A stretch of DNA of 64,000 bases from Ginglymostoma cirratum. Lineage: Eukaryota. The notes beneath the pieces were generated by a model. It did not search any database. It was not told where the DNA came from and saw only the letters and a program-made list of their open reading frames with translations. The translations under genes were made by a program, and so were the position numbers. Shown here piece after piece: positions 1-64,000 of the stretch. Each line of letters begins with the position of its first letter. Positions within the stretch are counted from its first letter, which is position 1. The stretch covers positions 64,009,344-64,073,343 of the forward strand of contig JAHRHZ010000012.1 in the NCBI GenBank assembly GCA_024137785.1. Direction: 5' to 3'.

Positions 1-26
1 TTATGCATTGTACATGTTGTACAAGG

Positions 27-365
27 GGCAGGTGTTGGCCTAGTGGTATTATCACTGGACGGCTAATGCAGAGACCCATGTAATGGTCTGTAGACCTGGG
101 TTCAAATCCTGTCGCAGCAGATGGTGGAATTTGAATTCAATAAACATCTGGAATTAAGACTCTAATGATGACCATGAATCCATTGTCGACTGTTAGAAAA
201 ATCCATTTGGTTCAATAATATCCTTTAGGGAAGGTAACTGTCATCCCTACCTGGACTAACCTACATGTGACTCCAGACCCACAGCAATATGGTTGACTCT
301 TAACTGAGCAAATAGGGATAGTAATAAATGTTGGCCTAACCAGTGATGCCCTCATCCTGTGAACA
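27..365 (+). mobile_element. tRNA-derived SINE whose 3' tail is shared with the CR1-group LINE at 7092-9391
   Basis: Pol III A-box-like TGGCCTAGTGG (36-46) and B-box-like GGGTTCAAATCC (98-109). The core recurs at 31790-32250 (-), 57550-57660 and 61050-61292 (-). The tail GGGAT..AATAAATG.TGGCCTAACCAGTGATGCC resembles 9325-9365. Confidence 0.8.
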
Positions 366-429
366 GATTAAAACAAATATTGGTGCCTTTAGTAACTTGT
401 GTGCATGGTCAGCAAAATCTCTTTGCTCC

Positions 430-1060
430 TTCTGACTATTCAGAAAATACTATAGATCCAAAGTGGATGACCAAATGGATCACAATGCTTCATACTGAAC
501 TCCACCTGCCACTGTTTTGCCAACTCATTGAAACTGTCTCTTTGTAAGAAGCTGCTTCTGTCTAATTATCTCTATTGTGAAACATCACCAAATATTATCT
601 GGAAGACCAGATAGGAAACACCCATTGACAATCCCTTTTTACATCATAACAGAAATGTCCTCCAAAAATATCCATCTCACTTAATCGGATATGACCTACC
701 CTTTATAAATCATGCTAACTTTCTAATCAGTTCAGACTTGTCTCAGTGCTCAGTCAGCCTATGTCTGATATCATATGCCAGTACCGCCCTCACAATGAAT
801 GGAAATCTATAGTCACCTGCATACTTTTAAAGAATGAAATGACTTTTGCAAAATTACAAGCCAATGATGCAATTCCCACATCAAGAGAGCTTAAGAAAAC
901 TGTGACTAACATGTTTGCAATTGTCTCACCTAAACCTTTCGATACTCAGAAAATACTTATAACAGCTTTGATTTTTAGAAAAAGAAATATTGCCCTTTTC
1001 ACATATCTTCTTGATATTCCTTTGTTGACTTTTATATTTCACATAGTCAGTTGGATTTTC
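430..1060 (-). mobile_element. Highly decayed CR1 LINE ORF2 fragment
   Basis: Patchy similarity to the reverse complement of the CR1 copies in this window (e.g. CCAAAGTGGATGACC, ATGACCTACCCTTTATAAATCATGCT). Boundaries approximate. Confidence 0.45.
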
Positions 1061-2894
1061 CTTTTCTTGGATGCAATATAAACGTCCTCCTGGAGTTTGA
1101 AGTTGTGTCTTATTCATTCATTAATCATAGTGCTTTCACCATACAATCAGCGTTTTGAAACAAAAACAAGTCTAAACCTGCTTTTGGGAATGGGGTTACC
1201 ATTCAGGACATACCCAGGCTCAAAACAAGACAAGAAACATTTTTTGCAGTCTTCTTACTTTCATGATTTCTGCATGTTTCCCAGTGTGATCAACGTTGCT
1301 TGTTGGCTGCATTCTTAACAGGGCATCTTAATGTGTGTGGCCAGAAGTTACGTTCCAGTTCTTAAAGTGATCTATCTGTCTTAAAGGAGAGATGCACTGA
1401 ATCAGAACAGGCTGCTGCTGAATGTTACAATTGTACACCATGGCATGAGAGATGCAGTGCTGGAGGCAATAGTCATGGATCTTAAAGGCCATGTTTCTGA
1501 AAGGCCTAGGAAACACTCAAGGCGAACGCTTCAATGGTAAAAGGAGCAGATGTTGAAAGTGGTCATTGTCCAGACTCTGTTTGTGAAGACCTGACAACAG
1601 TGCCGAGAGAATTCTAATGACCTTTATGAGGATGTTCAAAGTTAATGAATGCATTTTCATATCACAGCTGCAAAGGACCACTTAGTATCCGATCTCACTG
1701 AGACTGTCCACGATGACAACATGCTATTGCCATATGCATCTTTTCAGCACACTCCTTGCTTTCATCCTGATATCGAGCATGATGTGCAAATTGCAGATGG
1801 TGTGACCATGAACCTCTTGCTTTGAACTCCATATCCCTTCTCTCATCCCAGTTCTCCCCTTCTGATTGTATTCTTTCAGATACCCAAGAACTGCACTTCG
1901 CCGATCACAATCAGGTGGAAGAGAGAGAGTGCTCTTCGCCAGCAAAGGAAAAGAATCCTTTATTGGATCGGGCACTCTTGGCCACTAACTCCAATACTGA
2001 TACTGTGCGCAGCTTCAACATAAGTACAGAATCTGCATTTGTATGCAGTATGTCGTAGGTTCAGTGATTATTTCCTTGCTGAGCCTGGTTGACCTCAGGC
2101 ATTACTCCTGGGACAGGTGGAGGGTTGGAAATGCTTCTGAAAACTCTTGAATAGGGCCTCCTGAAGAGGAGCTTCCTCTTCGTTCCTTCACAGACTTTCC
2201 CCTCCCTGTATCCTCTGCTCCATTTGTTGGTCAAGAGAAATTGCAACCAGAATTGCAGACACTGGTCAGTTAATCCCATGTCCTCTCTGATTTGATGCAC
2301 CAGCTCTCCAAATATACGGTACAGTATTTCTACAAACTCAGCCTAACCTGAAGCAAATTAAAAGCACCTCAGCAGAAAGTTAGAGTCTAGGTATGTAAAT
2401 GACATCTTTCTAAAGCCTGCTAGCTGCACCTGTTAGCTAAGAATGATCAGCACAGGCATTCAGCAGACTGGTGTAAACAATGGGCTGGGCCTTCCTAGCC
2501 CCATGGAGAATGAGGGGCTGGAAAATGAGAGAAGATGTACATTGGGCTGACTCCTCAACACATTTCCAGCATAGTGTTTAAAAATGGGCAGTTGCGGAAT
2601 GTCGCCCCCTACCTTGTTGCCATTTTACATCACTGATACGCTTGACATGTCTATGATCTACCACAGTGGGGTATCATGGTGTTTGGGAGACCTAATGGCA
2701 GAATAGAAACCGGAGTTGCTGGATCAAGCAGCAAAGAGTATGCTTTCTTTTTCACAGCATTGTTTGCAATCTAGGAGGAGTGAGAATGGTCCACTCAGTT
2801 CCTTAAGTAAACCTTCTGCAGATAGTGGCCCTTCCTTTCCACCACTCCAAAACACACTTCTTCAGACCACCATTCACAGATTATTCCAAACTCC

Positions 2895-3004
2895 AGTTTT
2901 CAGTTCTGAGGAAGGGTCACCAGACCTGAAACGTTAATTCTGTTTTTTTTTCCTTTCACAGATGCTGCCAGACCTGCTGAGCTTTTCCAGCAACTTTGTT
3001 TTTG
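2895..3004 (+). mobile_element. Short non-autonomous Penelope-related terminal element (family B) with a hammerhead core
   Basis: CTGAGGA-A-GGGTC-ACCA-GACCT-GAAAC-GTT followed by ...CACAGATGCTGCCAGACCTGCTGAGCTTTTCCAGCA. The same module occurs at 17445-17776, 36210-36355 and 43020-43450. Confidence 0.7.
2902..2939 (+). ncRNA. Minimal type I hammerhead ribozyme motif (putative)
   Basis: AGTT|CUGAGGA|A|GGGUC-ACCA-GACCU|GAAAC|GUU|AAUU: complete conserved core, 5-bp helix II, palindromic ACGU helix III, 4-bp helix I. Activity not shown. Confidence 0.6.
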
Positions 3005-4011
3005 ACAAGTTTTCACTTTCCTCTGGAATGTCATGCTCCAGACCCCATTCAAGACCCTGTGACTAAACAACTATCACCAGCTAAATCCATCAGCTGCTGG
3101 TCTTGGCTGGCTTGTGACTAGGAAACAACTATGAGAATATATTAATGAAATTTTACCAATTTATTTGCCAGGATTTTCAGATGTCTCCACTCTCCTACAA
3201 CTGCCCCCTCTGTGACCCTGTAAATACTCGACCCCAAGAATACAAGCTGCCCCACTAATGCAGAATAGCTGTTAGCAAAGACAACCATGTGTTGAATTCC
3301 ACACTGAAACAGTCAACCCATATCCGTGTGCTGTAGGTAGACCCACAATATCCTGAGGGAGAGAATTGTGTTGGGGTGCAAGGGAAGATTGGGACACTTG
3401 AACTTTTCGAGCTGTAAAGAGTCAGCTGAGGAGTTATCTTATTGAGGCTTACAAGAAATGAACTGATATGGAAAAGGTTAATTCAGAATGTTGCTTCAAA
3501 ATTAACAATGAGTATCATAAGGGATGAAGGTTCAAAACAAGTAGTGGTAACATTGAGAATGCTAGAAAGCTCCTCATTCGCAAAAACTGAGGAGCTATTT
3601 GGAATTTACTTGCAAGTAGCTTTATGCAGGTGAAAAAATCCTCACACCGTTAGGTACAGCAATGGGGGGAGTGAAGGGTTGTCGTGAATGGATGATTTAA
3701 GGTGAGTTAATTGGCAATTCTATATTGATAAGCTAGCAAACTGGATTTAAATGTGATTGTTTCTAATTTGGGAAACTAAATCTGTGGTAGGAGTATGTCC
3801 AGTGAGCAATCAAGTTTTGACACAATCTGAATAACTCAGCTATATCATGATACCTCGAAATATAAGAATAATTTGCTTCTATGATAATCTCCAATTTATA
3901 CAAAGGATAAATTTATATTTAAAATTGTGATCAATGATTGAACAATGTAAGTATAGAAAGCGCCCAAGATTAAATATTTAACATGCTTTATCCATGTTTT
4001 ATCCATATTTT

Positions 4012-4549
4012 AAGGCGTGGGGCTGGATGAACACAGCAGGCCAAGCAGCATCACAGGANNNNNNNNNNNNNNNNNNNNNNNNNNNNNNNNNNNNNNNNNN
4101 NNNNNNNNNNNNNNNNNNNNNNNNNNNNNNNNNNNNNNNNNNNNNNNNNNNNNNNNNNNNNNNNNNNNNNNNNNNNNNNNNNNNNNNNNNNNNNNNNNNN
4201 NNNNNNNNNNNNNNNNNNNNNNNNNNNNNNNNNNNNNNNNNNNNNNNNNNNNNNNNNNNNNNNNNNNNNNNNNNNNNNNNNNNNNNNNNNNNNNNNNNNN
4301 NNNNNNNNNNNNNNNNNNNNNNNNNNNNNNNNNNNNNNNNNNNNNNNNNNNNNNNNNNNNNNNNNNNNNNNNNNNNNNNNNNNNNNNNNNNNNNNNNNNN
4401 NNNNNNNNNNNNNNNNNNNNNNNNNNNNNNNNNNNNNNNNNNNNNNNNNNNNNNNNNNTCCTGTGATGCTGCTTGGCCTGCTGTGTTCATCCAGCCCCAC
4501 GCCTTGTTATCTCGGATTCTCCAGCATCTGCAGTACCTTTTATCTCATC
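4012..4549. mobile_element. Fold-back Penelope-terminal element (family A) spanning the assembly gap
   Basis: Perfect inverted arms 4012-4058 and 4459-4505, nearly identical to the PLE 3' end at 17779-17830. 15-bp direct repeat TTTTATCCATATTTT at 3997-4011 and 4550-4564. Confidence 0.8.
4059..4458. other. Assembly gap (400 N)
   Basis: Run of N. Confidence 1.
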
Positions 4550-5511
4550 TTTTATCCATATTTTGATTGATGCTGTATTTTGTCGCTGACATAAATGTCA
4601 TGCTATGCAGAGAGTTTAACATCAAACTTACCATCGTGGTCACTCATTTTATCTCGTCCTGTTATTGTTTCTTTTTTCAGCTATTTTGAAAGCAATAAGA
4701 AGAAAATAGTTTAGCCAATCTTTGGCAATCAGATTAACCAATGCAACATTACATCACTATGGGCATTGTATTGTATCAGATACTTAAACCTGCCTTTCTT
4801 TCCCCAGATCTCATGATAAAAGTAAGAGAAACGGTGTTGTCATTTCTAATTCAGTCAGTCACAATTCATTAGAAAGAACAAATCAAGATTAATTTTTTGT
4901 CAAATTGTTTGATTGAATCACTTAATTATTTCATTAAATTGGATTCAGAGCTTAATCTTAGTTTCCAATTATTTCTGAAATAATGGAAAAAACACTTCCC
5001 ATTTCTATCTGTATTGGGAGCAAGGAGAGAATGGTGAAAGGAGCTTACATTCTCAGAAGCATTTTTCAATATGAATAAGCTACAGTAAGTATTAACCTTT
5101 GACAGCAGTAGGAAAAAATCTAAATGCTTGGCATGATTCCTATGTTCCACAGACTGAGCAACATAAAAGCTAAAATATTCAGAATTCACAAATTATCTTT
5201 TTTTGTTAACTGAAACAATTAATGGAGGCATTTTTTAAAAGAAACATTGGCTGTTGCAAAACGATTCTCTTTTTTTCTTTGTTTAGGAACATGGGTGAAA
5301 TTTAATCGTGATGAAGAAGCAGGAAACAAAGCAAAAGGGGAACCTTCATTGGGTGATAGGCACCAAATTCCGAGATGAAATCTTAATTTGAAGTTGGTGG
5401 CAGTCAGTTTGGAGATAGAACAGGGTTCCTGACAGCAAATGCTGTGAACCTATTTGTAATGTATTAGTATGTTTTGAATGTTCATTAAAACACAAGTTCA
5501 CCAAATTAAAC

Positions 5512-5659
5512 GAGATAACAACGTGTAGAGCTGGATGAACACAGCAGGCCAAGAAGGCACAGCCTTCAGAAAGGGTCTAGGCCTAATACGTCAGCTTTCC
5601 TGCTCCTCTGATGCTGCTTGGCCTGCTGTGTTCATCCAGCTCCATACCTTGTTATCCCC
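5512..5659. mobile_element. Fold-back Penelope-terminal element (family A), 148 bp, 15-bp TSD
   Basis: Inverted arms GATAACAA..GCTGGATGAACACAGCAGGCCAAG / CTTGGCCTGCTGTGTTCATCCAGC..TTGTTATC. TSD TTCACCAAATTAAAC at 5497-5511 and 5660-5674. Hammerhead core degraded. Confidence 0.85.
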
Positions 5660-6749
5660 TTCACCAAATTAAACATTACCTTTGCAACTTAGTCAGAAGT
5701 GAACACAGGAAACATGCCTTCATGTTTTCACATTCTTGACTGGTTAAAGCTGGCATGCAGTAAGGTAGTCATTGTGATAGATTTGGAATGAGAAGGAGCT
5801 ATAAATCTCCTATAGGGAAGGGGACAGCACAAGGAGAAGAGGTTGGATTGCTTCCTTGAAATGTCAATTGAAGTCAGGTCCCGGCTGCCTGAGAGAGGAT
5901 GGGTCTTTATGGGCCTAAGGAAGAGGGTCCTGGTAGTTAATGGACAATGATTCCTGGGTGTCCAGGGATGGGATGATATTGACAGATAAGGAGGGCTGTG
6001 GCAAATAATAGATTGCTGGAGTGATTGTCAGTAGGTCAAAGATGAGATTGGGATTTAGCCCAGTCTGCATCTGACTGAAGCACACAACCAGAGTTTGACG
6101 GATATGGTTTTCAGCAAAAATGACATGTCTATAGAAACGCCTCAACTCTTCCTATGACAGTCTGGGTGATAATGTTATTTCAAGTGCAGAAACAGCCATA
6201 GTGACGGCATACTTACCTACGCTCAGGTGCTAGATCTAGTTCCATTCTCTTCAGCTTGCTTGTACTGTGTCACTGGAATCATAGGTGGCTCTGCGTCCTT
6301 TTATTAGTTACCTTAGAAACTGAAAGAGTCAGTTTACCTTCTCAGTTTCACTATTTCAATTCGGATCTGTTTTAAAAAGTACAAGCTTTGAAACCACAGA
6401 TTCCATCACAATGCCATCAGATTGTCCCAGGGTTCTATGGAGCCCATGTATGGTGTCTCATTGGTAGCCATTCATAGATGCACGAGGGAGTTTGCCAATG
6501 CCATGTTTTAAAGGGCTGGTTAGTGAGACTTATCACAGATCCCTGAGAGCCAGGTAGTCAGATCTTTGAGTCATTTGCAGTCTTCTCCCTAGTACAAGGA
6601 CTGATAGACTGCACAAATGTGACATCCTAAAAACAGCCAGAAGCTTTCATAAAATGAATTCACACATATTGACAGAATTCAACCTGTCTGTGATCACCAA
6701 GAATTAAGCTTGCAGATGTGTGTTTAATTCCCAGGACTTCAGGCACAGG

Positions 6750-7060
6750 GATAAGATTAGAGAAACTGTGGCTTCTCTCTTCAGAGGAGAGATAGTTGCG
6801 ACTGGGTTTGATAAAGGTCAAAATCATAAATTTGATTAGAATAGATACAGAGAAACTAATCCCACTAGTGGAAGATTTAAAAAGGATACAGACAAAAGTG
6901 ATTGGCGAAAGAAGAACAACAAATGAGGGAAATCCTTTCATGCAGGAAATGGTTACAATCTGCACTGCGCGATTTGAATGGTATGTCAGATGCAGATTCA
7001 AATGTGTTTTATCAAAAAGGATTTGGTAAGCATCTGACAGAAAACAAAAACACTCCCCTT
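6750..7060 (+). mobile_element. Decayed CR1 3' fragment
   Basis: Resembles the ORF2 C-terminus and 3' region of the CR1 copies at 12900-13200. Confidence 0.45.
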
Positions 7061-7091
7061 GCCTTTTGCAGCTCTCTTGAGCTGTCTGTAC

Positions 7092-9391
7092 CGGGGAAAA
7101 CACACTTGACCTCATCCTTACCAATCCGCCAGCTGCAGATGTATCTGACTACGACAGTATCGAGTGACCACTGCGCAGTCCTTGTGGAGATGAAGTCCTG
7201 CCTTCACATTGAGAATACTCTCCATTCTGTTGCATATAATGATCATAGTGCTAGATCAGACAGACTGCAAACAGATTTAGCAACTCAAGGCTGGGAATCC
7301 AGGAGGCATTGTGGGCTGTCAACAGCAGTAGAATTGTGGTACAGCACAACCTGCATCCTCGTAGTTGATCCCCCATTCAACCCATTACCATCAAGCCAGA
7401 GGATCTTTAATGGAGAGTGCTGGAGGGTATACCCAGGAACAGAATCAGGCATACCTAAAAATGAGGTGTCAACCTGGTGAAGCTACCAAACAGGACTACG
7501 TGTGTGCCAAACAACATAAGCAGCATGGGATAGACAGAGTTACGTGATCCCACAATGAATGCACCAGATCTAAGCTCTGCACTCCTGCCATATCCAGTTG
7601 CCATATCTGATGGTGGTGGACAATTAAACAACTCACTAGAGGAGGAGGGTCCCCAAATATCCCCATCCTCAGTGAGGGAAGAGCCCTAAATATCAGTGCA
7701 AAAGATAAGGCTGAAGCATTCGCATCAATCTTCAGCCAGAAGTTTTGAGTGGATGATCTCTTTTGGTCTCCTCTCGTGTTCCTCAGCATCACAGATACCA
7801 TTATTCAGCTAATTCATTTCACTCCATCTAATATCAAGAAACAGTTGGAGATATTGGATACTGCAAAGGCTATGGGTCCTATCAACATTCTAGCAATATT
7901 GCTGAAGTCTTGTGATCCACAACTAACCACACCCCGAGCCAAGCTGTTCCAGAACGGTTACAACACTGGCTTCTATCCAACAATATGGAAAATTGCCCAG
8001 GTATGTTCTGTACAAAATAGCAGGACAAATCCAACTCAACCTATTACTATTTCCCATCAGTCTGCTCTTGATTAACAGTAAAGTAATGGTACTTGTCAAA
8101 AACCGTGCCATCAAGTAGTACCTGTACAGCAATAACCTGCTCAGTGACACCCAGTTTGGGTTCCACCAGGTCCACTCACGTCCTGTTTTCATTACAGCCT
8201 TGGTTTAAACATGGACAAAAGAGCTGAATTCCAGAGTGGCAGCTCTTGATATCAAGGCCACATTCAGCTGAGTGTGGTACCAAGGAGCCCTAGCGAAAAT
8301 GCGTATTGGGGGAAAATCTCCGGTGGTTGGGTCATACCTGACACAAAGGAAAATGGTCGTGGTTGTTGGAGGTCAGCCATCTCAGCTCCAGGGCATCTCT
8401 GCAGGAGTCCCTCAGGGTGGTGTCCTAGGCCCAACCATCCTCAGCTGCTTCACCTATGAGCTTCCCTCCATCATAAGGTTATAAGCGGTGCTGTTCACTG
8501 ATGATTGCACAGTATTGAGCACCATTCATGAGTCCTCCGATCCTGAAGCAGTCCTTTTCAAATGCAACAAGATCTGGACCATATCCAGGCTTGGGCTGAA
8601 AAGTGACAAGTAACATTCATGCCATACAAATGCCACGCAATGACCATCTTCAATAGCAGACAATCTAACCACTGCCCCTTGACATTCAATGGTGTTACCA
8701 TTACTGAATCCCTCACTATCAACATCCTGGGGGTTACCATTGACCAGAAACTCATCTGGACTCACCAAATAAACACAGTGGTCACAAAAGCAGATCATAT
8801 GATAGGAATACTGCGGCAAGTAACTCACTTCCTGACTCCCAAAGCCTGTCCACCATCTACAAAGCACAAGTCAGGAGTGTGATGGGATACTCCCCACTTG
8901 CCTGGGTGAGTGCAGCACCAACAATACTCAAGAAGCTTGACACCATCCAGGACAAACCAACCTGCTGGACTGACACAACATTAATATTCATCCACTCCCT
9001 CCACCACCAATGTTCAGTAGCAGCAGTGTGCACTATCTATGTGATGCATTACAGAAATGTACCAAGGATCCTTAGATAGTACCTTCCAAACCTATGATCA
9101 CTTCTATCCAGAAGGCCAAAAGTAGCAGATACAAAGGAACACTACCATCTGCAAGTTTCCCTTCAAATCACTCATCATCCTGACTTGGAAATATATCATC
9201 CTTCCTTCATTATCACTGTGCTAAAATCCTGGAATTCCCATGGGCATTGTGGGTTAACTTTCTTAAATCTATGTGGATTTCAGCATTTCAGGAAGGCAGC
9301 TCACCACCAGCTTCTCAACAGCAACTGGGATGGGCAATACATGTGACTAGCCAGCGACTCTCATGTCCTACAACAGAATAAGAAAAAAAAA
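7092..9391 (+). mobile_element. 5'-truncated, decayed CR1-group non-LTR retrotransposon (RT domain), distinct from HER1
   Basis: Broken frames give LDTAKAMGP, WKIAQVC, ALDIKATF, SAGVPQGGVLGP, FTDDCT, ILGVTIDQKLIW. Many stops and frameshifts. Ends in an A-rich tail at 9378-9391. Confidence 0.85.
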
Positions 9392-11237
9392 TCTCAGATC
9401 GACAAATGTCTCTGGGTCACTATAATTTCGTTGTGACATAGTGTGAATCTGAAGGACCTGTTATTAAGTTTGAGAGTGAAAGCCTGGGAATTGTATTTCC
9501 ATTTCCTGATGTATCTAGCTGGCTGAGCTTGGAAAGAGGCCAATCTTGAAGTGTCAAGCATAGGGCAGTCCTTAGTCATAATATTTGTGTAGAACTAGAA
9601 GGCATGCTCCTGGTGATCTTGGCCCCATGGGGGATCTTCAAAAATTATTGGGCTAATTCTTGAACAGGCATCAGGGTGGAACAGGAGGAGCTGTAAATTT
9701 GTACTTAAAAACTACAAGAATGGGTTTCCACAACCAATGGTTTGTATCTGTACATGGTCTGTCATCCAGTACAGTTGAGTGCACTGCTTATTCATTGACC
9801 GATCTGTCTTGGGCATTGATTTCTGATTGTTGATTTCCCTTGTCATAATACTCTAGTTGAGGACCAGACGTCTCGCAGGTGAAAATTGCCCTGCTTTGTT
9901 TCTATCTACATTTTTGCATCTCTTCACAATTATGCCATTACACATTGAATATTGCATATTGAATTGTATCTTGAATTGATCAACAGACTACTACTGATAG
10001 GAAATCACTCAAAGCTACTTCTCTTCAACCTGCATCACTTCACTTGAAGAGCATCATAGTTTGCCTATGCCTCATATTTAATTGTTATCTGCAACATGGG
10101 TATGATTCTTTCTATCCCAATGGATATGTCAGTAAAGTATACAGTGGACACACTGTAAATATTCCTAGAACAAAACCTTGTAGGACATTCACTTTCAACC
10201 ATTCTGAGAAATTACACTTGCCTCTTCTGCTCCTTCCCTCCCTTCTGACTAATTTTGGTTCAAATTTGTAAAGCTCTAATTTTATACTCCTTAATCTTCT
10301 CCAGTGGTGTCCTGTGTACTGATTTGTCAAATGCTTTCTGAGAGACCACATGTACGACATCCAGTGCATTTACCTCATCCACCACATGTCGATTCATCAA
10401 AGAATTTTATCAAGTGTGTCACACATCAACTACTTTCTTAAATCTGTGTTGGCTGTTTCAAAATATTCTCCCCTTTGTCATTCATTTGACTTTTCTTTTT
10501 GGTTAATGCTAGCAGCTTCTTTATGTTAGACAATTTCCAATTTGTAATTTCTTGATGTGATTTTTCTTCACATTATGTTTATATTTTTATATTGTAATTT
10601 TTATACTTTTATATTTTCATATTTTTATATATTTATTTTCTCAACTCTTGCATTTACTTCATCGATTTCAAAATTCTGTACATATTCTTCCTCTTGGCAT
10701 TTATTTTCCTTCTACAAATCCTTTCTCCCTAATTTAAAAGACTTATGAAATATCTAAGAGTATTTCCAATTAAATATTTTGCTACTTACATTTGTTTTTT
10801 TTCAAAGTTGCAACATGTGAAAGGAACAAGCAATGAAAGTCTCTTCTCTGTAATTGTGAACGTATTCTTACGGATAACCATTACATAGGTGCAGTAAAGT
10901 GACCTTCAGTTCATTCCTTTGTTTGTGTCATGTAATATTTATTTATCAGGAGATAAGATGACGGTGGCTAATGGGGCTTGTATTTCAGTTTCTAAAGAAG
11001 CAGATAACCTTAGTATGTTACAATGATCGTACTAGAAAAACAGTTACTTGACTTTATCTATATCAGCATATGCCATGTGTGTTTTGTTATCACTGTTGAA
11101 TGTTGTCGATTACAATTGGATTGACCCCACTATCTGTGTAGGGCATTCTTTATGAATGGCAGTTTTGCAGCAGTTTTGGCTGAAGCTGGATGTGTAAACC
11201 ATTGCACCTAAGAAGAGTGAAGGTTTAGAACTAGAGC

Positions 11238-13308
11238 TAGAGTTCAAGGTCCATATGTTCCTGTGAGGGTAAAGGGCAAGGTTGGCAGCGGTTGGGAACC
11301 CTGGGTGACAAGAGATATTGAGGCTTTGACCAGAAAAAAAAGGAGGCATAACTCAGGAGCAGGCAGCTGGGATCAAGGAAATCCCTGGAGGTATATAGGG
11401 GATACAGGAGTTTGCTGAAGAAGGAAATCAGGAAGGCAAAAAGGGGGCACTAGGTAGCTTTGGCTGAGAAGATTAAGGTGAATCCAAAGAGATTCTTTAA
11501 GTACATTAAAGGAAAAAAAAACTACAGAGAGAATAGGACCCCTCAAGGACCAAAGTGGACATGTATGCGTGGAATCGAGGAGATAGGTGAGGTCCTCAAC
11601 GACTATTTCTTCTTTGTGTTTACTGTGCAGAAAGACATGAAGACTTGGGAACTTGGGGAAGTTAGTGGCGATATCTTGGGGACAGTCCATATCACAGTGG
11701 AGAAATCTTGGAAGTATTAGACAGTATGAAGATGGATAACTCACCTGGTCCTGATCAGATATGCCTAAGAACCCTGCAAGAAGCTAGAGAAGAAATTGCA
11801 GGAGCCGTGGCTGATATGTTTGCATTATCGTTAACCACGGGTGAGGTCCTGGAAGGCTGGAGGGTAGCAAGTATTGTGCCCTTATGCAAGAAGGGCTGCA
11901 TAGAAAAATGTGGAAATTATAGACCAGTAAGCTTAACATGTGTGGTAGGTAAGCTACTTGAGAAGATTCTGAGGGATAAAATATACGTGCATTAAGAAAG
12001 ACAGCATTTGATTAGGAGTAGTCAGCATGGCTTCGTGTGTAGGAGATCATGCCTCACAAATTTGTTAGAGTTCTTTGATTAAGAAACCAGGAAGGTTGAT
12101 GAGGACAGGATGGCAGAATTAGTCTATAAGGATTTCAGTAAGGCCTTTGATAAGGTTCCACATGGTAGGCTGCTCTGGAATGTTAGATCGCATGGAATCT
12201 AGGGAGAGTTGGCAAATTGGATACACAATTGATTTGATGGTAGGAAGCAGAGGTTAATAGTGGAAGGATGTTTGTCTGACTGGAGGCCTGTGATTAGTGG
12301 TGTGCCTCAGGGTTGATGCTGGGTCCATTGCTGCTTGTTATCTATATTAATGATTTGGATGAGAATGTACAAGGCATGATTAGTAAGTTTGCGAATGACA
12401 CTAAAATAGGCGGTATCGTGGACAGTGAGGAAGGTTATCAGAAATTGCAGCAGGATCTTGATCAGCTGGGGAAGTCGGCCAAGAAATGGCAAATGGAGTT
12501 TAATATAGATAAGTGTGAGGTGTTGCATTTTGTAAAGTCAAATCAAGATAAGAGATTCATGGTGAATGGTAGCGCCTTAAGGAGTGAAGTGGAACAGATG
12601 GACCTTGGAGTTCAGGTGCATGGATCTATGGTAGTAGAGTCACGTGCAGCCAGGGCAGTGAAGAAGGCTTTTGGCACACAGGCCTTTATCAGTCAGGGCA
12701 TCAAGTATAGCAGTTGGGAAGTTATGTTGCACAGGGAGTTGGTGAGGCCGCACTTGGAATATTGTGTTCAGTTTTGGACACCTTACTATGGGAAGGATGT
12801 TATTAAACTGGAAAGAGTACTGAAGAAATTTATAAGGATATTGTCAGGATTCAAGGGACTGAGTTATAGGGAGAGGTTGGACAAGCTAGGACCTTTTTCC
12901 TTAGAGTGAGGGAGACTGAAGGGGGATTTTAAAGAAGTGTATAAGAGCATGAGAAGCATGGATAGGGTGAATGCACTCAGTGTTTTTCCCAGAGTTGGAG
13001 AATCGAAGACTAGAGGGCATCAGTTTAAGGTAAGGTAGGAAAGAATACATGGAAACCTAAGCGCTAACTTTTTTACACAGAGGGTGGTACGCATATGGAA
13101 TAAGCTGCCAGCAGAAGTGATTAAGGCAGATACATTAACAACACTTAAAATGCACTTGGATGAATGCATGAGCAGGAAAGGTTTAGAAGGCTATGGGCGA
13201 AGTGCAGGGAAATAGGGTTAGATTGTATGTACATTTGGTCGGCATGGGCCAGTTGGGTTGAAGGGCCTGTCTCTGTGCTGTAGGACTCTATGACTGTATA
13301 ACTCTGTG
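11238..13308 (+). mobile_element. 5'-truncated CR1 (HER1-like) LINE, ORF2 pseudogene
   Basis: ORFs 11460-12909 give NPKRFFKYIKGK, SPGPDQI, GNYRPVSLTCVVGKLLE, LGPLLLVIYINDLD, KFANDTKIGG, LVRPHLEYCVQFW. 3' tail GAAGGGCCTGTCTCTGTGCTGTAGGACTCTATGACT. Confidence 0.92.
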
Positions 13309-16300
13309 AACTGCTAATAAATAAGTTTTCTCAATAATAAGAAGGTTAGTTTTTCGCTCCAGACGAGATGTTTTTGGTTAAAACCCTGAAGGGTAAATTT
13401 GAAACTGAAAATGTCTAAGCTCATTTGAATGAAGGTTCAAGGAAGAAGCAATATGAAACTATATCTGAATCAAATGTTCTGCCTGATAAAGAAAGCATTT
13501 CTGACTGGGATTTGAGTACTTTAAAGGACTGCTATTGGTATAAATGGGGTTATAGTTTGCCATATGTTTCAAAGTATTTTAATTGTGATATATGTAAATA
13601 CTTTTATTTTTTCCAGTTTATCCTCAGTTAATTTCTATATTATAGTTAAAAGCAAATATGAAGGATTGTGTTCTTTTGTTACAATGAAACCAAACAGAAA
13701 ATCTGTGCATCCAAATTTCAGTTTGGTGTAACACGAGATTTGAATACATGGATGGCCCCAAATCATGAAACAAAGACTTTTATTCCACTGGCATCAGGTC
13801 ATTCCAAAGAAGGGAAATTAAGGATACTGAAGGAATTATTTACACAAAGTCCGTAGACTGACTGCACAGGTTACATTAAGCTAAAGGATTCATTTTTCTC
13901 TTCTCGCTTCCTATAAGCCCTTTCTCCACCAAAGACACTTTCTGTTCCAGCAAGAGTCTGTTTGACTGCTCCAGATAACCTCCCTCACTGTTGCAACTTA
14001 CTAGTGGAGTTCATGGCAAACTGTAACTCCCTTGCTGTGTTTCCTCCATTGCCCCTTGCTACCCAAAGTCCCCTTACACACCTCCTAGCTTGAAACTTGC
14101 TGTCTCAGCAACTACACATAGCACACTGTCACTGTGTGCTAAGGTGAGGTGAGATTATCAGGTTCAGTTGTTCCATAATGTTTAGGAAGGGTGATCTGGC
14201 TCTTGGCAATGCAATGTACGTTACAAAGCTATTGGAAGATCTTGCACTTAAAGTTGTGTTCCTGACCCCTGCTCACTCCGAAACGAATGTGGAAAACCAA
14301 AATGGACTAACTAATCACTTCAGGTTTTTTGGATAATGATAAGGGAGGGAGGAGGAGGTTCAATATCTCGGATGAACTTGATGAAGACATTTGTGAGTAC
14401 AAAGAAACATGCACAGTCACATTCATACTGGGGTCAGCACTGTGAAATCCATCAGCAGTATCTCTAGTGGTCTCTTGGCAACTAGTGAGCCCATGTTAGC
14501 GTGAAGTCACTTCTGTCCTTAAGCCAAAGTACGCCTTTTACAATTTCAACAGTAGTCATCATTATGAGCATCCTGGGCCAGTATCATTGCTCTCTAGGCA
14601 GGGAAGTCTTTTTCTTTCCATCCCTTGGTGCCCTGCTTGATCATGAATTGTTACCAACACTTGGAACCTCAGATGGTCGGGAAGTGTGAATTGCTTCACC
14701 TCTCTTTCCTTGTCATGAACCAGCTGATAGAGGATCCTCTTTCTTGATCCTCTCCAGGCATCGATTCTGTGTCTGTTTGGTCTCCCTCATTAGCTGGCCC
14801 TGGGTTTGTGGAGTGATGGTGCTGTTCCCTAATGTCTGTGTCAATTAGTTGAAGCTGCCTGAGCTTCTCTTTCAAAGATATATGGCAAAGGTGAAACCAT
14901 GCCTGGCTCTTATGTCTGGACCTGGTTTACATCTCACTTGTAAGTGCACCATTGACACTCCACTCAGTCTGAATCCCAATGTCATAGGGAATCAGAGTTG
15001 GGATGACGCCTTTGACTTGGTGCACACACATGGCATCAGCCACAGCTTCCTTTAGCCAGGCAGAGGAAGCTTCCTTCCAGTAACCAGTCTTCCAACAAAA
15101 TCAGCAATCAGAATTTGTATTGCTTTTACCTGGTCTATGTCAGATTTGGAATCAAAACTGAATGAGTCAGGCCATTGGGCGTCTGTTACTCCCAGCTTGG
15201 TGGATGTTCAACAGTTGTTGAGTGATTGTTATTGGTGAACAATTCAAACGTTGCACCAATCAGAATGTCTCTAAAACTCTGGGAAATCCATACTGAATTA
15301 ATTCTCCATTTTCCTCTCCTTTGCCTTCAGACACTGACTGGCATAAGCAATAACCACTTTTTTTCTGCCCTTGAACCTGTGACAGCACCACTCATGGGCC
15401 AAGGAAACTGGCAAGGAAAACAAAGTAACTGGTTTCTAGTATGAAAGCGATTTGGAAATATGAGTAGTCAAGGTCAGGTGAGGAGACAAGCTACTGCTTG
15501 AGAGTGCAAATGAAATCTTCCCCAGCTGGGGTTCAAGTTCCTGTAATGATCGATGAAATATCACACTTTGTACATCATTTCCCAAACACTCCTTCAGCAT
15601 TGACTGATTTCCTCAGCAAATCATGAGTGGGACAGCCAATGATGACCAGCCTTGCACAAACCTCATGTAGTAACCAAATGGACCAAAGAATCCACACACC
15701 ACTCTCTTTTTGTCTTGGGTAGAGCCCATTCAGTAACCACTCACACTTTTTCATTGTCAAGCATAATTCATTCCTTGGTACTTAAGTGTCCCATGCACTG
15801 TACTTTTGTCCGGGAATGTCTGGATTTGACTTTCAGCTTAAACTGTGACAAGTGGGCTAAGACAGTCTCTGGACTTGCAAAGCTCTCTTCAAATGTCAAG
15901 CTAAAGATGAATATGTCATCCGGATACACCAAAGGGATTGAAAATTGATGTCACAAAAGCTTTATCCATCCTGTACATGAAGGTTACAGAGATATTTTGG
16001 AGCCCAAATGGCATCTTTGTGTATTTGTAAAGTACCCTGTTGAGTGTTCATTTTTCAATGCTTTGTTCAGCAATGGGTAACTGGTTATAACCTATTGAGA
16101 TTGCAGAAATATTTTACATATTTGTGAACTTGCAAAGGTCCTCAATCTTAGCTAGACAGACAGAGATTGAGGGGGTGAAGCCAACATTTTGTGCCTTATC
16201 CATGCAGGATCTTTTGGATACATTTCTCTAACCGCCACTAAGTGAACAGTAGTGTTTACAACATTTGTGCTTCACAATGAGGTGCTCACTGAACTCTGCC

Positions 16301-17444
16301 ACTTTTTGCCACTAGGTCTGCAGCAAGAATTTTGACTGTGACACTGAGTTTTTTTCTTGTCAGGATCCTTCCAGGCTGGAACAGGTAACATACCCAATAT
16401 CTCCCAGTTTGTTCTCAATGCAGGAGCAGAAAGATGACAAATACTCTGAGACGATTTTATGGAATTGCGTCGGATTGGTGGAAGGAGGTGGACTACATGT
16501 GTAGTTTTGCAGGATAACAGGCTTCCTCATGGTGCAGGGTGCCATCAACTGTATATAGTCTATCCTGTACCTATTTTATGATTACATGATTCTATGCATT
16601 ACTTATCTAGCAGTTACCAGTTGTACAGGAATTTACAGTTGACATTAACAATATTATGATGATTTTGTTGTAATCACTGATCCTAGCTTTCATTCACCAA
16701 GTTACTCATCTAAAGTCATTGTTTGATTTACGATATTGTGCTGTAATCAGTAACAATGAATGTTCAGGCCAAGTCTGTACAAGTAAAATGCATAACCAAT
16801 TAGACACCTCACTCTTTCGTCACTGCATAAAATGGATACAATTGGCAATTGTAAGGCATATATTTAAACTAAATATTAACTACAAGTAGTCTGTGAAGAC
16901 ATAGTAAGCACATGTGCCTAATGCTAATCCAGAACAATACTATCATTTCTATTCATGGGTGGCTTAAATTATCCAATTGTATTTTAGATAATGTTATCCT
17001 AATTTAAACTTAAATGTGGATGAATCACTAGACCTTTGCTAACCAAAAGCACATGAAAAATAATGGCTGGGGAAATCTTAATTATTTCTTTCAATAAGCT
17101 AATCAGGTTGGAGACACTTCCTCAGAGAGTTATCTAAGTCAGATACATTCCAGTCAGAAGCATGGTACAGTTGCACCCCCATCAAACTCCCATAAAGGGT
17201 CCAGGACAAAAGTCCAATTACTCTACCACTGAACAGAATATAAAAAGCAGCAAAGAATGAGCAAAAAATTAATAAAGAGGTAAAAGTAACAGCATGGCAG
17301 AAAGCTAACCAGAAGTATGAAAACAGATAGTAAGAGTTTCTATTAATATTTAAAGAAGAGTTAACAAAAGAGCATTTGTCATTTTGAAAGTCAGACTGCA
17401 GACTTAGTAACGGAAAACATGGAGATGGTAGATGAAATAAACAA

Positions 17445-17776
17445 AAAACAGAAGTTGCTGGAAAAGCTCAATAGGTCTGGCAGCATCTGCGAAGAGAAGT
17501 CAGAGTTAACATTTCAGGACTAGTGACCCTCCCTCAGATGAGTCCATTCTGAGGAAGCGTCACTGGACTCAAAACATTAACTTTGTTTTCTCTCCATAGA
17601 TGCTGCCAGACCTGCTGAGCCTTTGCAGCAACTTATCATTTTGTTTCTGATTTACAGCATCTGCAGTACATTTGGTTTTTAAACAAAAATGAGAAATTGC
17701 TTGAGTAAATCAACAGGTCTGGCAGCATGTGGAGAGAAAACAAAGTTAATGTTTTGAGTCCAGTCACCCTTCCCAG
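17445..17776. mobile_element. Family-B fold-back element (17445-17680) plus an adjacent partial family-B copy (17681-17776)
   Basis: Inverted arms GTTGCTGGAAAAGCTCAATAGGTCTGGCAGCATCT / AGATGCTGCCAGACCTGCTGAGCCTTTGCAGCAAC around two decayed, oppositely oriented CTGAGG.. cores. Tail CAGCATCTGCAGTAC. Confidence 0.7.
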
Positions 17777-17836
17777 TTAACAAGGCGTGGGGCTGGATGA
17801 ACACAGCAGGCCAAGCAGCATCATAGGAGCAGGAAA

Positions 17837-17872
17837 ACTTGACGTTTCGGGCCTAGACCCTTCATCAGAAAT
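17837..17872 (-). ncRNA. Minimal type I hammerhead ribozyme motif in the PLE 3' end
   Basis: Minus strand reads AUUU|CUGAUGA|A|GGGU-CUAG-GCCC|GAAAC|GUC|AAGU, with all conserved core positions present. Penelope-like elements are known to encode minimal hammerheads. Confidence 0.75.
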
Positions 17873-18170
17873 GGGGGAGGGGAAGAGGGTTCTGAAATAA
17901 ATAGGGAGAGAGGGGGAGGCGGATAGAGGATGGATAGAGGAGAGGATAGGTGGAGAGGAGGCAGACAGGTCGAAGAGGCGGGGATGGAGCCAGTAAAGGT
18001 GAGTGTAGATGGGGGGGTAGGGAGGAGATAGGTCAGTCCAGGGAGGACGGACAGGTCAAGGGGGCGGGATGATGTTAGTAGATAGGAGATGGGTGTGGGG
18101 TTTGAGGTGGGAGGAGGGGATAGGTGAGAGGAAGAACAGGTTAGGGAGCTGGAGATGAGCTGGGCTGGTT

Positions 18171-19883
18171 TTAGGATGCGGTTGGGGGAGGGGAGATTTC
18201 GAAACTTGTGAAATCCACATTGATGCCATTGGGCTGCAGGGTTCCCAGGCTGAATATGATTTGTTGTTCCTGCTGCCTTCGGGTGGCATCACTGTGGCAT
18301 TGCAGGAGGCCCAGGATGGATGTGTCGTCTGAGGAATGGGAGGGGGAGTTGAAATGGTTTGCGACTGGGAGATGCAGTTGTTTGTTGCAAACTGAGCGCA
18401 GGTGTTCTACAAAGTGGTCCCCAAGCCTCCGCTTGGTTTCCCCGATGTAGAGGAAGCCACAACGGGTACAGCGGATGCAGTATACCACATTGGCAGATGT
18501 GCAGGTGAACATCTGCCTGATGTGGAAAGTCTTCTTGGGGCCTGGGATTGGGGTGAGGGAGGAGGTGTGGGGGCAGGTGTAGCACTTCCTGCGGTTGCAG
18601 GGAAAAGTGCCGGGTGTGGTGGGGCTGGAGGGGAGTGTGGAGCGGACAAGGGAGTCGCGGAGGGAGTGGTCCCTCCGGAAGGCAGATAAGGGTGGGGAGG
18701 GAAAGATGTCTTTGGTGGTGGGGTCTGATTGCAGATGGCAGAAGTGTCGGAGGATGATGCGTTGGATCCGGAGTTTGGTGGGGTGGTACGTGAGGAAGAG
18801 GGGGATTCTTTTTTGGTTATTATTGAGGGGACGGGGCGTGAGGGATGTGTTACGGGAAATGCGGGAGACACGGTCGAGGGCGTTCTCGACCACTGCGGGG
18901 GGGAAGTTGCGGTCCCTGAAGAATGAGGACACCTGAGATGTACGGGAGTGGAATGTCTCATCCTGGGAGCAGATGCAGTGGAGGCGAAGGAATTGGGAAT
19001 AGGGGATGGCATTTTTGCAGGAAGGTGGGTGGGAGGAGGTGTATTCCAGGTAGCTGTGGGAGTCAGTGGGCTTGAAATGGACATCGGTTTCTAGGTGGTT
19101 ACCCGAGATGGAGACAGAGAGGTCCAGGAAGGAGAGAGAAGTGTTGGAGATGGTCCAGGTGAACTTCAGGTTGGGGTAGAAGGTGTTGGTGAAGTGGATG
19201 AACTGTTCGAGCTCCTCGTGGGAGCACGAGGCGGCGCCGATGCAGTCATCAATGTAACGGAGAAAGAGGTGGGGTTTAGGGCCAGTGTAGGTACGGAAGA
19301 GGGATTGTTCCACGTAACCTACAAAGAGGCAGGCATAGCTTGGGCCCATGCGGGTACCCATGGCCACACCATTTGTCTGTAGGAATTGGGAGGAATTGAA
19401 AGAGAAGTTGTTGAGGGTGAGGACGAGTTCGGCTAAGTGGATGAGGGTGTCGGTGGAGGGGGATTGGTCAGTTCTGCTGGACAGGAAGAAGCGGAGGGCC
19501 TTTAGGCCATCTGCATGGGGAATACAGGTGTATAGGGACTGGACGTCCATGGTAAAAATGAGTTGATGGGGACCGGGGAATTGGAAGTTCTGGAGGAAGT
19601 GGAGGGCGTGGGTGGTGTCATGGAGGTAGGTAGGGAGTTCCTGGACCAAGGGGGTGAAAATGGAGTCTAGGTAGGTGGAGATGAGTTCGGTGGGGCAGGA
19701 GCAGGCGGAGATAATGGGTCGACCAGGGCAGTCAGGTTTGTGGATTTTGGGAAGGAGATAGAAGCAGGCGGTGCAGGGTTGGGGAACGATGAGGTTGGAG
19801 GCGGTGGGTGGGAGGTCACCTGAGGTGATGAGGTTGTGGAAGGTTTGGGAGATGATGGTTTGGTGCTCGGGGGTGGGGTCATG
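18171..19883 (-). CDS. Penelope-like reverse transcriptase / GIY-YIG endonuclease, N-terminally truncated
   Basis: YLLPKIHK..PGRPIIS, FTMDVQSLYTCIP, GVAMGTRMGPSYA, LRYIDD, FLDL, Cys linker CNRRKCYTC..FTC, VVYCIRCTRCGFLYIGET..EH..NH..E..GIN. The first ~29 aa of track ORF 18171-19970 lie outside the element. Confidence 0.9.
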   Translation of the reverse strand, partial: HDPTPEHQTIISQTFHNLITSGDLPPTASNLIVPQPCTACFYLLPKIHKPDCPGRPIISACSCPTELISTYLDSIFTPLVQELPTYLHDTTHALHFLQNFQFPGPHQLIFTMDVQSLYTCIPHADGLKALRFFLSSRTDQSPSTDTLIHLAELVLTLNNFSFNSSQFLQTNGVAMGTRMGPSYACLFVGYVEQSLFRTYTGPKPHLFLRYIDDCIGAASCSHEELEQFIHFTNTFYPNLKFTWTISNTSLSFLDLSVSISGNHLETDVHFKPTDSHSYLEYTSSHPPSCKNAIPYSQFLRLHCICSQDETFHSRTSQVSSFFRDRNFPPAVVENALDRVSRISRNTSLTPRPLNNNQKRIPLFLTYHPTKLRIQRIILRHFCHLQSDPTTKDIFPSPPLSAFRRDHSLRDSLVRSTLPSSPTTPGTFPCNRRKCYTCPHTSSLTPIPGPKKTFHIRQMFTCTSANVVYCIRCTRCGFLYIGETKRRLGDHFVEHLRSVCNKQLHLPVANHFNSPSHSSDDTSILGLLQCHSDATRRQQEQQIIFSLGTLQPNGINVDFTSFEISPPPTAS

Positions 19884-20879
19884 TTCCCAGTTCTTTGTTT
19901 CAGTTGAGATGGTGTACGATTTGAACGGGTATTTTGTTTTGATCTTCACCATAGAAAATAAAACTAACATCCCTGAAATCAGGAATTAGAAGAGAGGAAG
20001 GAACTCAGAAAAATTGCAGACACCAGAGATATGGTACTGAGTAAACTGTTGGAGCTGCATTCTTACAAGTGTTTGGGATCTGATGGAGTTCAACACAGGG
20101 TTTTACAAAAAATTGCTATCGAGAAAGTTGATGCAATGGTATTCATTTTCCAAAATTTCCTTGATTCAGTAACTGCACCATTAAATGTGAAAATAGCAAA
20201 TGTAACTCCTTTATTCAAAAACAGAGGAGATAGAAATCAGGAAACTACAGGTCTGATATCATGGAGGAAATGTTAAAAGCTGTTATCTAAAAAAGCAATG
20301 TGGCGCATGGATAAGTTTAAGGTAATCAAACAGAGTCAACATGGCTTTGTGAAAGGGAAATCATATTTGACTAATTTAATAATGTTTTTGAGTAGGCAAT
20401 GTGAACCAATGGAAGCATCGTGTTTAGAATTCCAGAAGTCATTTGATAAGGCACCACATCAAAGGTTATTGTAAACAGTGAAAAGTAGAGGGAAGCATAA
20501 AAGACAGAGGATAAAAGATTAGCTGGCTAATAGAAAGCAGAGAGTAGGTGTTAGAGTCTTTTATGGGTTGACAAGGTGTAACATGTGGTGTACCATAGGG
20601 ATTGATACTGAGATCTCATGTGTTTACAATTTTTACAAATAATTTAGATGAAGGGAAGAAAAGTATGGTTGCAAAATTTGCAGGCAGAACAAACATAGGT
20701 AGGATGGTAAGTTGTGAATAGGGCACAAGAAGGTTATAAAAAGTTATTGACAGGTTGTATGATTGGGCAAAGATGTGGCAAATGGAAGTATAATGTGGAA
20801 AATGTGAAAACGTCCATTTTGGCAGGAAGAATTTTTTTAAAAAAGCATATGGTCTAATTGTGCTGAAAACCTGATCAAG

Positions 20880-21260
20880 CTTTTGTGATTTCTTGGCTTT
20901 CCTAAATCTCTTTTGTTCCAAAGAGAACAATGTGGTTCTTTCCAAACTAATTAAAAACCCTACCTCCCCTACTGGAACCATTCAGGTCTGCCTCTCAGCT
21001 ACCTTCACATTTTTCCTAAAATGTGATAACCAGGTATGGGCACAGTACTCTCGTTGGGGTCTAACCAGGGCTTTATGGAAGTACACCCTTTTTTTTGTAC
21101 TAATGACTCTGTTTCTGAAGCCCTAGTTACCATATACTTTATTAACCAATCTCCAATTATGTCCTGTTAACTTCAAGGATCAATGAACATGCATTCACTG
21201 ATCCATTTGTTGTTTCCATTTATTTAGTACTGTACTGTTAAGTCTACATTGCCTCTCTAT
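20880..21260 (-). mobile_element. Decayed CR1 fragment
   Basis: CAGTACTCTCGTTGGGGTCTAACCAGGGCTTTAT is the reverse complement of the YKALVRP.(L)EYC motif. Confidence 0.55.
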
Positions 21261-22364
21261 CCTTTCTGTTAACAAATTATATTTTACGGTAATTTTAACT
21301 CCCCTCTTAACCTGATAAACCACTGGCCCTTGGAGAAAACTGGAGTCTGGAATAGAGTTCAACTCATCCATCATGATGGTATGATGATCAGTGGTGGCTT
21401 CACTGGAGGAGAACTTTCTTTGGCAACACTGCTACTCTAACATCTAGAGATAGCTCATCCAGAGATAAATTAATAACGGGAGTGACAAAGGCTACCTTTT
21501 TCTCTGTGCTAGAACCTGGTAGCAACTTCCTCTTGGACTTTCTCTTGCTTTGTCTCCCAAGGCTGCCTCAGCAGGTCCTCATGAGGATGTTGTTGTCCAG
21601 CTCCTTTTGCCCACACATTCCTTCCTCTTAGGTGTTTCTCCTCACTGGAGGACCAACTATCTGGCTGCATGTCACAACTGCGTGGTGGTAAGTGGGCACT
21701 CCCGATCTAAAGACTATTCTCCCAGAATGGTTCATTCAACCATTCCACACCATCTCAGCTCACCCTCAACAAATCCATCAACCAGGTGGTATTATAGATG
21801 CTCAACCACAAGACCTTGTCACATGACCAATCCAGAATCCATATTCCTACTGCCCTCTGGCAAAAATGTTTTTACTCAAATCCTCTTGAAATCTCTTGAC
21901 TTTTACCTTAAAATTATACCCCTTGTTGCTGTAATTACCGTGTTGCTCCAAACATCCTGTATAGATGCCAGCTGCCAAATGCACAACTAACCTGAGCTGA
22001 TGCTTCGTTGCCAGCCTAAAGCTCAGTGCCACCCACCTTCCATACTTTACAGAAAATTGGAACAATTGTATAAAATTACAATCAACTTCTACTTTAATTG
22101 CCTTAAATACCTTTTCTTTCAGAATCCTGCGTAGATCCCACAAGATTTGCTTTCTGCCCTGGTAGAATCAGTACTGATGGGATAATACATTGTGTCACTT
22201 TTCCTGTAACCCCGTTCATCTCCACCACCTCAGTTCCACAGTGTCCCCAAAATGGTCACAACATCTAGCCGTAGTATTTTGAAATGTAGTAACTCACCAA
22301 GGTTCCTTTGACACATTTTCCAAGCCTGCAAACACTACCACCAGAAAGACAAATCTAGCAGACA

Positions 22365-22850
22365 GAATATAGGACACGAACAGGTCCTTCAGCTCACCAT
22401 GTCTGTGCCAACCACAATGTCATTCTAAACTAAATCTCATCTGCCTGAATGTGGACCGTATCTCATTATTACCTCTTATCCCTATTGCCCTTCTTAAACA
22501 TAGAGACAACATCAGCTATTCTCCAGTCTTCTGGGACTTTGCCTGGTACAATAATTTACTCCTTTAAGTCTTTGTATAAATCTGGTGAATCTGAGCTGTA
22601 CTTTTTCCCAGGCAATATATCTCTTTTCCAAGTTCAGTGGCCAGAATTGAATGCAGCACTCCAGCTGGAAACTGGCCAACTGAAACATCACTGCCACACT
22701 ATTGAACTCCATCATCCTGAGGTAAAAGCCAACATACCATTAGCTTTTACAATTGCTTTCTCTGTTTGTCCTTCAACTTTCAGTGATTTATCTACACAGA
22801 TATCTCAATCCATTTGTTCCTCCATAGCGTGCCACTTCTCATTTCTCATG
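22365..22850 (-). mobile_element. Decayed CR1 fragments (3' tail and ORF2)
   Basis: ACAGGTCCTTCAGCTCACCATGTCTGTGCC tail; minus frame gives QLECCIQFWP..EKVQLRFTR. Confidence 0.55.
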
Positions 22851-22998
22851 TGAGATCTTTCTCAATGGTGGGAGCAACATATCCCATTTTCTAATTAGGT
22901 TCCCCATGTTGAGATGAGATTCTTTGTATTGAGCAGCAAGAGGCACATTAATGGGGATTATTGCTCATTCTCATCCTCATTATTAATTTATCTCACAT

Positions 22999-23006
22999 CA
23001 CACACA

Positions 23007-23037
<31 letters not shown>
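22999..23037. repeat. (CA)n microsatellite
   Basis: Seen directly. Confidence 0.95.
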
Positions 23038-23040
<3 letters not shown>

Positions 23041-23119
23041 CCTAATCTATCAACCGCCAGATAAAAACCAGACACTAGGAATTCTTGACATGAAAGTGGT
23101 GCATTTGAAGAACATGCAG

Positions 23120-23126
<7 letters not shown>

Positions 23127-23189
<63 letters not shown>

Positions 23190-23206
23190 ATCTTTGTGTG
23201 TGTGTT
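23127..23206. repeat. Compound (TG)n(TCTG)n microsatellite
   Basis: Seen directly. Confidence 0.95.
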
Positions 23207-23929
23207 GCATGAGCTGGTCACAAGTGATGTTGGCTCATGCAAAGTGATGTTGGCTCTTTGCAAAATGAAGGTATACTTCACAGAGATGTCTAAGTAATCA
23301 CAGGCGATCTTAAAAGAGGCACCAGTTGGCCACAATGCACACAGCTAATGCAAGACTTCCCGCCTGCACAGGGCCATGGAAATTATTCCCTCTCAACCTG
23401 AACTATAAGTATAATGCAAGACTCTTATATGTCTTCTGTGATGTGGGGTTGGGAGGAGAATGGGTTCAATGCTCATGCAGCAGTTACACTTTCCCATATG
23501 TCTTTCCCACATGACTGCTGATGCATTCATCAAAATAAAACCCAAGGTAACACATCAAGATGAGTCAATCCGTGGTCCTCCTTGTCTGATTGGTCTGTAC
23601 GGTGGGGTATGTAAAATTGTCACTTGAACATAATGTGAATGGATCTGTTCTGTTTCTTCTGCTCCTCACACAGATTCATTGCAAGCATGACTTATGGGCG
23701 CAGCCACAACACAGATTATTGTCACTGTTGCTGTAAGGCAACAAAAACACAGGGAAATTGAAGAAGATGTGCCAGGAAGTATAGGACCAGCAGCAATCTT
23801 GAGCAGACTTGGAATGGCCTCCACAAAGAGGTTACAGCTGTATGGTCCTTTGGGATACACAGTAGACAAAACATGGCCAATGCTTTTGTTCTTGATGCCA
23901 TTTCCTATGGACGAGAGAGGTGTAGAGTT

Positions 23930-24815
23930 ACCATAGGCTTAGGATGGCCCAGGACACTGTCACTGAGCTTTGCCAACTGCTGGTTCAGGATCTGTGACTT
24001 GAAGGAGTGTGTGGCCATTATAACCCATTGGCCAGGAAGATGACAGCTGTGTTGAACTTTCATGCAACTGATTCCTTCCAAGGAGCTGCTGAGGGCCTGT
24101 GTGGGGTCTCTTAAATTGTCCACGTAGAAAAGCAACAAGACCATGACCAATGCAATTTATGCCAGATCACACCATTTCAACTCATTTCCCTGTACAAAGT
24201 CAGTGCTACAGCCTGAGCGACAGGATTCAGCAACCTGACTGACTTCCTCCCTTAGTAGTGTGTTGTAGATTACACGCACATAGAGCTTAGAAGTGTGATA
24301 TGACAATGCTGTGGCGTTCATCAATGGGATTGGATTCCAATCCATGTAAGTGCAAAGATCTGTGATTATTAGTTCCACTTCCTAGCATGTTGTATCTAGT
24401 ACACTGGGAGCTGCCATTATGGTCACCTATGTTTATTGCTCAGGAACATTCACACAACACACTAAACTTAGGACCCAAGGAATGTTCTGGGAGCAAAGAA
24501 AACAGTCCACTACCTTTACCAGAAAAATCACATGGTCCTGCTGTGTTTGAGAGTCCTGATACCTTACAAGGATGGTTGCAGGGGTCCAGAACTACTCATT
24601 GTGACCATGGCTGATAGCTTCACTATGTAACTCCTGGCTGAGGCAAAGCACTGATACAATGCAGCCCATTCTTCCACCAGGGCTATGGTGAAGCAGACAA
24701 TAGGCTTTTTGAAGATGAGGTCCGGATGCTCGGACCAGTTTGATGGGGGCCTTTAGTAGAATCTGAATAGAATATGCCACATAATCCTAGCACTGTGTGT
24801 TCTACATAACTGGAG
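23930..24815 (+). pseudogene. PIF/Harbinger (HARBI1-like) DDE transposase fossil
   Basis: Manual translation across stops and frameshifts: RLRMAQDTVTELCQLL..KMTAVLNFHATDSFQG..LCGVS; VVDYTHIELR; FINGIGFQSM*VQ.ICD; YTGSCH; GWLQG; YNAAHSSTRAMVKQTIGFLKMR.GC.D...G.L....RICHIILALCVLHN. Colinear with Harbinger transposase motifs. Confidence 0.85.
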
Positions 24816-25559
24816 CAGGCAAAGGGAGAATGTGGTAGATATTGACAAACTGGGGCATTGGAACAGGCTTCTGCTTATTAATGCACTATCAGTTAGCCTT
24901 GTTCTCAGTTCTTGAATTTTCCTATACCATCATAAAATCTATAAGTTCACATATCAGTGGGATATGATAACATTATTTATGTGAATTTTGACATTTTTAT
25001 TTTCCTGACTAATTGATACCCATCTCTTCTCTTCCCTATGGTCATCATGTAAACTGCAACTTACAAAACTTCAATTGTGCCCAATCTAACCAATTTCTGT
25101 GGGTTCTATCAACAGTCATGCAGACCGTGGAGGCCAAATGTCTCTTCCGCTTTAAACTGCTAAACAGGCGAAGCAGCCTGAGGTTCAATTCCGAGGTGTT
25201 TTCTCCTCCTGATTATTGATACACATGCTGTGAAGTCCTTAGGATCAAGCCAACCCTTTAGCTAACACTTCTTGGGTCATCTCATCTCGAGAAAGAAACA
25301 GTGGGAAACCAAACAAAAAAGTGTCAAGAATTTTGTTGCTTGATACACTTGCATTTCTGCAGAAAGTTGTTACAGAAAGTTTCTGGCATGACATCCTCTG
25401 CAATCTTTCCCCTGATGATGGAGGTTTGATTCAAGTGGCATTCTTGGCCTTGAAAGAAGATAATCTTGCTATCCACCATCTACACTAGGTCCTACCACAC
25501 TGCATTGAAATACCTGCATGTTGTCTGTCATAGCAGCCATTTCAGCTCTTTGACAGTAT

Positions 25560-25905
25560 TTCTTCTTATCTGTGTACCTTCTCTTTATGACATGTTTACT
25601 GACTTTAAATGGCATCAGAGACATTTTATTACTGCCCTCCTAAACAAACATGCAGCCAGAAAGCAGGACATGATCTTGACTGAATGCCTGAATCATTTTG
25701 TGAAGGTTCTGACACAAATTTATTGCGTTAGCTGTGACTACGAAAAGCCGGAGCTCACCCATTCCCTGTGTGCCCATTTCTGGAAAAAATCAATTTTCTA
25801 GGCTATTATTCTAGTCTCCACTCATTGGGGCTGCCTTGAGAGATACTGAACCCCTTCAAACTCTGACTCAGAAGCAAGAATGTTACCACTGCGCCAAAAG
25901 CTCAT
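25560..25905 (-). mobile_element. Old tRNA-headed SINE relic, possibly SacSINE1/Deu-SINE-like
   Basis: Minus strand head TGGCGCAGTGGTAACATTCTTGCTTCTGAGTCAGAG..GGGGTTCAG. Body too decayed to be sure. Confidence 0.35.
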
Positions 25906-27447
25906 TCCATGTTTACACTATATACCAATCAAGATTTTGATACAGCTTCCAACCATTCCAAAATAAGAGAGGACGGAGGCCAAAATTTTCTACTGTCTAC
26001 ATTTTTCCAATGTACTTAGATTTCCATTGTTTGATGAATCATTTGGAAAGATACATTTAGCTCAGTCTAATGTTTTTGCAATGTAAAATGAGTCATCAGC
26101 AATGCTCGTAATATAAAACAGAATCACTTTGGTGCAAATGTGCATAAATGTTGAAACTCAGTAAAATATTGAAATCATGTGTGTTTTTCCATCTTTCAAA
26201 ACTTACATTGTTACCGATTTACACACGAGTGATAAAAAGACAGAAATGACATTAGTAAAGCTATTATTTCTACACAATTGAAATGTGTGAACCATTTTAA
26301 ATTGAAGTTATTTTAACTGGACCATTTCTGTGTGCTATCAAACTATTACAACTCCTCGATAGCACCATCTGTTTGTGATTTTGTTTGAGTCATTGGATTT
26401 CAATCCAAGAAAGAACAGGAACACTAGATTATGTTTAATCTTTGCAACTCATTAAATAATGTGATGTGGCACTTGTGGAATAACCAAACCATGCGAACCA
26501 GGAGAGTGATCTTGTGAATTTTACAAGGAAATGTCAAAATTCACTGTACTTTTCAATTTGTAACTTTAAGTTTTGCTTATAACCAGAATGTTTCCTGTTG
26601 TGCTTTTTCTGCCATTGTTCTGTAGTAACAAATTCGTAAAATTCTGGGCCAATGTTTCTGGCATTGGCACGAGCAATCATCCAGCTCCTTAACCTTACTG
26701 AAATTTGCAGGGTTAGAGCAAGGTCAGCTAATCTAAACCATCCAGTCCAAGAAAGAATGACAATGTTATCTAATTATTTATGCATCTAGACTGCTAGCTA
26801 GGTACATTCCACGTATTATACCAAATCATTGCTTGACTATCGGGTTTACTTTTAATCAGGGCCTTATGTACACTATCTCTCTTGTTTGACATTGCTCACC
26901 AATTTAGGTACCAAGCAAAGATGGAGTAACTCTATGGGATTGATTACTGCAGTTTTTTCTAAAAGGTCATGAATTTTCAGAACCATAGCTTGTAAACTAC
27001 TTTTGGCATTGTTTGCTGATTCAGACAAATTTCCAATTGCAGGAGGTTGAGAGTTGAATTCCAAACAATTGAATTCTAAAGGGTGAATTTCCAGGATATT
27101 CTGCTATTTGGTAGCCAAGCCTTTGGCACAGATTGGTATGGAAATGGAATAGAATTTAGAATGGAAATTGAAGGAAAATGGAGTAAAAGCGACTTTTCCA
27201 GGATTCCTATTACTTTCTACTTATATGATGTCAGGTGGCCAGAAGAACACCTACGATATTCAAATTCTAAGGCTCTATTTTGCAGCTCCTGCCCTGAAAT
27301 TCCACTTTTGGATCTTTATTGTATTTAAGGCTGAGATGAACAGACTTTTGGTCTCTTAAGGAATCAGTGGATATGGAGAGCAAGGAGGAAAGTGAAGTGA
27401 TGAGTAGCTAAGATTATGCAGCATGTGTGATAATCACCTTAGCAGGA

Positions 27448-29954
27448 TTGTACTATAGAAACTGCAATAGTCAGTGGGAAATTGGGAAACAAATTTGTAA
27501 GGAGATCTCAGTTATCTTTAAGAATAATAGGGTTGTTATGATAGGGGATTTTACCTTTCCAAACTTAGACTGAGACTGCCATAGTGCTTAGGGCTTGGAT
27601 GGATAAGAATTTGTTAAGTTTGTACAAAAATATTTTCTGGTTCTGGTAGGCGGATGTACCTACCAGAGAAGATGCAAAACTTGACCTACTCTTGGGAAAT
27701 AAGGCAAGGCAGGTGACTGAGGTGTCAGTGGGGGAGCACTTTGGGGCCATTGAGCATAATTCCATTAGTTTTAAAAAAGTGATGGAAAAGGATAGACGGG
27801 ATCTAAAAGTTAAAGTTCTACATTGGAGGAAGGTCAATGACGGTGCTAGACAAGAACTTTCCAAAGTTGAGGACTGGGGACGGATGTTCACAGGAAAAGG
27901 GGCAGCTGGGAAATAAGAAGCCTTCAAAAATGAGATGACGAGAGCCCAGAGATAGTACTTTCCTGTTAGGGCGAAGGGTGAGGCTGATAGTTGTAGGGAT
28001 TGCTGGATGAATAGAGAAATTGAGGTTTTAGTCAAGAATAAGAAAGAGGCATATGTCAGGATAGACAGGAGGGGTTGAGTGAATCCTTAGAAGTGTGTAA
28101 TGACAGTAGGAATATACTTAAGAGGGAAATCAGGAGGGCAAAAAGGGAACGTGACATAGCTTTGGCAAATAGGGTTAATGAGAATCGAAAGGGATTCTAC
28201 AAATACATTCAAAGATAAAAGGGTAACTAGGGAGAGAATAGGGTCCCTTAAAGACCAGCAAGGCCACCTATGTGTGGAACTGGAAGAGATACTAAACGAG
28301 TATCTTGCATCAGTGTTTACTGTGGAGAAGGAAATGGAAGATAGAGAATGTGGGGAAATAAATTGCGACTTCTTGAAAAGTGTCCATATTAGAGAGGAGG
28401 AGGTGTAGACATCTGATGATGCATAAAGGTGGATAAATCCCCAGGTTCTGATCAGGTGCGCCCTAGAGCTCTGTGGGAAGCTAGGGAAGAGATTTCTGGG
28501 CCCCTTGCTGAGATATTTGTATCATTGATAGCCACAGGTGAAGTGCTGGAAGACTGGAGGTTGGCTACCGTGGTGCCACTATTTAAGAAAGGTGGTAAGG
28601 AAACGCCCCGGAACTTTAGATTGATAAGCCTGACTTCAGCGGTGGGCAAGTTGTTAGAGGGAATCCTGAGGGACAGGATTTATATGTATTTGGAAAGGCA
28701 AGAACTGATTATGGATAGTTAACATGGATTTATGAGTGGGAAATCATGTCTCACTGACTTTCTTGAGGATTTTGAAGAAGTAATAAAGAGGATTGTTGAG
28801 GGCAGAGTGGTGGATGTGATCTATATGAACTTCTATAAGGCATTCGACAAGGTTTCTCATGGCAGCCTGGTTAGCAAGGTTAGATCACATGGAATACAGG
28901 GAGAACTAGCCATTTGGATACAGAACTGCCTCAAAGTTAGAAGACAGAAGGTGGTGGTGGAGTGTTGTTCTTCAGGCTGGAGGCTTGTGACCAGAGGTGT
29001 GCCACAAGGATTGATGCTGGATCCACTGCTTTTTGTCATTTATGTAAATAATTTGAATGAGAACATCGGAGGTACGGTTAGTAAGTTTGCAGATGACACC
29101 AAAATTGGAGGTGTAGTGGACAGCAAAGAAGGTACCTCAGCGTACAACGGGACCTTGATCAGGTGGGACAACAGGCCGAGGAGTGGCAGATGGAATTTAA
29201 TTTAGATAAATGTGAGGTGCTGCATTTTGGAAAGGCAAATCAGGGCAGGACATATACACTTAATGGTAAGGTCCTGGGGTGTGTTGCTGAACAAAGAGAC
29301 CTTGGAGTACAAGTGCATTGTTCCTTGAAAATGGAGGCACAGGTAGGAACGTAAATAAAGTATTTGGTACGCTTGCCTTTATTGGTCAGTGCACTGAGTA
29401 TAGGAGATGGGAGGTCATGTTGCGGCTGTACAGGATCATGGTTAGGCCATTTTTGGAATACTGCATGCAATTCTGATTTCCCTGCTACATGAAAGATGTT
29501 GTGAAACTTGAAAGAGTTCAGAAAAGATTTACAAGAATGTTCCAGCTTTGGAGGGCTTGAGCTGTCAGGAAAGGATGAATAGGCTGGGGCTATTTTCCCT
29601 GGTGCATCAGAGGCTGAGGATTATCGAGGTTTATAAATCCATAAGGAGCCTTGATAGGGTGAATAACCAAGGCCTTTTCCCTGTGGTGTGGGTGTCCAAA
29701 ACCAGAGGGCATTGGATTAAGATGAGAGGAGACAGATTTAAAAGGGGCCAACACTTTCATACAGAGGGTAGTGCTTGTATAAAATGAGCTGCCTGAGGAA
29801 GTGGTGGTGGCTGGTACATTTAAAAGGTATCTGGATGTGTATATGAATAAGAAGAGTTTACAGTGATACAGGCCAAATGCTGGCAAGTGGGACTAGAAAA
29901 CTTTAGGCTATCTGGTCGGCATGGACGAGTTGGGCCAAAGGGTCTGCTTCCGTA
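27448..29954 (+). mobile_element. 5'-truncated CR1 (HER1-like) LINE, ORF2 pseudogene (end of endonuclease + RT)
   Basis: IGDFT(F)P, LDLLLGN, DKSPGSDQV, FRLISLTSAVGK, FYKAFDKVSH, GVPQGLMLDPLLF, SKFADDTKIGG. 3' tail GGTCGGCATGGACGAGTTGGGCCAAAGGG. Confidence 0.92.
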
Positions 29955-30589
29955 TTTCATAACCCGATGTTCTGCCTTTCCTTATGACCTGATTGGGTGA
30001 AGCTAAGTAACTAAATTCAGTTACAGCATTGAGTCTGTCATAACCTTGGCCTTATAGACCTGAATCCAAATGGTTTCCACATCCAATATACTCGGTCAAA
30101 GAAACAACTGCATTTAGATTTCCTGATCCTGATGTTAAGTTATATTTGGGAGCCAGCCGAAAGCTTCGGCACTTGATCAAGACCAACTGCATCCAGATCC
30201 AACCTAATGTTCACACTATTTCCATGTCTGTCTGCTAACATTCCAGTAGGAGTAAGCCAAAGTGGCACTTTTTTTTCATTTTCGTTATTCATGGGAAGTG
30301 TGTTCTATTGTCTGGCCAACATCCCTAGCTGCCCTTAAGAAGGTGGTGGTGAGCTGCTTTCCTGAATCACTGCAGTCCATTTGGTGTAGGTGCACTCACA
30401 ATTCAATTTGGAAGGGAATTCAAGGATTTTGGCCTAGAGACACTGACAATATATTTCCATGGTGGGATGGTGAGTGGCTTGGAGGGGAATTGCAGATGGT
30501 GGCGTTTCCATGTATCTGCTGCCCTGGTTGTTCCAGATGGTAATGGTCATGGGTTTGGGAGGTGGTGACTAAGGAGGATGACTAAGACT

Positions 30590-30942
30590 GATAGATTCAT
30601 AGAATCATTGAAGTGTGGAAGCAGGCCATTCAGCCCATCGAGTCACACTGACCCTCCAAAGAGCATCCCACACAGACCTACCACTCTATCTTATCCCTGT
30701 AACCTTGCATTTCCAATGGCTGATCCACCAGCCTGAACATTTCTGGACACGATGTGCAATTTAGGATGGCTAATCCACCTAACCTGCACATCTTTGAACT
30801 GTTGGTGGAAACCGGACCATCCAGAAGAAACCAGCGCAGACACAGGGAGAATGTGCAGACTCCACTTAGACAGTGCTCAATGCTGGAAACAAACCCAGGT
30901 CCCTGACACTGTGAGACAGCAGTGCTAGCCACAGCCACTATG
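30590..30942 (-). mobile_element. HE1-type SINE
   Basis: tRNA-like head GTGGCTAGCACTGCTGTCTCACAGTGTCAGGGACCTGGGTTTG, core GGAGTCTGCACATTCTCCCTGTGTCTGCG, CR1-like tail. Confidence 0.85.
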
Positions 30943-31911
30943 TCACCAGAGTAGATGTTTGTACATGCACTGTCTGTCAGGCGCGTACATCATCTTGGAT
31001 GATGGCAAGCTTCTTGAGTGTTGTTGGAGCTGCATCTATCCAGGCAAGTGAGAAGTATTCCATCACACTCCTGACTTGTGCCTTGTAGATGGTGGACAGG
31101 CTTTGGGGAGTCAGGAGGTGAGTTACTCACTGCAGTATTGATGAGGATGATATCTCAAATTTGGTTCCTTCAGTAATTGCTACAGGCTCAGTCTAGCAAC
31201 TATGTCCTTTAAGACTAAGAGCATGGTATGTTGGTGGTGCTGCTGAGCCAGACTTCATGGTGGACAGTGAAGTCCCCCAGCAAGGGTATATTCTACCCCT
31301 CTTCCTCTCTCAGTGCATTTGGATGCTGTTCAATGTGGAGGAGTAATAATTCATCACCTGTGGGGAGGATGCCCATGTTAATCAGCAGGAGGTTTCCTTT
31401 CCCATGTTTGACCTGATGCTAAGAGACTTCTTGTAGACCAGAGTCAATATTGAGGATTGCCTCTTGCACACAACTATGCCATCTCAGCTGCTGGCTCTGT
31501 CCTGCTGGTGCGACAGGCCATAATCATGGTTGGTGATGGCATTATCTGGAACATTGTATGTTGGTTTTGATTCCGTGAGTATGACTGTCAGGATGCTGCT
31601 TGACTAGTCTTTGAGACAGCTCTTCCAATTTTGGCACTAATCCTTAGATGTTTGTATGGGGAGTTTTGCGAGGCTGACTGGACTGAGTTTGCAGTTGTCG
31701 CTCCTGATGCCTCTGTCAATGCCAAGTGGTCCATCTAGTTTCATTCTTTTTTTTTGAGACTTGTAGCAATTGATAGAACTGAGTGGCTTAATAGTCCATT
31801 TCGGAGGACAGTTAAAAGTCAAACACATTACTGTGCACCTGGAGTCACATATAGGCCAGACCAGGTAAGGACAGTAGCTTTTCCTTCCCTCACAAACATT
31901 AGTGAACTATA

Positions 31912-32073
31912 AGAGATAACAAGGTGTAGAGCTGGATGAACACAACAGGCCAAGCAGCATCAGAGGAGCAGGAAAGCTGACATTTCGGGTCTGGACCCTT
32001 CTTCAGAAAGGGTTCATCCAGCTCTACACCTTGTTATCTCAGATTCTCCAGCATCGGTAGTTCCTACTATCCC
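31912..32073. mobile_element. Fold-back Penelope-terminal element (family A), 162 bp, 13-bp TSD
   Basis: Inverted arms GAGATAACAAGGTGTAGAGCTGGATGAAC / GTTCATCCAGCTCTACACCTTGTTATCTC. TSD TTAGTGAACTATA at 31899-31911 and 32074-32086. Minus-strand CUGAAGA-A-GGGU-CCAG-ACCC-GAAAU-GUC at 31979-32006. Confidence 0.88.
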
Positions 32074-32860
32074 TTAGTGAACTATATGTTTTTTTACAAC
32101 AATTGACAGTGGTTTTCATTGTCATCATCAGACTGCTAATTCCAGATTTTTATTGAATTGAAATTCCATCAGCTGATATGGCAGGATTCAAACCCAGGTC
32201 TCTCGATTATTTGTCCAATGACAATTTTGTAACATCATTGCCTTCCCTCACTGATTGACATTTTGAGGCCTTTGTGACTAATGAGTAAGTCGATGAACTG
32301 TTAGTAGAAACCATAGTTCCTTTCAAGATGTCTGCCATTTTAAAAGTGTAAAGCTAGGTGGTCTATGCTTATCAATTGTTTCCAGCAGCAGCTTAAAGAG
32401 AAAATGTATTTAATTTGGGACAAAAAAAAATGAAATTACATTGTGGAGGGGTTAATGGGTGCTGAAAATAGAGCAGTAACTACATAAACTTTCAATTCTG
32501 TTGAGGTGGAAAACATACAACTGTCATAAAAATAGTTACAAAATTTCCATCCATCTTACCTGACAGTAATTAAGGAAACTTTTAATTATTACTCACCACT
32601 GTCCGTACATCCCTCCCTTACACCTCTAACTCCTCATCTTCCCTTTCTGGTAGTCATACTAATTGAGATAGTTTAACTAAGATGTGTCCTTCACTAAGAA
32701 TTAACTAAAAACGGGAGGTAAAGGTTTTAACAAAATGCAATAATTAATGTTTTGAATTTCTGATAGCTGTATACTTCAGGATATGGAATGCCTTAATTAC
32801 TAATTAAAAACCTTAATATCAAATTTGGATGGTTGTTCCTTGAAATTTTAATCCTGGTGT

Positions 32861-32892
32861 ATAATAATGGTAATAATAACAATAATAATAAT
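32861..32892. repeat. Imperfect (AAT)n tract
   Basis: Seen directly. Confidence 0.8.
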
Positions 32893-33224
32893 GATACATT
32901 TCATCCAGTCTGACCTGTGTGAAAGTATAATCTGTTGAGCTGGAACTGGACTATTGAGTTAAGATGCATTAAGAAATAGATTTCTGCGTAACTTCTAGCA
33001 TTCCCCTCTCTTCAGAGTGTCAATATAAAACATAGGATTACCTAAGGCTGAGGAGCCAGACATTTGGCAAAAAATCTGAGTTGCCCTGATCTAATTCGCG
33101 CGTCATTTTTGTTTGCAGAGGTTGCATAGAGACCTGAAAGTTGTTTCCTGTCTCTGTGCAGACCTTCAGCGAGTTCACTGCAGCTGACTCCGGTTTGTGC
33201 GTGTCCTGTAACAACTGTAAGTTG

Positions 33225-33312
33225 ATTGGCTCATCATAGCCTGCAGTGCTTAGTCAATCAGAAAGAAGGCAAGTCATGAATGACCTCACTGGGTGTGGTA
33301 ACAGTATAAATA
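33225..33312 (+). promoter_or_regulatory. ANXA1: Annexin gene core promoter
   Basis: Inverted CCAAT (ATTGG 33225-33229), TGACCTCA (33281-33288), GT/CACCC box GGGTGTGG (33291-33298) and TATAAATA (33305-33312), ~95 bp upstream of a strong splice donor. Mammalian ANXA1 also has a CCAAT/TATA promoter. Confidence 0.7.
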
Positions 33313-33334
33313 CAACCTCCAACAGTTAGTCTGT

Positions 33335-33407
33335 GTGATTTTAGTTGTGAATTTTTCCATTTCTGAAAGGGTGTTTGAAATCTTTACAAGGATTAAATAA
33401 GCAGTTG
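33335..33407 (+). other. ANXA1: Non-coding exon 1 (start approximate)
   Basis: Starts ~30 bp after TATA and ends at TTG|GTAAGC. Annexin A1/A2 genes have a short untranslated first exon. Confidence 0.62.
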
Positions 33408-35527
33408 GTAAGCACTAGTAGTTTCTATTCCAGCCTTGTTTTGATTTGTATCCAAACCTATTAAAATGCTGGCAGGGTTTAGTTTCTTCTTTTCTGATGC
33501 TTTAATTTTTGCCCTATTGCCACTTGCAAGGGTGTTATCTTAATTAAGTTTGAAATTGATTGTTTCTTAGAGGGAATTGTTTAAAAAATCTATTTCAACT
33601 CTGCTGTGTACTTTTACTGCATGCTGAAGTGATTTGTGGATTTTTCTGTGAACTCAATCTTTGGTTATTTGAGACTGGTCTGTTTGAATGTTCAGTCGAA
33701 AACTGGATTCCTGCAATGAAGAGTGATATAATGATAACTGTTTTGGGGTGGAATGAGGAATGTTGTATGACAAGTTTGTTTTTTGAAAGCCTATTCATTG
33801 AATCTGTACTTAACTCTTTATTTGGATTCAATTCCTGGACTTGAGCTCCTTCAATGCTGTGCTGAAAGAAACCTTTTTCTCATAGAAGGGTGTTTGGCTC
33901 TCGAGCTAGAAGCAGTAACTAAAGCATCCTCTGTTTCAGATCTGCTGGGTTGGTTTGAACAGCTGGCTTGCTGTCTACACTGACTGAAGTAAACCATGGA
34001 ATCTTGTACAAAAAAAATGTTTTTATTACTGGTGAACTGGATCTCCTCCAGTTTAGTCTTCAACTTAAGTGTTTATGGAAGGTGGAATAGAAGTTTATTT
34101 GAAAGACATTTTCTTGTCTTAACATACTCAGTTGCTGCATGTTTTTGTGTCAGTGTGCAAGTTTACTGACCTCGGGCAATCAAGTGTAATTTTCAAGTTG
34201 ACTGACTTGTTTCTGCAGACTTTTTGTTTAATTCTATGAATTTTTAAGTCTCTTTCCTGCAAGATATACAGCCATAACTTGGGTGTTCCTCATTATACCT
34301 TCATCCCTCTGCATCAAAATTCAGGAACTCTAACTTAATAGCACTGTGGGAGTTTATCTATGACGCACTTTACAGCAGCAAAGGAACGCCTACTACCACG
34401 TCCTCAAGGACAATGGGGCTGTGTATTATAAGTCTGATTTTGCTTGCCATGCACTCTTGGGTGAGCTTTTCAAAAACAATAAATATTTTAATTTAATCTT
34501 GATGCTTAAAATATGTTAAGCAATATTTAGTTATGTTTTGACTTGTATTCAAGTCTACAGATAAATTGTAGAGATTGAGATACATGATTGATTCAGAAGA
34601 ATTTGTTTTAACAATGTAGTATATTGCAAAGCTTGTTTTAAATTGGGTCTAGTGATAAAAGCAGTTAGATGTGATATTAAATTGACAACTGAGGGCTTAC
34701 AAAGTGGTTAGCCATTGTGCATAATCATGCCTGATCTACTGTGACTCTACCTCCCCACTTTCTAATCCCCAGTCAACAAGAACAGCCTCTTTATTTTGAC
34801 TTCTAGAATGACAGAAAAGTTATGACACAAATAGGACATTCACCTTATGTCTGCACCCACTGAGTAAGCTTGACATCTATTTTAGCCTCACTTTCCAGCA
34901 CTTAGTCCCATAGACTTGTCGATGACAGTAGATCCAGGGTCCCTTTAAAATTGTTTTGCCTTGACCACAAAACTGGATGGTGAATTCTGGATATGCATCA
35001 TTCTCTGGCTGGGAATGTTGGTAGATGTAGAACCCAGAAGTGGAGTGTGCATATTTCAGAATGTTGCATGGCCAGAGGAGATTGCGAGCATGAGGCTACT
35101 GAGGAATTTAAAGTTGAAATGTTACTCAACTGGTAACTCCTGTAGATAATTATTCACAAAATGATGGTGAATGGGATTTAATGTGCTAAGACATGTAGCA
35201 GTGTTTTGAGTAATATTGAGTTTAAAGGAGCAATATATGAAGTAGACCATTGAGTCTTAAGTCTAGTCTACCATTTGACTAGATTAATATCATTTTCCTG
35301 CTCTATGCCTATAATCCCTTGATTTGGATAATTTCCCAAAACTATAATCCAAATTCATGAATGCATTTTAGAGCTTTCACAGCCCTCTAAGTCTGATAGT
35401 AGATCACTGTGTAACATTTGCTTTTGGGGCAGAGAAGCATGAAATGAGGATTTCAGCAGCAGATGAGGTAAGCAGTGCAGTATTAGAGGGGAAAGATGGT
35501 CTTGGTGACAAAAGTACGATTGCCTGT

Positions 35528-35651
35528 GATAGTAAGATGCTGGAGGAACACAGTACATCAAGCAGCATCAGAGGAGCAGGAAAGCTGGTGTTTTGGGTCA
35601 GGACCTTTAAGAAGGGTCCAGACCTGAAACGTTAGCTTTCCTGCTCCTCTA
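35528..35651. mobile_element. Fold-back family-A element in intron 1
   Basis: AGAGGAGCAGGAAAGCT..GGGTC / GACCTGAAACGTTAGCTTTCCTGCTCCTCT inverted arms. The hammerhead CUG is lost at the symmetry centre. Possible TSD ATTGCC(T/A)GT. Confidence 0.75.
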
Positions 35652-36209
35652 ATTGCCAGTTCATCTGTAAGAATTTCAGGTTACAAATTGACTAAACCAC
35701 ACTCACCAAGCAGAGTGATGGGGTTGATGAGGGAATGAAAGTTGTGTTCACCTGGTATTGGATGTTGAAGCAACCTATTTTAGACTGAGGAATGGCATGA
35801 GATGATTGAGGTAAGGGTAGGTGTTGTGTATCCATGGAATATGTACTTTCATTAAAAATGAGATCTCCAGAGATGAGGAAGGAACAAGCCATTGATTATT
35901 TCAATGTACTTTGCGCACATACAATACACTAATACAGTCCTATGGGGTAGAAAAGGTTAAAAATGTGCAACCCTTCAAGGAAACCAACTTTTTTAATCCA
36001 TCTTAAATGGTGGTTGACACATGCATGCCTTAAGCTTGTGACCCTGGTTCTAACTCTGCTAAAGGGGGGAGGGGGAGAGGGAACCATCTCTCCAGTGTCT
36101 ACCCTATTAAGCCCCTCTAGATTTCTTCATTTGAAGAATATTTTATGTAAAAGTGCATAGAAACTGTCCCTATAGGGACAATCCCTTAAATCCTGGAATA
36201 GCCCTAATA

Positions 36210-36355
36210 AACATGCTGGAGAAACTCAGCAGGTCAGGCATCCTTTGTGGAGGGAAAGAACAGTTTGTTTTGGGTCTGATATGGCTGTTCAGGGGTCTAT
36301 AGAAATCTTATTGGACTCATCAGTTTGAACATTGTCTATTCTACCTCCACAGATG
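36210..36355. mobile_element. Decayed family-B element
   Basis: TGCTGGAGAAACTCAGCAGGTCAGGCATC..GTGGAG / CTCCACAGATG. Confidence 0.5.
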
Positions 36356-36659
36356 TGGAGTTCCTTGTTGCTTTTATGGTTCCAATGAACTTTTGAACTC
36401 CCTTGAGACCACTTTTGAACATACTCCAGTTGTGATCCCACCAATGGCCTGTAGGATAATGTAAACTGTTACTCCTACTCAATCCGTCTTTTATACAATT
36501 TGCTTTATTGATAGGCTGTAGATACTGCAATGCAAGTTAGCTGTTGTGTATAATGACATCCAGTTTCTGAATACCACCAAATCAGTTTTTTTACCAGAAA
36601 CAACTTATCCAGCCATAAATCCTTGTGCTACAAGAACACACCCAATGTCTGCAGAGTTC

Positions 36660-37180
36660 TGCAGTGAGTAGCTTGCCTCATCCCCCAGTGTGTCCATTTA
36701 CAAGGAACATGCTGAAGGTGTGATTTGAACAATCTTCACTGGCTGTGGGTGTAGTTCCGTACACCAAGCTAAACAGCGTCCTGGACAAAGTAGCCTGATT
36801 GTTTGGCCACTGGCCCCACAAGCACTGCCTTCAACATTCCCTCCCTCCATATCGCAATCGGCAGCAGTGTACTATCTGCAAGATGTGCTACAGCAACTCA
36901 CCGAGGCTCCTGCAGCAGTACTGTCTAAACCCACGACCCCTTACCTAGAAGGACAAGGCAGCAGCTGCATCAGAACATCACAAGCTGCAGGTTCCTCCAA
37001 ATCTCTCTATCATGACTTGGCACTAATTGTTGTTGGATCGATATACAAAACTTCCTACTCCACTGAGGATGCCCCTCCAAGGATGGCAGTAGTTCAAGAA
37101 GGTAGTTCAGCACTACCACTTTGAGAGTTTTTGAAGATTGGCAATAAATGCTTGCCTAGCTGGCAACATCCTCAATGCAT
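36660..37180 (+). mobile_element. 3' fragment of the 7092-9391 LINE family
   Basis: GCAGCAGTGTACTATCTGCAAGATG, TTCAAGAAGGTAGTTCAGCACTACC, GGCAATAAATGCTTGCCTAGC. Confidence 0.65.
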
Positions 37181-37639
37181 ATGAAGTCTTTGCTTCAGTT
37201 TAAATAATTTGACAAAGGCCTGTTTCATACAGCATAGTCAACCAGTCTTAAACTTCTAAATCAATGTCATAAATGATGACTGGAATTAATTCTATATAAA
37301 TAGGTTAACACTGCAATTGTGTGTTTCAAGCATTGCAGACTTTAACACTTAGCAGTTTGCCTGAATGTAATTAATGAGCAACAGTAGCATAGATACTAGG
37401 TATCACCTATGATAATTGAAGGCTTTTAATCCTTGGCAAGATTTAGTATCTAAACAATTGTGCCAAAGTGAGGCATTTGCTCCATTGGAGTCCATTATCC
37501 CTTTCTAGCATGAATGCAGTCACTCAGTTTTGAAATGCTGGCAGTAATTTTCTTGGTTAGGATGCTAATGAGGAGAGAATTTTAAATAAAACTCATTATT
37601 TTCTCTCATTTGGACACCAAACAGACTTAATTTATCTTG

Positions 37640-38330
37640 CCCAATAACTTCAAATTAGTTAACATTGCACCTGTGATAGGATGTGACACAAATAGGTGTA
37701 AAAGTGGGGGTACAAACAGAGATTTTGATAGGCTAAGTGGGCAAAGAGTTGAGAAATGGAATGCGTGGGAAAATGAACTTTATTTTGTAAGGGAGAAAGA
37801 AGAGCAGCATTATTTAAATGGGAAAAAAGCTGCAACACAAAGGGATTTGTGGGTACCTGTGCATGATACCCAGAAAGCTTGTACACAATTACAGCAGGTA
37901 ATCAAGAAGACTAGTGGGATGTTGGCCCTTCTTTCAGGGGGTTTGGAGTGAGTGGTAAGGCTTACTGCAACTGTAGAAGCTGATGGTAACTCCATATCTG
38001 GAGTATGGAGCACTTTTGGCCCCCTTAAGGAAAGATGCTATTTCATTGGAGGCAGTTCAGACCAAGTTCATTGGGATGATCCCACAAATGGGCGGACTGT
38101 TCTGTGAGCAAAGGCTAAACAGGTTGGGTCTCTACTTGAGTATAGAAGAATGAGGGGCGATCTCATTGAAACACGGTTTTTTAGACACTTGGTGTGGTGA
38201 ATGCTGAGAATGTTTCCCTTCATGGGATAGCCTAGAACCAGAGAGCATAGCCTCAAACAAAGGGATGCCTGAAGAATTATTTTCTGAAGGTGGTTTTGAA
38301 ATACCTTGCCATGGAGGTGTGGTGGCAGGG
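37640..38330 (+). mobile_element. Decayed CR1 fragment
   Basis: QRDLWVPVHDTQK..QQVIKKTSGMLA, CCATATCTGGAGTAT, AGAAGAATGAGGGGCGATCTCATTGAAAC. Confidence 0.65.
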
Positions 38331-39181
38331 ATGGACAGGTGGACTTTCAAAATTTCACTTTAAAATTTTAGCTTGCTTCAATGTTTGTTTTTATATTAAA
38401 ATACTCACTGCAATGCCCACAATTTTGTGCTAGCTTGGGATTGACAGATAACTGACTTTCAATAATGACAGGAAATTTATTTAAATGTTATGCCTATCTT
38501 AGCCACAGAAAGCTAAGATGTGCATTGTGCACGTCTATAGCTTCAAGTCTGAAAGTGACATTTGTTCGGTTCAGCTGGAGTACCAAAATCAAGGTTGATG
38601 CTTTAATGCAGTCCCTCTGAACTGCTGTTGAAGCACTTCCATTCAAGTGAACTTTTTAAATGGGGACTACCTCTTCTAATCTCTGAGAATCTTCAGTATC
38701 CACCTGGGACTATTTTTGAAGTACAGTTGAATTAATCCAAAAAATTGCAATATTATCTTGTTTTAATTCCAGTTAATGGCTTTTGATAGTTAATTGTTGG
38801 ATTAACTCAGCGTAAGGCCTCCAATTTCCTGATCTGGGATGATAGGAGTTTCCATCACTTAGAAGCTGACAATATAGTCACCTATCTTGGAATAGAATGA
38901 GATGGCTTGTGCACAAACACATACATCCTGCAAAAATGTACTTGAGTAAGATGGCATACTTGTGGTATTGTGTACTTGGCATGCATCATGAGTGAGTGAT
39001 TGCCCAAAACACTTTATTTTCATTGGGTTACTTGTGTACTTTCCTGCCTTGTAAACAGTTAAACCTTCCAATCACTGCAGCTCAAGGTAGTTTTTAATAA
39101 ATCTCTATTCTTATGAATGCATTTCAACTTGGATTAAAAATGACATGACCACATTTTGTTCTTTTGGCAGGACCAACTAAA

Positions 39182-39232
39182 ATGGCATCTAACCTTGTCA
39201 GTATGTTGCTGCAGCAAGCAATGCAATCTCCT
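39182..39232 (+). CDS. ANXA1: Annexin A1-like exon 2, coding part (MASNLVSMLLQQAMQSP); exon starts at 39171
   Basis: TTTTGTTCTTTTGGCAG acceptor, AAAATGG Kozak context, CCT|GTAAGT donor in phase 0. Resembles ANXA1 MAMVSEFLKQA. Confidence 0.8.
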
Positions 39233-39969
39233 GTAAGTTTTTTTATACTTTTCAGATTCCTTTTTTACAATTGCTTCTAGTATCCTTTCATGTACTAGGA
39301 GCAGTAAGATTTCTACATTTATCACTGTAGGTAAGTTTTTCAGATCATGAGTCATGTGAATTGAAAAGACAAAATAGCTGCCAAGTTTTAGGGAAGACTC
39401 TGGTTTTTAAACTCTGCTACATGTAGTTTGTCTTTTGTCTACTTTTTACAATCTTCAAACATGGAAAAGACTGCAGACCATGAAGCCTGTCACTTTGAGT
39501 CAAACCATGACTTCTTCTGGCTCTCATCTGCTGATTCACTACACTTTTTTGTATTAAAATCTGAAATTAGTTCCTTCAATCTAATGTAACTTTAGTTTCT
39601 AACTGGAAAGCTTTTCTTAAACTTAAAGATTGAGTTTAGCAGGCAGCCAACCCAGTAAACGATTCTTGCTATCATTAATATTGGACAATCAGATCCCAGA
39701 ATTTAATCTAGCTAACAATTAAAAAACCATACCAAACTAAGTGTTTAGCAAGATCTAAAATGGCCAAAAAGTTTCAACTTCCCTGATGTTACAGACTACA
39801 ATACAAACAAATTGAGCTCTACATCCACCTGCATAACTGAGTCATAACTTCTTTGCTGTGATCTATAGAGATGGTCCTGTTTTGAATTGCCTAATAGTTT
39901 GGGGGAAAATGGGCCAAGAGAATTCAACAGAAGAGCAGCAGCAGGCCTTAAGTTTGTCATAGGGTATAT

Positions 39970-40360
39970 TTCCATGCTGTAGGATTCTTTGGTCCAACTA
40001 GTCCATGCTGACCATGTTCTCAAACTAGTCTAGTCCCACTTGCTTGTGTTTGGCCTATATCTGTATTCGTGTACCTATCCAAATGTCCTTTAAATGTTGT
40101 ACCTACAGTCACCACTTCCTCTGACAGTTCATTCCACACACGAGCCACTATTTTTAAAAGAAAAGTTGCCTTATGTCATTTTTAAAAAAAATTTCTCCTG
40201 CCACCATCTACATTTGCTCCCTAGTAGACCCTTGCTATTCACCTTATCCATGCCCCTCATGATTTTATAAACTTCTAAGGTCACCCCTTGACTTCCTATT
40301 CTCCAGGGGAAAAATAAATCCCAGGCTATCTTCACCCACCCTCTGGTCCCAGCAATATCC
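39970..40360 (-). mobile_element. CR1/HER1 3' fragment
   Basis: Reverse complement of LEVYKIMRGMDKVN plus the HER1-like tail. Confidence 0.7.
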
Positions 40361-40689
40361 TGTAGTTCATGATGTTTAGCCAAAAAAGGGGTTCTGTCTA
40401 AAGGATGAACCACCTGGGATTAACAAACATGGTCAAAGAATAAGGTACCCAGTGCAATAAGAACAAGTCAGGCCAGATGAGAACCAGGAGCACATAGGGA
40501 GAAAATTGACTTGTGAAACTTAATGGACAAGTGTGAAAATGACAAGTTTCTACAGATGTATGTTTTAAAAAGTAGACGGGATGGAACTTGAGGATGCAAC
40601 TGGGGAATTGACAACATTGGGAAAGAATAACTTAAAACATTTCTTAGTCTTCTTGAGAGCAAACAGATTCAACATCCTAAAGATAACAT

Positions 40690-42900
40690 TAAACAAGGTG
40701 CTAATGGAGGGGGAAAAGTCTTGAGTCTATTGAGAAGCAAAGTATTTGATAAACTAATGGGACTAAAAGCAGATATCCCTAGGACCTGATGACAGCTCTC
40801 ATCCAAGGTTTTTAAAAGTGGCTGCAGAGATAGTGGAGGCATTGGGCAAAATATTCCAGAACTCTTTGGAATATGTGTTGCCCCTGTTTAAGAAGGGAGT
40901 GAGACAAAGCCAGAAGACAGCCAAACACATGTTGGGCAAGTGCTAAGTCCTCAAAGGATGAAATAACAGGACACTTGAAAGCTTTAATGCAAGCTGACAA
41001 TCAAAACTATTATTTTTTTCACAACTATGACAAACTTGACAGTTCTTTTGACATAATGAGCAGCTGCCAAAGGGGGACTGGCAGAATATTTTTTGGAAAT
41101 CTGAAGGTGCCACCTGAGAGGTTTGTGAACCAGATGCAAGTTCACTCTAATGGGGTATTGATTTAGTCTGGATTAAGAATAGGTAAACAAAAACTAGGAA
41201 CACAAACTCTGTCCCTTCTAGCCTGCTATGCCATACAAAGAGGATCAAGAATAATAATCTCCACACAATTCTTGCTTTGTCTACATTTCCCTTGATATCT
41301 CTGAATACCAAGTATTAATCTTTCATAGAATCCCTACAATGTGGAAACAGGCCCTTCAGCCCAACAAGTCCACACCAAACCCCAGAGCATCCCACCCAGA
41401 CCTATCCCCCTATAACCCACCTAATCTACACCTCCCTGAACACTATGAGCAATTTAGCATGGCCAATCCACCTAACCTACACACTTTTGGACTGCGGGGG
41501 GGTGGAAACCAGAGCACTGAGGAAAGCCACACAGACACTGGGAGAATGTGCAAACTCCACACAGACAGTTGCCTGAGGCTGGAATCAAACCTGGGTCTCT
41601 GGCACTGTGAGGCAGCAGTGCTAACCACTGTGCCACTGTGAATATAGTCAATAACTTGGGCATTTGCAAATCTTCTTTCAACAGTCAACCAGTGGGAAGT
41701 ATTTTCCCCTAGGTTCTAAATGGTTTACACCATTTCTGGCACTTGTGACTCCTCTTTTAGCCTCTTCAACCAGGGAAACATTCCCTGGATCTTGTCTATC
41801 CAGTCCTGTTAATTATTTCTGTCCAATTTCTCCTATCTTCTGAACTCTTTTGTCTGGGTCTGTACTCACTAATCTCAACATTCCTGGTATTGGCCCAGTA
41901 AACCATTACTGCACTATAGTCAGCATACACTCCCTCCCTTTTGGGTAGGGAGCCCAGAACTGCACAAAATACTGAGACCCTGTATAACTAGCAGGACAAC
42001 CTTACTTTTGAACTTTGAATCCCCTTGCTATGAAGGTACTTGCTTTTCTAATTGTTGCATCTGCTTGTTTTTTCATTGGTGTATAAAAACACTTAGATTC
42101 CTCTGTACATCCATGTTTTCCAATCTATCACCACTCTGCTGGTTTTAACACTTGTTGGCATATGAATATAATGTGAATAAATGCCAAGTATTTGCCCACA
42201 TGCAACTTGGCTAGATTGCCCTGAATTTTTGTTGCATCCTCATGCTCAATCCCACAAAAGACAGTTGAAATTTAAAAATTTTTTTTTGGGTTGGAAAGAT
42301 GTAACTAGTCCACTACCACAAAAATCAGTCCTAGGGCTGCAATTATTGACTACTTACATTCTTGCCTTGGAGGGAGTAAAGTCAATGTATCCAAACATGC
42401 TGATGCACAAGTAGGGAACGTTGTGACGAGGACTAGAATCTGCAAGGGAATATAGATGGATTGAGGTGGGCAAAAGTTTGGCAGATGGCTATTAATTCAT
42501 TGTTGGATGAGATGAATCAAAAGGCAAACATTATTTAAATACTCAAGCTTTTTAAAAAGAAAATCTGGTAGTTGTGCACAAATATTACCATGCAGGCACA
42601 GTCGGTGACTAAAGCGGCAAATGGAATTTTGGCCCTTATTGCAAGTGGATTGCGAATTTTTTAAAGGATACATTCCTATAATTGTATAGGACTTGATTTT
42701 GATTTATTGTCAGGTGTACCAAAGTACAGTGAAAAGCTGAGTAGTATTGTGTACAGTGTTGTTCCCTGCTTTGGAAATAGGTACAGAAAATAAGCTACTC
42801 AAGATTAACTAGGCTGATTCCCAGAATGAAGGGGTTGACTTAGCAAGAGCAGCCGAGGCCTTTATTGATTAGCGTTTCGTCGAATGAGGGTGATCCTTCC
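40690..42900. mobile_element. Cluster of decayed CR1 fragments in both orientations in intron 2
   Basis: GLKA.SLGPD..HP.FLK.VAAEIVEAL-like DNA (40760-40850, +); GGGAGCCCAGAACTGCACAAATACT (-); GCAAATGGAATTTTGGCC (+). Boundaries approximate. Confidence 0.55.
41324..41640 (-). mobile_element. HE1-type SINE
   Basis: Head GTGGCACAGTGGTTAGCACTGCTGCCTCACAGTGCCAGAGACCCAGGTTTGATTCC, core GGAGTTTGCACATTCTCC, tail GGGCTGAAGGGCCTGTTTCCACATTGTAGGGATTCTATGA matching the CR1 tail at ~13255-13295. Confidence 0.9.
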
Positions 42901-43019
42901 TACATTAAGCTTTCCTACATTAAAACGCATCTGCCCAGTTGGTTGGCCTACTTGGTCAACCCCTCAATATCACATTTCCTCTCCTTCCATTAATGGAGGA
43001 TGGATGGACTAATCTCATT

Positions 43020-43450
43020 TGAAACAAACTGGTGGAGAAACTCTGACCTGGCAGCATCTGTGGAGAGAAAACAGTTAATGTTTCAAGTCTAGTGACCCTT
43101 CAGGATTTTTCCTGACTCTCTTCCCAAGCCTAATTACATGGTTGGTTGGGAACTCATACCTCCTAAGGCCTTGTTTAAGTGCTTTGTGAACTTGATTAGA
43201 GATCAATATTTAAACAGTTCAGAAATGTTACATGTTTTGGAATCTAAACCCGGATTTCAATTTTTAATTGGACTGCAAAGAAACTCCATTATTCCCCTAA
43301 GCAAAGTTAATGTTTTCTCCTTGAGTTTTCCCTAAAGTTAACAGTAACCCTCATGAAGGGGCAGTAGACTCGACATTAACTCCTCTTTCTCTCCACAGAC
43401 GCTGCCAGACCTTTTGAGTTTCTCCAGCATCTGTAGTTCTGTTTGCTTTA
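43020..43450. mobile_element. Inverted pair of family-B arms (43020-43105 -, 43350-43450 +) separated by ~245 bp
   Basis: TGGCAGCATCTGTGGAGAGAAAACAGTTAATG versus CATTAACT..TTTCTCTCCACAGACGCTGCCA. Confidence 0.65.
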
Positions 43451-44736
43451 GGAAAGCAGGCCTACTGTTGCATTATTACCTCTTTACTCAAACCTGGGCA
43501 GCATTCAATGCCTAAGATCTTGTACTTGTATCTCAACTTTAAGAAAACAGTAAAAAGGCTGAGCATGACTGCTTCTGCATTACTTTAGCTACACTTTGCG
43601 TGTGCTACCTCTTGATCTTGGAAAATCAAGGGCAAATCAGGACTCTGTTTCATAGGCAAATAATGAGCCATGGTTCTCTTCCTTGCCTTAGATTTCTCTC
43701 CCTCTTTTGCTTGCCCTGATGACCCTCAAGCCTAACTTGCATTGTGCATAACCATCTTGATGGGCACATGCATTTGGAATTGACAGCTTCCTCTGATGCA
43801 ACAGCTGTTTGGATCTGCACATGGCAGGATCTGTGATAAACTGCCTGGCTAGATCAGGGTCTGGTTCCTAACTGAGTCCTGTTAAATGTGACATCATTGG
43901 GAGAAAGTGGAGTGGAAAGCTAGTTAATAGTAAATAATAAATGAATCATAGAACCAATACCAATTCTTCTAGAAACTGATACTAGCAAAGATGGCTGTCT
44001 TACTGTGCCTTGGATTTCAAATCATCTATCTTAGAATAAAATGCACTGAACCCATGACAATGATGCTACATTAGCCTCTTGATGGGCCAGCCAGGCTGTG
44101 TTGAACTGCCTGTCAACCACTTTTGACTCCAACTTTTTGTTTTAGAAATGTTTTCTCATCCTGTAAATGAATTGCTTTGCCACTTGGATATCATCTTGTA
44201 CCAGTTTAGCAGTTAGAAAGGGATGAAAGCAAGACATAATTTTGCTTAATGCCTCCATTTGAAATGGGACCAAAGTGACACTAACCTGCCACTTGGGTGG
44301 AAAGACCACATCTGCCAATGCTGGCACAATATTGAAGAGCATGTGCCAACTGTTCAGGTGCATGGCCAACTTGCTTCAGTTTCCTTTTATACCACAGGCT
44401 AACCTTTGTTTAAAACCTGCTATCTTGTGAATGAATAAGAAAGCAGTGATATCTTGATGTGAAACATCACATTATGCCCTATAATTGATTCTGCCTAGAA
44501 AAGTGGCACTATTTCTAGACTTAAAAATGGAAACCCACCAATCTGCCTTAGGTGACTATATATTGTCAATTCAATCTCTGAATAATGACCTAGTTTGCGA
44601 AAGAGAATGCAAGTGTACAGCAATTTTTATTTTAGATAGTATGTTCAATGCAATTAAACTGCAAACTAAAGCAGATGTAGATATTTTTGATTCTGAAATC
44701 CCTTCCCTTTTTCCTTCTTCATTCTTGTCTACCCAG

Positions 44737-44830
44737 CTCCCTTCCCCCAGTGGACCAACAGTTACTCCATTTCCTAACTTTGATGCAAGTGCTGATGCTG
44801 CTGCTTTAAATAATGCACTCCAGGCAGAAG
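44737..44830 (+). CDS. ANXA1: Annexin exon 3 (LPSPSGPTVTPFPNFDASADAAALNNALQAE-G)
   Basis: Polypyrimidine + CAG acceptor, G|GTAAAC donor, phase 0 to 1. Start of annexin repeat 1. Confidence 0.9.
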
Positions 44831-44899
44831 GTAAACAAACTTCTTTCTTTTCTGGGGCAGAGTTATTTGTGTGCTTAAACAAGTAAAATCAAATGTCTG

Positions 44900-45190
44900 C
44901 ATAGTTCATGGTAGAATCCCTACAGTGTGGAAACAGGCCCTTTGGCTCAAGTCCACAGCATCCCACCCAGACCTATTTTCCCCCATAACCCACCTAATCT
45001 ACACATTCCTGAACATTATAGACAATCTAACGTGGCAAATCTGCCTAGCCTGAACATCTTTGGACTGTGGGAGGAAACCAGAGGAAACAGACACGAGGAG
45101 AATGTGCAAACTCCTCAGTCTCTCCAGGATGAGAATTGAACCCATGCATGGTGCTGAGAGGCAGCAATGCTAACCACTGTGCCACCCTGC
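44900..45190 (-). mobile_element. HE1-type SINE
   Basis: Similar to 41324-41640 along its length. Confidence 0.85.
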
Positions 45191-45514
45191 AAATGGCTGA
45201 TGTGGATACACAATTCTACGTAGTACTTATTTAGAGCAGGTTTTAATAGCTGAAATCTAGGAACCCATTTTGAATGAAAACTTAAAGAACTACACATTTT
45301 GGGTACAAATACAATATTTCACTCACTGATTGTGGTTTCCATTTCAAACAGAAAGGAACTTTCCCCAACCCCAGCTGATACCTCTTGTAGCAAAAGTCAA
45401 TGTTCCCAATGAATGGGTTAGGGGTTTATTTTGTGCTCTTATTTCTGTAATAAAGCAATGATGTTTTATAGTTGAATGGGAATGGCTGACTTTTTTTCTT
45501 GGAATCTTTTCCAG

Positions 45515-45609
45515 GTGTGGATGAAGAAACAATTATAAACATTCTGACATCCCGCAGCAACTGGCAGCGTCAACAAATAGCAGCTGAATATCAACAAAGT
45601 GTAGGAAAG
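45515..45609 (+). CDS. ANXA1: Annexin exon 4 (GVDEETIINILTSRSNWQRQQIAAEYQQSVGK)
   Basis: 95 nt, AG/GT, same size as human ANXA1 exon 4. Confidence 0.96.
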
Positions 45610-45779
45610 GTCAGTTCTACAATGCAGTGTTTTTTTCCATTTCGAAATGCTGATTAAGTGGTAATTGTGCTTGGGAGAGCTAACTCCAAAAACAAGTATG
45701 AAGTGATTGCTTAAATGGTGTGACGGCTCTAAATTTTCCTTAATTATTTGAAGGAATGATATTTGTTATTTCTCTATAG

Positions 45780-45893
45780 CAACTGAAAGCTGTCTTGAAG
45801 AGCAAATTGTCCAGTAAACTGGAGGCTGTAGCCCTTGGCCTGATGAGAACTCCTGCCCAATTTGATGCAGATCAGCTGCATGGAGCTATTCAG
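45780..45893 (+). CDS. ANXA1: Annexin exon 5 (QLKAVLKSKLSSKLEAVALGLMRTPAQFDADQLHGAIQ)
   Basis: 114 nt, AG/GT. TPAQFDAD as in ANXA1. Confidence 0.96.
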
Positions 45894-47583
45894 GTATGTT
45901 TTTCAAAATCCTAACAAAGCAATTTCTCAACCATTGGGACAGTAATACTCTTGGAGTGGGTCAGGGAATAAGTTAGCAGCCTGAATTCCCTAGACCGTTT
46001 TGTACCCTCTTGTACACTTAAGCAGCAAACATCATGGGACCAGAAGCTACTGAAACACTTGTAGAATCTCAACTTATTTATTGCAATCATCCAGCAAGTT
46101 TAAAGATTTCAATAGACAAGTTGTTGCAACATGTCATATTTGGTTTGCTCAAACAGCATTCATTGAGTCTCAATGGTTATTGTACCCAAGGTCTTTCACC
46201 CACCCTTAGTGTGACCAAGCCAGAGAAGTATTTTATCTAGTGCCATTGACTGTGGCTTCCTTACCTGCTTTGATAATTTTGTGAATTGTCTAATGTCTTA
46301 ATTGAACTCTGTCTCCTCAGCTGCCCTGAAATTCAGATTGCAGGGCCCCATCAACCTCTGTCATGATGTTGGTATTGACCTGGACTATGACTTCCAATTG
46401 TTTTGCCAATTCCTACCTTGCATAGCTGTGCCACTCCCAGTGCTATGGACTTTGTTTTTCTGGAAAATACAACAGCCATCAGTAACCAAAATGGAATATC
46501 TGTTAGGTTGTACCAGATGTTTCCTCTACTACCTGCCTGGTGCTCTTATTCTCTGATCATCACCCTTTCTACCTTTTTACTCTTTCACTGCAGTTTGGCA
46601 ATCCAACTGTACGTATTATCGGCAAAAGCCTCAGCCTTGAGGTGATTCTAGCTGCTGCTCCAGATCTCATGAATTTACTGTAGCTGTACCAATGGAAACT
46701 CCCTGGAAACATGGCCAAGCCCTGGGCTCCTCCCTAACTTTCACCACAGCACTAAGCCAACCTGTCATGCTATGACTTATCCTTTAAATTGCACTGTTAG
46801 TTTACTTCCTGCATATACAGGACATTACCTCATTTCTACGTTAAGCACTTTGGATTAAAATTGTTTGATGTTATACAAAGGTTGGACAGTAAAAATCTCC
46901 ACTTGGCTCTGTTATCAAAGTCATGACTTAGTCCATACTGGTTGCTGATGATCCCATTTGAGCTTTTTTCCTGCACTACTTGAAATATTTTCAAAGCTCA
47001 CCCCTCTGTGCAGCTTTTCACTATTTTCCTTGAGGCCTTCTTGCACTCGTTGGCTTATTTATTTATTTGTTGTCTCTCAACTTGAGAATTTCTGCTCTTC
47101 CCCCAACCCATCATGCTGTTTTTTTGCCTTTAAAACATTGATGTACTTTTGTGTACTAATTGGTAAAGATGATTTTCAAATGTAATAGAAAAGACTTTCA
47201 TCACTAAACAGCTAGCTCCCTGATTTTCAGTAGGGAAAGAACCAATTTTCACTGGGTTCCATTAAATATGGTTCAATCTCTGCCTGTCACAGGGTCCTTG
47301 CTTTGTCTATTTTGCAGTCATCCTCTCCTTTTTTGGAATTTGAATAAGGAAGGTAAATTAGCCAGGAAAGGATAAGCTGGATAGATAAGAATTTCAGGTG
47401 GATTGGCATAAAAACAAATGTAGATGCCATTGAGGAATAGGGGTATAAACGGTCAGAGATCAGCAGAGAAGGTGATAGAACCATCACAATGAATCTGTGC
47501 CATAGTTTCTAATGTGTCATTTTAGTGGTTTTTAACCTGATGTACAACTAAAGGGTATTAATTTCAACTTTTTATGCTGGTAG

Positions 47584-47674
47584 GGTCTTGGTACTGATGA
47601 AGACTGTCTGGTAGAGATACTGGTATCCAGGAGCAACAGAGAGATCAAGGATATCATTAAAGCATACAAAGAAG
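47584..47674 (+). CDS. ANXA1: Annexin exon 6 ([31 protein letters not shown])
   Basis: 91 nt, AG/GT. GxGTDE type II Ca2+ loop. Confidence 0.96.
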
Positions 47675-47768
47675 GTAATACACTTCATGATGGGTGATCT
47701 AAAGGGATACTGGAAAAGCATATGGGTCACTCTTGACAGATTGCTAACAATTGCATTTTGTCTTGTAG

Positions 47769-47848
47769 AATTCAAGAGTGACTTGGAGAAAAAGATCAAG
47801 GGTGATACATCAGGGGATTTCCAAAAAGCTTTAATTGCTCTGCTTAAG
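47769..47848 (+). CDS. ANXA1: Annexin exon 7 (FKSDLEKKIKGDTSGDFQKALIALLK)
   Basis: 80 nt, AG/GT. DTSGDF motif. Confidence 0.96.
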
Positions 47849-48705
47849 GTATAGTATTTTAATACTGAAGTACATGTTCAAAACAGCAACTTCAACAACA
47901 GCAATCTTTATTCAAAAGATTTCCATCTTTCTACTGGAACACTTTGCCTAGTACATCAATATGTATGTGGGCTAATGTTAACATGAAAAGTCCCACCCTC
48001 ACCTGAAGTGTGGTGACTTTTCAGTTAAACCATGGCCAGTTTAATCTCTAAGAATAGTGCTGTGTTTCTCTGGAACTATAGTGACAAACTTTTATTCTTG
48101 AAATGTGCTAAGCACCACTACTTAGGAAACTGCTCCCACTAAAATTGAGAAGTAAATGCCAACAAGACTAATGAGTACCGATACTCTCTTTTATGGTGCA
48201 GTCTTAAAATCTTGGCAAATAACAGAAATGGGAGTATCTTGGAACTGAATTTTCAAGCCTATTAAAACTTGAATGGGAGAAGGGCATGTCTATAATGGGT
48301 TTGCAGTTGCTTGCTGGGGATAGTTGACTCCCAGAGTATATTTGGGGTCTCTCTCATTGTATGTTAGACATCAACTGATGACGGTCAATCTTTGGGTATG
48401 AAAGGGGAAATAAACCGATGGAAATAACTCACTTGCATAGTAAGAACTGCTAATGCTGGAGTCAGATAACAATTATTCCTCCAAAGGATATTGAATACAA
48501 CAGCTTCAAAGTTTTGAACTTTGGTGCCAGACCCATTTGAGTCTTCTAGCACTGCTTTTATTTCAAATTGATTTTTCAGTATCTTAATGAACATAAAATA
48601 AGCTACCTAACTTATTTTGACTATATAAATTCTGGTGCCATTCAAGGCCTATATGTCTATGATAGCAAATATGACATGCATCAATTTAAATCTTCTCTAT
48701 TGCAG

Positions 48706-48762
48706 GCATCTAGAGATGAAAGTTGTACAGTGGATCATGATCTTGCTGATGATGATGCAAGG
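48706..48762 (+). CDS. ANXA1: Annexin exon 8 (ASRDESCTVDHDLADDDAR)
   Basis: 57 nt, AG/GT. 19-aa linker with DLAD.DAR as in ANXA1. Confidence 0.95.
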
Positions 48763-48856
48763 GTGAGTTGATTGCTTTGCTTTTCTCCAAATTCCTGTGA
48801 ATTTTTTAGCAGAAAAATTTTAACTGCAGAACTATACTTGTACACTTTTAATGTAG

Positions 48857-48950
48857 GCTTTGTATGAAGCTGGTGAAAAAAGGAAGGGGACTGATGTTGA
48901 CCCCTTCATTAAAATTCTTACAAGCCGAAATGCTGCACACATGCGAACAG
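48857..48950 (+). CDS. ANXA1: Annexin exon 9 ([32 protein letters not shown])
   Basis: 94 nt, AG/GT. ALYEAGE.RKGTDV is typical of ANXA1. Confidence 0.96.
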
Positions 48951-49353
48951 GTAAGAGAACGAAACTGTCAATAATCCAGTGAAGATGTTCAAACACTTGA
49001 CTCAAACCAAGCTGTCTTAACTTAATCAATTAAGATGTGTAAATTTTTTTTGATTTGGGTGTCTAAACATTTGCAGCAACAGTAGAATTCAGTTGCTTAA
49101 GATGTTTAACATGAAGTCTGCCTTTGCTGACCACAGATTCTTGCAGTCAGTCAAGCAACCTTGTCATTCCCTCATGGGGCCAGAAGCCTGGGTTCAAGCA
49201 GCATGTGCTTAATGTCATAATATGCCTGAACAAGTCAATTAAATTTAGGGAGATGTTGGGGGTAAAAAAGTAATGTCAGTGGATAATTAGACCAGAGCCC
49301 AGGGACATGGGTTCAGATGCCAGCACGGGATTTGAACAAGTAATGATGGCTGT

Positions 49354-49460
49354 TGTGGTGCAGTAGTAGTCTTTTACATGTGGACTAGAAGGCCTGGGTT
49401 CAAGGCCACCTGCTCCAAAGCATGTATTAACATCTCTGAATAGGTTGATTAGAGAATATC
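49354..49460 (+). mobile_element. Short tRNA-derived SINE fragment (related copy at ~49165-49245)
   Basis: TGTGGTGCAGTAGTAG..GGCCTGGGTTCAAG A/B-box-like head; similar downstream sequence in both copies. Confidence 0.5.
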
Positions 49461-49477
49461 TATAATGGGTAAATGAA

Positions 49478-50124
49478 CAACCTGGTTGCCACCCAGGTTG
49501 ATGGGGTTGTTAAGAAGGTGTACGGTGTGTTAGTTTTATTGGTAGGGGGATTGAGTTTTGGAGCCGTGAGGTCATGTTGCAGCTGCACAAAACTCTGGTG
49601 CAGCCCCACTTGGAATGTTGCGTACAGTTCTGGTCGCCACATTATAGGAAGGATGTGGAAGCATTGGAAAGGTTGCAGAGGAGATTTACCAAGATGTTGC
49701 CTGGTATGGAGGGAAGGCCTTAGGAAAGGCTGAGAGACTTGAGGCTGTTTTTGTTAGTGAGAAAAAGGTTGAGGTGACTTAATAGAGACATACAAGATGA
49801 TCAGAGGATTGGATAGGGTGGACTGAGAGCCATTTTCCTCGGTTGGTGACATCTAGCACGAGGGGACATAGCTTTAAATTGAGGGGTGATAGATATAGGA
49901 CAGATGTCAGAGGTAGATTCTTTACTCAGAGTAGTAAGGCGTGGAATGTCTTGCCTGCAGCAGTTGTAGACTCTCCAACTTTAAGGGCATTTAAATGGTT
50001 GTTGGATAAACATATGGATGATAATGGAATAGTGTAGGTTAGATGGGCTTCAGATTGGTTTCACAGGTTGGTGCAACATCGAGGGCCGAAGGGCCTGTAC
50101 TGTGCTGTAATGTTCTATGTTCTA
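49478..50124 (+). mobile_element. CR1 (HER1-like) 3' fragment in intron 9
   Basis: TRGHSFKLRGDRYRTDVRGRFFTQ; tail GGGCCGAAGGGCCTGTACTGTGCTGTAATGTTCTATGTTCTA. Confidence 0.88.
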
Positions 50125-51485
50125 ACTGCTAATTTGATAGGGGTGTTGCCATGGAGAATGCACCTGTTAATGCTGAGTGACAGGTAATAGCCAAGTTCTA
50201 AAAGTTTTAACCAGGCATGGTGACTCTGACTCTGGTCAGGGAATTGGCCTGAGAAATCACACCACCAAAGGACTTGCCAATTTTCAAGTTAAAACACATG
50301 TACTACAAGGGAAAAAAGTTATTTTCTGATTCAACATATTTTGGGACAATGTCCTGAACAGAGTCAGCCATCTTGGTTTAAAACTTAACCTGGCTCTTAA
50401 CTGTCAACCAGCATTAATGAATTACTGAACTATACTAAATTGGTAACTTACTAACCAACCGGCACTCCACTTGCAGTATAAATGCTAGCTTTCCTCTTGA
50501 ATTGATTCTTGCAATCTGTCCTGATGAGTAAGATGCAAACCCTCAAAAGTTTGTCTTTTAAGCAGTGTGAGTACTTTACCAAATAATTACTATACTTGTT
50601 TTTCAGTTGAAAGAGGGAATTTTCAAAACTCTCTTTAGACAAGTGGTCTTGCAGGCTCTTCCACTATTCCATATTAAGAACACTTCCTTGAAGGAAGGAT
50701 AGAGATAATATCAAACTGTTAGAAGTCATCTTTCAATGGAACAGAGTCCTTTTACTGTACTACTTATGCTGAAATCTTGGAGGCCAAACCATTACCATCC
50801 TGCTGGATAAGAACTTTTTCAAATGAGAAAATCAAATTTGGCATTTACTAGCTAACAATTCCAGTGGTCAAGAATAGAACTAAGTTACTCAATGTGACTG
50901 TTAAATGGGAGACTCTCCATTCCAACTACAAATTTTGTATTCTATGATTGGAAGTATGAAGGAACTCTTAATGAAAAGCAATATTTGACCAAGTAAAGGA
51001 CTAAGCAGCTGAACTGAATTATGATCTGCAAAAAGAAGTTAGTTCCAGAAGCTACAAATATTGTAAATGGGGTCCAAAGCCTGCTGAAAGATGATTTGAA
51101 TTGTTTGGGGTAAGCTTCTTCCTCCTTCCATATCTCAAATTGGTTGAGTAGTTGGCTAACTGACAAAATGACCAGTATTAGCTTCAAGTGACTTCTAACA
51201 CATTTTGCTGTAGTGTAAACTGGTCTAAATTTTTAGAAATGCTTTTTATTGTAGATTATCTGAATATACCATTGTTTAAAAGCTGTTTTTGTGCACACTG
51301 CTTTTTTAAACTATAAAAATCTAATCTGACTAGGACAGGAAGAATTTACACTTCACTTTGAAACTTTCTACCACAAGTGAAATGTGGGGGAAAATCTTCA
51401 TGCTCTTACACTTTACAATTTCAACTGAAATTGTAACTTGAATTTCTCTGATTAAAAACTTATTGCTTGTTCTGTTTTATTCCAG

Positions 51486-51581
51486 TGTTTGAGCGATACA
51501 CAAAATATAGTAGTCATGAGATTGACAAAGCCTTGGATCTTGAACTGAAAGGGGACATAGAAAATGCCCTCATATCTCTGG
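51486..51581 (+). CDS. ANXA1: Annexin exon 10 ([32 protein letters not shown])
   Basis: 96 nt, AG/GT. YTKYS.H and [10 protein letters not shown] match ANXA1. Confidence 0.96.
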
Positions 51582-52849
51582 GTATGTAAAAGATTTCTAA
51601 ACCTTTTTAATGTTCCACTTCTTTTGAACCTGTGAAAACCAATCCTTTTTTAGTGATAACCATTGGAGTTGGTCACTTGTTGATCTTAATTCTTGAATTT
51701 GAGAATGCTGGTGAACAGCATCATAGAACAAATGAATACTAATCTCTGGAGCTGAAAAGTCTGAGCTCCAGTTTTCTAGTAACAAAGACAAATAGGCATT
51801 AATTCAATCTGGATTTAAGACAAGAAATTGGCAGATATGTGGAGTTTCAAAACCATTGGACTTCCAAATGCTCGCTCTCTCATTACTGAAATCTGTCCAG
51901 GTTTGAAGATTCACTGTCACTTTTTCAATAGCATTTAGTCAATATGGTTGATTTTAATGTACAAATGTAAGTAGATTTTTGTATTCTTTCAGACTGAAAA
52001 GGTGATATTTGCATCAATCAATTAGAATAATTGGGCTTTCTTCCACAGATGAAGCAATGATTTTACTTGTACTCTTGTTGACTTAGTAACTGTTTTCAAT
52101 GCAATCTCCTGTTTGAAACTCAACAGCTCAGTGCAGTCTGTCTTCTGGGCATCTTGAGTCCAGATGACCGCATCAAATTGAACCGCTTCAGACAATGAGT
52201 TCTGTCCTCCTTTTTCTCCTAAGCACCAATCTTTTTTCCCTTTCAGGCTTGAGCTGTTCACTATTCTACCTGTAGTTTACTCTCAACACCTTTAACAATT
52301 ACCATTCCTTTTGCCTTTTTGTTGCATTGTGTATATTTGATGCATAATTGCTCTAGGTTACTTTCCTATTCCAGGACTTTACCTCCTTTCTTTAATAATC
52401 AAACCCACCAAATATCTACTTCAGTTGGAAGAATCCCATTCCTGTTTAATGTTAGTCCTGTTATGTTCAAATGCTGCCAGATGTGAATTTCCAGCATTCA
52501 GTGTCTTGCTTTTGTGTTTTTAGCTGCAGTGTTCATGCAATGCATTGAAAATAGTGCCTGTGATAGGGTAACACCCAGTTAAGAATCTGTAGCTGTAGGG
52601 GTTATCATATTTAAAACCTCAACACTTCACTTAAGCTCTTTGCCTCAAGTCCAAATAATTTGAATGATAATGGTATTGACATGTACATAAAGAATAAAAA
52701 CATGTGGCATCTTTGAGCAAGGGAGTACTAAATTCACTTGTGAACAGAAGTGCTCAAGGTCTACAATGTTGTCAACATGTAGGTAGGTTGTCTGTCATTT
52801 GAAGACCCAAGCTGTTCATACTTTGAATGGCAAAGTGGACTGATATATC

Positions 52850-53620
52850 CTGGCTGAACTGAATCCCTGCCTCCACTTTTCTGATTTGGTTAACCCATTA
52901 ACCCTTGATTTCTCTTGTTTTAAAATCTATTGTGTTAAATACTCAATGGCTCCACAGCTCACTAAATTCCAAACATTTACTACCCTTTGACAAATCCTCA
53001 GGCCATTGGTGACACCCATGGTCCTAGATGCTCCTGCAACAATAAACAACCTTTCTGCATCCTATGTCTTCTGAATATTGAAACATAGCCCCAGTCTCCT
53101 ATACTGATTTGTAAGGAATACAGGCTTAACATCTCAAGGAAAGTTCCTCCATACTTGGAATCTATGACTGAGCTTTCTTTAGACTAACTCAATTGCCAGT
53201 ATATCTTCCCTTGGATAAGGGGCCCAAAACTCTGGTGTTCCAGTTGTGGTCTGACTAGTCTTGTATAGTCTTGGCAAAACCTCCCCCTACTTTTGGTCTC
53301 TGATCCTAGTTTTTGTTTTAAAACAGGGAAAGCAAATGAAAGCCTTTATTTATCTGCTGAGCCAGAATGGTAGCATTCATTTTTTTTTTGTGCATGAGGA
53401 CCCTCCCAAATCCCTCTGAATTTTATGCAGTCTCTTCCTCCCCTCCACTGTCCCTGATTTTTAAATGCTATTCACTCTCTTGTTATGAATGTTGGTAGGA
53501 AGAACCTCACTTCCCCACACTTTCATCTGTTAGGCTTGCGCTCACTCTCTCAACCTGTCTATATAATCCCTCTGCAAACTCCTTTCATCCTCATATGCTA
53601 CCAGTTTGGCGTCTCTTCCT
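52850..53620 (-). mobile_element. Decayed CR1 fragment
   Basis: GGGGCCCAAAACTCT..CCAGTTGTGGTCTGACTAG is the reverse complement of LVRPQLE..(Q)FWAP. Confidence 0.55.
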
Positions 53621-55040
53621 TTTTGTCACACGTTTTAAAGACGCATTTCACTACATAGTGGTTGCCTAGCTACAGGAGTCCACCAATATCCATCCAAATC
53701 AAGGATTTTCCAACATCCATTCACTTTGAGGTGACTACAATTGGCACACAAGCAATACTTAATGGAGTGTGGCAGCAAGGAGTCTGAAAGTGCAATTCCT
53801 ATGACCTTCAAGTAATTGTCGGGTGACCAGAGGAAGGAGTATGGAGAACAAACAATGGACTGGCTACAGCTATAATTAGCACCAAGAAAGGTGGTAGTTA
53901 TTTGGACTATCACTGAACATGCAGGTGACCACCTTTAAGATAATGGCCTAGGCCCAACCATCTTCTAATGTATCACTCAGCTTGCCTCAATTATAATGGT
54001 CAGAAATGTGGATGTTCACTTATTTGCACACAGCTCATCATGACTCCTCAAACTGAACCAGTCAGTATCTAATCTCTTAAATCCTTGATGGCAATTCTGT
54101 TTGGATTGATTGTGGCAAGTGCCATTCATGCCACAGGTGCCAGGTAATCACTACTTTTTTTCAACAAGAGTATCCCATCATCTCTTTGATATTCGACAAA
54201 ATTACCACTGCATTTTTTTCCTGCACCATCCTGACTTGAAATCCTATCACTGTTCCTTCATTGACTGTGACGTGTCTTTTAGCTCAGTGATAATGCTAAG
54301 TGTATTTGCAAGAGGTGGAATGCGAACATTCATAACTGATCACCCTTAATTCCTACTTCCTGCCAAAAGATAAACAATGCTACCCTTACCAGCAATGGTC
54401 AGGAAGTTCAAGCCATCAGACTATTGTTTTCCCTTTATTGTTCTGTTGCAGTACAGGCTTCTGCCTCTGGGAGGTGTCTTGTCTGAAATGCTGGTGCAAC
54501 TAACAGACTGCATTCCTGATTCAAGTTCGACTCTTCACTATTGCTGCAGCACAAAGGGATTTTTAACATTTGGTTTCAACTAGTCATCTTAAAATATCTC
54601 TATGGCTAGCAGCCTGCTGGAAAATACTTTAGCAATTGGCAGCAAGTCAATGCTTTTTTTTCTATAACTGACTGCATTCTTTGTACTACTGTTCTCATCA
54701 TGAGACCATAATTTTAGACTTCAGTTGCTCTGTTTTCAGTTCTGTACCTTCACGTTGCCATGTAGCAACCAGACTTGAAAAATCTCCTCTCCCCTGGAGA
54801 AAGCAAAGCTTCTTCACATTTTCCCCTTGAACCCTTCCCAATTCACTTTTTTCTGCTGCAACCATTTTCTTCTCTAATGTTAGTGGAGTCTAACAAATAT
54901 GCCATCTATAGCACATTATAAAATGCATCATGTAACAGCCTTTCCTCCTCTTCGCCCCCCCCCCCCCCCAAAATGGATGAAACTATTGCATAGTTAAATT
55001 CACTGAAATTTTGACTCTGGTCACATTTTTCTTTTGACAG

Positions 55041-55099
55041 TGCGATGCCTTGGAAACAAACCAGACTACTTTGCTGAAAAGCTGTATAATTCCATGAAG
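55041..55099 (+). CDS. ANXA1: Annexin exon 11 (RCLGNKPDYFAEKLYNSMK)
   Basis: 59 nt, AG/GT. Confidence 0.96.
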
Positions 55100-56616
55100 G
55101 TAACTAGCAGTTTCTGCAGCTTGTCTCTGTCCCCCCACTGAGTACAAAAACGATGGAAAAAGGAAGCTATCACTATATCTAGTTATTGGATTAACTGGCA
55201 CATTAGCACAATTGGAAGCCACTACAATGAAAGGGTGCAGTAGCATCAAGTTCTCAGCTAAATGACAGCTCAAGTACAAAGATTTACAGAACACTGCTTG
55301 CTACACCAAAGTTTGTGAAGGTTGAAGACAGTAATAGACTAAGGACATGCCTTCCTTGAGCAGGGAAGGTACTGGTAGATGAAATTTAATGCAGGACAAT
55401 ATTAGTATGAATAACTAATAAAGTAGCAACCAGATGAATTCCCCTACCATCCTCTTTTCCCACCCAAGTGTCTATTTTAAAAGAAGCCAAATTAACTGGA
55501 CTTGTGTTAAAGGGTCAGATTATTAGTCACTAACAGGAGAATAATTAATAGAATGCAGCATCGAGATCAGAAATTTAAACTGGGGAGGAGCATCTTTAAA
55601 AAAGACACGTCTGTCTGTTTTCCATGACGACTAAATTGCAGAACATTACCATCCGACTTGATGGTAGCAACCACTGATGGACTTTAGTTTTAAAACTCTT
55701 TGGTTCCAAGTTAGCTGACAGGCTTTTAACTCATTATTTCCTTCAATGTTCACTTCACTGGTTTCCAGCACAGTTGGGAGAGTCTGCCTTTACTTCCATA
55801 TGGGAGTATCTAATGACAAGTCTCAAGCTGTGACCTTCACAGTGCATTAATCAGGCCACTGACAGGGTTAAACAATCATGTCTCCAGTTCAGGACATCAT
55901 TCTCAGGAAATGGCTTTCTGCTGAGATGTAGTCAGCACCTCACCATCTCTCAGCTAGAACATCGCTGGCTACTTTGCTTTGATTTGCATCTCTGCTTTTA
56001 AAAGGTTGTTTTGAAATTCTGTTGTGACTTTTGAAATGTTATATTCCAGAGTTTCTCTGATCAGTAGTAGACAAGTGCTGAATCTGCAGTTGTTTAGCTG
56101 TGTCCCTTCTCTGAATTGCATGTTTATTCAATGTGCCTAAATTTGGGGTTGTGCTCATAAGGATATATGCAAAACATGGTTATGCTGCAGAGAATTCGCT
56201 TTGTTTTCAAGGTGGCAACTGGCTAAGCAAGTGTATTGCATTCTATGGTTTAAATGCAGAAGCTACAGATTTTTAAACTAGTGCAAAGTACTTTGACCTT
56301 ACTTTCTAGTTTGATGCCAAGAATTAGACTTGTCTGTCTGGGGCCAAACAAATTGTGAAGGGCTTTGGGAGCATAATACTGACTTTTTAAAGAATGGAAT
56401 GTATAGGCATTTTTACAGACGTGAAGTTGGAGTGCCTTTTCTGGATTAGAAGGCAGACTTCACATTTCTTTAATGTGAAGGGTTTAAATTAAATTTGAGG
56501 GAAATAACTTTTTTGATTGAAAAGCTGCAAGTAGAAGGAATAGACTTGGTGACTAAAACATTTGAAGGTGAGATGTAGTTGTAACACTAGTACAAATCCA
56601 GACACCCAGGCAGATG

Positions 56617-56654
56617 CTCTTGACCTGCTGTGTTCATCCAGCCCCATGCTTGTT
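56617..56654 (+). mobile_element. 38-bp extreme 3' tip of the Penelope-like element with a 13-bp TSD
   Basis: CTTGACCTGCTGTGTTCATCCAGCCCCATGCTTGTT flanked by ACCCAGGCAGATG at 56604-56616 and 56655-56667. Confidence 0.75.
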
Positions 56655-56699
56655 ACCCAGGCAGATGATATGGGTTGAAATGCTACTGTGGCAGATGTC

Positions 56700-57545
56700 T
56701 TTTTTAAATTTAGACACCAAACTGGGTGGCAGTGTGCGCTGTGAGGAGGATGCTAAGAGATTGCAGGGTGACTTGGACAGAATGGCTGAGGGCAAATACT
56801 TTGCAAATGCAATATAATGTGGATAACTTTGTCTGACTGGTTTTTGTGACCAGATTATTATCTGGAAGCTCAGGGAAAGGTGAGCTGCAATGAGACAAGT
56901 GTCATTATGCAGCAAGCTGTGAAGAAAGCTAATGGCATGCTGGCCTTCATAGTGAGAGAATTTACTTATTGCAGTAAGGCAGTCTTGCTGTAGTTATACA
57001 GGGCCTTGGTGAGGCCACACCTTGAGTCTTGTCTCCAGGTTTGGCCTCCTAATCTGAGGAAGGACGTTCTTGCTATTGAGGGAGTCCAGCGACTGTTCAC
57101 CAGTCTGATTTTCCTGGGACGGCAGGACTGACATGAGGAAAAACTGGATTGACTGTTTGTATTCACTGGAATCTAGAATGAGGATCTTTGTAGAAACATA
57201 CAAAATCCTGATGGGACAGGACTGGGAACAATCTCTTCCTGCACTGAGCCAATGTTGAAGTCCAGAACAAGGGGTAAGCTATTCGGCACCAAGATGAGGA
57301 GGAATTTCTTCACTCAGTTTTGAACCTGTAGAATTCTTACCCATGGGAAGCTGTTGGGGCCAACTCATTAGATATATTCAAGAGGGAGCTGGATGCAGCC
57401 GTTATAGAGAAAGACCCCAAGAGGTATGGGGAGACAGTGGGAATGGGATACTGAGATGGCATAATCGGCCATGATTGTATTGAATGTTGGTGCAGGCTTG
57501 AAGGGCAGAACGGCCTACTCCTGCACCTGTTTTCTGTTTTTGTTT
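56700..57545 (+). mobile_element. CR1 3' fragment, followed by a SINE core/tail fragment (57550-57660)
   Basis: DTKLGGSVRCEEDAKRLQGDLDR, YRALVRPHLE, tail GAAGGGCAGAACGGCCTACTCCTGCACCTGTTTTCTG. Confidence 0.8.
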
Positions 57546-58121
57546 GTTACATGTGACTTCAGACCCACAGCAATGTGGTGGACTATTAATGGCCCTCAAT
57601 TGGTCTGGAGCAAACAGTGCATGGGCAAATGATAGCAATTCCCACATCACATGGGAAGAATAACATGGAAAACATCCTTCATTAGAATGTGGAATGATGG
57701 AGAAAGACCTGTGTTTTTGAAAGGGTTTGAATGTTTGAGGGGGATAAGAACATAATGAAGTTGAATGGCCATATCTGTGCTGTATCAGTTTAAGGTGTCA
57801 GTCAAGGGAAATGGTTGCCTTAAACAGGTGGACCAGACACTTCAAATGGTTGGTAAATTTCTAACGTGGAATGTGTGCATGGGTCTAACCAGCTGCTTTG
57901 CCTCACTTCAGTAAATCCCTGTTTTCATTTGCTTGAGGTAGCCCATACACTTTAAACTAAACTTGAATTCATTTAGCTTACTAGTCCAACACAATCACCT
58001 ATAGCGCTGTACTGTTGCAATGCCTTTCTTTAACTGAAACAGTTATTTTTAAAACTAATCCAGTCAGCTCAAGAGCTGTCTTTTTAAAAATGAGTTGTTA
58101 AACCACACTTTGCTTGAACAG

Positions 58122-58244
58122 GGCTGTGGTACAAGAGATAAAGTATTGATCAGAATTATGATTTCCCGCTCTGAAGTGGATATGAAGGACATCAAAGTGG
58201 CATACAAGGCTAAATATGGAACAACACTTTACAAAGCTATCAAG
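58122..58244 (+). CDS. ANXA1: Annexin exon 12 ([41 protein letters not shown])
   Basis: 123 nt, AG/GT. SRSE.D repeat 4 motif. Confidence 0.96.
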
Positions 58245-59301
58245 GTAAGATTGCACTTCAATTGTATTTCACAAAACTAATCCTGCTATTTTTTTGGGAT
58301 CATGCCCTACAACATTGCTTTTGTAGATCATAATCTAGCTTTATTTGGAAAGTGTTAATTTGACTATTTCTAGAGATGTTTCCTTTGATCCAAGTGGACA
58401 GTTGAGGTTTGTAAGTGAAGAAAAGTGAAGCCAGGAAATTATGAACCTGTTTAGCATGATGATTTGTAGGGATATAACTTGAATCCAAGATCAAACTTGT
58501 CTCAATTTTTCAACACTTGGGTTTTGGGCTTCTACTCTTTCCTTAAATTTAGTTGGAACTGTATCTCTTGAAGTAGATTTTGAATTTGGTGAGAATGATG
58601 TTTTTTTGTGCTGAGCTTAACATCATGAACTAGAATGCTCATCCCTAATGCAAAACAGTGGGGTGATTGCTAGCATTTGGATTGGCAACCACAATAAGCT
58701 GGCCTCAGGTTGGTTGGGGTAGGAGAAGGGAGGTGGAGAGGCAATTAAAGGTGTCGCTTCAAATTGAGCTTTTTTGTCAGAATCCATGACTTCCCTTTTG
58801 TGAAACATTTTTAATACTGTTTTCTTTCAAAGTATGATCTAATTGTATACTTTACCATTAATTGATGTAAAGATGACATTAGTCTTATGCATAAACAGGC
58901 TTTGGTCGGTTTTTAAACATATCCCATGCTCCAGTTTTGGTCTTAAGCTTTCTAGACATTTTTACTTTTGGCCATGCTTGGATGGTCTCAGTCAAGCAGA
59001 TTAGGCATCATTTAGTAAATTGACTCTTTTATAATCCAACAAAACAATTGAACACTACAACTCCAGAATTTTCAAATTGTTTCCAATAGTTAGTTTTTAA
59101 GTGAGTCTGGAGTGGATTTTTCAACTAAGATTAACGTATTGCAAGCATACTTGATGATTGCCTCTTCTGCACATTTTTGCCTGAACAATAGTAACCTGCT
59201 GGAATGCATTTCATTCCTGAATGAGTTAGAAAAATGTAAACTTGAGTTTAATATTCTTGTGCATGATGGTACTAACCTTGGTTTCCTTTCATTTCACACA
59301 G

Positions 59302-59361
59302 AATGACACCAAGGCAGACTATGAGAAAATCCTGCTGGCTCTATGTGGAAGTGATGAGTGA
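59302..59361 (+). CDS. ANXA1: Annexin exon 13, coding part (NDTKADYEKILLALCGSDE*)
   Basis: CAG acceptor, TGA at 59359-59361. Spliced CDS totals 1014 nt, 337 aa, with no internal stop. Confidence 0.96.
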   Translation, partial: NDTKADYEKILLALCGSDE

Positions 59362-59499
59362 TTTTTGGTGTGCGCTGACCAAATGTCTGTGGATACTCCT
59401 CTTTTGTCACGTTTAGTAACTGTGTAATGAAGCAAATTGTAAAGCTGCTAAGTCATGATGGAAATATTGACATAACATTGAATACCTTTTAATGGTACA

Positions 59500-59505
59500 A
59501 ATAAA
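59500..59505 (+). terminator. ANXA1: Polyadenylation signal AATAAA
   Basis: First AATAAA, ~140 nt after the stop codon. Confidence 0.7.
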
Positions 59506-59989
59506 AAGTTCTGAATTATCTTTCACCTAACAGATGAAAATGTAATCATTTGCTACCAAACAGGAGAAAATAATTGGAAATTAACTGGCCTTCATCTTGA
59601 AGTACTGAGTTGCACTGATGTCTCTCCTTGCTAACTTTTTTCCTTCAGGGTAGCTACAAGTTTCTCAATTTCTGATGTTTAGCTGTAAATTTTTAGGTTC
59701 TGGTGTCTACATAGGCTGCCAAACTTTGGTACCCATATAAACTAAATTACCAAATGGCTTCTGATCACTTTTGGTTAGCAAAAGCGTTGCAAACTAACCT
59801 ACAATGTCAATCTGTCTAATACTAATGTCACTTGATGCCACGACACTGATAGCAATAATGAGTGGAGAGTGGGTTGGAGAAACCATCAAATACGTGATGG
59901 AACAGACCTCTTTCCTCACTTACTACCATTCAGTTGGGTATGGGAAGGACAAAAGCTTCCCTCCCAAGGGGCAACTGTGCTGCAAGTGA

Positions 59990-60850
59990 TACTTAAAGAA
60001 AACAGAAACCAGAATAGGCCATTCAGCCCTTTGACCCTGTTCCACCACTTTGTATCGTCATTGCTGATCATCCACTTCAGTACCCTCTTCCCACTTTATT
60101 CCCATTGCATTTGATCCTTTTAGCCCTAAGCAGCATATAACTCCATCTTGCAAGCATTAATGTTTTTGCCCTTAACTGCTTTCTGTGGCAGGAAATTCCA
60201 ATGGCTCATCACTCTGCGTGAAGAGATTTTTTTACTCATCAATCCTAAATGGCCTGCCACATGTCCTGACATCTCTTTCTGGATGCTCCTACCATTTGGT
60301 AACATCCTGTTTACCCTGTCTAATCTTGTCTATTTAAAAAATCTAACTTGAGATTTTTCACCCCTCCCTCATCAACATTACCTTGATTGCACCCCCTCCA
60401 TATTCAAAAAGAACATCTATCCTTAGCTAAGGAGACAAATTGCCCACACTTCACATGTGGTCTCACCAAAGCCCTAAATAACTACAGCATGGCAACCCTC
60501 CCATCTTCACTATGAAGGCCAATGTACCACTTGCAGCCTTCACTGCCTGTTGCACCTGCCTACATGCTTTCAGTAACCAATATACAATGACACAATGTCT
60601 TGTTGCACTTTTTTCCCAACTATCATCATGCAGATAATCTGCCTGCTTTTTTTTTTGTTTTTTTGCTACCAAAGCAGAACCTCACATTTTATCTACACAT
60701 TTCATGTGCCCTGCATCTGCAGCTTGTCTAAATCACACTAAAACATCTTTGCATCCTCACTGAGCTTTGTCACCTGCAATCTGAAATGCCACTTTGCTTA
60801 TCCTTGTTTAAATCCTCATTGTTTGGATCCCAGCTATTATCAATGATCTT
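59990..60850 (-). mobile_element. Decayed CR1 3' fragment
   Basis: ATAGGCCATTCAGCCCT tail; minus frame gives QVQQAVKAASGTLAFI. Confidence 0.7.
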
Positions 60851-61049
60851 TCAGTACTCTACTAATCACTTGTTGTCACTTGAAAACCAAGCCTCCAGGG
60901 TTATGAAAATGGCAAGCCTGGCACAGTAGGTAGCGTTGGGGTTCCTGAGCTTGCACACCTTCCCCACCCCCCTCCCCAGACCAGTGGAATTTTTCTCTCC
61001 CTTTTTTATTTCACCTTTTTCCTTTATCTTTTGAGGCCGGGGCAGTGGC

Positions 61050-61292
61050 TGGAGTATTGGTATGGAGTGGGTCTCCTGGCAATGACAGCAGTGTCCAGAA
61101 CCAGGTCTTCTGGCAATGTCAGCAAAGTGGTAGCAGTAGTGGACTAAAACCCAAATGGGTTTTTCTGACCATTCTGTATGGAATTCCATTTTTCCCCATC
61201 TGCTGTGGCAGGATTCAAACATGGGTCCCCAGGACAATACTTGGGTCTCTGGATCAACAGCCTAGTCATAATATCACTAGGCATCAACTCCC
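61050..61292 (-). mobile_element. tRNA-derived SINE (27-365 family)
   Basis: Reverse complement of GCCTAGTGATATTATGACTAGGCT..ATCCAGAGACCCA..GTTTGAATCCTGCCACAGCAGATGG. Confidence 0.7.
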
Positions 61293-63927
61293 TAGTCCTT
61301 CTGATTGTGTGGGACCTACACCTTGTATCTTGATCTTTGCTAAATGTTCATATCTGTAGAAATTTTTACAAGCTGCTTTCTTTCCCCATTTGAAAGATGA
61401 ATATAAACTCTTAACCTCGATGAGACTTTGGTTTCTTAACTTAAATGTTTTATGCATGCATAGGAGACATACATAGTCAGATGTCATACTAAATTTTTAT
61501 TGTCAAAACCAGGTCTTCACTAGTCAAACAATTGACATAAATTCCTTAAATTTTCAATGAAAATTGTTACACACAGTATCTAAACATACAGAGACCATAT
61601 TACCCAATGTTCTCTCATTCATGTTTTGAGTCTCTTGCTTGAGCACCCTATTGTCCACTGAAGAATTCTGGCTGTAAATGCTGTCTTCACAAAGCTCCTC
61701 CTTCTGGGGACAGGGTTAGTGGTTAACAATATACATTCTGCTTGTCTGGTACCAGCAAACCTGAAAACATCTGAGTTTTTGGGTGTCTTCCAAGTTGTTC
61801 TGGTCTGGGTGCAATTCTAACTGTGGTAACTGCTACTAGGTACAACTATTGACATTCCTGTCTGCCACATTCTGATTACACAGCAGTTATTGGAAATGTC
61901 CCTTATCCTTTTCAAGGGAGGAGATGCACAAAAGCGTGCTGCTGATTTGCCTTTTACAAAATAACATCCCTGTGTAATTCTGCCCAGTGAGGCAAAACCC
62001 AGCTTTCCAGTCTACTGTTAAAGCAGAAATAAATGCTGGTGTCAGTAGTCTATTTGACTTGTTTTATACCATTTAGCTGCAAATTTTGAGGGACAGCAAG
62101 AATCTTGCTGCCCTGTTCTGATTTCATGTTTTCGTTTGAGTACCAAATTCTGATAGCATGTTAAAGATGGGCTGATCTTTTTGCTCTCCAACACCAGTAT
62201 AAGAATCTATATGACAATATGGTAGGCTTTTTGTCCCTTTTGAGTTGCAGGCTTGTGGTAATAAGTTCTGCACCTATAGATGGTGTCACAGGGCACTCTT
62301 TAGATTTTTTTTCACCAATTTGCAGGAAGACTGGTGAAATTGACTGGACACCAGTAAGTCATAATGTAGACTCTTTTCCCTTGTGCCTGTATTTTCTTCT
62401 CCTTTGCATCTGCCCTTTTAAGGACCATTTGGAACTCCGTTTTAATTGGACCCCAGCAACAGCCTATTTTTCTTTATTCCCTGTGTTCTTCAATATAAGT
62501 TGTGGTCTTTAGTTTTGGTGATTGTAACTTCAGCTCTGAACACTTGACAATTTGTCACATTGCTGTCACTTTTCTTAGTCTCTGGTGTCTGCCTATTTGC
62601 CAGTTTGTCTTTTTGTGGTTTTCCTCACATCTGCATGTTAGCCCATCTAATACATAAACCAAGATAATACTATAACATGAGGTCTGTTTTTCAACACTAG
62701 CTATTTACAGCATTGATTTCAGACTCTCGGTCTGGATTTTTTTGCTTACTGATTTTTTGGACATTACACAACTGACTCCTCCTACAGTAACTGAAAGCCA
62801 GGTCTCTCGAGTACAGGCCTGTGACCTGGAATTTAAGCCATAACTTTAACAAGGAGCCTAATTTGAGTCTTGAAACCAACGACTGAGTCTGTAGATGATT
62901 TCAGGCTGGTTCTGGGAAGAATGAATTCGGCCTTTTTCCTCTGAAGTCAGCTGTCTGGTTTTGAATATTTGACTACAGTGCTGACGGTGCAGTACAAGTA
63001 AATGCAGAATGGCAGTAGAAAGGGAAGTACCAAAGGCCTGGTCTTGCTATTTGTCACTCATGTGTTTTTGTTTTTTAATGTGCTTTGCCCATAGGCCCTG
63101 GGGAAAACACTTAATGAGAGAGGTCCGCTTGCAATTATAAACCTATCTTACCAACTGGCCAGTTAACAAAAGGTTCAAAACCTGAACCCTTTGGTGATTT
63201 AGGTTACATGACTGGTGTAGTTCCCCTTCTCAGATGGAATTTGTTGCCTGCACTGAGTCTAATGGCTTAAATAACATGGCTGGATATGTATGTTATGTCC
63301 TTTCCTTCCCTCCCCCAAATCCCACTTCTTACAAATTACAATGCTAGTAGAAATGTTATATAGATCTTCAGTCATCTGAAGCACTGCTTTTTGTCACCAT
63401 CTTATTGGTATTTTCAACTTTATTTTGACTTCAGCCTATTCCGTAGATTCTTTGTGCTATGAAAATAATTTTAAAACATACCTGACAAATTCTCTAACTT
63501 TCAGTGCAAGTGGGCCCTCCTGATGATCAATGTGCTTGGTATTAATGAAGTGGGTAGCTATTGATCAACTGTTTTGACATGTATAGAGTAGTCAACATCT
63601 GCTGCTCCCATTACCCTGGCCTTGAGGCTCATTAGTTCCAATATTCTGCACATATGCAAACTGCAGAAGATGAGTGCGTTCTTAAAAAGCTCCTTTTCAC
63701 ATACTCAGCTGATGTGTCCAAATCTGGTATCTACTTCTCAACTTGCCTTTTTTGTGGGGGGGAGGAAAAAGCCACTTTCAACTGAATATAATATCATAAG
63801 TCTATCATTATAAGAATGATAAATATAATTTGCTACTAAGCTACATCTAGCTGTATGAATCTCGGTGATCAACAGCTTAAACAACAAGCTAGCTTTTACA
63901 AAAACTACTTTAAAGGGATAGGTCACT

Positions 63928-64000
63928 TAGAGATAATAAGAACTGCTGATGCTGGAGTCAGAGGTGTGGAGCTGGAGGGGCACAGCAGACCAGGCAACGT
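63928..64000 (-). mobile_element. Terminal part of another family-A-like element, cut by the window end
   Basis: GAGATAATAAGAACTGCTGATGCTGGAGTC..GGTGTGGAGCTGGAGGGGCACAGCAG is the reverse complement of the arm plus tail seen at 4470-4546. Confidence 0.65.

Follow-up and report, generated by a model that had tools for sequence, protein, structure and literature searches.

Short copies of a Penelope-like terminal module, often folded back, in Ginglymostoma cirratum

Short non-coding elements, many of them folded back on themselves, are dispersed through a 64,000-nucleotide stretch of Ginglymostoma cirratum DNA (hereafter the window), and the question raised by this locus is which process gives rise to them. 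The original prediction had placed ten of them here, and all ten are present there or nearby: self-BLAST of the window links nine, the copy at 63928 being matched by its tail only, and a profile search of the window recovers ten of ten (E 1e-29 to 4e-4), the weakest being the same 63928 copy, which is truncated by the window end. These elements consist only of the terminal module of a Penelope-like element (PLE), namely a hammerhead, an arm of ~95 nt and an optional tail of ~33 nt, either solo or head-to-head, with target-site duplications (TSDs) of variable length. Elements of known size measure 38-240 bp and have no ORF left, and 11 short pieces occur in the window, whose called bases total 63.6 kb (~1 per 6 kb). 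Fold-back strongly exceeds chance in the two whole elements that were folded (z -9.8 and -11.4). An RT-coding copy of the PLE is found in the same window:

17779..19883, minus strand: 5'-truncated Penelope-like element with reverse transcriptase (RT) and C-terminal GIY-YIG, from protein homology and domain search
17770..17778, plus strand: left copy of the 9-bp TSD of this PLE; right copy at 19884-19892 (null for at least 9 bp, 0.4%)
17837..17872, minus strand: intact minimal type I hammerhead of this PLE, C3 at 17868, predicted cut after 17841

The ORF of this PLE is open over 570 aa (19883-18174, with the stop at 18171-18173, minus strand) and its protein is 91% identical to P0001 of the whale shark; the domain matches (RVT_1, E 1e-6; GIY-YIG, E 0.013) are both below curated cut-offs, and the linker CxxxxCxxC of the shark RT suggests an affiliation with Neptune. 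A C/T-rich 3' UTR of ~300 nt, without significant match anywhere else in the window, precedes the terminal module, whose hammerhead has an unpaired base after A9, a 5-bp helix II and a palindromic 15.2-16.2. The element carries neither an inverted copy nor a tail, and lies where a family B arm ends on its core side. Among 120 homologous RT proteins, none begins with the module, the only connection being a C-terminal read-through from the RT protein into the family A module in zebra shark P0002; therefore, neither the module ATG as a start codon nor an ORF start in the hammerhead is proven. The short copies fall into two families, with signed positions counted from C3 = 0. Those of family A are:

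4012..4549, no single strand: fold-back around a gap of 400 N (4059-4458), two arms complementary at 47/47 positions, with a tail only on the right; exact 15-bp TSD at 3997-4011/4550-4564
5512..5659, no single strand: fold-back without tail, junction at the core (~5563-5575), hammerhead broken; exact 15-bp TSD at 5497-5511/5660-5674
31912..32073, no single strand: fold-back with long left arm and short right arm; exact 13-bp TSD at 31899-31911/32074-32086
35526..35653, no single strand: older fold-back, junction +6/+5, left-arm tail shortened, right arm ending at +48
48437..48466, minus strand: tail-only fragment, 93% over 30 bp to 63933-63962
56617..56654, plus strand: 38-bp single arm (~+50 to +89) lacking both core and inversion; exact 13-bp TSD at 56604-56616/56655-56667
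63928..64000, minus strand: tail and beginning of arm, running off the window end

The tail-only fragment was absent from the earlier list. The match of family A to the PLE 3' end is borne out (4012 arm, 46/47; 31912 arm, 84/94; 5512 right arm, 73/81), identities being 80-98% overall and 87-98% for two-arm copies flanked by TSDs. Arm-to-arm identity reaches 47/47 in 4012 and 29/29 in 31912, which is compatible with one template or with identical templates, and 38/42 in 5512, where one differing site is polymorphic among copies. The left arm of 5512 ends near +50 and is followed by filler and a core fragment; that of 31912 runs from +96 to -6 and includes an intact hammerhead (minus strand, C3 32006), the tail being located on the shorter right arm, which begins at +66. 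Both copies have the same junction word. Family B comprises:

2901..3004, plus strand: single arm beginning at ~-5, intact minimal hammerhead with C3 at 2906, predicted cut after 2935
17444..17680, no single strand: head-to-head pair (17444-17538 minus, 17548-17642 plus) with a B tail
17686..17776, minus strand: third arm, tail-to-tail with the second arm, stopping at the core, the PLE insertion point
36206..36355, no single strand: degenerate fold-back with a clear left and a weak right arm; no TSD
43022..43441, no single strand: arms both ending at the core (43022-43102 minus, 43350-43441 plus); no TSD

Families A and B do share a core layout, as claimed, with profile cross-matches down to E 3e-8; the relation of family B to the PLE 3' end is by layout only in this search, and no coding partner of this family lies within the window. 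The region 17445-17776 is a three-arm composite adjoining the PLE, in which 9 nt separate the two broken cores of the pair, and the arms of this pair are 74% identical to each other vs 82% to the third arm, a discordance explicable by conversion. For the spacer of ~245 bp in 43022-43441, the rest of the window offers no strong match, and junctions vary among the family B copies of the window. Family B would be the same product of another PLE family, probably an older one.

The four exact TSDs of 15, 15, 13 and 13 bp that had been claimed are all confirmed against a null of 2973 random boundary pairs with equal slop, in which the longest repeat is 10 bp; the 56617 TSD shows 5' microhomology. 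As a general rule, 13-15 bp holds for these four family A copies but not for family B (10 bp, 8 bp or none) or the PLE itself (9 bp). In family B, the 10-bp repeat flanking the 17444 pair overlaps B's own end and the 8-bp repeat (null 1.2%) is a possible TSD of the 2895 copy (2895-2902/3008-3015), and no TSD above chance was found for 36210, 43020 or the spacer at 43105. A possible 6-bp TSD of the 35526 copy is not significant (null 14%).

The statement that most elements are inverted repeats centred on the core holds in part. Several are head-to-head pairs, but 2895 and 56617 are single arms, 63928 leaves the window and 17445-17776 has three arms. Fold-back junctions do sit at or near the core; since the arms of 5512 and 31912 are unequal, it is the junction, rather than the symmetry centre, that falls there, and the 4012 centre lies within the N gap, so that the real size, core and centre of this copy are unseen in the assembly. 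Arm 5' ends are concentrated along the front edge of the hammerhead core (~-6 to +10): of the nine short elements whose 5' end can be seen, seven clearly lie within ~10 nt of C3, the degenerate 36210 is compatible and 56617 is outside (8/9, p ~4e-6 vs a uniform 130-nt span, the interval having been picked after data inspection). The 3' ends of family A form two clusters ~35 nt apart, at +86 to +97 in seven arms (PLE included) and at the tail end in four, with one arm at +48. Tails are one-sided in 4012, 31912, 35526 (shortened) and 17444-17680, and missing in 5512 and 56617. A quasi-palindrome, CCCTT...AAGGG, spans the family A core. Snap-back energy was considered as the only cause of the junction site and found weak: it is -2.2 kcal/mol at -6, a value equalled or bettered at 68 of 2084 PLE positions, and the body of the PLE offers stronger sites. 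The hairpin of helix II (+8) has a similar energy, yet no junction centre lies there in the window.

The elements had also been described as hammerhead-bearing. A relaxed minimal descriptor (core CUGANGA/GAAA/UH, extra base after A9, G10.1-C11.1, short helix I, palindromic helix III stub; null 0.02 per shuffled window) finds an intact motif in two of the ten (C3 2906 plus, with G-U at 10.1-11.1, and 32006 minus) and in the PLE, but not in the other eight. An Rfam scan of the window gave 14 weak matches, all to sub-threshold hairpin and small-RNA models and none to a hammerhead family, and MFE folds of five isolated motifs gave no hammerhead fold and energies no better than shuffles. The label retrozyme-like is not upheld, as there are no tandem sense-strand hammerheads; instead of at least two head-to-tail units with complete hammerheads, the window contains three intact motifs in 64 kb, at least 14 kb apart.

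Copies outside the window were compared for family A only. They come from spliced gene models, with resolution to the codon; the profile used to find them is biased towards plus arms that extend to the core, and the reference arm ended at -6. A translated plus arm was found in 30 of 45 external proteins examined; the remaining 15, which lack a plus arm, were dropped, and several of them match the C-terminal portion of one profile sequence, which is LINE-like and unrelated. In 8 of the 30, a minus arm lies next to the plus arm, head-to-head, and ends between -5 and +3; junction peptides vary among these copies, and 7 of the 8 are confirmed whale shark gene models. Many external single arms share with 2895 a start at -3 to -6. 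A match to the upstream UTR was above the shuffled null in 0/30 external copies (42 vs 41), the read-through control P0002 scoring 182. The core reads AAG in most short copies, including 31912, and ATG in both RT-coding copies; counted by eye, K occurs in 16 of 17 informative external copies where both RT-coding copies have M.

These observations modestly favour a reading of the elements as minimal PLE insertion products, which would arise repeatedly rather than being copied from one master, a short uncut RNA that extends from the hammerhead to the tail being reverse-transcribed from two initiation sites within it. The RT/GIY-YIG protein would nick the target with a stagger of 6-15 nt, and reverse transcription would begin within the uncleaved RNA at either the arm end or the tail end. 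If the RNA 5' end lies just before the core, the cDNA would run off after 100-130 nt, and its free end could be joined to the target, which would leave one arm alone, or to another cDNA started at the other nick, or could snap back via the quasi-palindrome across the core, the joining itself involving microhomology or snap-back. The identity of the elements to the terminus of an RT/GIY-YIG PLE that itself has a 9-bp TSD counts for a PLE insertion origin, and the two 3'-end clusters count for internal priming, since in the anole PLE, too, RT starts at two internal sites, which delimit the tail (Frangieh et al., 2024, PMC11167929). No one joining route explains all copies: a single tail-primed snap-back cannot produce 31912, where the tail is on the shorter arm, and the 35526 arm ending at +48 fits snap-back, not twin priming. 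Counted against this reading are the weak snap-back energy, the junction word common to 5512 and 31912, and the K/M bias, which could reflect a separate master lineage. More speculatively, and rather doubtfully at present, the copies might be very-high-copy parasites of the shark PLE, short RNAs from hammerhead helix I to tail that have lost the start codon, with fold-backs as fossils of twin-primed integration by a dimeric PLE protein at two nicks, sometimes of two different RNAs.

A dedicated non-autonomous lineage, SINE-like or retrozyme-like, in which module-only source genes, parasitic on the PLE, are expressed and mobilised in trans and palindromes arise before or during copying, is rather unlikely. 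It would account for the AAG bias, since the anole PLE ORF starts within the hammerhead (PMC11167929) and loss of the ATG could mark non-coding sources, as well as for the high density and the shared junction word; on the other hand, the variation of junctions among the window's B copies and the eight external A copies fits repeated formation, an ATG-type short copy (P0153) exists, the 4012 arm is nearly identical to the PLE end, the bias is explicable by an older autonomous AAG subfamily, and the start codon is not established. More improbable is a collapse after insertion of longer PLE copies with inverted 5' ends, their centres being deleted between short repeats so that outer modules and TSDs are left. 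Long inverted PLE structures have been published (PMC8557442), and unequal arms in 5512 and 31912, the unassembled centre of 4012 and the interrupted one of 43020 would agree with such a history; this explanation, however, predicts variable UTR remnants, none of which is seen elsewhere in the window or in the 30 external copies, and single arms (2895 and many external ones) begin at the usual boundary without any palindrome.

Another explanation, already largely refuted, is that hammerhead cleavage makes the RNA end that gives the palindrome, one of two routes offered by the original prediction. Junctions are close to the ribozyme, and in one external copy (P0132), which has a deletion in helix II, the plus arm resumes close to the cleavage triplet, but cleavage is predicted after +27 (A) or +29 (B) and no window arm ends or starts there (+28/+30), arms reaching the core retaining ~20-35 nt upstream of the site, with helix II and GAAA. 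In addition, minimal PLE hammerheads require dimers and cleave poorly (PMC4209133), and in vitro the anole PLE uses uncleaved RNA as insertion substrate, with no reads ending at the cut site (PMC11167929), so that this origin is very improbable. Least credible of all are true MITEs of a DNA transposon merely resembling the PLE end. The copies are short, non-coding and have inverted ends; nevertheless, TSD length varies, the tail makes the ends asymmetric, single arms also have TSDs, and TSD-flanked two-arm copies closely match a retroelement end. MITE membership was rejected, neither a fixed short TSD nor symmetric terminal inverted repeats being found, and the predicted origin from the Penelope terminal module by retrotransposition, not by a DNA transposase, stands on the PLE-end identity and the variable TSDs. 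Under the favoured reading as minimal insertion products, ribozyme cleavage would play no part in element formation.

With a shark genome of 3-4 Gb, and if the window is typical, extrapolating 11 pieces per 64 kb to that size would give hundreds of thousands of minimal products per genome. From sequence alone, the tails and junctions of these copies, together with the identities of their arms and their TSDs, could separate twin priming from snap-back and place the template 5' end in vivo, and the clustering at the ribozyme front edge hints at how Penelope elements are copied. If the twin-priming parasite reading were true, each full pair would provide a ready-made long hairpin RNA directed at the terminal module of the element itself. 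The copies are also an annotation risk, because they resemble MITEs or microRNA hairpins and enter shark gene models as false exons.

Fold-back architecture with a head-to-head inverted copy has been published for Penelope elements (PMC3846280, PMC8557442, PMC4209133). EN+ PLE insertions are likewise 5'-truncated with a head-to-head copy, and show a 30-40 bp tail at one end, variable TSDs and solo pLTRs (Schostak et al., 2008, PMC2377424; Arkhipova et al., 2013, PMC3846280; Craig et al., 2021, PMC8557442); the shark set shows the same 5' truncation with optional inverted copy, single-ended tail and variable TSDs (15, 15, 13, 13 and 9 bp vs the null). Published EN+ TSDs are 8-10 bp, and palindromes at the inverted junction are ascribed to self-priming (same three papers), whereas the shark copies have no ORF, module-only arms of 38-240 bp, TSDs up to 13-15 bp and arm 5' ends pinned to the hammerhead front edge, at ~1 per 6 kb. 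Another example is the dispersed minimal hammerheads of PLEs, with the same extra base after A9, short helix I and palindromic 15.2-16.2 (Cervera and de la Pena, 2014, PMC4209133). In metazoans these are mostly solo, and in Schistosoma dual opposite-strand hammerheads 100-700 bp apart have been ascribed to truncated PLEs; the accessible part of that paper contains no sharks and no junction, tail or TSD mapping, and opposed shark cores abut or overlap. Non-LTR retrozymes are likewise non-coding, with a type I hammerhead, and have PLE pLTRs as their source (Cervera and de la Pena, 2020, PMC7229834; Li, Clavereau and Pollet, 2026, bioRxiv 10.64898/2026.07.22.740005). Their TSDs are long when present and they have been reported in one chondrichthyan (same two papers), but they are head-to-tail tandems with a hammerhead per unit, whose monomers are released and circularised, whereas shark elements are single or inverted with mostly broken cores. 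The anole Poseidon PAc has the same hammerhead layout in a different PLE, both strands are nicked and extended and cleavage is dispensable (PMC11167929); inverted mini-insertions are not treated in the available text of that source. The literature searched (without Dfam, Repbase, most subscription journals and the Li et al. supplements) holds no description of these shark elements, and the origin of the inverted and tailed ends of Penelope is an acknowledged open question (PMC8557442). In architecture, the shark elements match published Penelope insertions, reduced to a minimal size, and are neither MITEs nor retrozymes as defined.

All ten short elements of the original prediction (named here by their starts) were recovered by profile search, nine of them also being linked by self-BLAST, and an eleventh piece, tail only, is present at 48437-48466. 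The exact TSDs of 15, 15, 13 and 13 bp reported earlier have all been confirmed; among 2973 random boundary pairs, the longest repeat found by chance was 10 bp. The fold-back layout, two head-to-head arms, holds for several elements but not for 2895 and 56617, which are single arms, and 63928 is cut off by the window end. There are 400 N between the two 47-bp arms of 4012-4549, 17445-17776 (element 17444) consists of three arms and not of one inverted pair, and the arms of 43020 are interrupted by ~245 bp. This last spacer (43103-43349, between family B arms) may have been inserted later into the centre of the palindrome; an 18-bp B-like stretch occurs within it, and a TSD around it is not significant. 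In no element is the tail found on both arms.

Family A corresponds to the terminal module (hammerhead, ~95-nt arm, optional ~33-nt tail) of a Penelope-like element (PLE):

17779-19883, minus strand: PLE, 5'-truncated, with an uninterrupted 570-aa RT + GIY-YIG frame

The TSD of this copy is 9 bp long (17770-17778 / 19884-19892), and the best protein matches of its frame are from whale shark (91%), zebra shark (85%) and bamboo shark (76%), on which basis the host is probably a carpet shark. A zebra shark gene model continues through into the terminal module. Going by the description in PMC8557442, a cysteine motif located between the RT and endonuclease domains may place the PLE in the Neptune clade. 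In the profile search family B shares its layout with family A, and the window holds no coding partner for it. The PLE sits precisely where a family B arm ends on its core side, either by chance or perhaps because PLE terminal sequence is a preferred target. On the sense strand, C and T make up 78% (236/301) of the PLE's 3' UTR (17870-18170, minus strand), which ends at the very boundary at which the short copies break off.

With C3, a core position, counted as 0, the 5' end lies within ~10 nt of C3 in seven of the nine short elements where it is visible; that of the degenerate 36210 is compatible with a C3-proximal stop, and the arm of 56617 begins near +50, away from C3. Counting eight of nine, the clustering has p ~4e-6 against a uniform 130-nt span, for an interval chosen after the fact. 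The 3' ends of family A arms fall at +86 to +97 in seven cases (PLE included), at the tail end in four and at +48 in one. The elements had been described as hammerhead-bearing, and this stands for two of the ten, and for the PLE, under a relaxed minimal-hammerhead descriptor (0.02 matches per shuffled window), but not for the other eight; an Rfam scan of the window returned 14 weak matches, with no hammerhead family among them.

Repeated minimal PLE insertion is the explanation towards which we lean. The template would be an uncleaved RNA beginning a short way upstream of the core, so that the cDNA would run off after 100-130 nt. In an anole PLE, reverse transcription begins at two internal sites bounding the tail, and both strands are nicked and extended, cleavage not being needed (PMC11167929). 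That hammerhead cleavage drives formation, with the ribozyme cut generating the palindrome as in one of the two routes first proposed, is highly improbable: no arm in the window starts at the predicted cut site (after +27 in family A, +29 in family B), and a cut RNA is excluded as template because sequence lying upstream of that site has been retained. A natural quasi-palindrome at the core offers 4-5 nt of microhomology; snap-back there is energetically weak (-2.2 kcal/mol, equalled or beaten at 68 of 2084 PLE positions), and therefore the stop position needs another cause. An alternative still at the stage of a proposal is that RT stalling at the C+T-rich UTR, instead of an RNA 5' end, sets the boundary.

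Individual copies favour different routes: twin priming or later deletion for 31912, with its tail on the short arm, and snap-back for 35526, whose second arm ends at +48. In 17444 the head-to-head pair is 74% alike, against 82% between the second and third arms. These tail-to-tail arms (17548-17642 and 17686-17776; 95% over 44 nt) are closer to each other than the head-to-head pair, possibly through conversion, two templates or 3' fold-back. Collapse of longer palindromes to short copies is an unlikely source of the elements, and a non-autonomous lineage derived from a master is a somewhat better, although still doubtful, candidate.

Module copies also leak into gene models because the module has open frames. 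Among 45 proteins from protein searches, 30 carry the plus arm, and in eight of these a head-to-head minus arm abuts it, ending at -5 to +3. This set has its limits: ends are placed only to the codon, the models may be spliced, the search profile favours long plus arms, and the reference arm itself ended at -6. Seven of the eight are whale shark models, the eighth (P0132) lying outside those assigned to species, and their junction peptides vary. Against the upstream UTR none of the 30 scores higher than the shuffled null, unlike the read-through control (zebra shark model P0002). At the position occupied by M in both RT-coding copies, 16 of the 17 informative copies have K, counted by eye. Within the set P0121-P0163, translated copies of the repeat stand as probable false exons in numerous gene models from sharks, one of them a RefSeq zebra shark isoform (P0124).

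Elsewhere in the window, a short coding stretch at 44743-44835 (plus strand) weakly resembles annexin A1 in its N-terminal part (PDB phmmer E 0.17), so an annexin gene may contain the short elements or lie close to them. LINEs other than the PLE are represented by two degraded copies with RVT_1 matches (11258-13269 and 27960-29946), 67% alike, and by more fragments around 40, 49.5 and 57 kb. At 22996-23207 an inverted repeat is made up of a (CA)n and a (TG)n/(TCTG)n microsatellite separated by ~90 bp.

In the literature, PLE insertions show a 5' copy in inverted orientation, a tail on one side only, TSDs of 8-10 bp and palindromes at the junction, for which a self-priming hypothesis has been put forward (PMC3846280, PMC8557442; pattern restated in PMC8969392), as well as inverted flanking repeats with an internal promoter (PMC2377424) and, when truncated, solo and opposite-strand minimal hammerheads (PMC4209133). 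PLE expansion has been noted in whale shark introns (bioRxiv 443036); the accessible portions of PMC5753468 and PMC7599744 hold nothing further on these elements. Retrozymes are tandem and PLE-derived, one chondrichthyan having them (bioRxiv 2026.07.22.740005; PMC7229834), whereas the short elements are not tandem; thus the proposed retrozyme-like nature fails on the definition, while its companion claim survives, MITEs being scarcely credible here. The literature searched, Dfam and Repbase aside, describes neither shark fold-backs made of the module alone nor 5' ends fixed at the core. The short elements are real and behave as ordinary PLE insertion reduced to the terminal module; their high density is possibly new, and so is the fixed 5' boundary at the front edge of the hammerhead, seen in both families and again in a second set of records.

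What the first reader, a model, noticed from the sequence alone, without database searches (positions are those of the whole stretch)
17837..17872. Intact minimal hammerhead ribozyme core at the 3' end of a young Penelope-like element
Seen: the minus strand reads AUUU-CUGAUGA-A-GGGU(CUAG)GCCC-GAAA-C-GUC-AAGU. This gives the full catalytic core, a 4-bp helix I, a 4-bp helix II, an extra A between A9 and G10.1, and a loop-less palindromic helix III (ACGU). Established: Penelope-like elements encode minimal type I hammerheads with palindromic helix III that are thought to act as dimers, and an extra A at that position is tolerated in the CChMVd hammerhead. Inference: self-cleavage after GUC (between 17841 and 17840) processes element transcripts.
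Basis: partly seen in the sequence, partly recalled or inferred. Interest (0 to 1): 0.75.

Follow-up and report, generated by a model that had tools for sequence, protein, structure and literature searches.

The report
Minimal hammerhead in shark Penelope retrotransposon
This is a real but well-known kind of small RNA motif, predicted to cut itself, carried by a very abundant jumping gene in a shark-like genome; the new detail is that it likely forms the first 36 letters of the element's transcript, and most copies seem to come from uncut RNA.

Summary
The motif is there exactly as described (17872-17837, minus strand). It lies in the 3' pseudo-LTR of a 5'-truncated Penelope-like element with a Neptune-type linker; the 28-nt core has 22,605 exact genomic copies. 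The class has been known since 2014, and the extra A and palindromic 15.2-16.2 pair are published consensus features (PMC4209133). It is a new member of a known kind.

What I add: helix I starts on an Inr-like A (17872) with a TATA-like box at -31. A second family in the genome has TATAAA/CATAAAA near -30 and the same layout. Copies end abruptly there: 22 of 65 end at 17870-17877 and 0 of 43 at 17878-17889, and exact-match counts halve over 9 nt. Across the predicted cut only 5.8% are lost. So the motif likely forms the 5' end of the transcript, and uncleaved RNA is likely the main insertion template, as shown in vitro for anole PAc.

Within the young family, core G5 mutates at nearly the control rate. 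Covariation shows only between families. Cleavage was not tested, the active fold is thermodynamically disfavoured, and RNA-seq was uninformative.

The parts
17837..17872 (-). Minimal type I hammerhead motif: helix I AUUU/AAGU, core CUGAUGA, extra A, helix II GGGU-CUAG-GCCC, GAAA, palindromic ACGU, GUC
   Evidence: Sequence; matches the published metazoan PLE consensus; descriptor hits far above shuffles
17840..17841 (-). Predicted self-cleavage site after C17 (nt +32 from A17872)
   Evidence: Inferred from hammerhead numbering; no clear genomic or RNA-end footprint
17868..17874 (-). Inr-like CCA(+1)TTTC; A17872 is the likely transcription start and also the first base of helix I
   Evidence: Inr consensus recalled; copy 5' ends pile up here; full-length copy L171 starts at this A
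17897..17903 (-). TATA-like TATTTAT at -31
   Evidence: Sequence; TATA consensus recalled; the second family has TATAAA/CATAAAA at about -30
17779..18170 (-). 3' pseudo-LTR region; it ends at or just short of the first of two family 3' end points (+99), and the optional ~33-nt tail is absent
18171..19883 (-). 5'-truncated PLE ORF: RT, CX4CXXC linker, GIY-YIG-type endonuclease; uninterrupted frame that stops ten codons earlier than the sister copy L184
19884..19892 (-). 5' copy of a 9-bp target-site duplication (AACTGGGAA)
17770..17778 (-). 3' copy of the target-site duplication; the insertion sits at the 5' edge of a decayed second-family hammerhead copy

Best explanation
The motif is a minimal hammerhead of a Penelope-like retrotransposon that likely forms the first 36 nucleotides of the capped transcript from the pseudo-LTR promoter and is predicted to cut only slowly, as a dimer and with protein help. 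In a tandem source element, transcription would start at the A of helix I (TATA-like box at -31, Inr-like at +1), run through the ORF (ATG at +172) and on into the downstream pseudo-LTR, so one RNA would hold two hammerheads that can pair through ACGU. The RT would start inside the RNA at the tail (+99 or +132/133) and copy mostly uncleaved RNA. Starts in the 5' copy give ~100-135-bp insertions that end at +1; starts in the 3' copy give long 5'-truncated insertions such as this one. Cleavage at +32 would be a minority or late event that removes the cap or releases unit-length RNA. Shown: motif, element context, copy end points. Inferred: transcription start, dimer, cleavage and its purpose. 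This particular copy is a passive remnant.
For: The motif matches the published consensus. pLTR-ORF-pLTR units exist (L171, L172). 5' ends: 22 of 65 at 17870-17877, 0 of 43 at 17878-17889, 2 of 88 at 17837-17843. Genome counts fall 71,441 > 48,687 > 42,947 > 35,161 over 9 nt, then only to 32,955 over the next 4. Second family: 43 of 48 copies lack upstream element sequence and lose similarity beyond 6 nt before C3, and the 5 long ones carry TATAAA (3) or CATAAAA (2) near -30. Two 3' end peaks 33-34 nt apart (26 and 23 of 127) match the two internal RT starts of PAc, whose hammerhead needs protein and is dispensable for insertion in vitro (PMC11167929). Between families the core is kept while helix II and helix I pairs change. 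The active dimer scores -5.1 kcal/mol against -9.3 and -33.8 for inactive folds.
Against: No cleavage or 5'-end mapping was possible: unstranded poly(A) RNA-seq showed no start or end pile-up. Within the young family G5 mutates at nearly the control rate and no compensatory pair change was seen in 47 copies. Helix I is only 2-3 bp in many copies. A cap-derived G could not be shown. The ATTT step of the count also loses T-run length variants, and some sampled copies belong to one head-to-head event. D. virilis Penelope has a TATA-less internal promoter, so the TATA reading has no precedent in the papers I saw.
Confidence: 0.62

Rival explanations
1. Cleavage is an obligatory processing step (Cervera and De la Pena model): both hammerheads cut, unit-length RNA is released and perhaps circularised, and this RNA is the template that yields tandem copies.
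For: Core kept across families and phyla. Losses are somewhat higher just 3' of the cut (8.5%, 7.8%, 5.8%) than just 5' of it (3.6%). 11 of 99 copies end at 17831-17836. Tandem units exist. A circular template would leave no end at the cut.
Against: The dominant hard 5' end is at +1, upstream of the cut, so those templates were uncleaved. The excess at +34 to +41 coincides with an AAGCTT palindrome that could favour head-to-head joints. PAc hammerhead mutants insert normally in vitro. Naiads thrive without a hammerhead.
Confidence: 0.2
2. The sequence is kept for a non-catalytic role (downstream promoter element, or RNA fold bound by the RT) and no longer cleaves in sharks.
For: It overlaps the promoter region +1 to +32. 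The minimum-energy fold buries the core. Helix I is weak in many copies. No RNA ends were seen at the site.
Against: All catalytic positions are kept across unrelated families whose helix II differs. Related minimal motifs cleave as dimers or with protein.
Confidence: 0.12
3. The pile-up at 17870-17877 is an RT stall or repair hot spot (edge of the hammerhead fold, C-run) or the fixed end of a short non-autonomous master, not a transcription start.
For: A C-run begins there; junctions are messy, with short duplications and head-to-head joints; no cap signature.
Against: The same edge occurs in a second family without that C-run, again about 30 nt behind a TATA box. The cliff is one-sided (0 of 43 just upstream). 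Full-length L171 starts at the same base.
Confidence: 0.06

Closest known systems
Minimal type I hammerheads (min-HHR) in pseudo-LTRs of metazoan Penelope-like elements (Cervera and De la Pena 2014, PMC4209133)
   Same: Core, G10.1-C11.1, extra nucleotide after A9, palindromic 15.2-16.2, short helix I, no helix III loop, place in the pLTR, mostly solo dispersed copies
   Different: Shorter helix II (4 bp) than most listed rows; tens of thousands of exact copies against about 4,000-9,000 reported for coelacanth and Xenopus; no shark in the supplement file I could search; position at a likely transcription start not described there
PAc, Poseidon PLE of Anolis carolinensis (Frangieh et al. 2024, PMC11167929)
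   Same: Hammerhead in the pLTR; two 3' end points that define a tail; both-strand extension would explain head-to-head pairs; no reads ending at the cut; uncleaved RNA as template
   Different: The PAc ORF starts in stem II, whereas here the main ATG is at +172 behind short upstream frames; this element has a Neptune-type cysteine linker; no biochemistry here
Penelope of Drosophila virilis (Schostak et al. 2008, PMC2377424)
   Same: Transcription starts inside the pLTR made by partial tandem arrangement; ~34-bp tail
   Different: TATA-less internal promoter and a 75-nt intron there; here a TATA-like box lies upstream of +1 with the hammerhead directly at +1, and no intron was seen among the best-supported joints
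Non-LTR retrozymes of animals (PMC7229834 listing; bioRxiv 10.64898/2026.07.22.740005 passages)
   Same: Hammerhead-bearing, pLTR-related short repeats
   Different: Retrozymes are head-to-tail tandem arrays; the short copies seen here are dispersed, solo or head-to-head

Membership tests
PLE minimal type I hammerhead | Core CUGANGA-H ... GAAA-N-N-U-H with G10.1-C11.1 | tested here: met
   against the consensus line
PLE minimal type I hammerhead | Extra nucleotide between 9 and 10.1; palindromic 15.2-16.2; no loop III | tested here: met
   A17861 (47 of 47 long copies); ACGU
PLE minimal type I hammerhead | Located in the pLTR of a PLE, repeated on both sides of the ORF in full units | tested here: met
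   L171 and L172 carry a same-orientation upstream copy; L172 also has the downstream one
PLE minimal type I hammerhead | Covariation in helices I and II | tested here: inconclusive
   None within 47 copies of this family. Between families pair 10.2-11.2 is G-C, U-A or A-U and pair 2.3-1.3 is U-G or G-C, but the U-A and A-U rows came from a pairing descriptor and are few
PLE minimal type I hammerhead | Self-cleavage as a dimer | not testable with these tools
   Energy model disfavours the active dimer; RNA-seq uninformative
EN+ Penelope-like element | Single ORF with RT and C-terminal GIY-YIG | tested here: met
   RVT_1 E=1.4e-6, just under the curated cut-off; sister copy L184 has RVT_1 and GIY-YIG above its cut-off
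EN+ Penelope-like element | Partial tandems, inverted 5' copies, optional 30-40-bp tail | tested here: met
   features as described
Neptune clade | CX2-5CXXC linker between RT and EN (shared with Nematis) | tested here: met
   CNRRKCYTC in the ORF; definition
Neptune clade | RT phylogeny placing it in Neptune | not tested
   No tree built; clade name rests on the linker alone
Canonical hammerheads in Rfam | Match to an Rfam hammerhead model | tested here: not met
   No hammerhead among 16 matches at E<=5

The most novel reading that the evidence does not exclude
In these shark PLEs the initiator and hammerhead helix I are one sequence, so the ribozyme works as a self-decapping switch at +32: capped, uncut RNA is translated and reverse-transcribed, while protein-assisted dimer cleavage removes the cap and the upstream AUG to shut expression down or release unit-length RNA. 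The essential TATA box lies outside the transcript, which would explain why tandem pseudo-LTRs are needed. Inr-like letters before helix I in several published rows suggest the layout may be general.
Probability: 0.3. Interest if true: 0.6.

Novelty: new member of a known kind. Interest (0 to 1): 0.33.

Why it matters
As a ribozyme it is ordinary: PLE minimal hammerheads are known from fish, coelacanth, frog and reptiles. The value lies in scale. About 100,000 young copies record where the template RNA began and where the RT started. They point to a start at the hammerhead's first base and to uncut templates, which bears on the open question of what PLE hammerheads do (called unclear in PMC8557442) and gives exact coordinates for CAGE, cyclic-phosphate sequencing and cleavage assays.

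Tried and rejected
Rfam scan: no hammerhead; the MIR hits at 17443-17770 are head-to-head repeat copies, all below gathering scores.

Cap-derived G before +1: G is the commonest non-template base (3,062 G, 1,852 A, 826 T). In 30 of these loci many Gs come from short local duplications or head-to-head joints, and one is a point change in a long copy. Not accepted as a cap signature.

Footprint of cleavage in copy ends: no step at +33. A mild excess at +34 to +41 has a rival cause (palindrome); inconclusive.

Excess core conservation among copies: 0 changes at nine non-CpG core positions in 47 copies looked suggestive. Genome-wide, G5 was 0.57% vs 0.65%, and A6 0.78% vs 1.46% with a control probably inflated by a GCT repeat. 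Weak at best.

RNA-seq: run X19 is unstranded and 79-88% of reads run on into unlike sequence; no start or end pile-up, and almost no depth beyond this copy's 3' junction. X20 had 13 and 0 reads. Contig runs X1 and X6 cannot show ends.

Lunse et al. 2017 is not held; PMC5785220 was an unrelated paper. Earlier-findings look-ups by sequence and by full wording found nothing. No RT tree, covariance model or structure prediction was run.

Full report
Observation. It is not chance: no match in 100 shuffles of the window; 40 descriptor hits in 758,733 unmasked bases (window plus five fetched 200-kb blocks, masked parts left out) against 0-3 in 20 shuffles; and 22,605 exact copies of the 28-nt core in the 4.36-Gb genome against 0 for the control. 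A 31-nt piece just downstream has 90,622 exact copies. Rfam gives no hammerhead match.

The element. Upstream lies an open frame with an RT match, a CX4CXXC linker and a GIY-YIG-type end; the sister copy L184 scores both Pfam domains. The best named protein hits are from Rhincodon (91%), Stegostoma (85%) and Chiloscyllium, so the host is shark-like. The linker is typical of Neptune and Nematis PLEs (PMC8557442 passages); I built no tree. The copy is 5'-truncated: relatives continue upstream of 19887 while the window does not. A 9-bp target duplication bounds it. Two of 20 loci fetched for their RT 5' part (L171, L172) show a same-orientation upstream pseudo-LTR with a hammerhead 1.3-1.4 kb before that point. 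In L171 the ORF starts 171 nt after the A of helix I.

Known class. Cervera and De la Pena 2014 (PMC4209133; main text parts 1-2 of 4, supplement file 2 part 2 of 3 and a term search; file 1 could not be searched) describe this motif in metazoan PLEs, including fish Neptune elements. They list the extra nucleotide and the palindromic 15.2-16.2 pair as consistent features, and found monomers inactive and dimers weakly active. Frangieh et al. 2024 (PMC11167929; parts 1-2 of 4) show that the anole PAc hammerhead cleaves only with protein, is not needed for insertion in vitro, and that RT starts at two internal sites that define the tail. Lunse et al. 2017 was seen only as a title in a reference list; the CChMVd precedent is recalled. 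Searches found no paper on shark PLE hammerheads, and none on a TATA/Inr-hammerhead overlap; the library lacks most subscription papers.

Where copies end. I collected 127 copies by the downstream tail only (46 from pattern-chosen loci, 81 from unselected sequence) and dropped 24 with N beside the breakpoint. Of the rest, 22 of 65 end at 17870-17877, 0 of 43 at 17878-17889, 2 of 88 at 17837-17843 and 11 of 99 at 17831-17836; some belong to the same head-to-head event. Genome-wide exact counts agree. Extending the core 5' gives 71,441, then 48,687 (+ATTT, -31.9%; includes T-run variants), 42,947 (+C, -11.8%), 35,161 (+4, -18.1%) and 32,955 (+4, -6.3%). Around the predicted cut the 4-nt steps cost 8.5%, 7.8%, 5.8% (across the cut) and 3.6%, against roughly 0.6-0.8% point mutation per base. 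The 3' ends peak at +99 (26 of 127) and +132/133 (23 of 127), like the two PAc starts.

Why +1 looks like a transcription start. A17872 sits in CCATTTC, an Inr-like word, with TATTTAT at -31 (both consensus motifs recalled). A second hammerhead family in the genome repeats the layout: 43 of 48 copies lack upstream element sequence and similarity fades beyond 6 nt before C3, while the 5 long copies carry TATAAA (3) or CATAAAA (2) about 30 nt before an Inr-like CAGTT whose A opens helix I. L171 begins at this same A. D. virilis Penelope also starts in its pLTR but from a TATA-less internal promoter (PMC2377424 passages). A cap-derived G was looked for and not accepted.

Selection and folding. 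In 47 of the 127 copies long enough to avoid breakpoints, nine non-CpG core positions were invariant, but no compensatory change occurred and helix I was often 2-3 bp. Genome-wide, G5 is changed in 0.57% against 0.65% at a context-matched G; A6 in 0.78% against 1.46% at a control that is probably inflated. So inserted copies decay almost neutrally. The structural signal lies between families: helix II pairs G-C, U-A or A-U, and helix I pairs U-G or G-C, around an unchanged core. The monomer prefers a fold that buries the core (-9.3 kcal/mol, z -1.4). The active dimer scores -5.1 against -33.8 for an inactive duplex, in line with a need for protein help.

RNA. One poly(A) run gave 38,900 reads on the L172 5' region, unstranded, 88% running on into unlike sequence, with no start or end pile-up. 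At 98% likeness there was almost no depth beyond this copy's 3' junction. These data neither show nor exclude cleavage.

Verdict. A genuine, ordinary PLE minimal hammerhead in a dead truncated copy. Most likely it opens the pLTR transcript, is a slow protein-assisted dimer ribozyme, and is usually uncut when the RNA is copied; cleavage and its purpose remain inferred. New member of a known kind; interest 0.33.

Noticed in passing
window 2900-2995, 17444-17770, 36196-36277, 43355-43435: Short copies of a second PLE-type family with its own hammerhead (CUGAGGA-A-GGGUC...GACCC-GAAACGUU, helix I AGUU/AACU); head-to-head pairs form the long hairpins that give weak MIR matches.
   Followed up: partly
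window 5504-5656, 31905-32071, 35532-35653, 56606-56658: Short solo or head-to-head copies of this or sister subfamilies, 45-135 bp, the longer ones starting near the hammerhead's 5' edge.
   Followed up: yes
one search hits in blocks C2a and C2b: A further hammerhead type with a 6-7-bp helix II (GUUAC...GUAAC) and 5-bp helix I, 2 of 40 hits; its parent element was not identified.
   Followed up: no
window 17821-17865 (-) and L171 2633-2719: An AUG inside the core (+8) opens a 14-codon frame whose stop overlaps a second short frame ahead of the main ORF at +172; older subfamilies (CUGAAGA) lack the first AUG.
   Followed up: no
PMC4209133 supplement file 2 alignment: Several rows (Schistosoma, Nasonia, Ixodes, Camponotus, Ciona, Xenopus, Trimeresurus) have UCA(G/U)U-like letters just before or in helix I; read by eye, not tested against chance.
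   Followed up: no
L192, L195, L198, L206, L216: 5' junctions often carry short duplicated pieces of the element start, as from template slippage during repair.
   Followed up: partly
window 11666-12909 (+), similar DNA at 29007-29133: Broken RT frames of another, CR1/L2-like retrotransposon (label recalled from the translation, not searched).
   Followed up: no
window 30600-30949, 41326-41645, 44912-45194: A three-copy dispersed repeat of about 300 bp, SINE-like.
   Followed up: no
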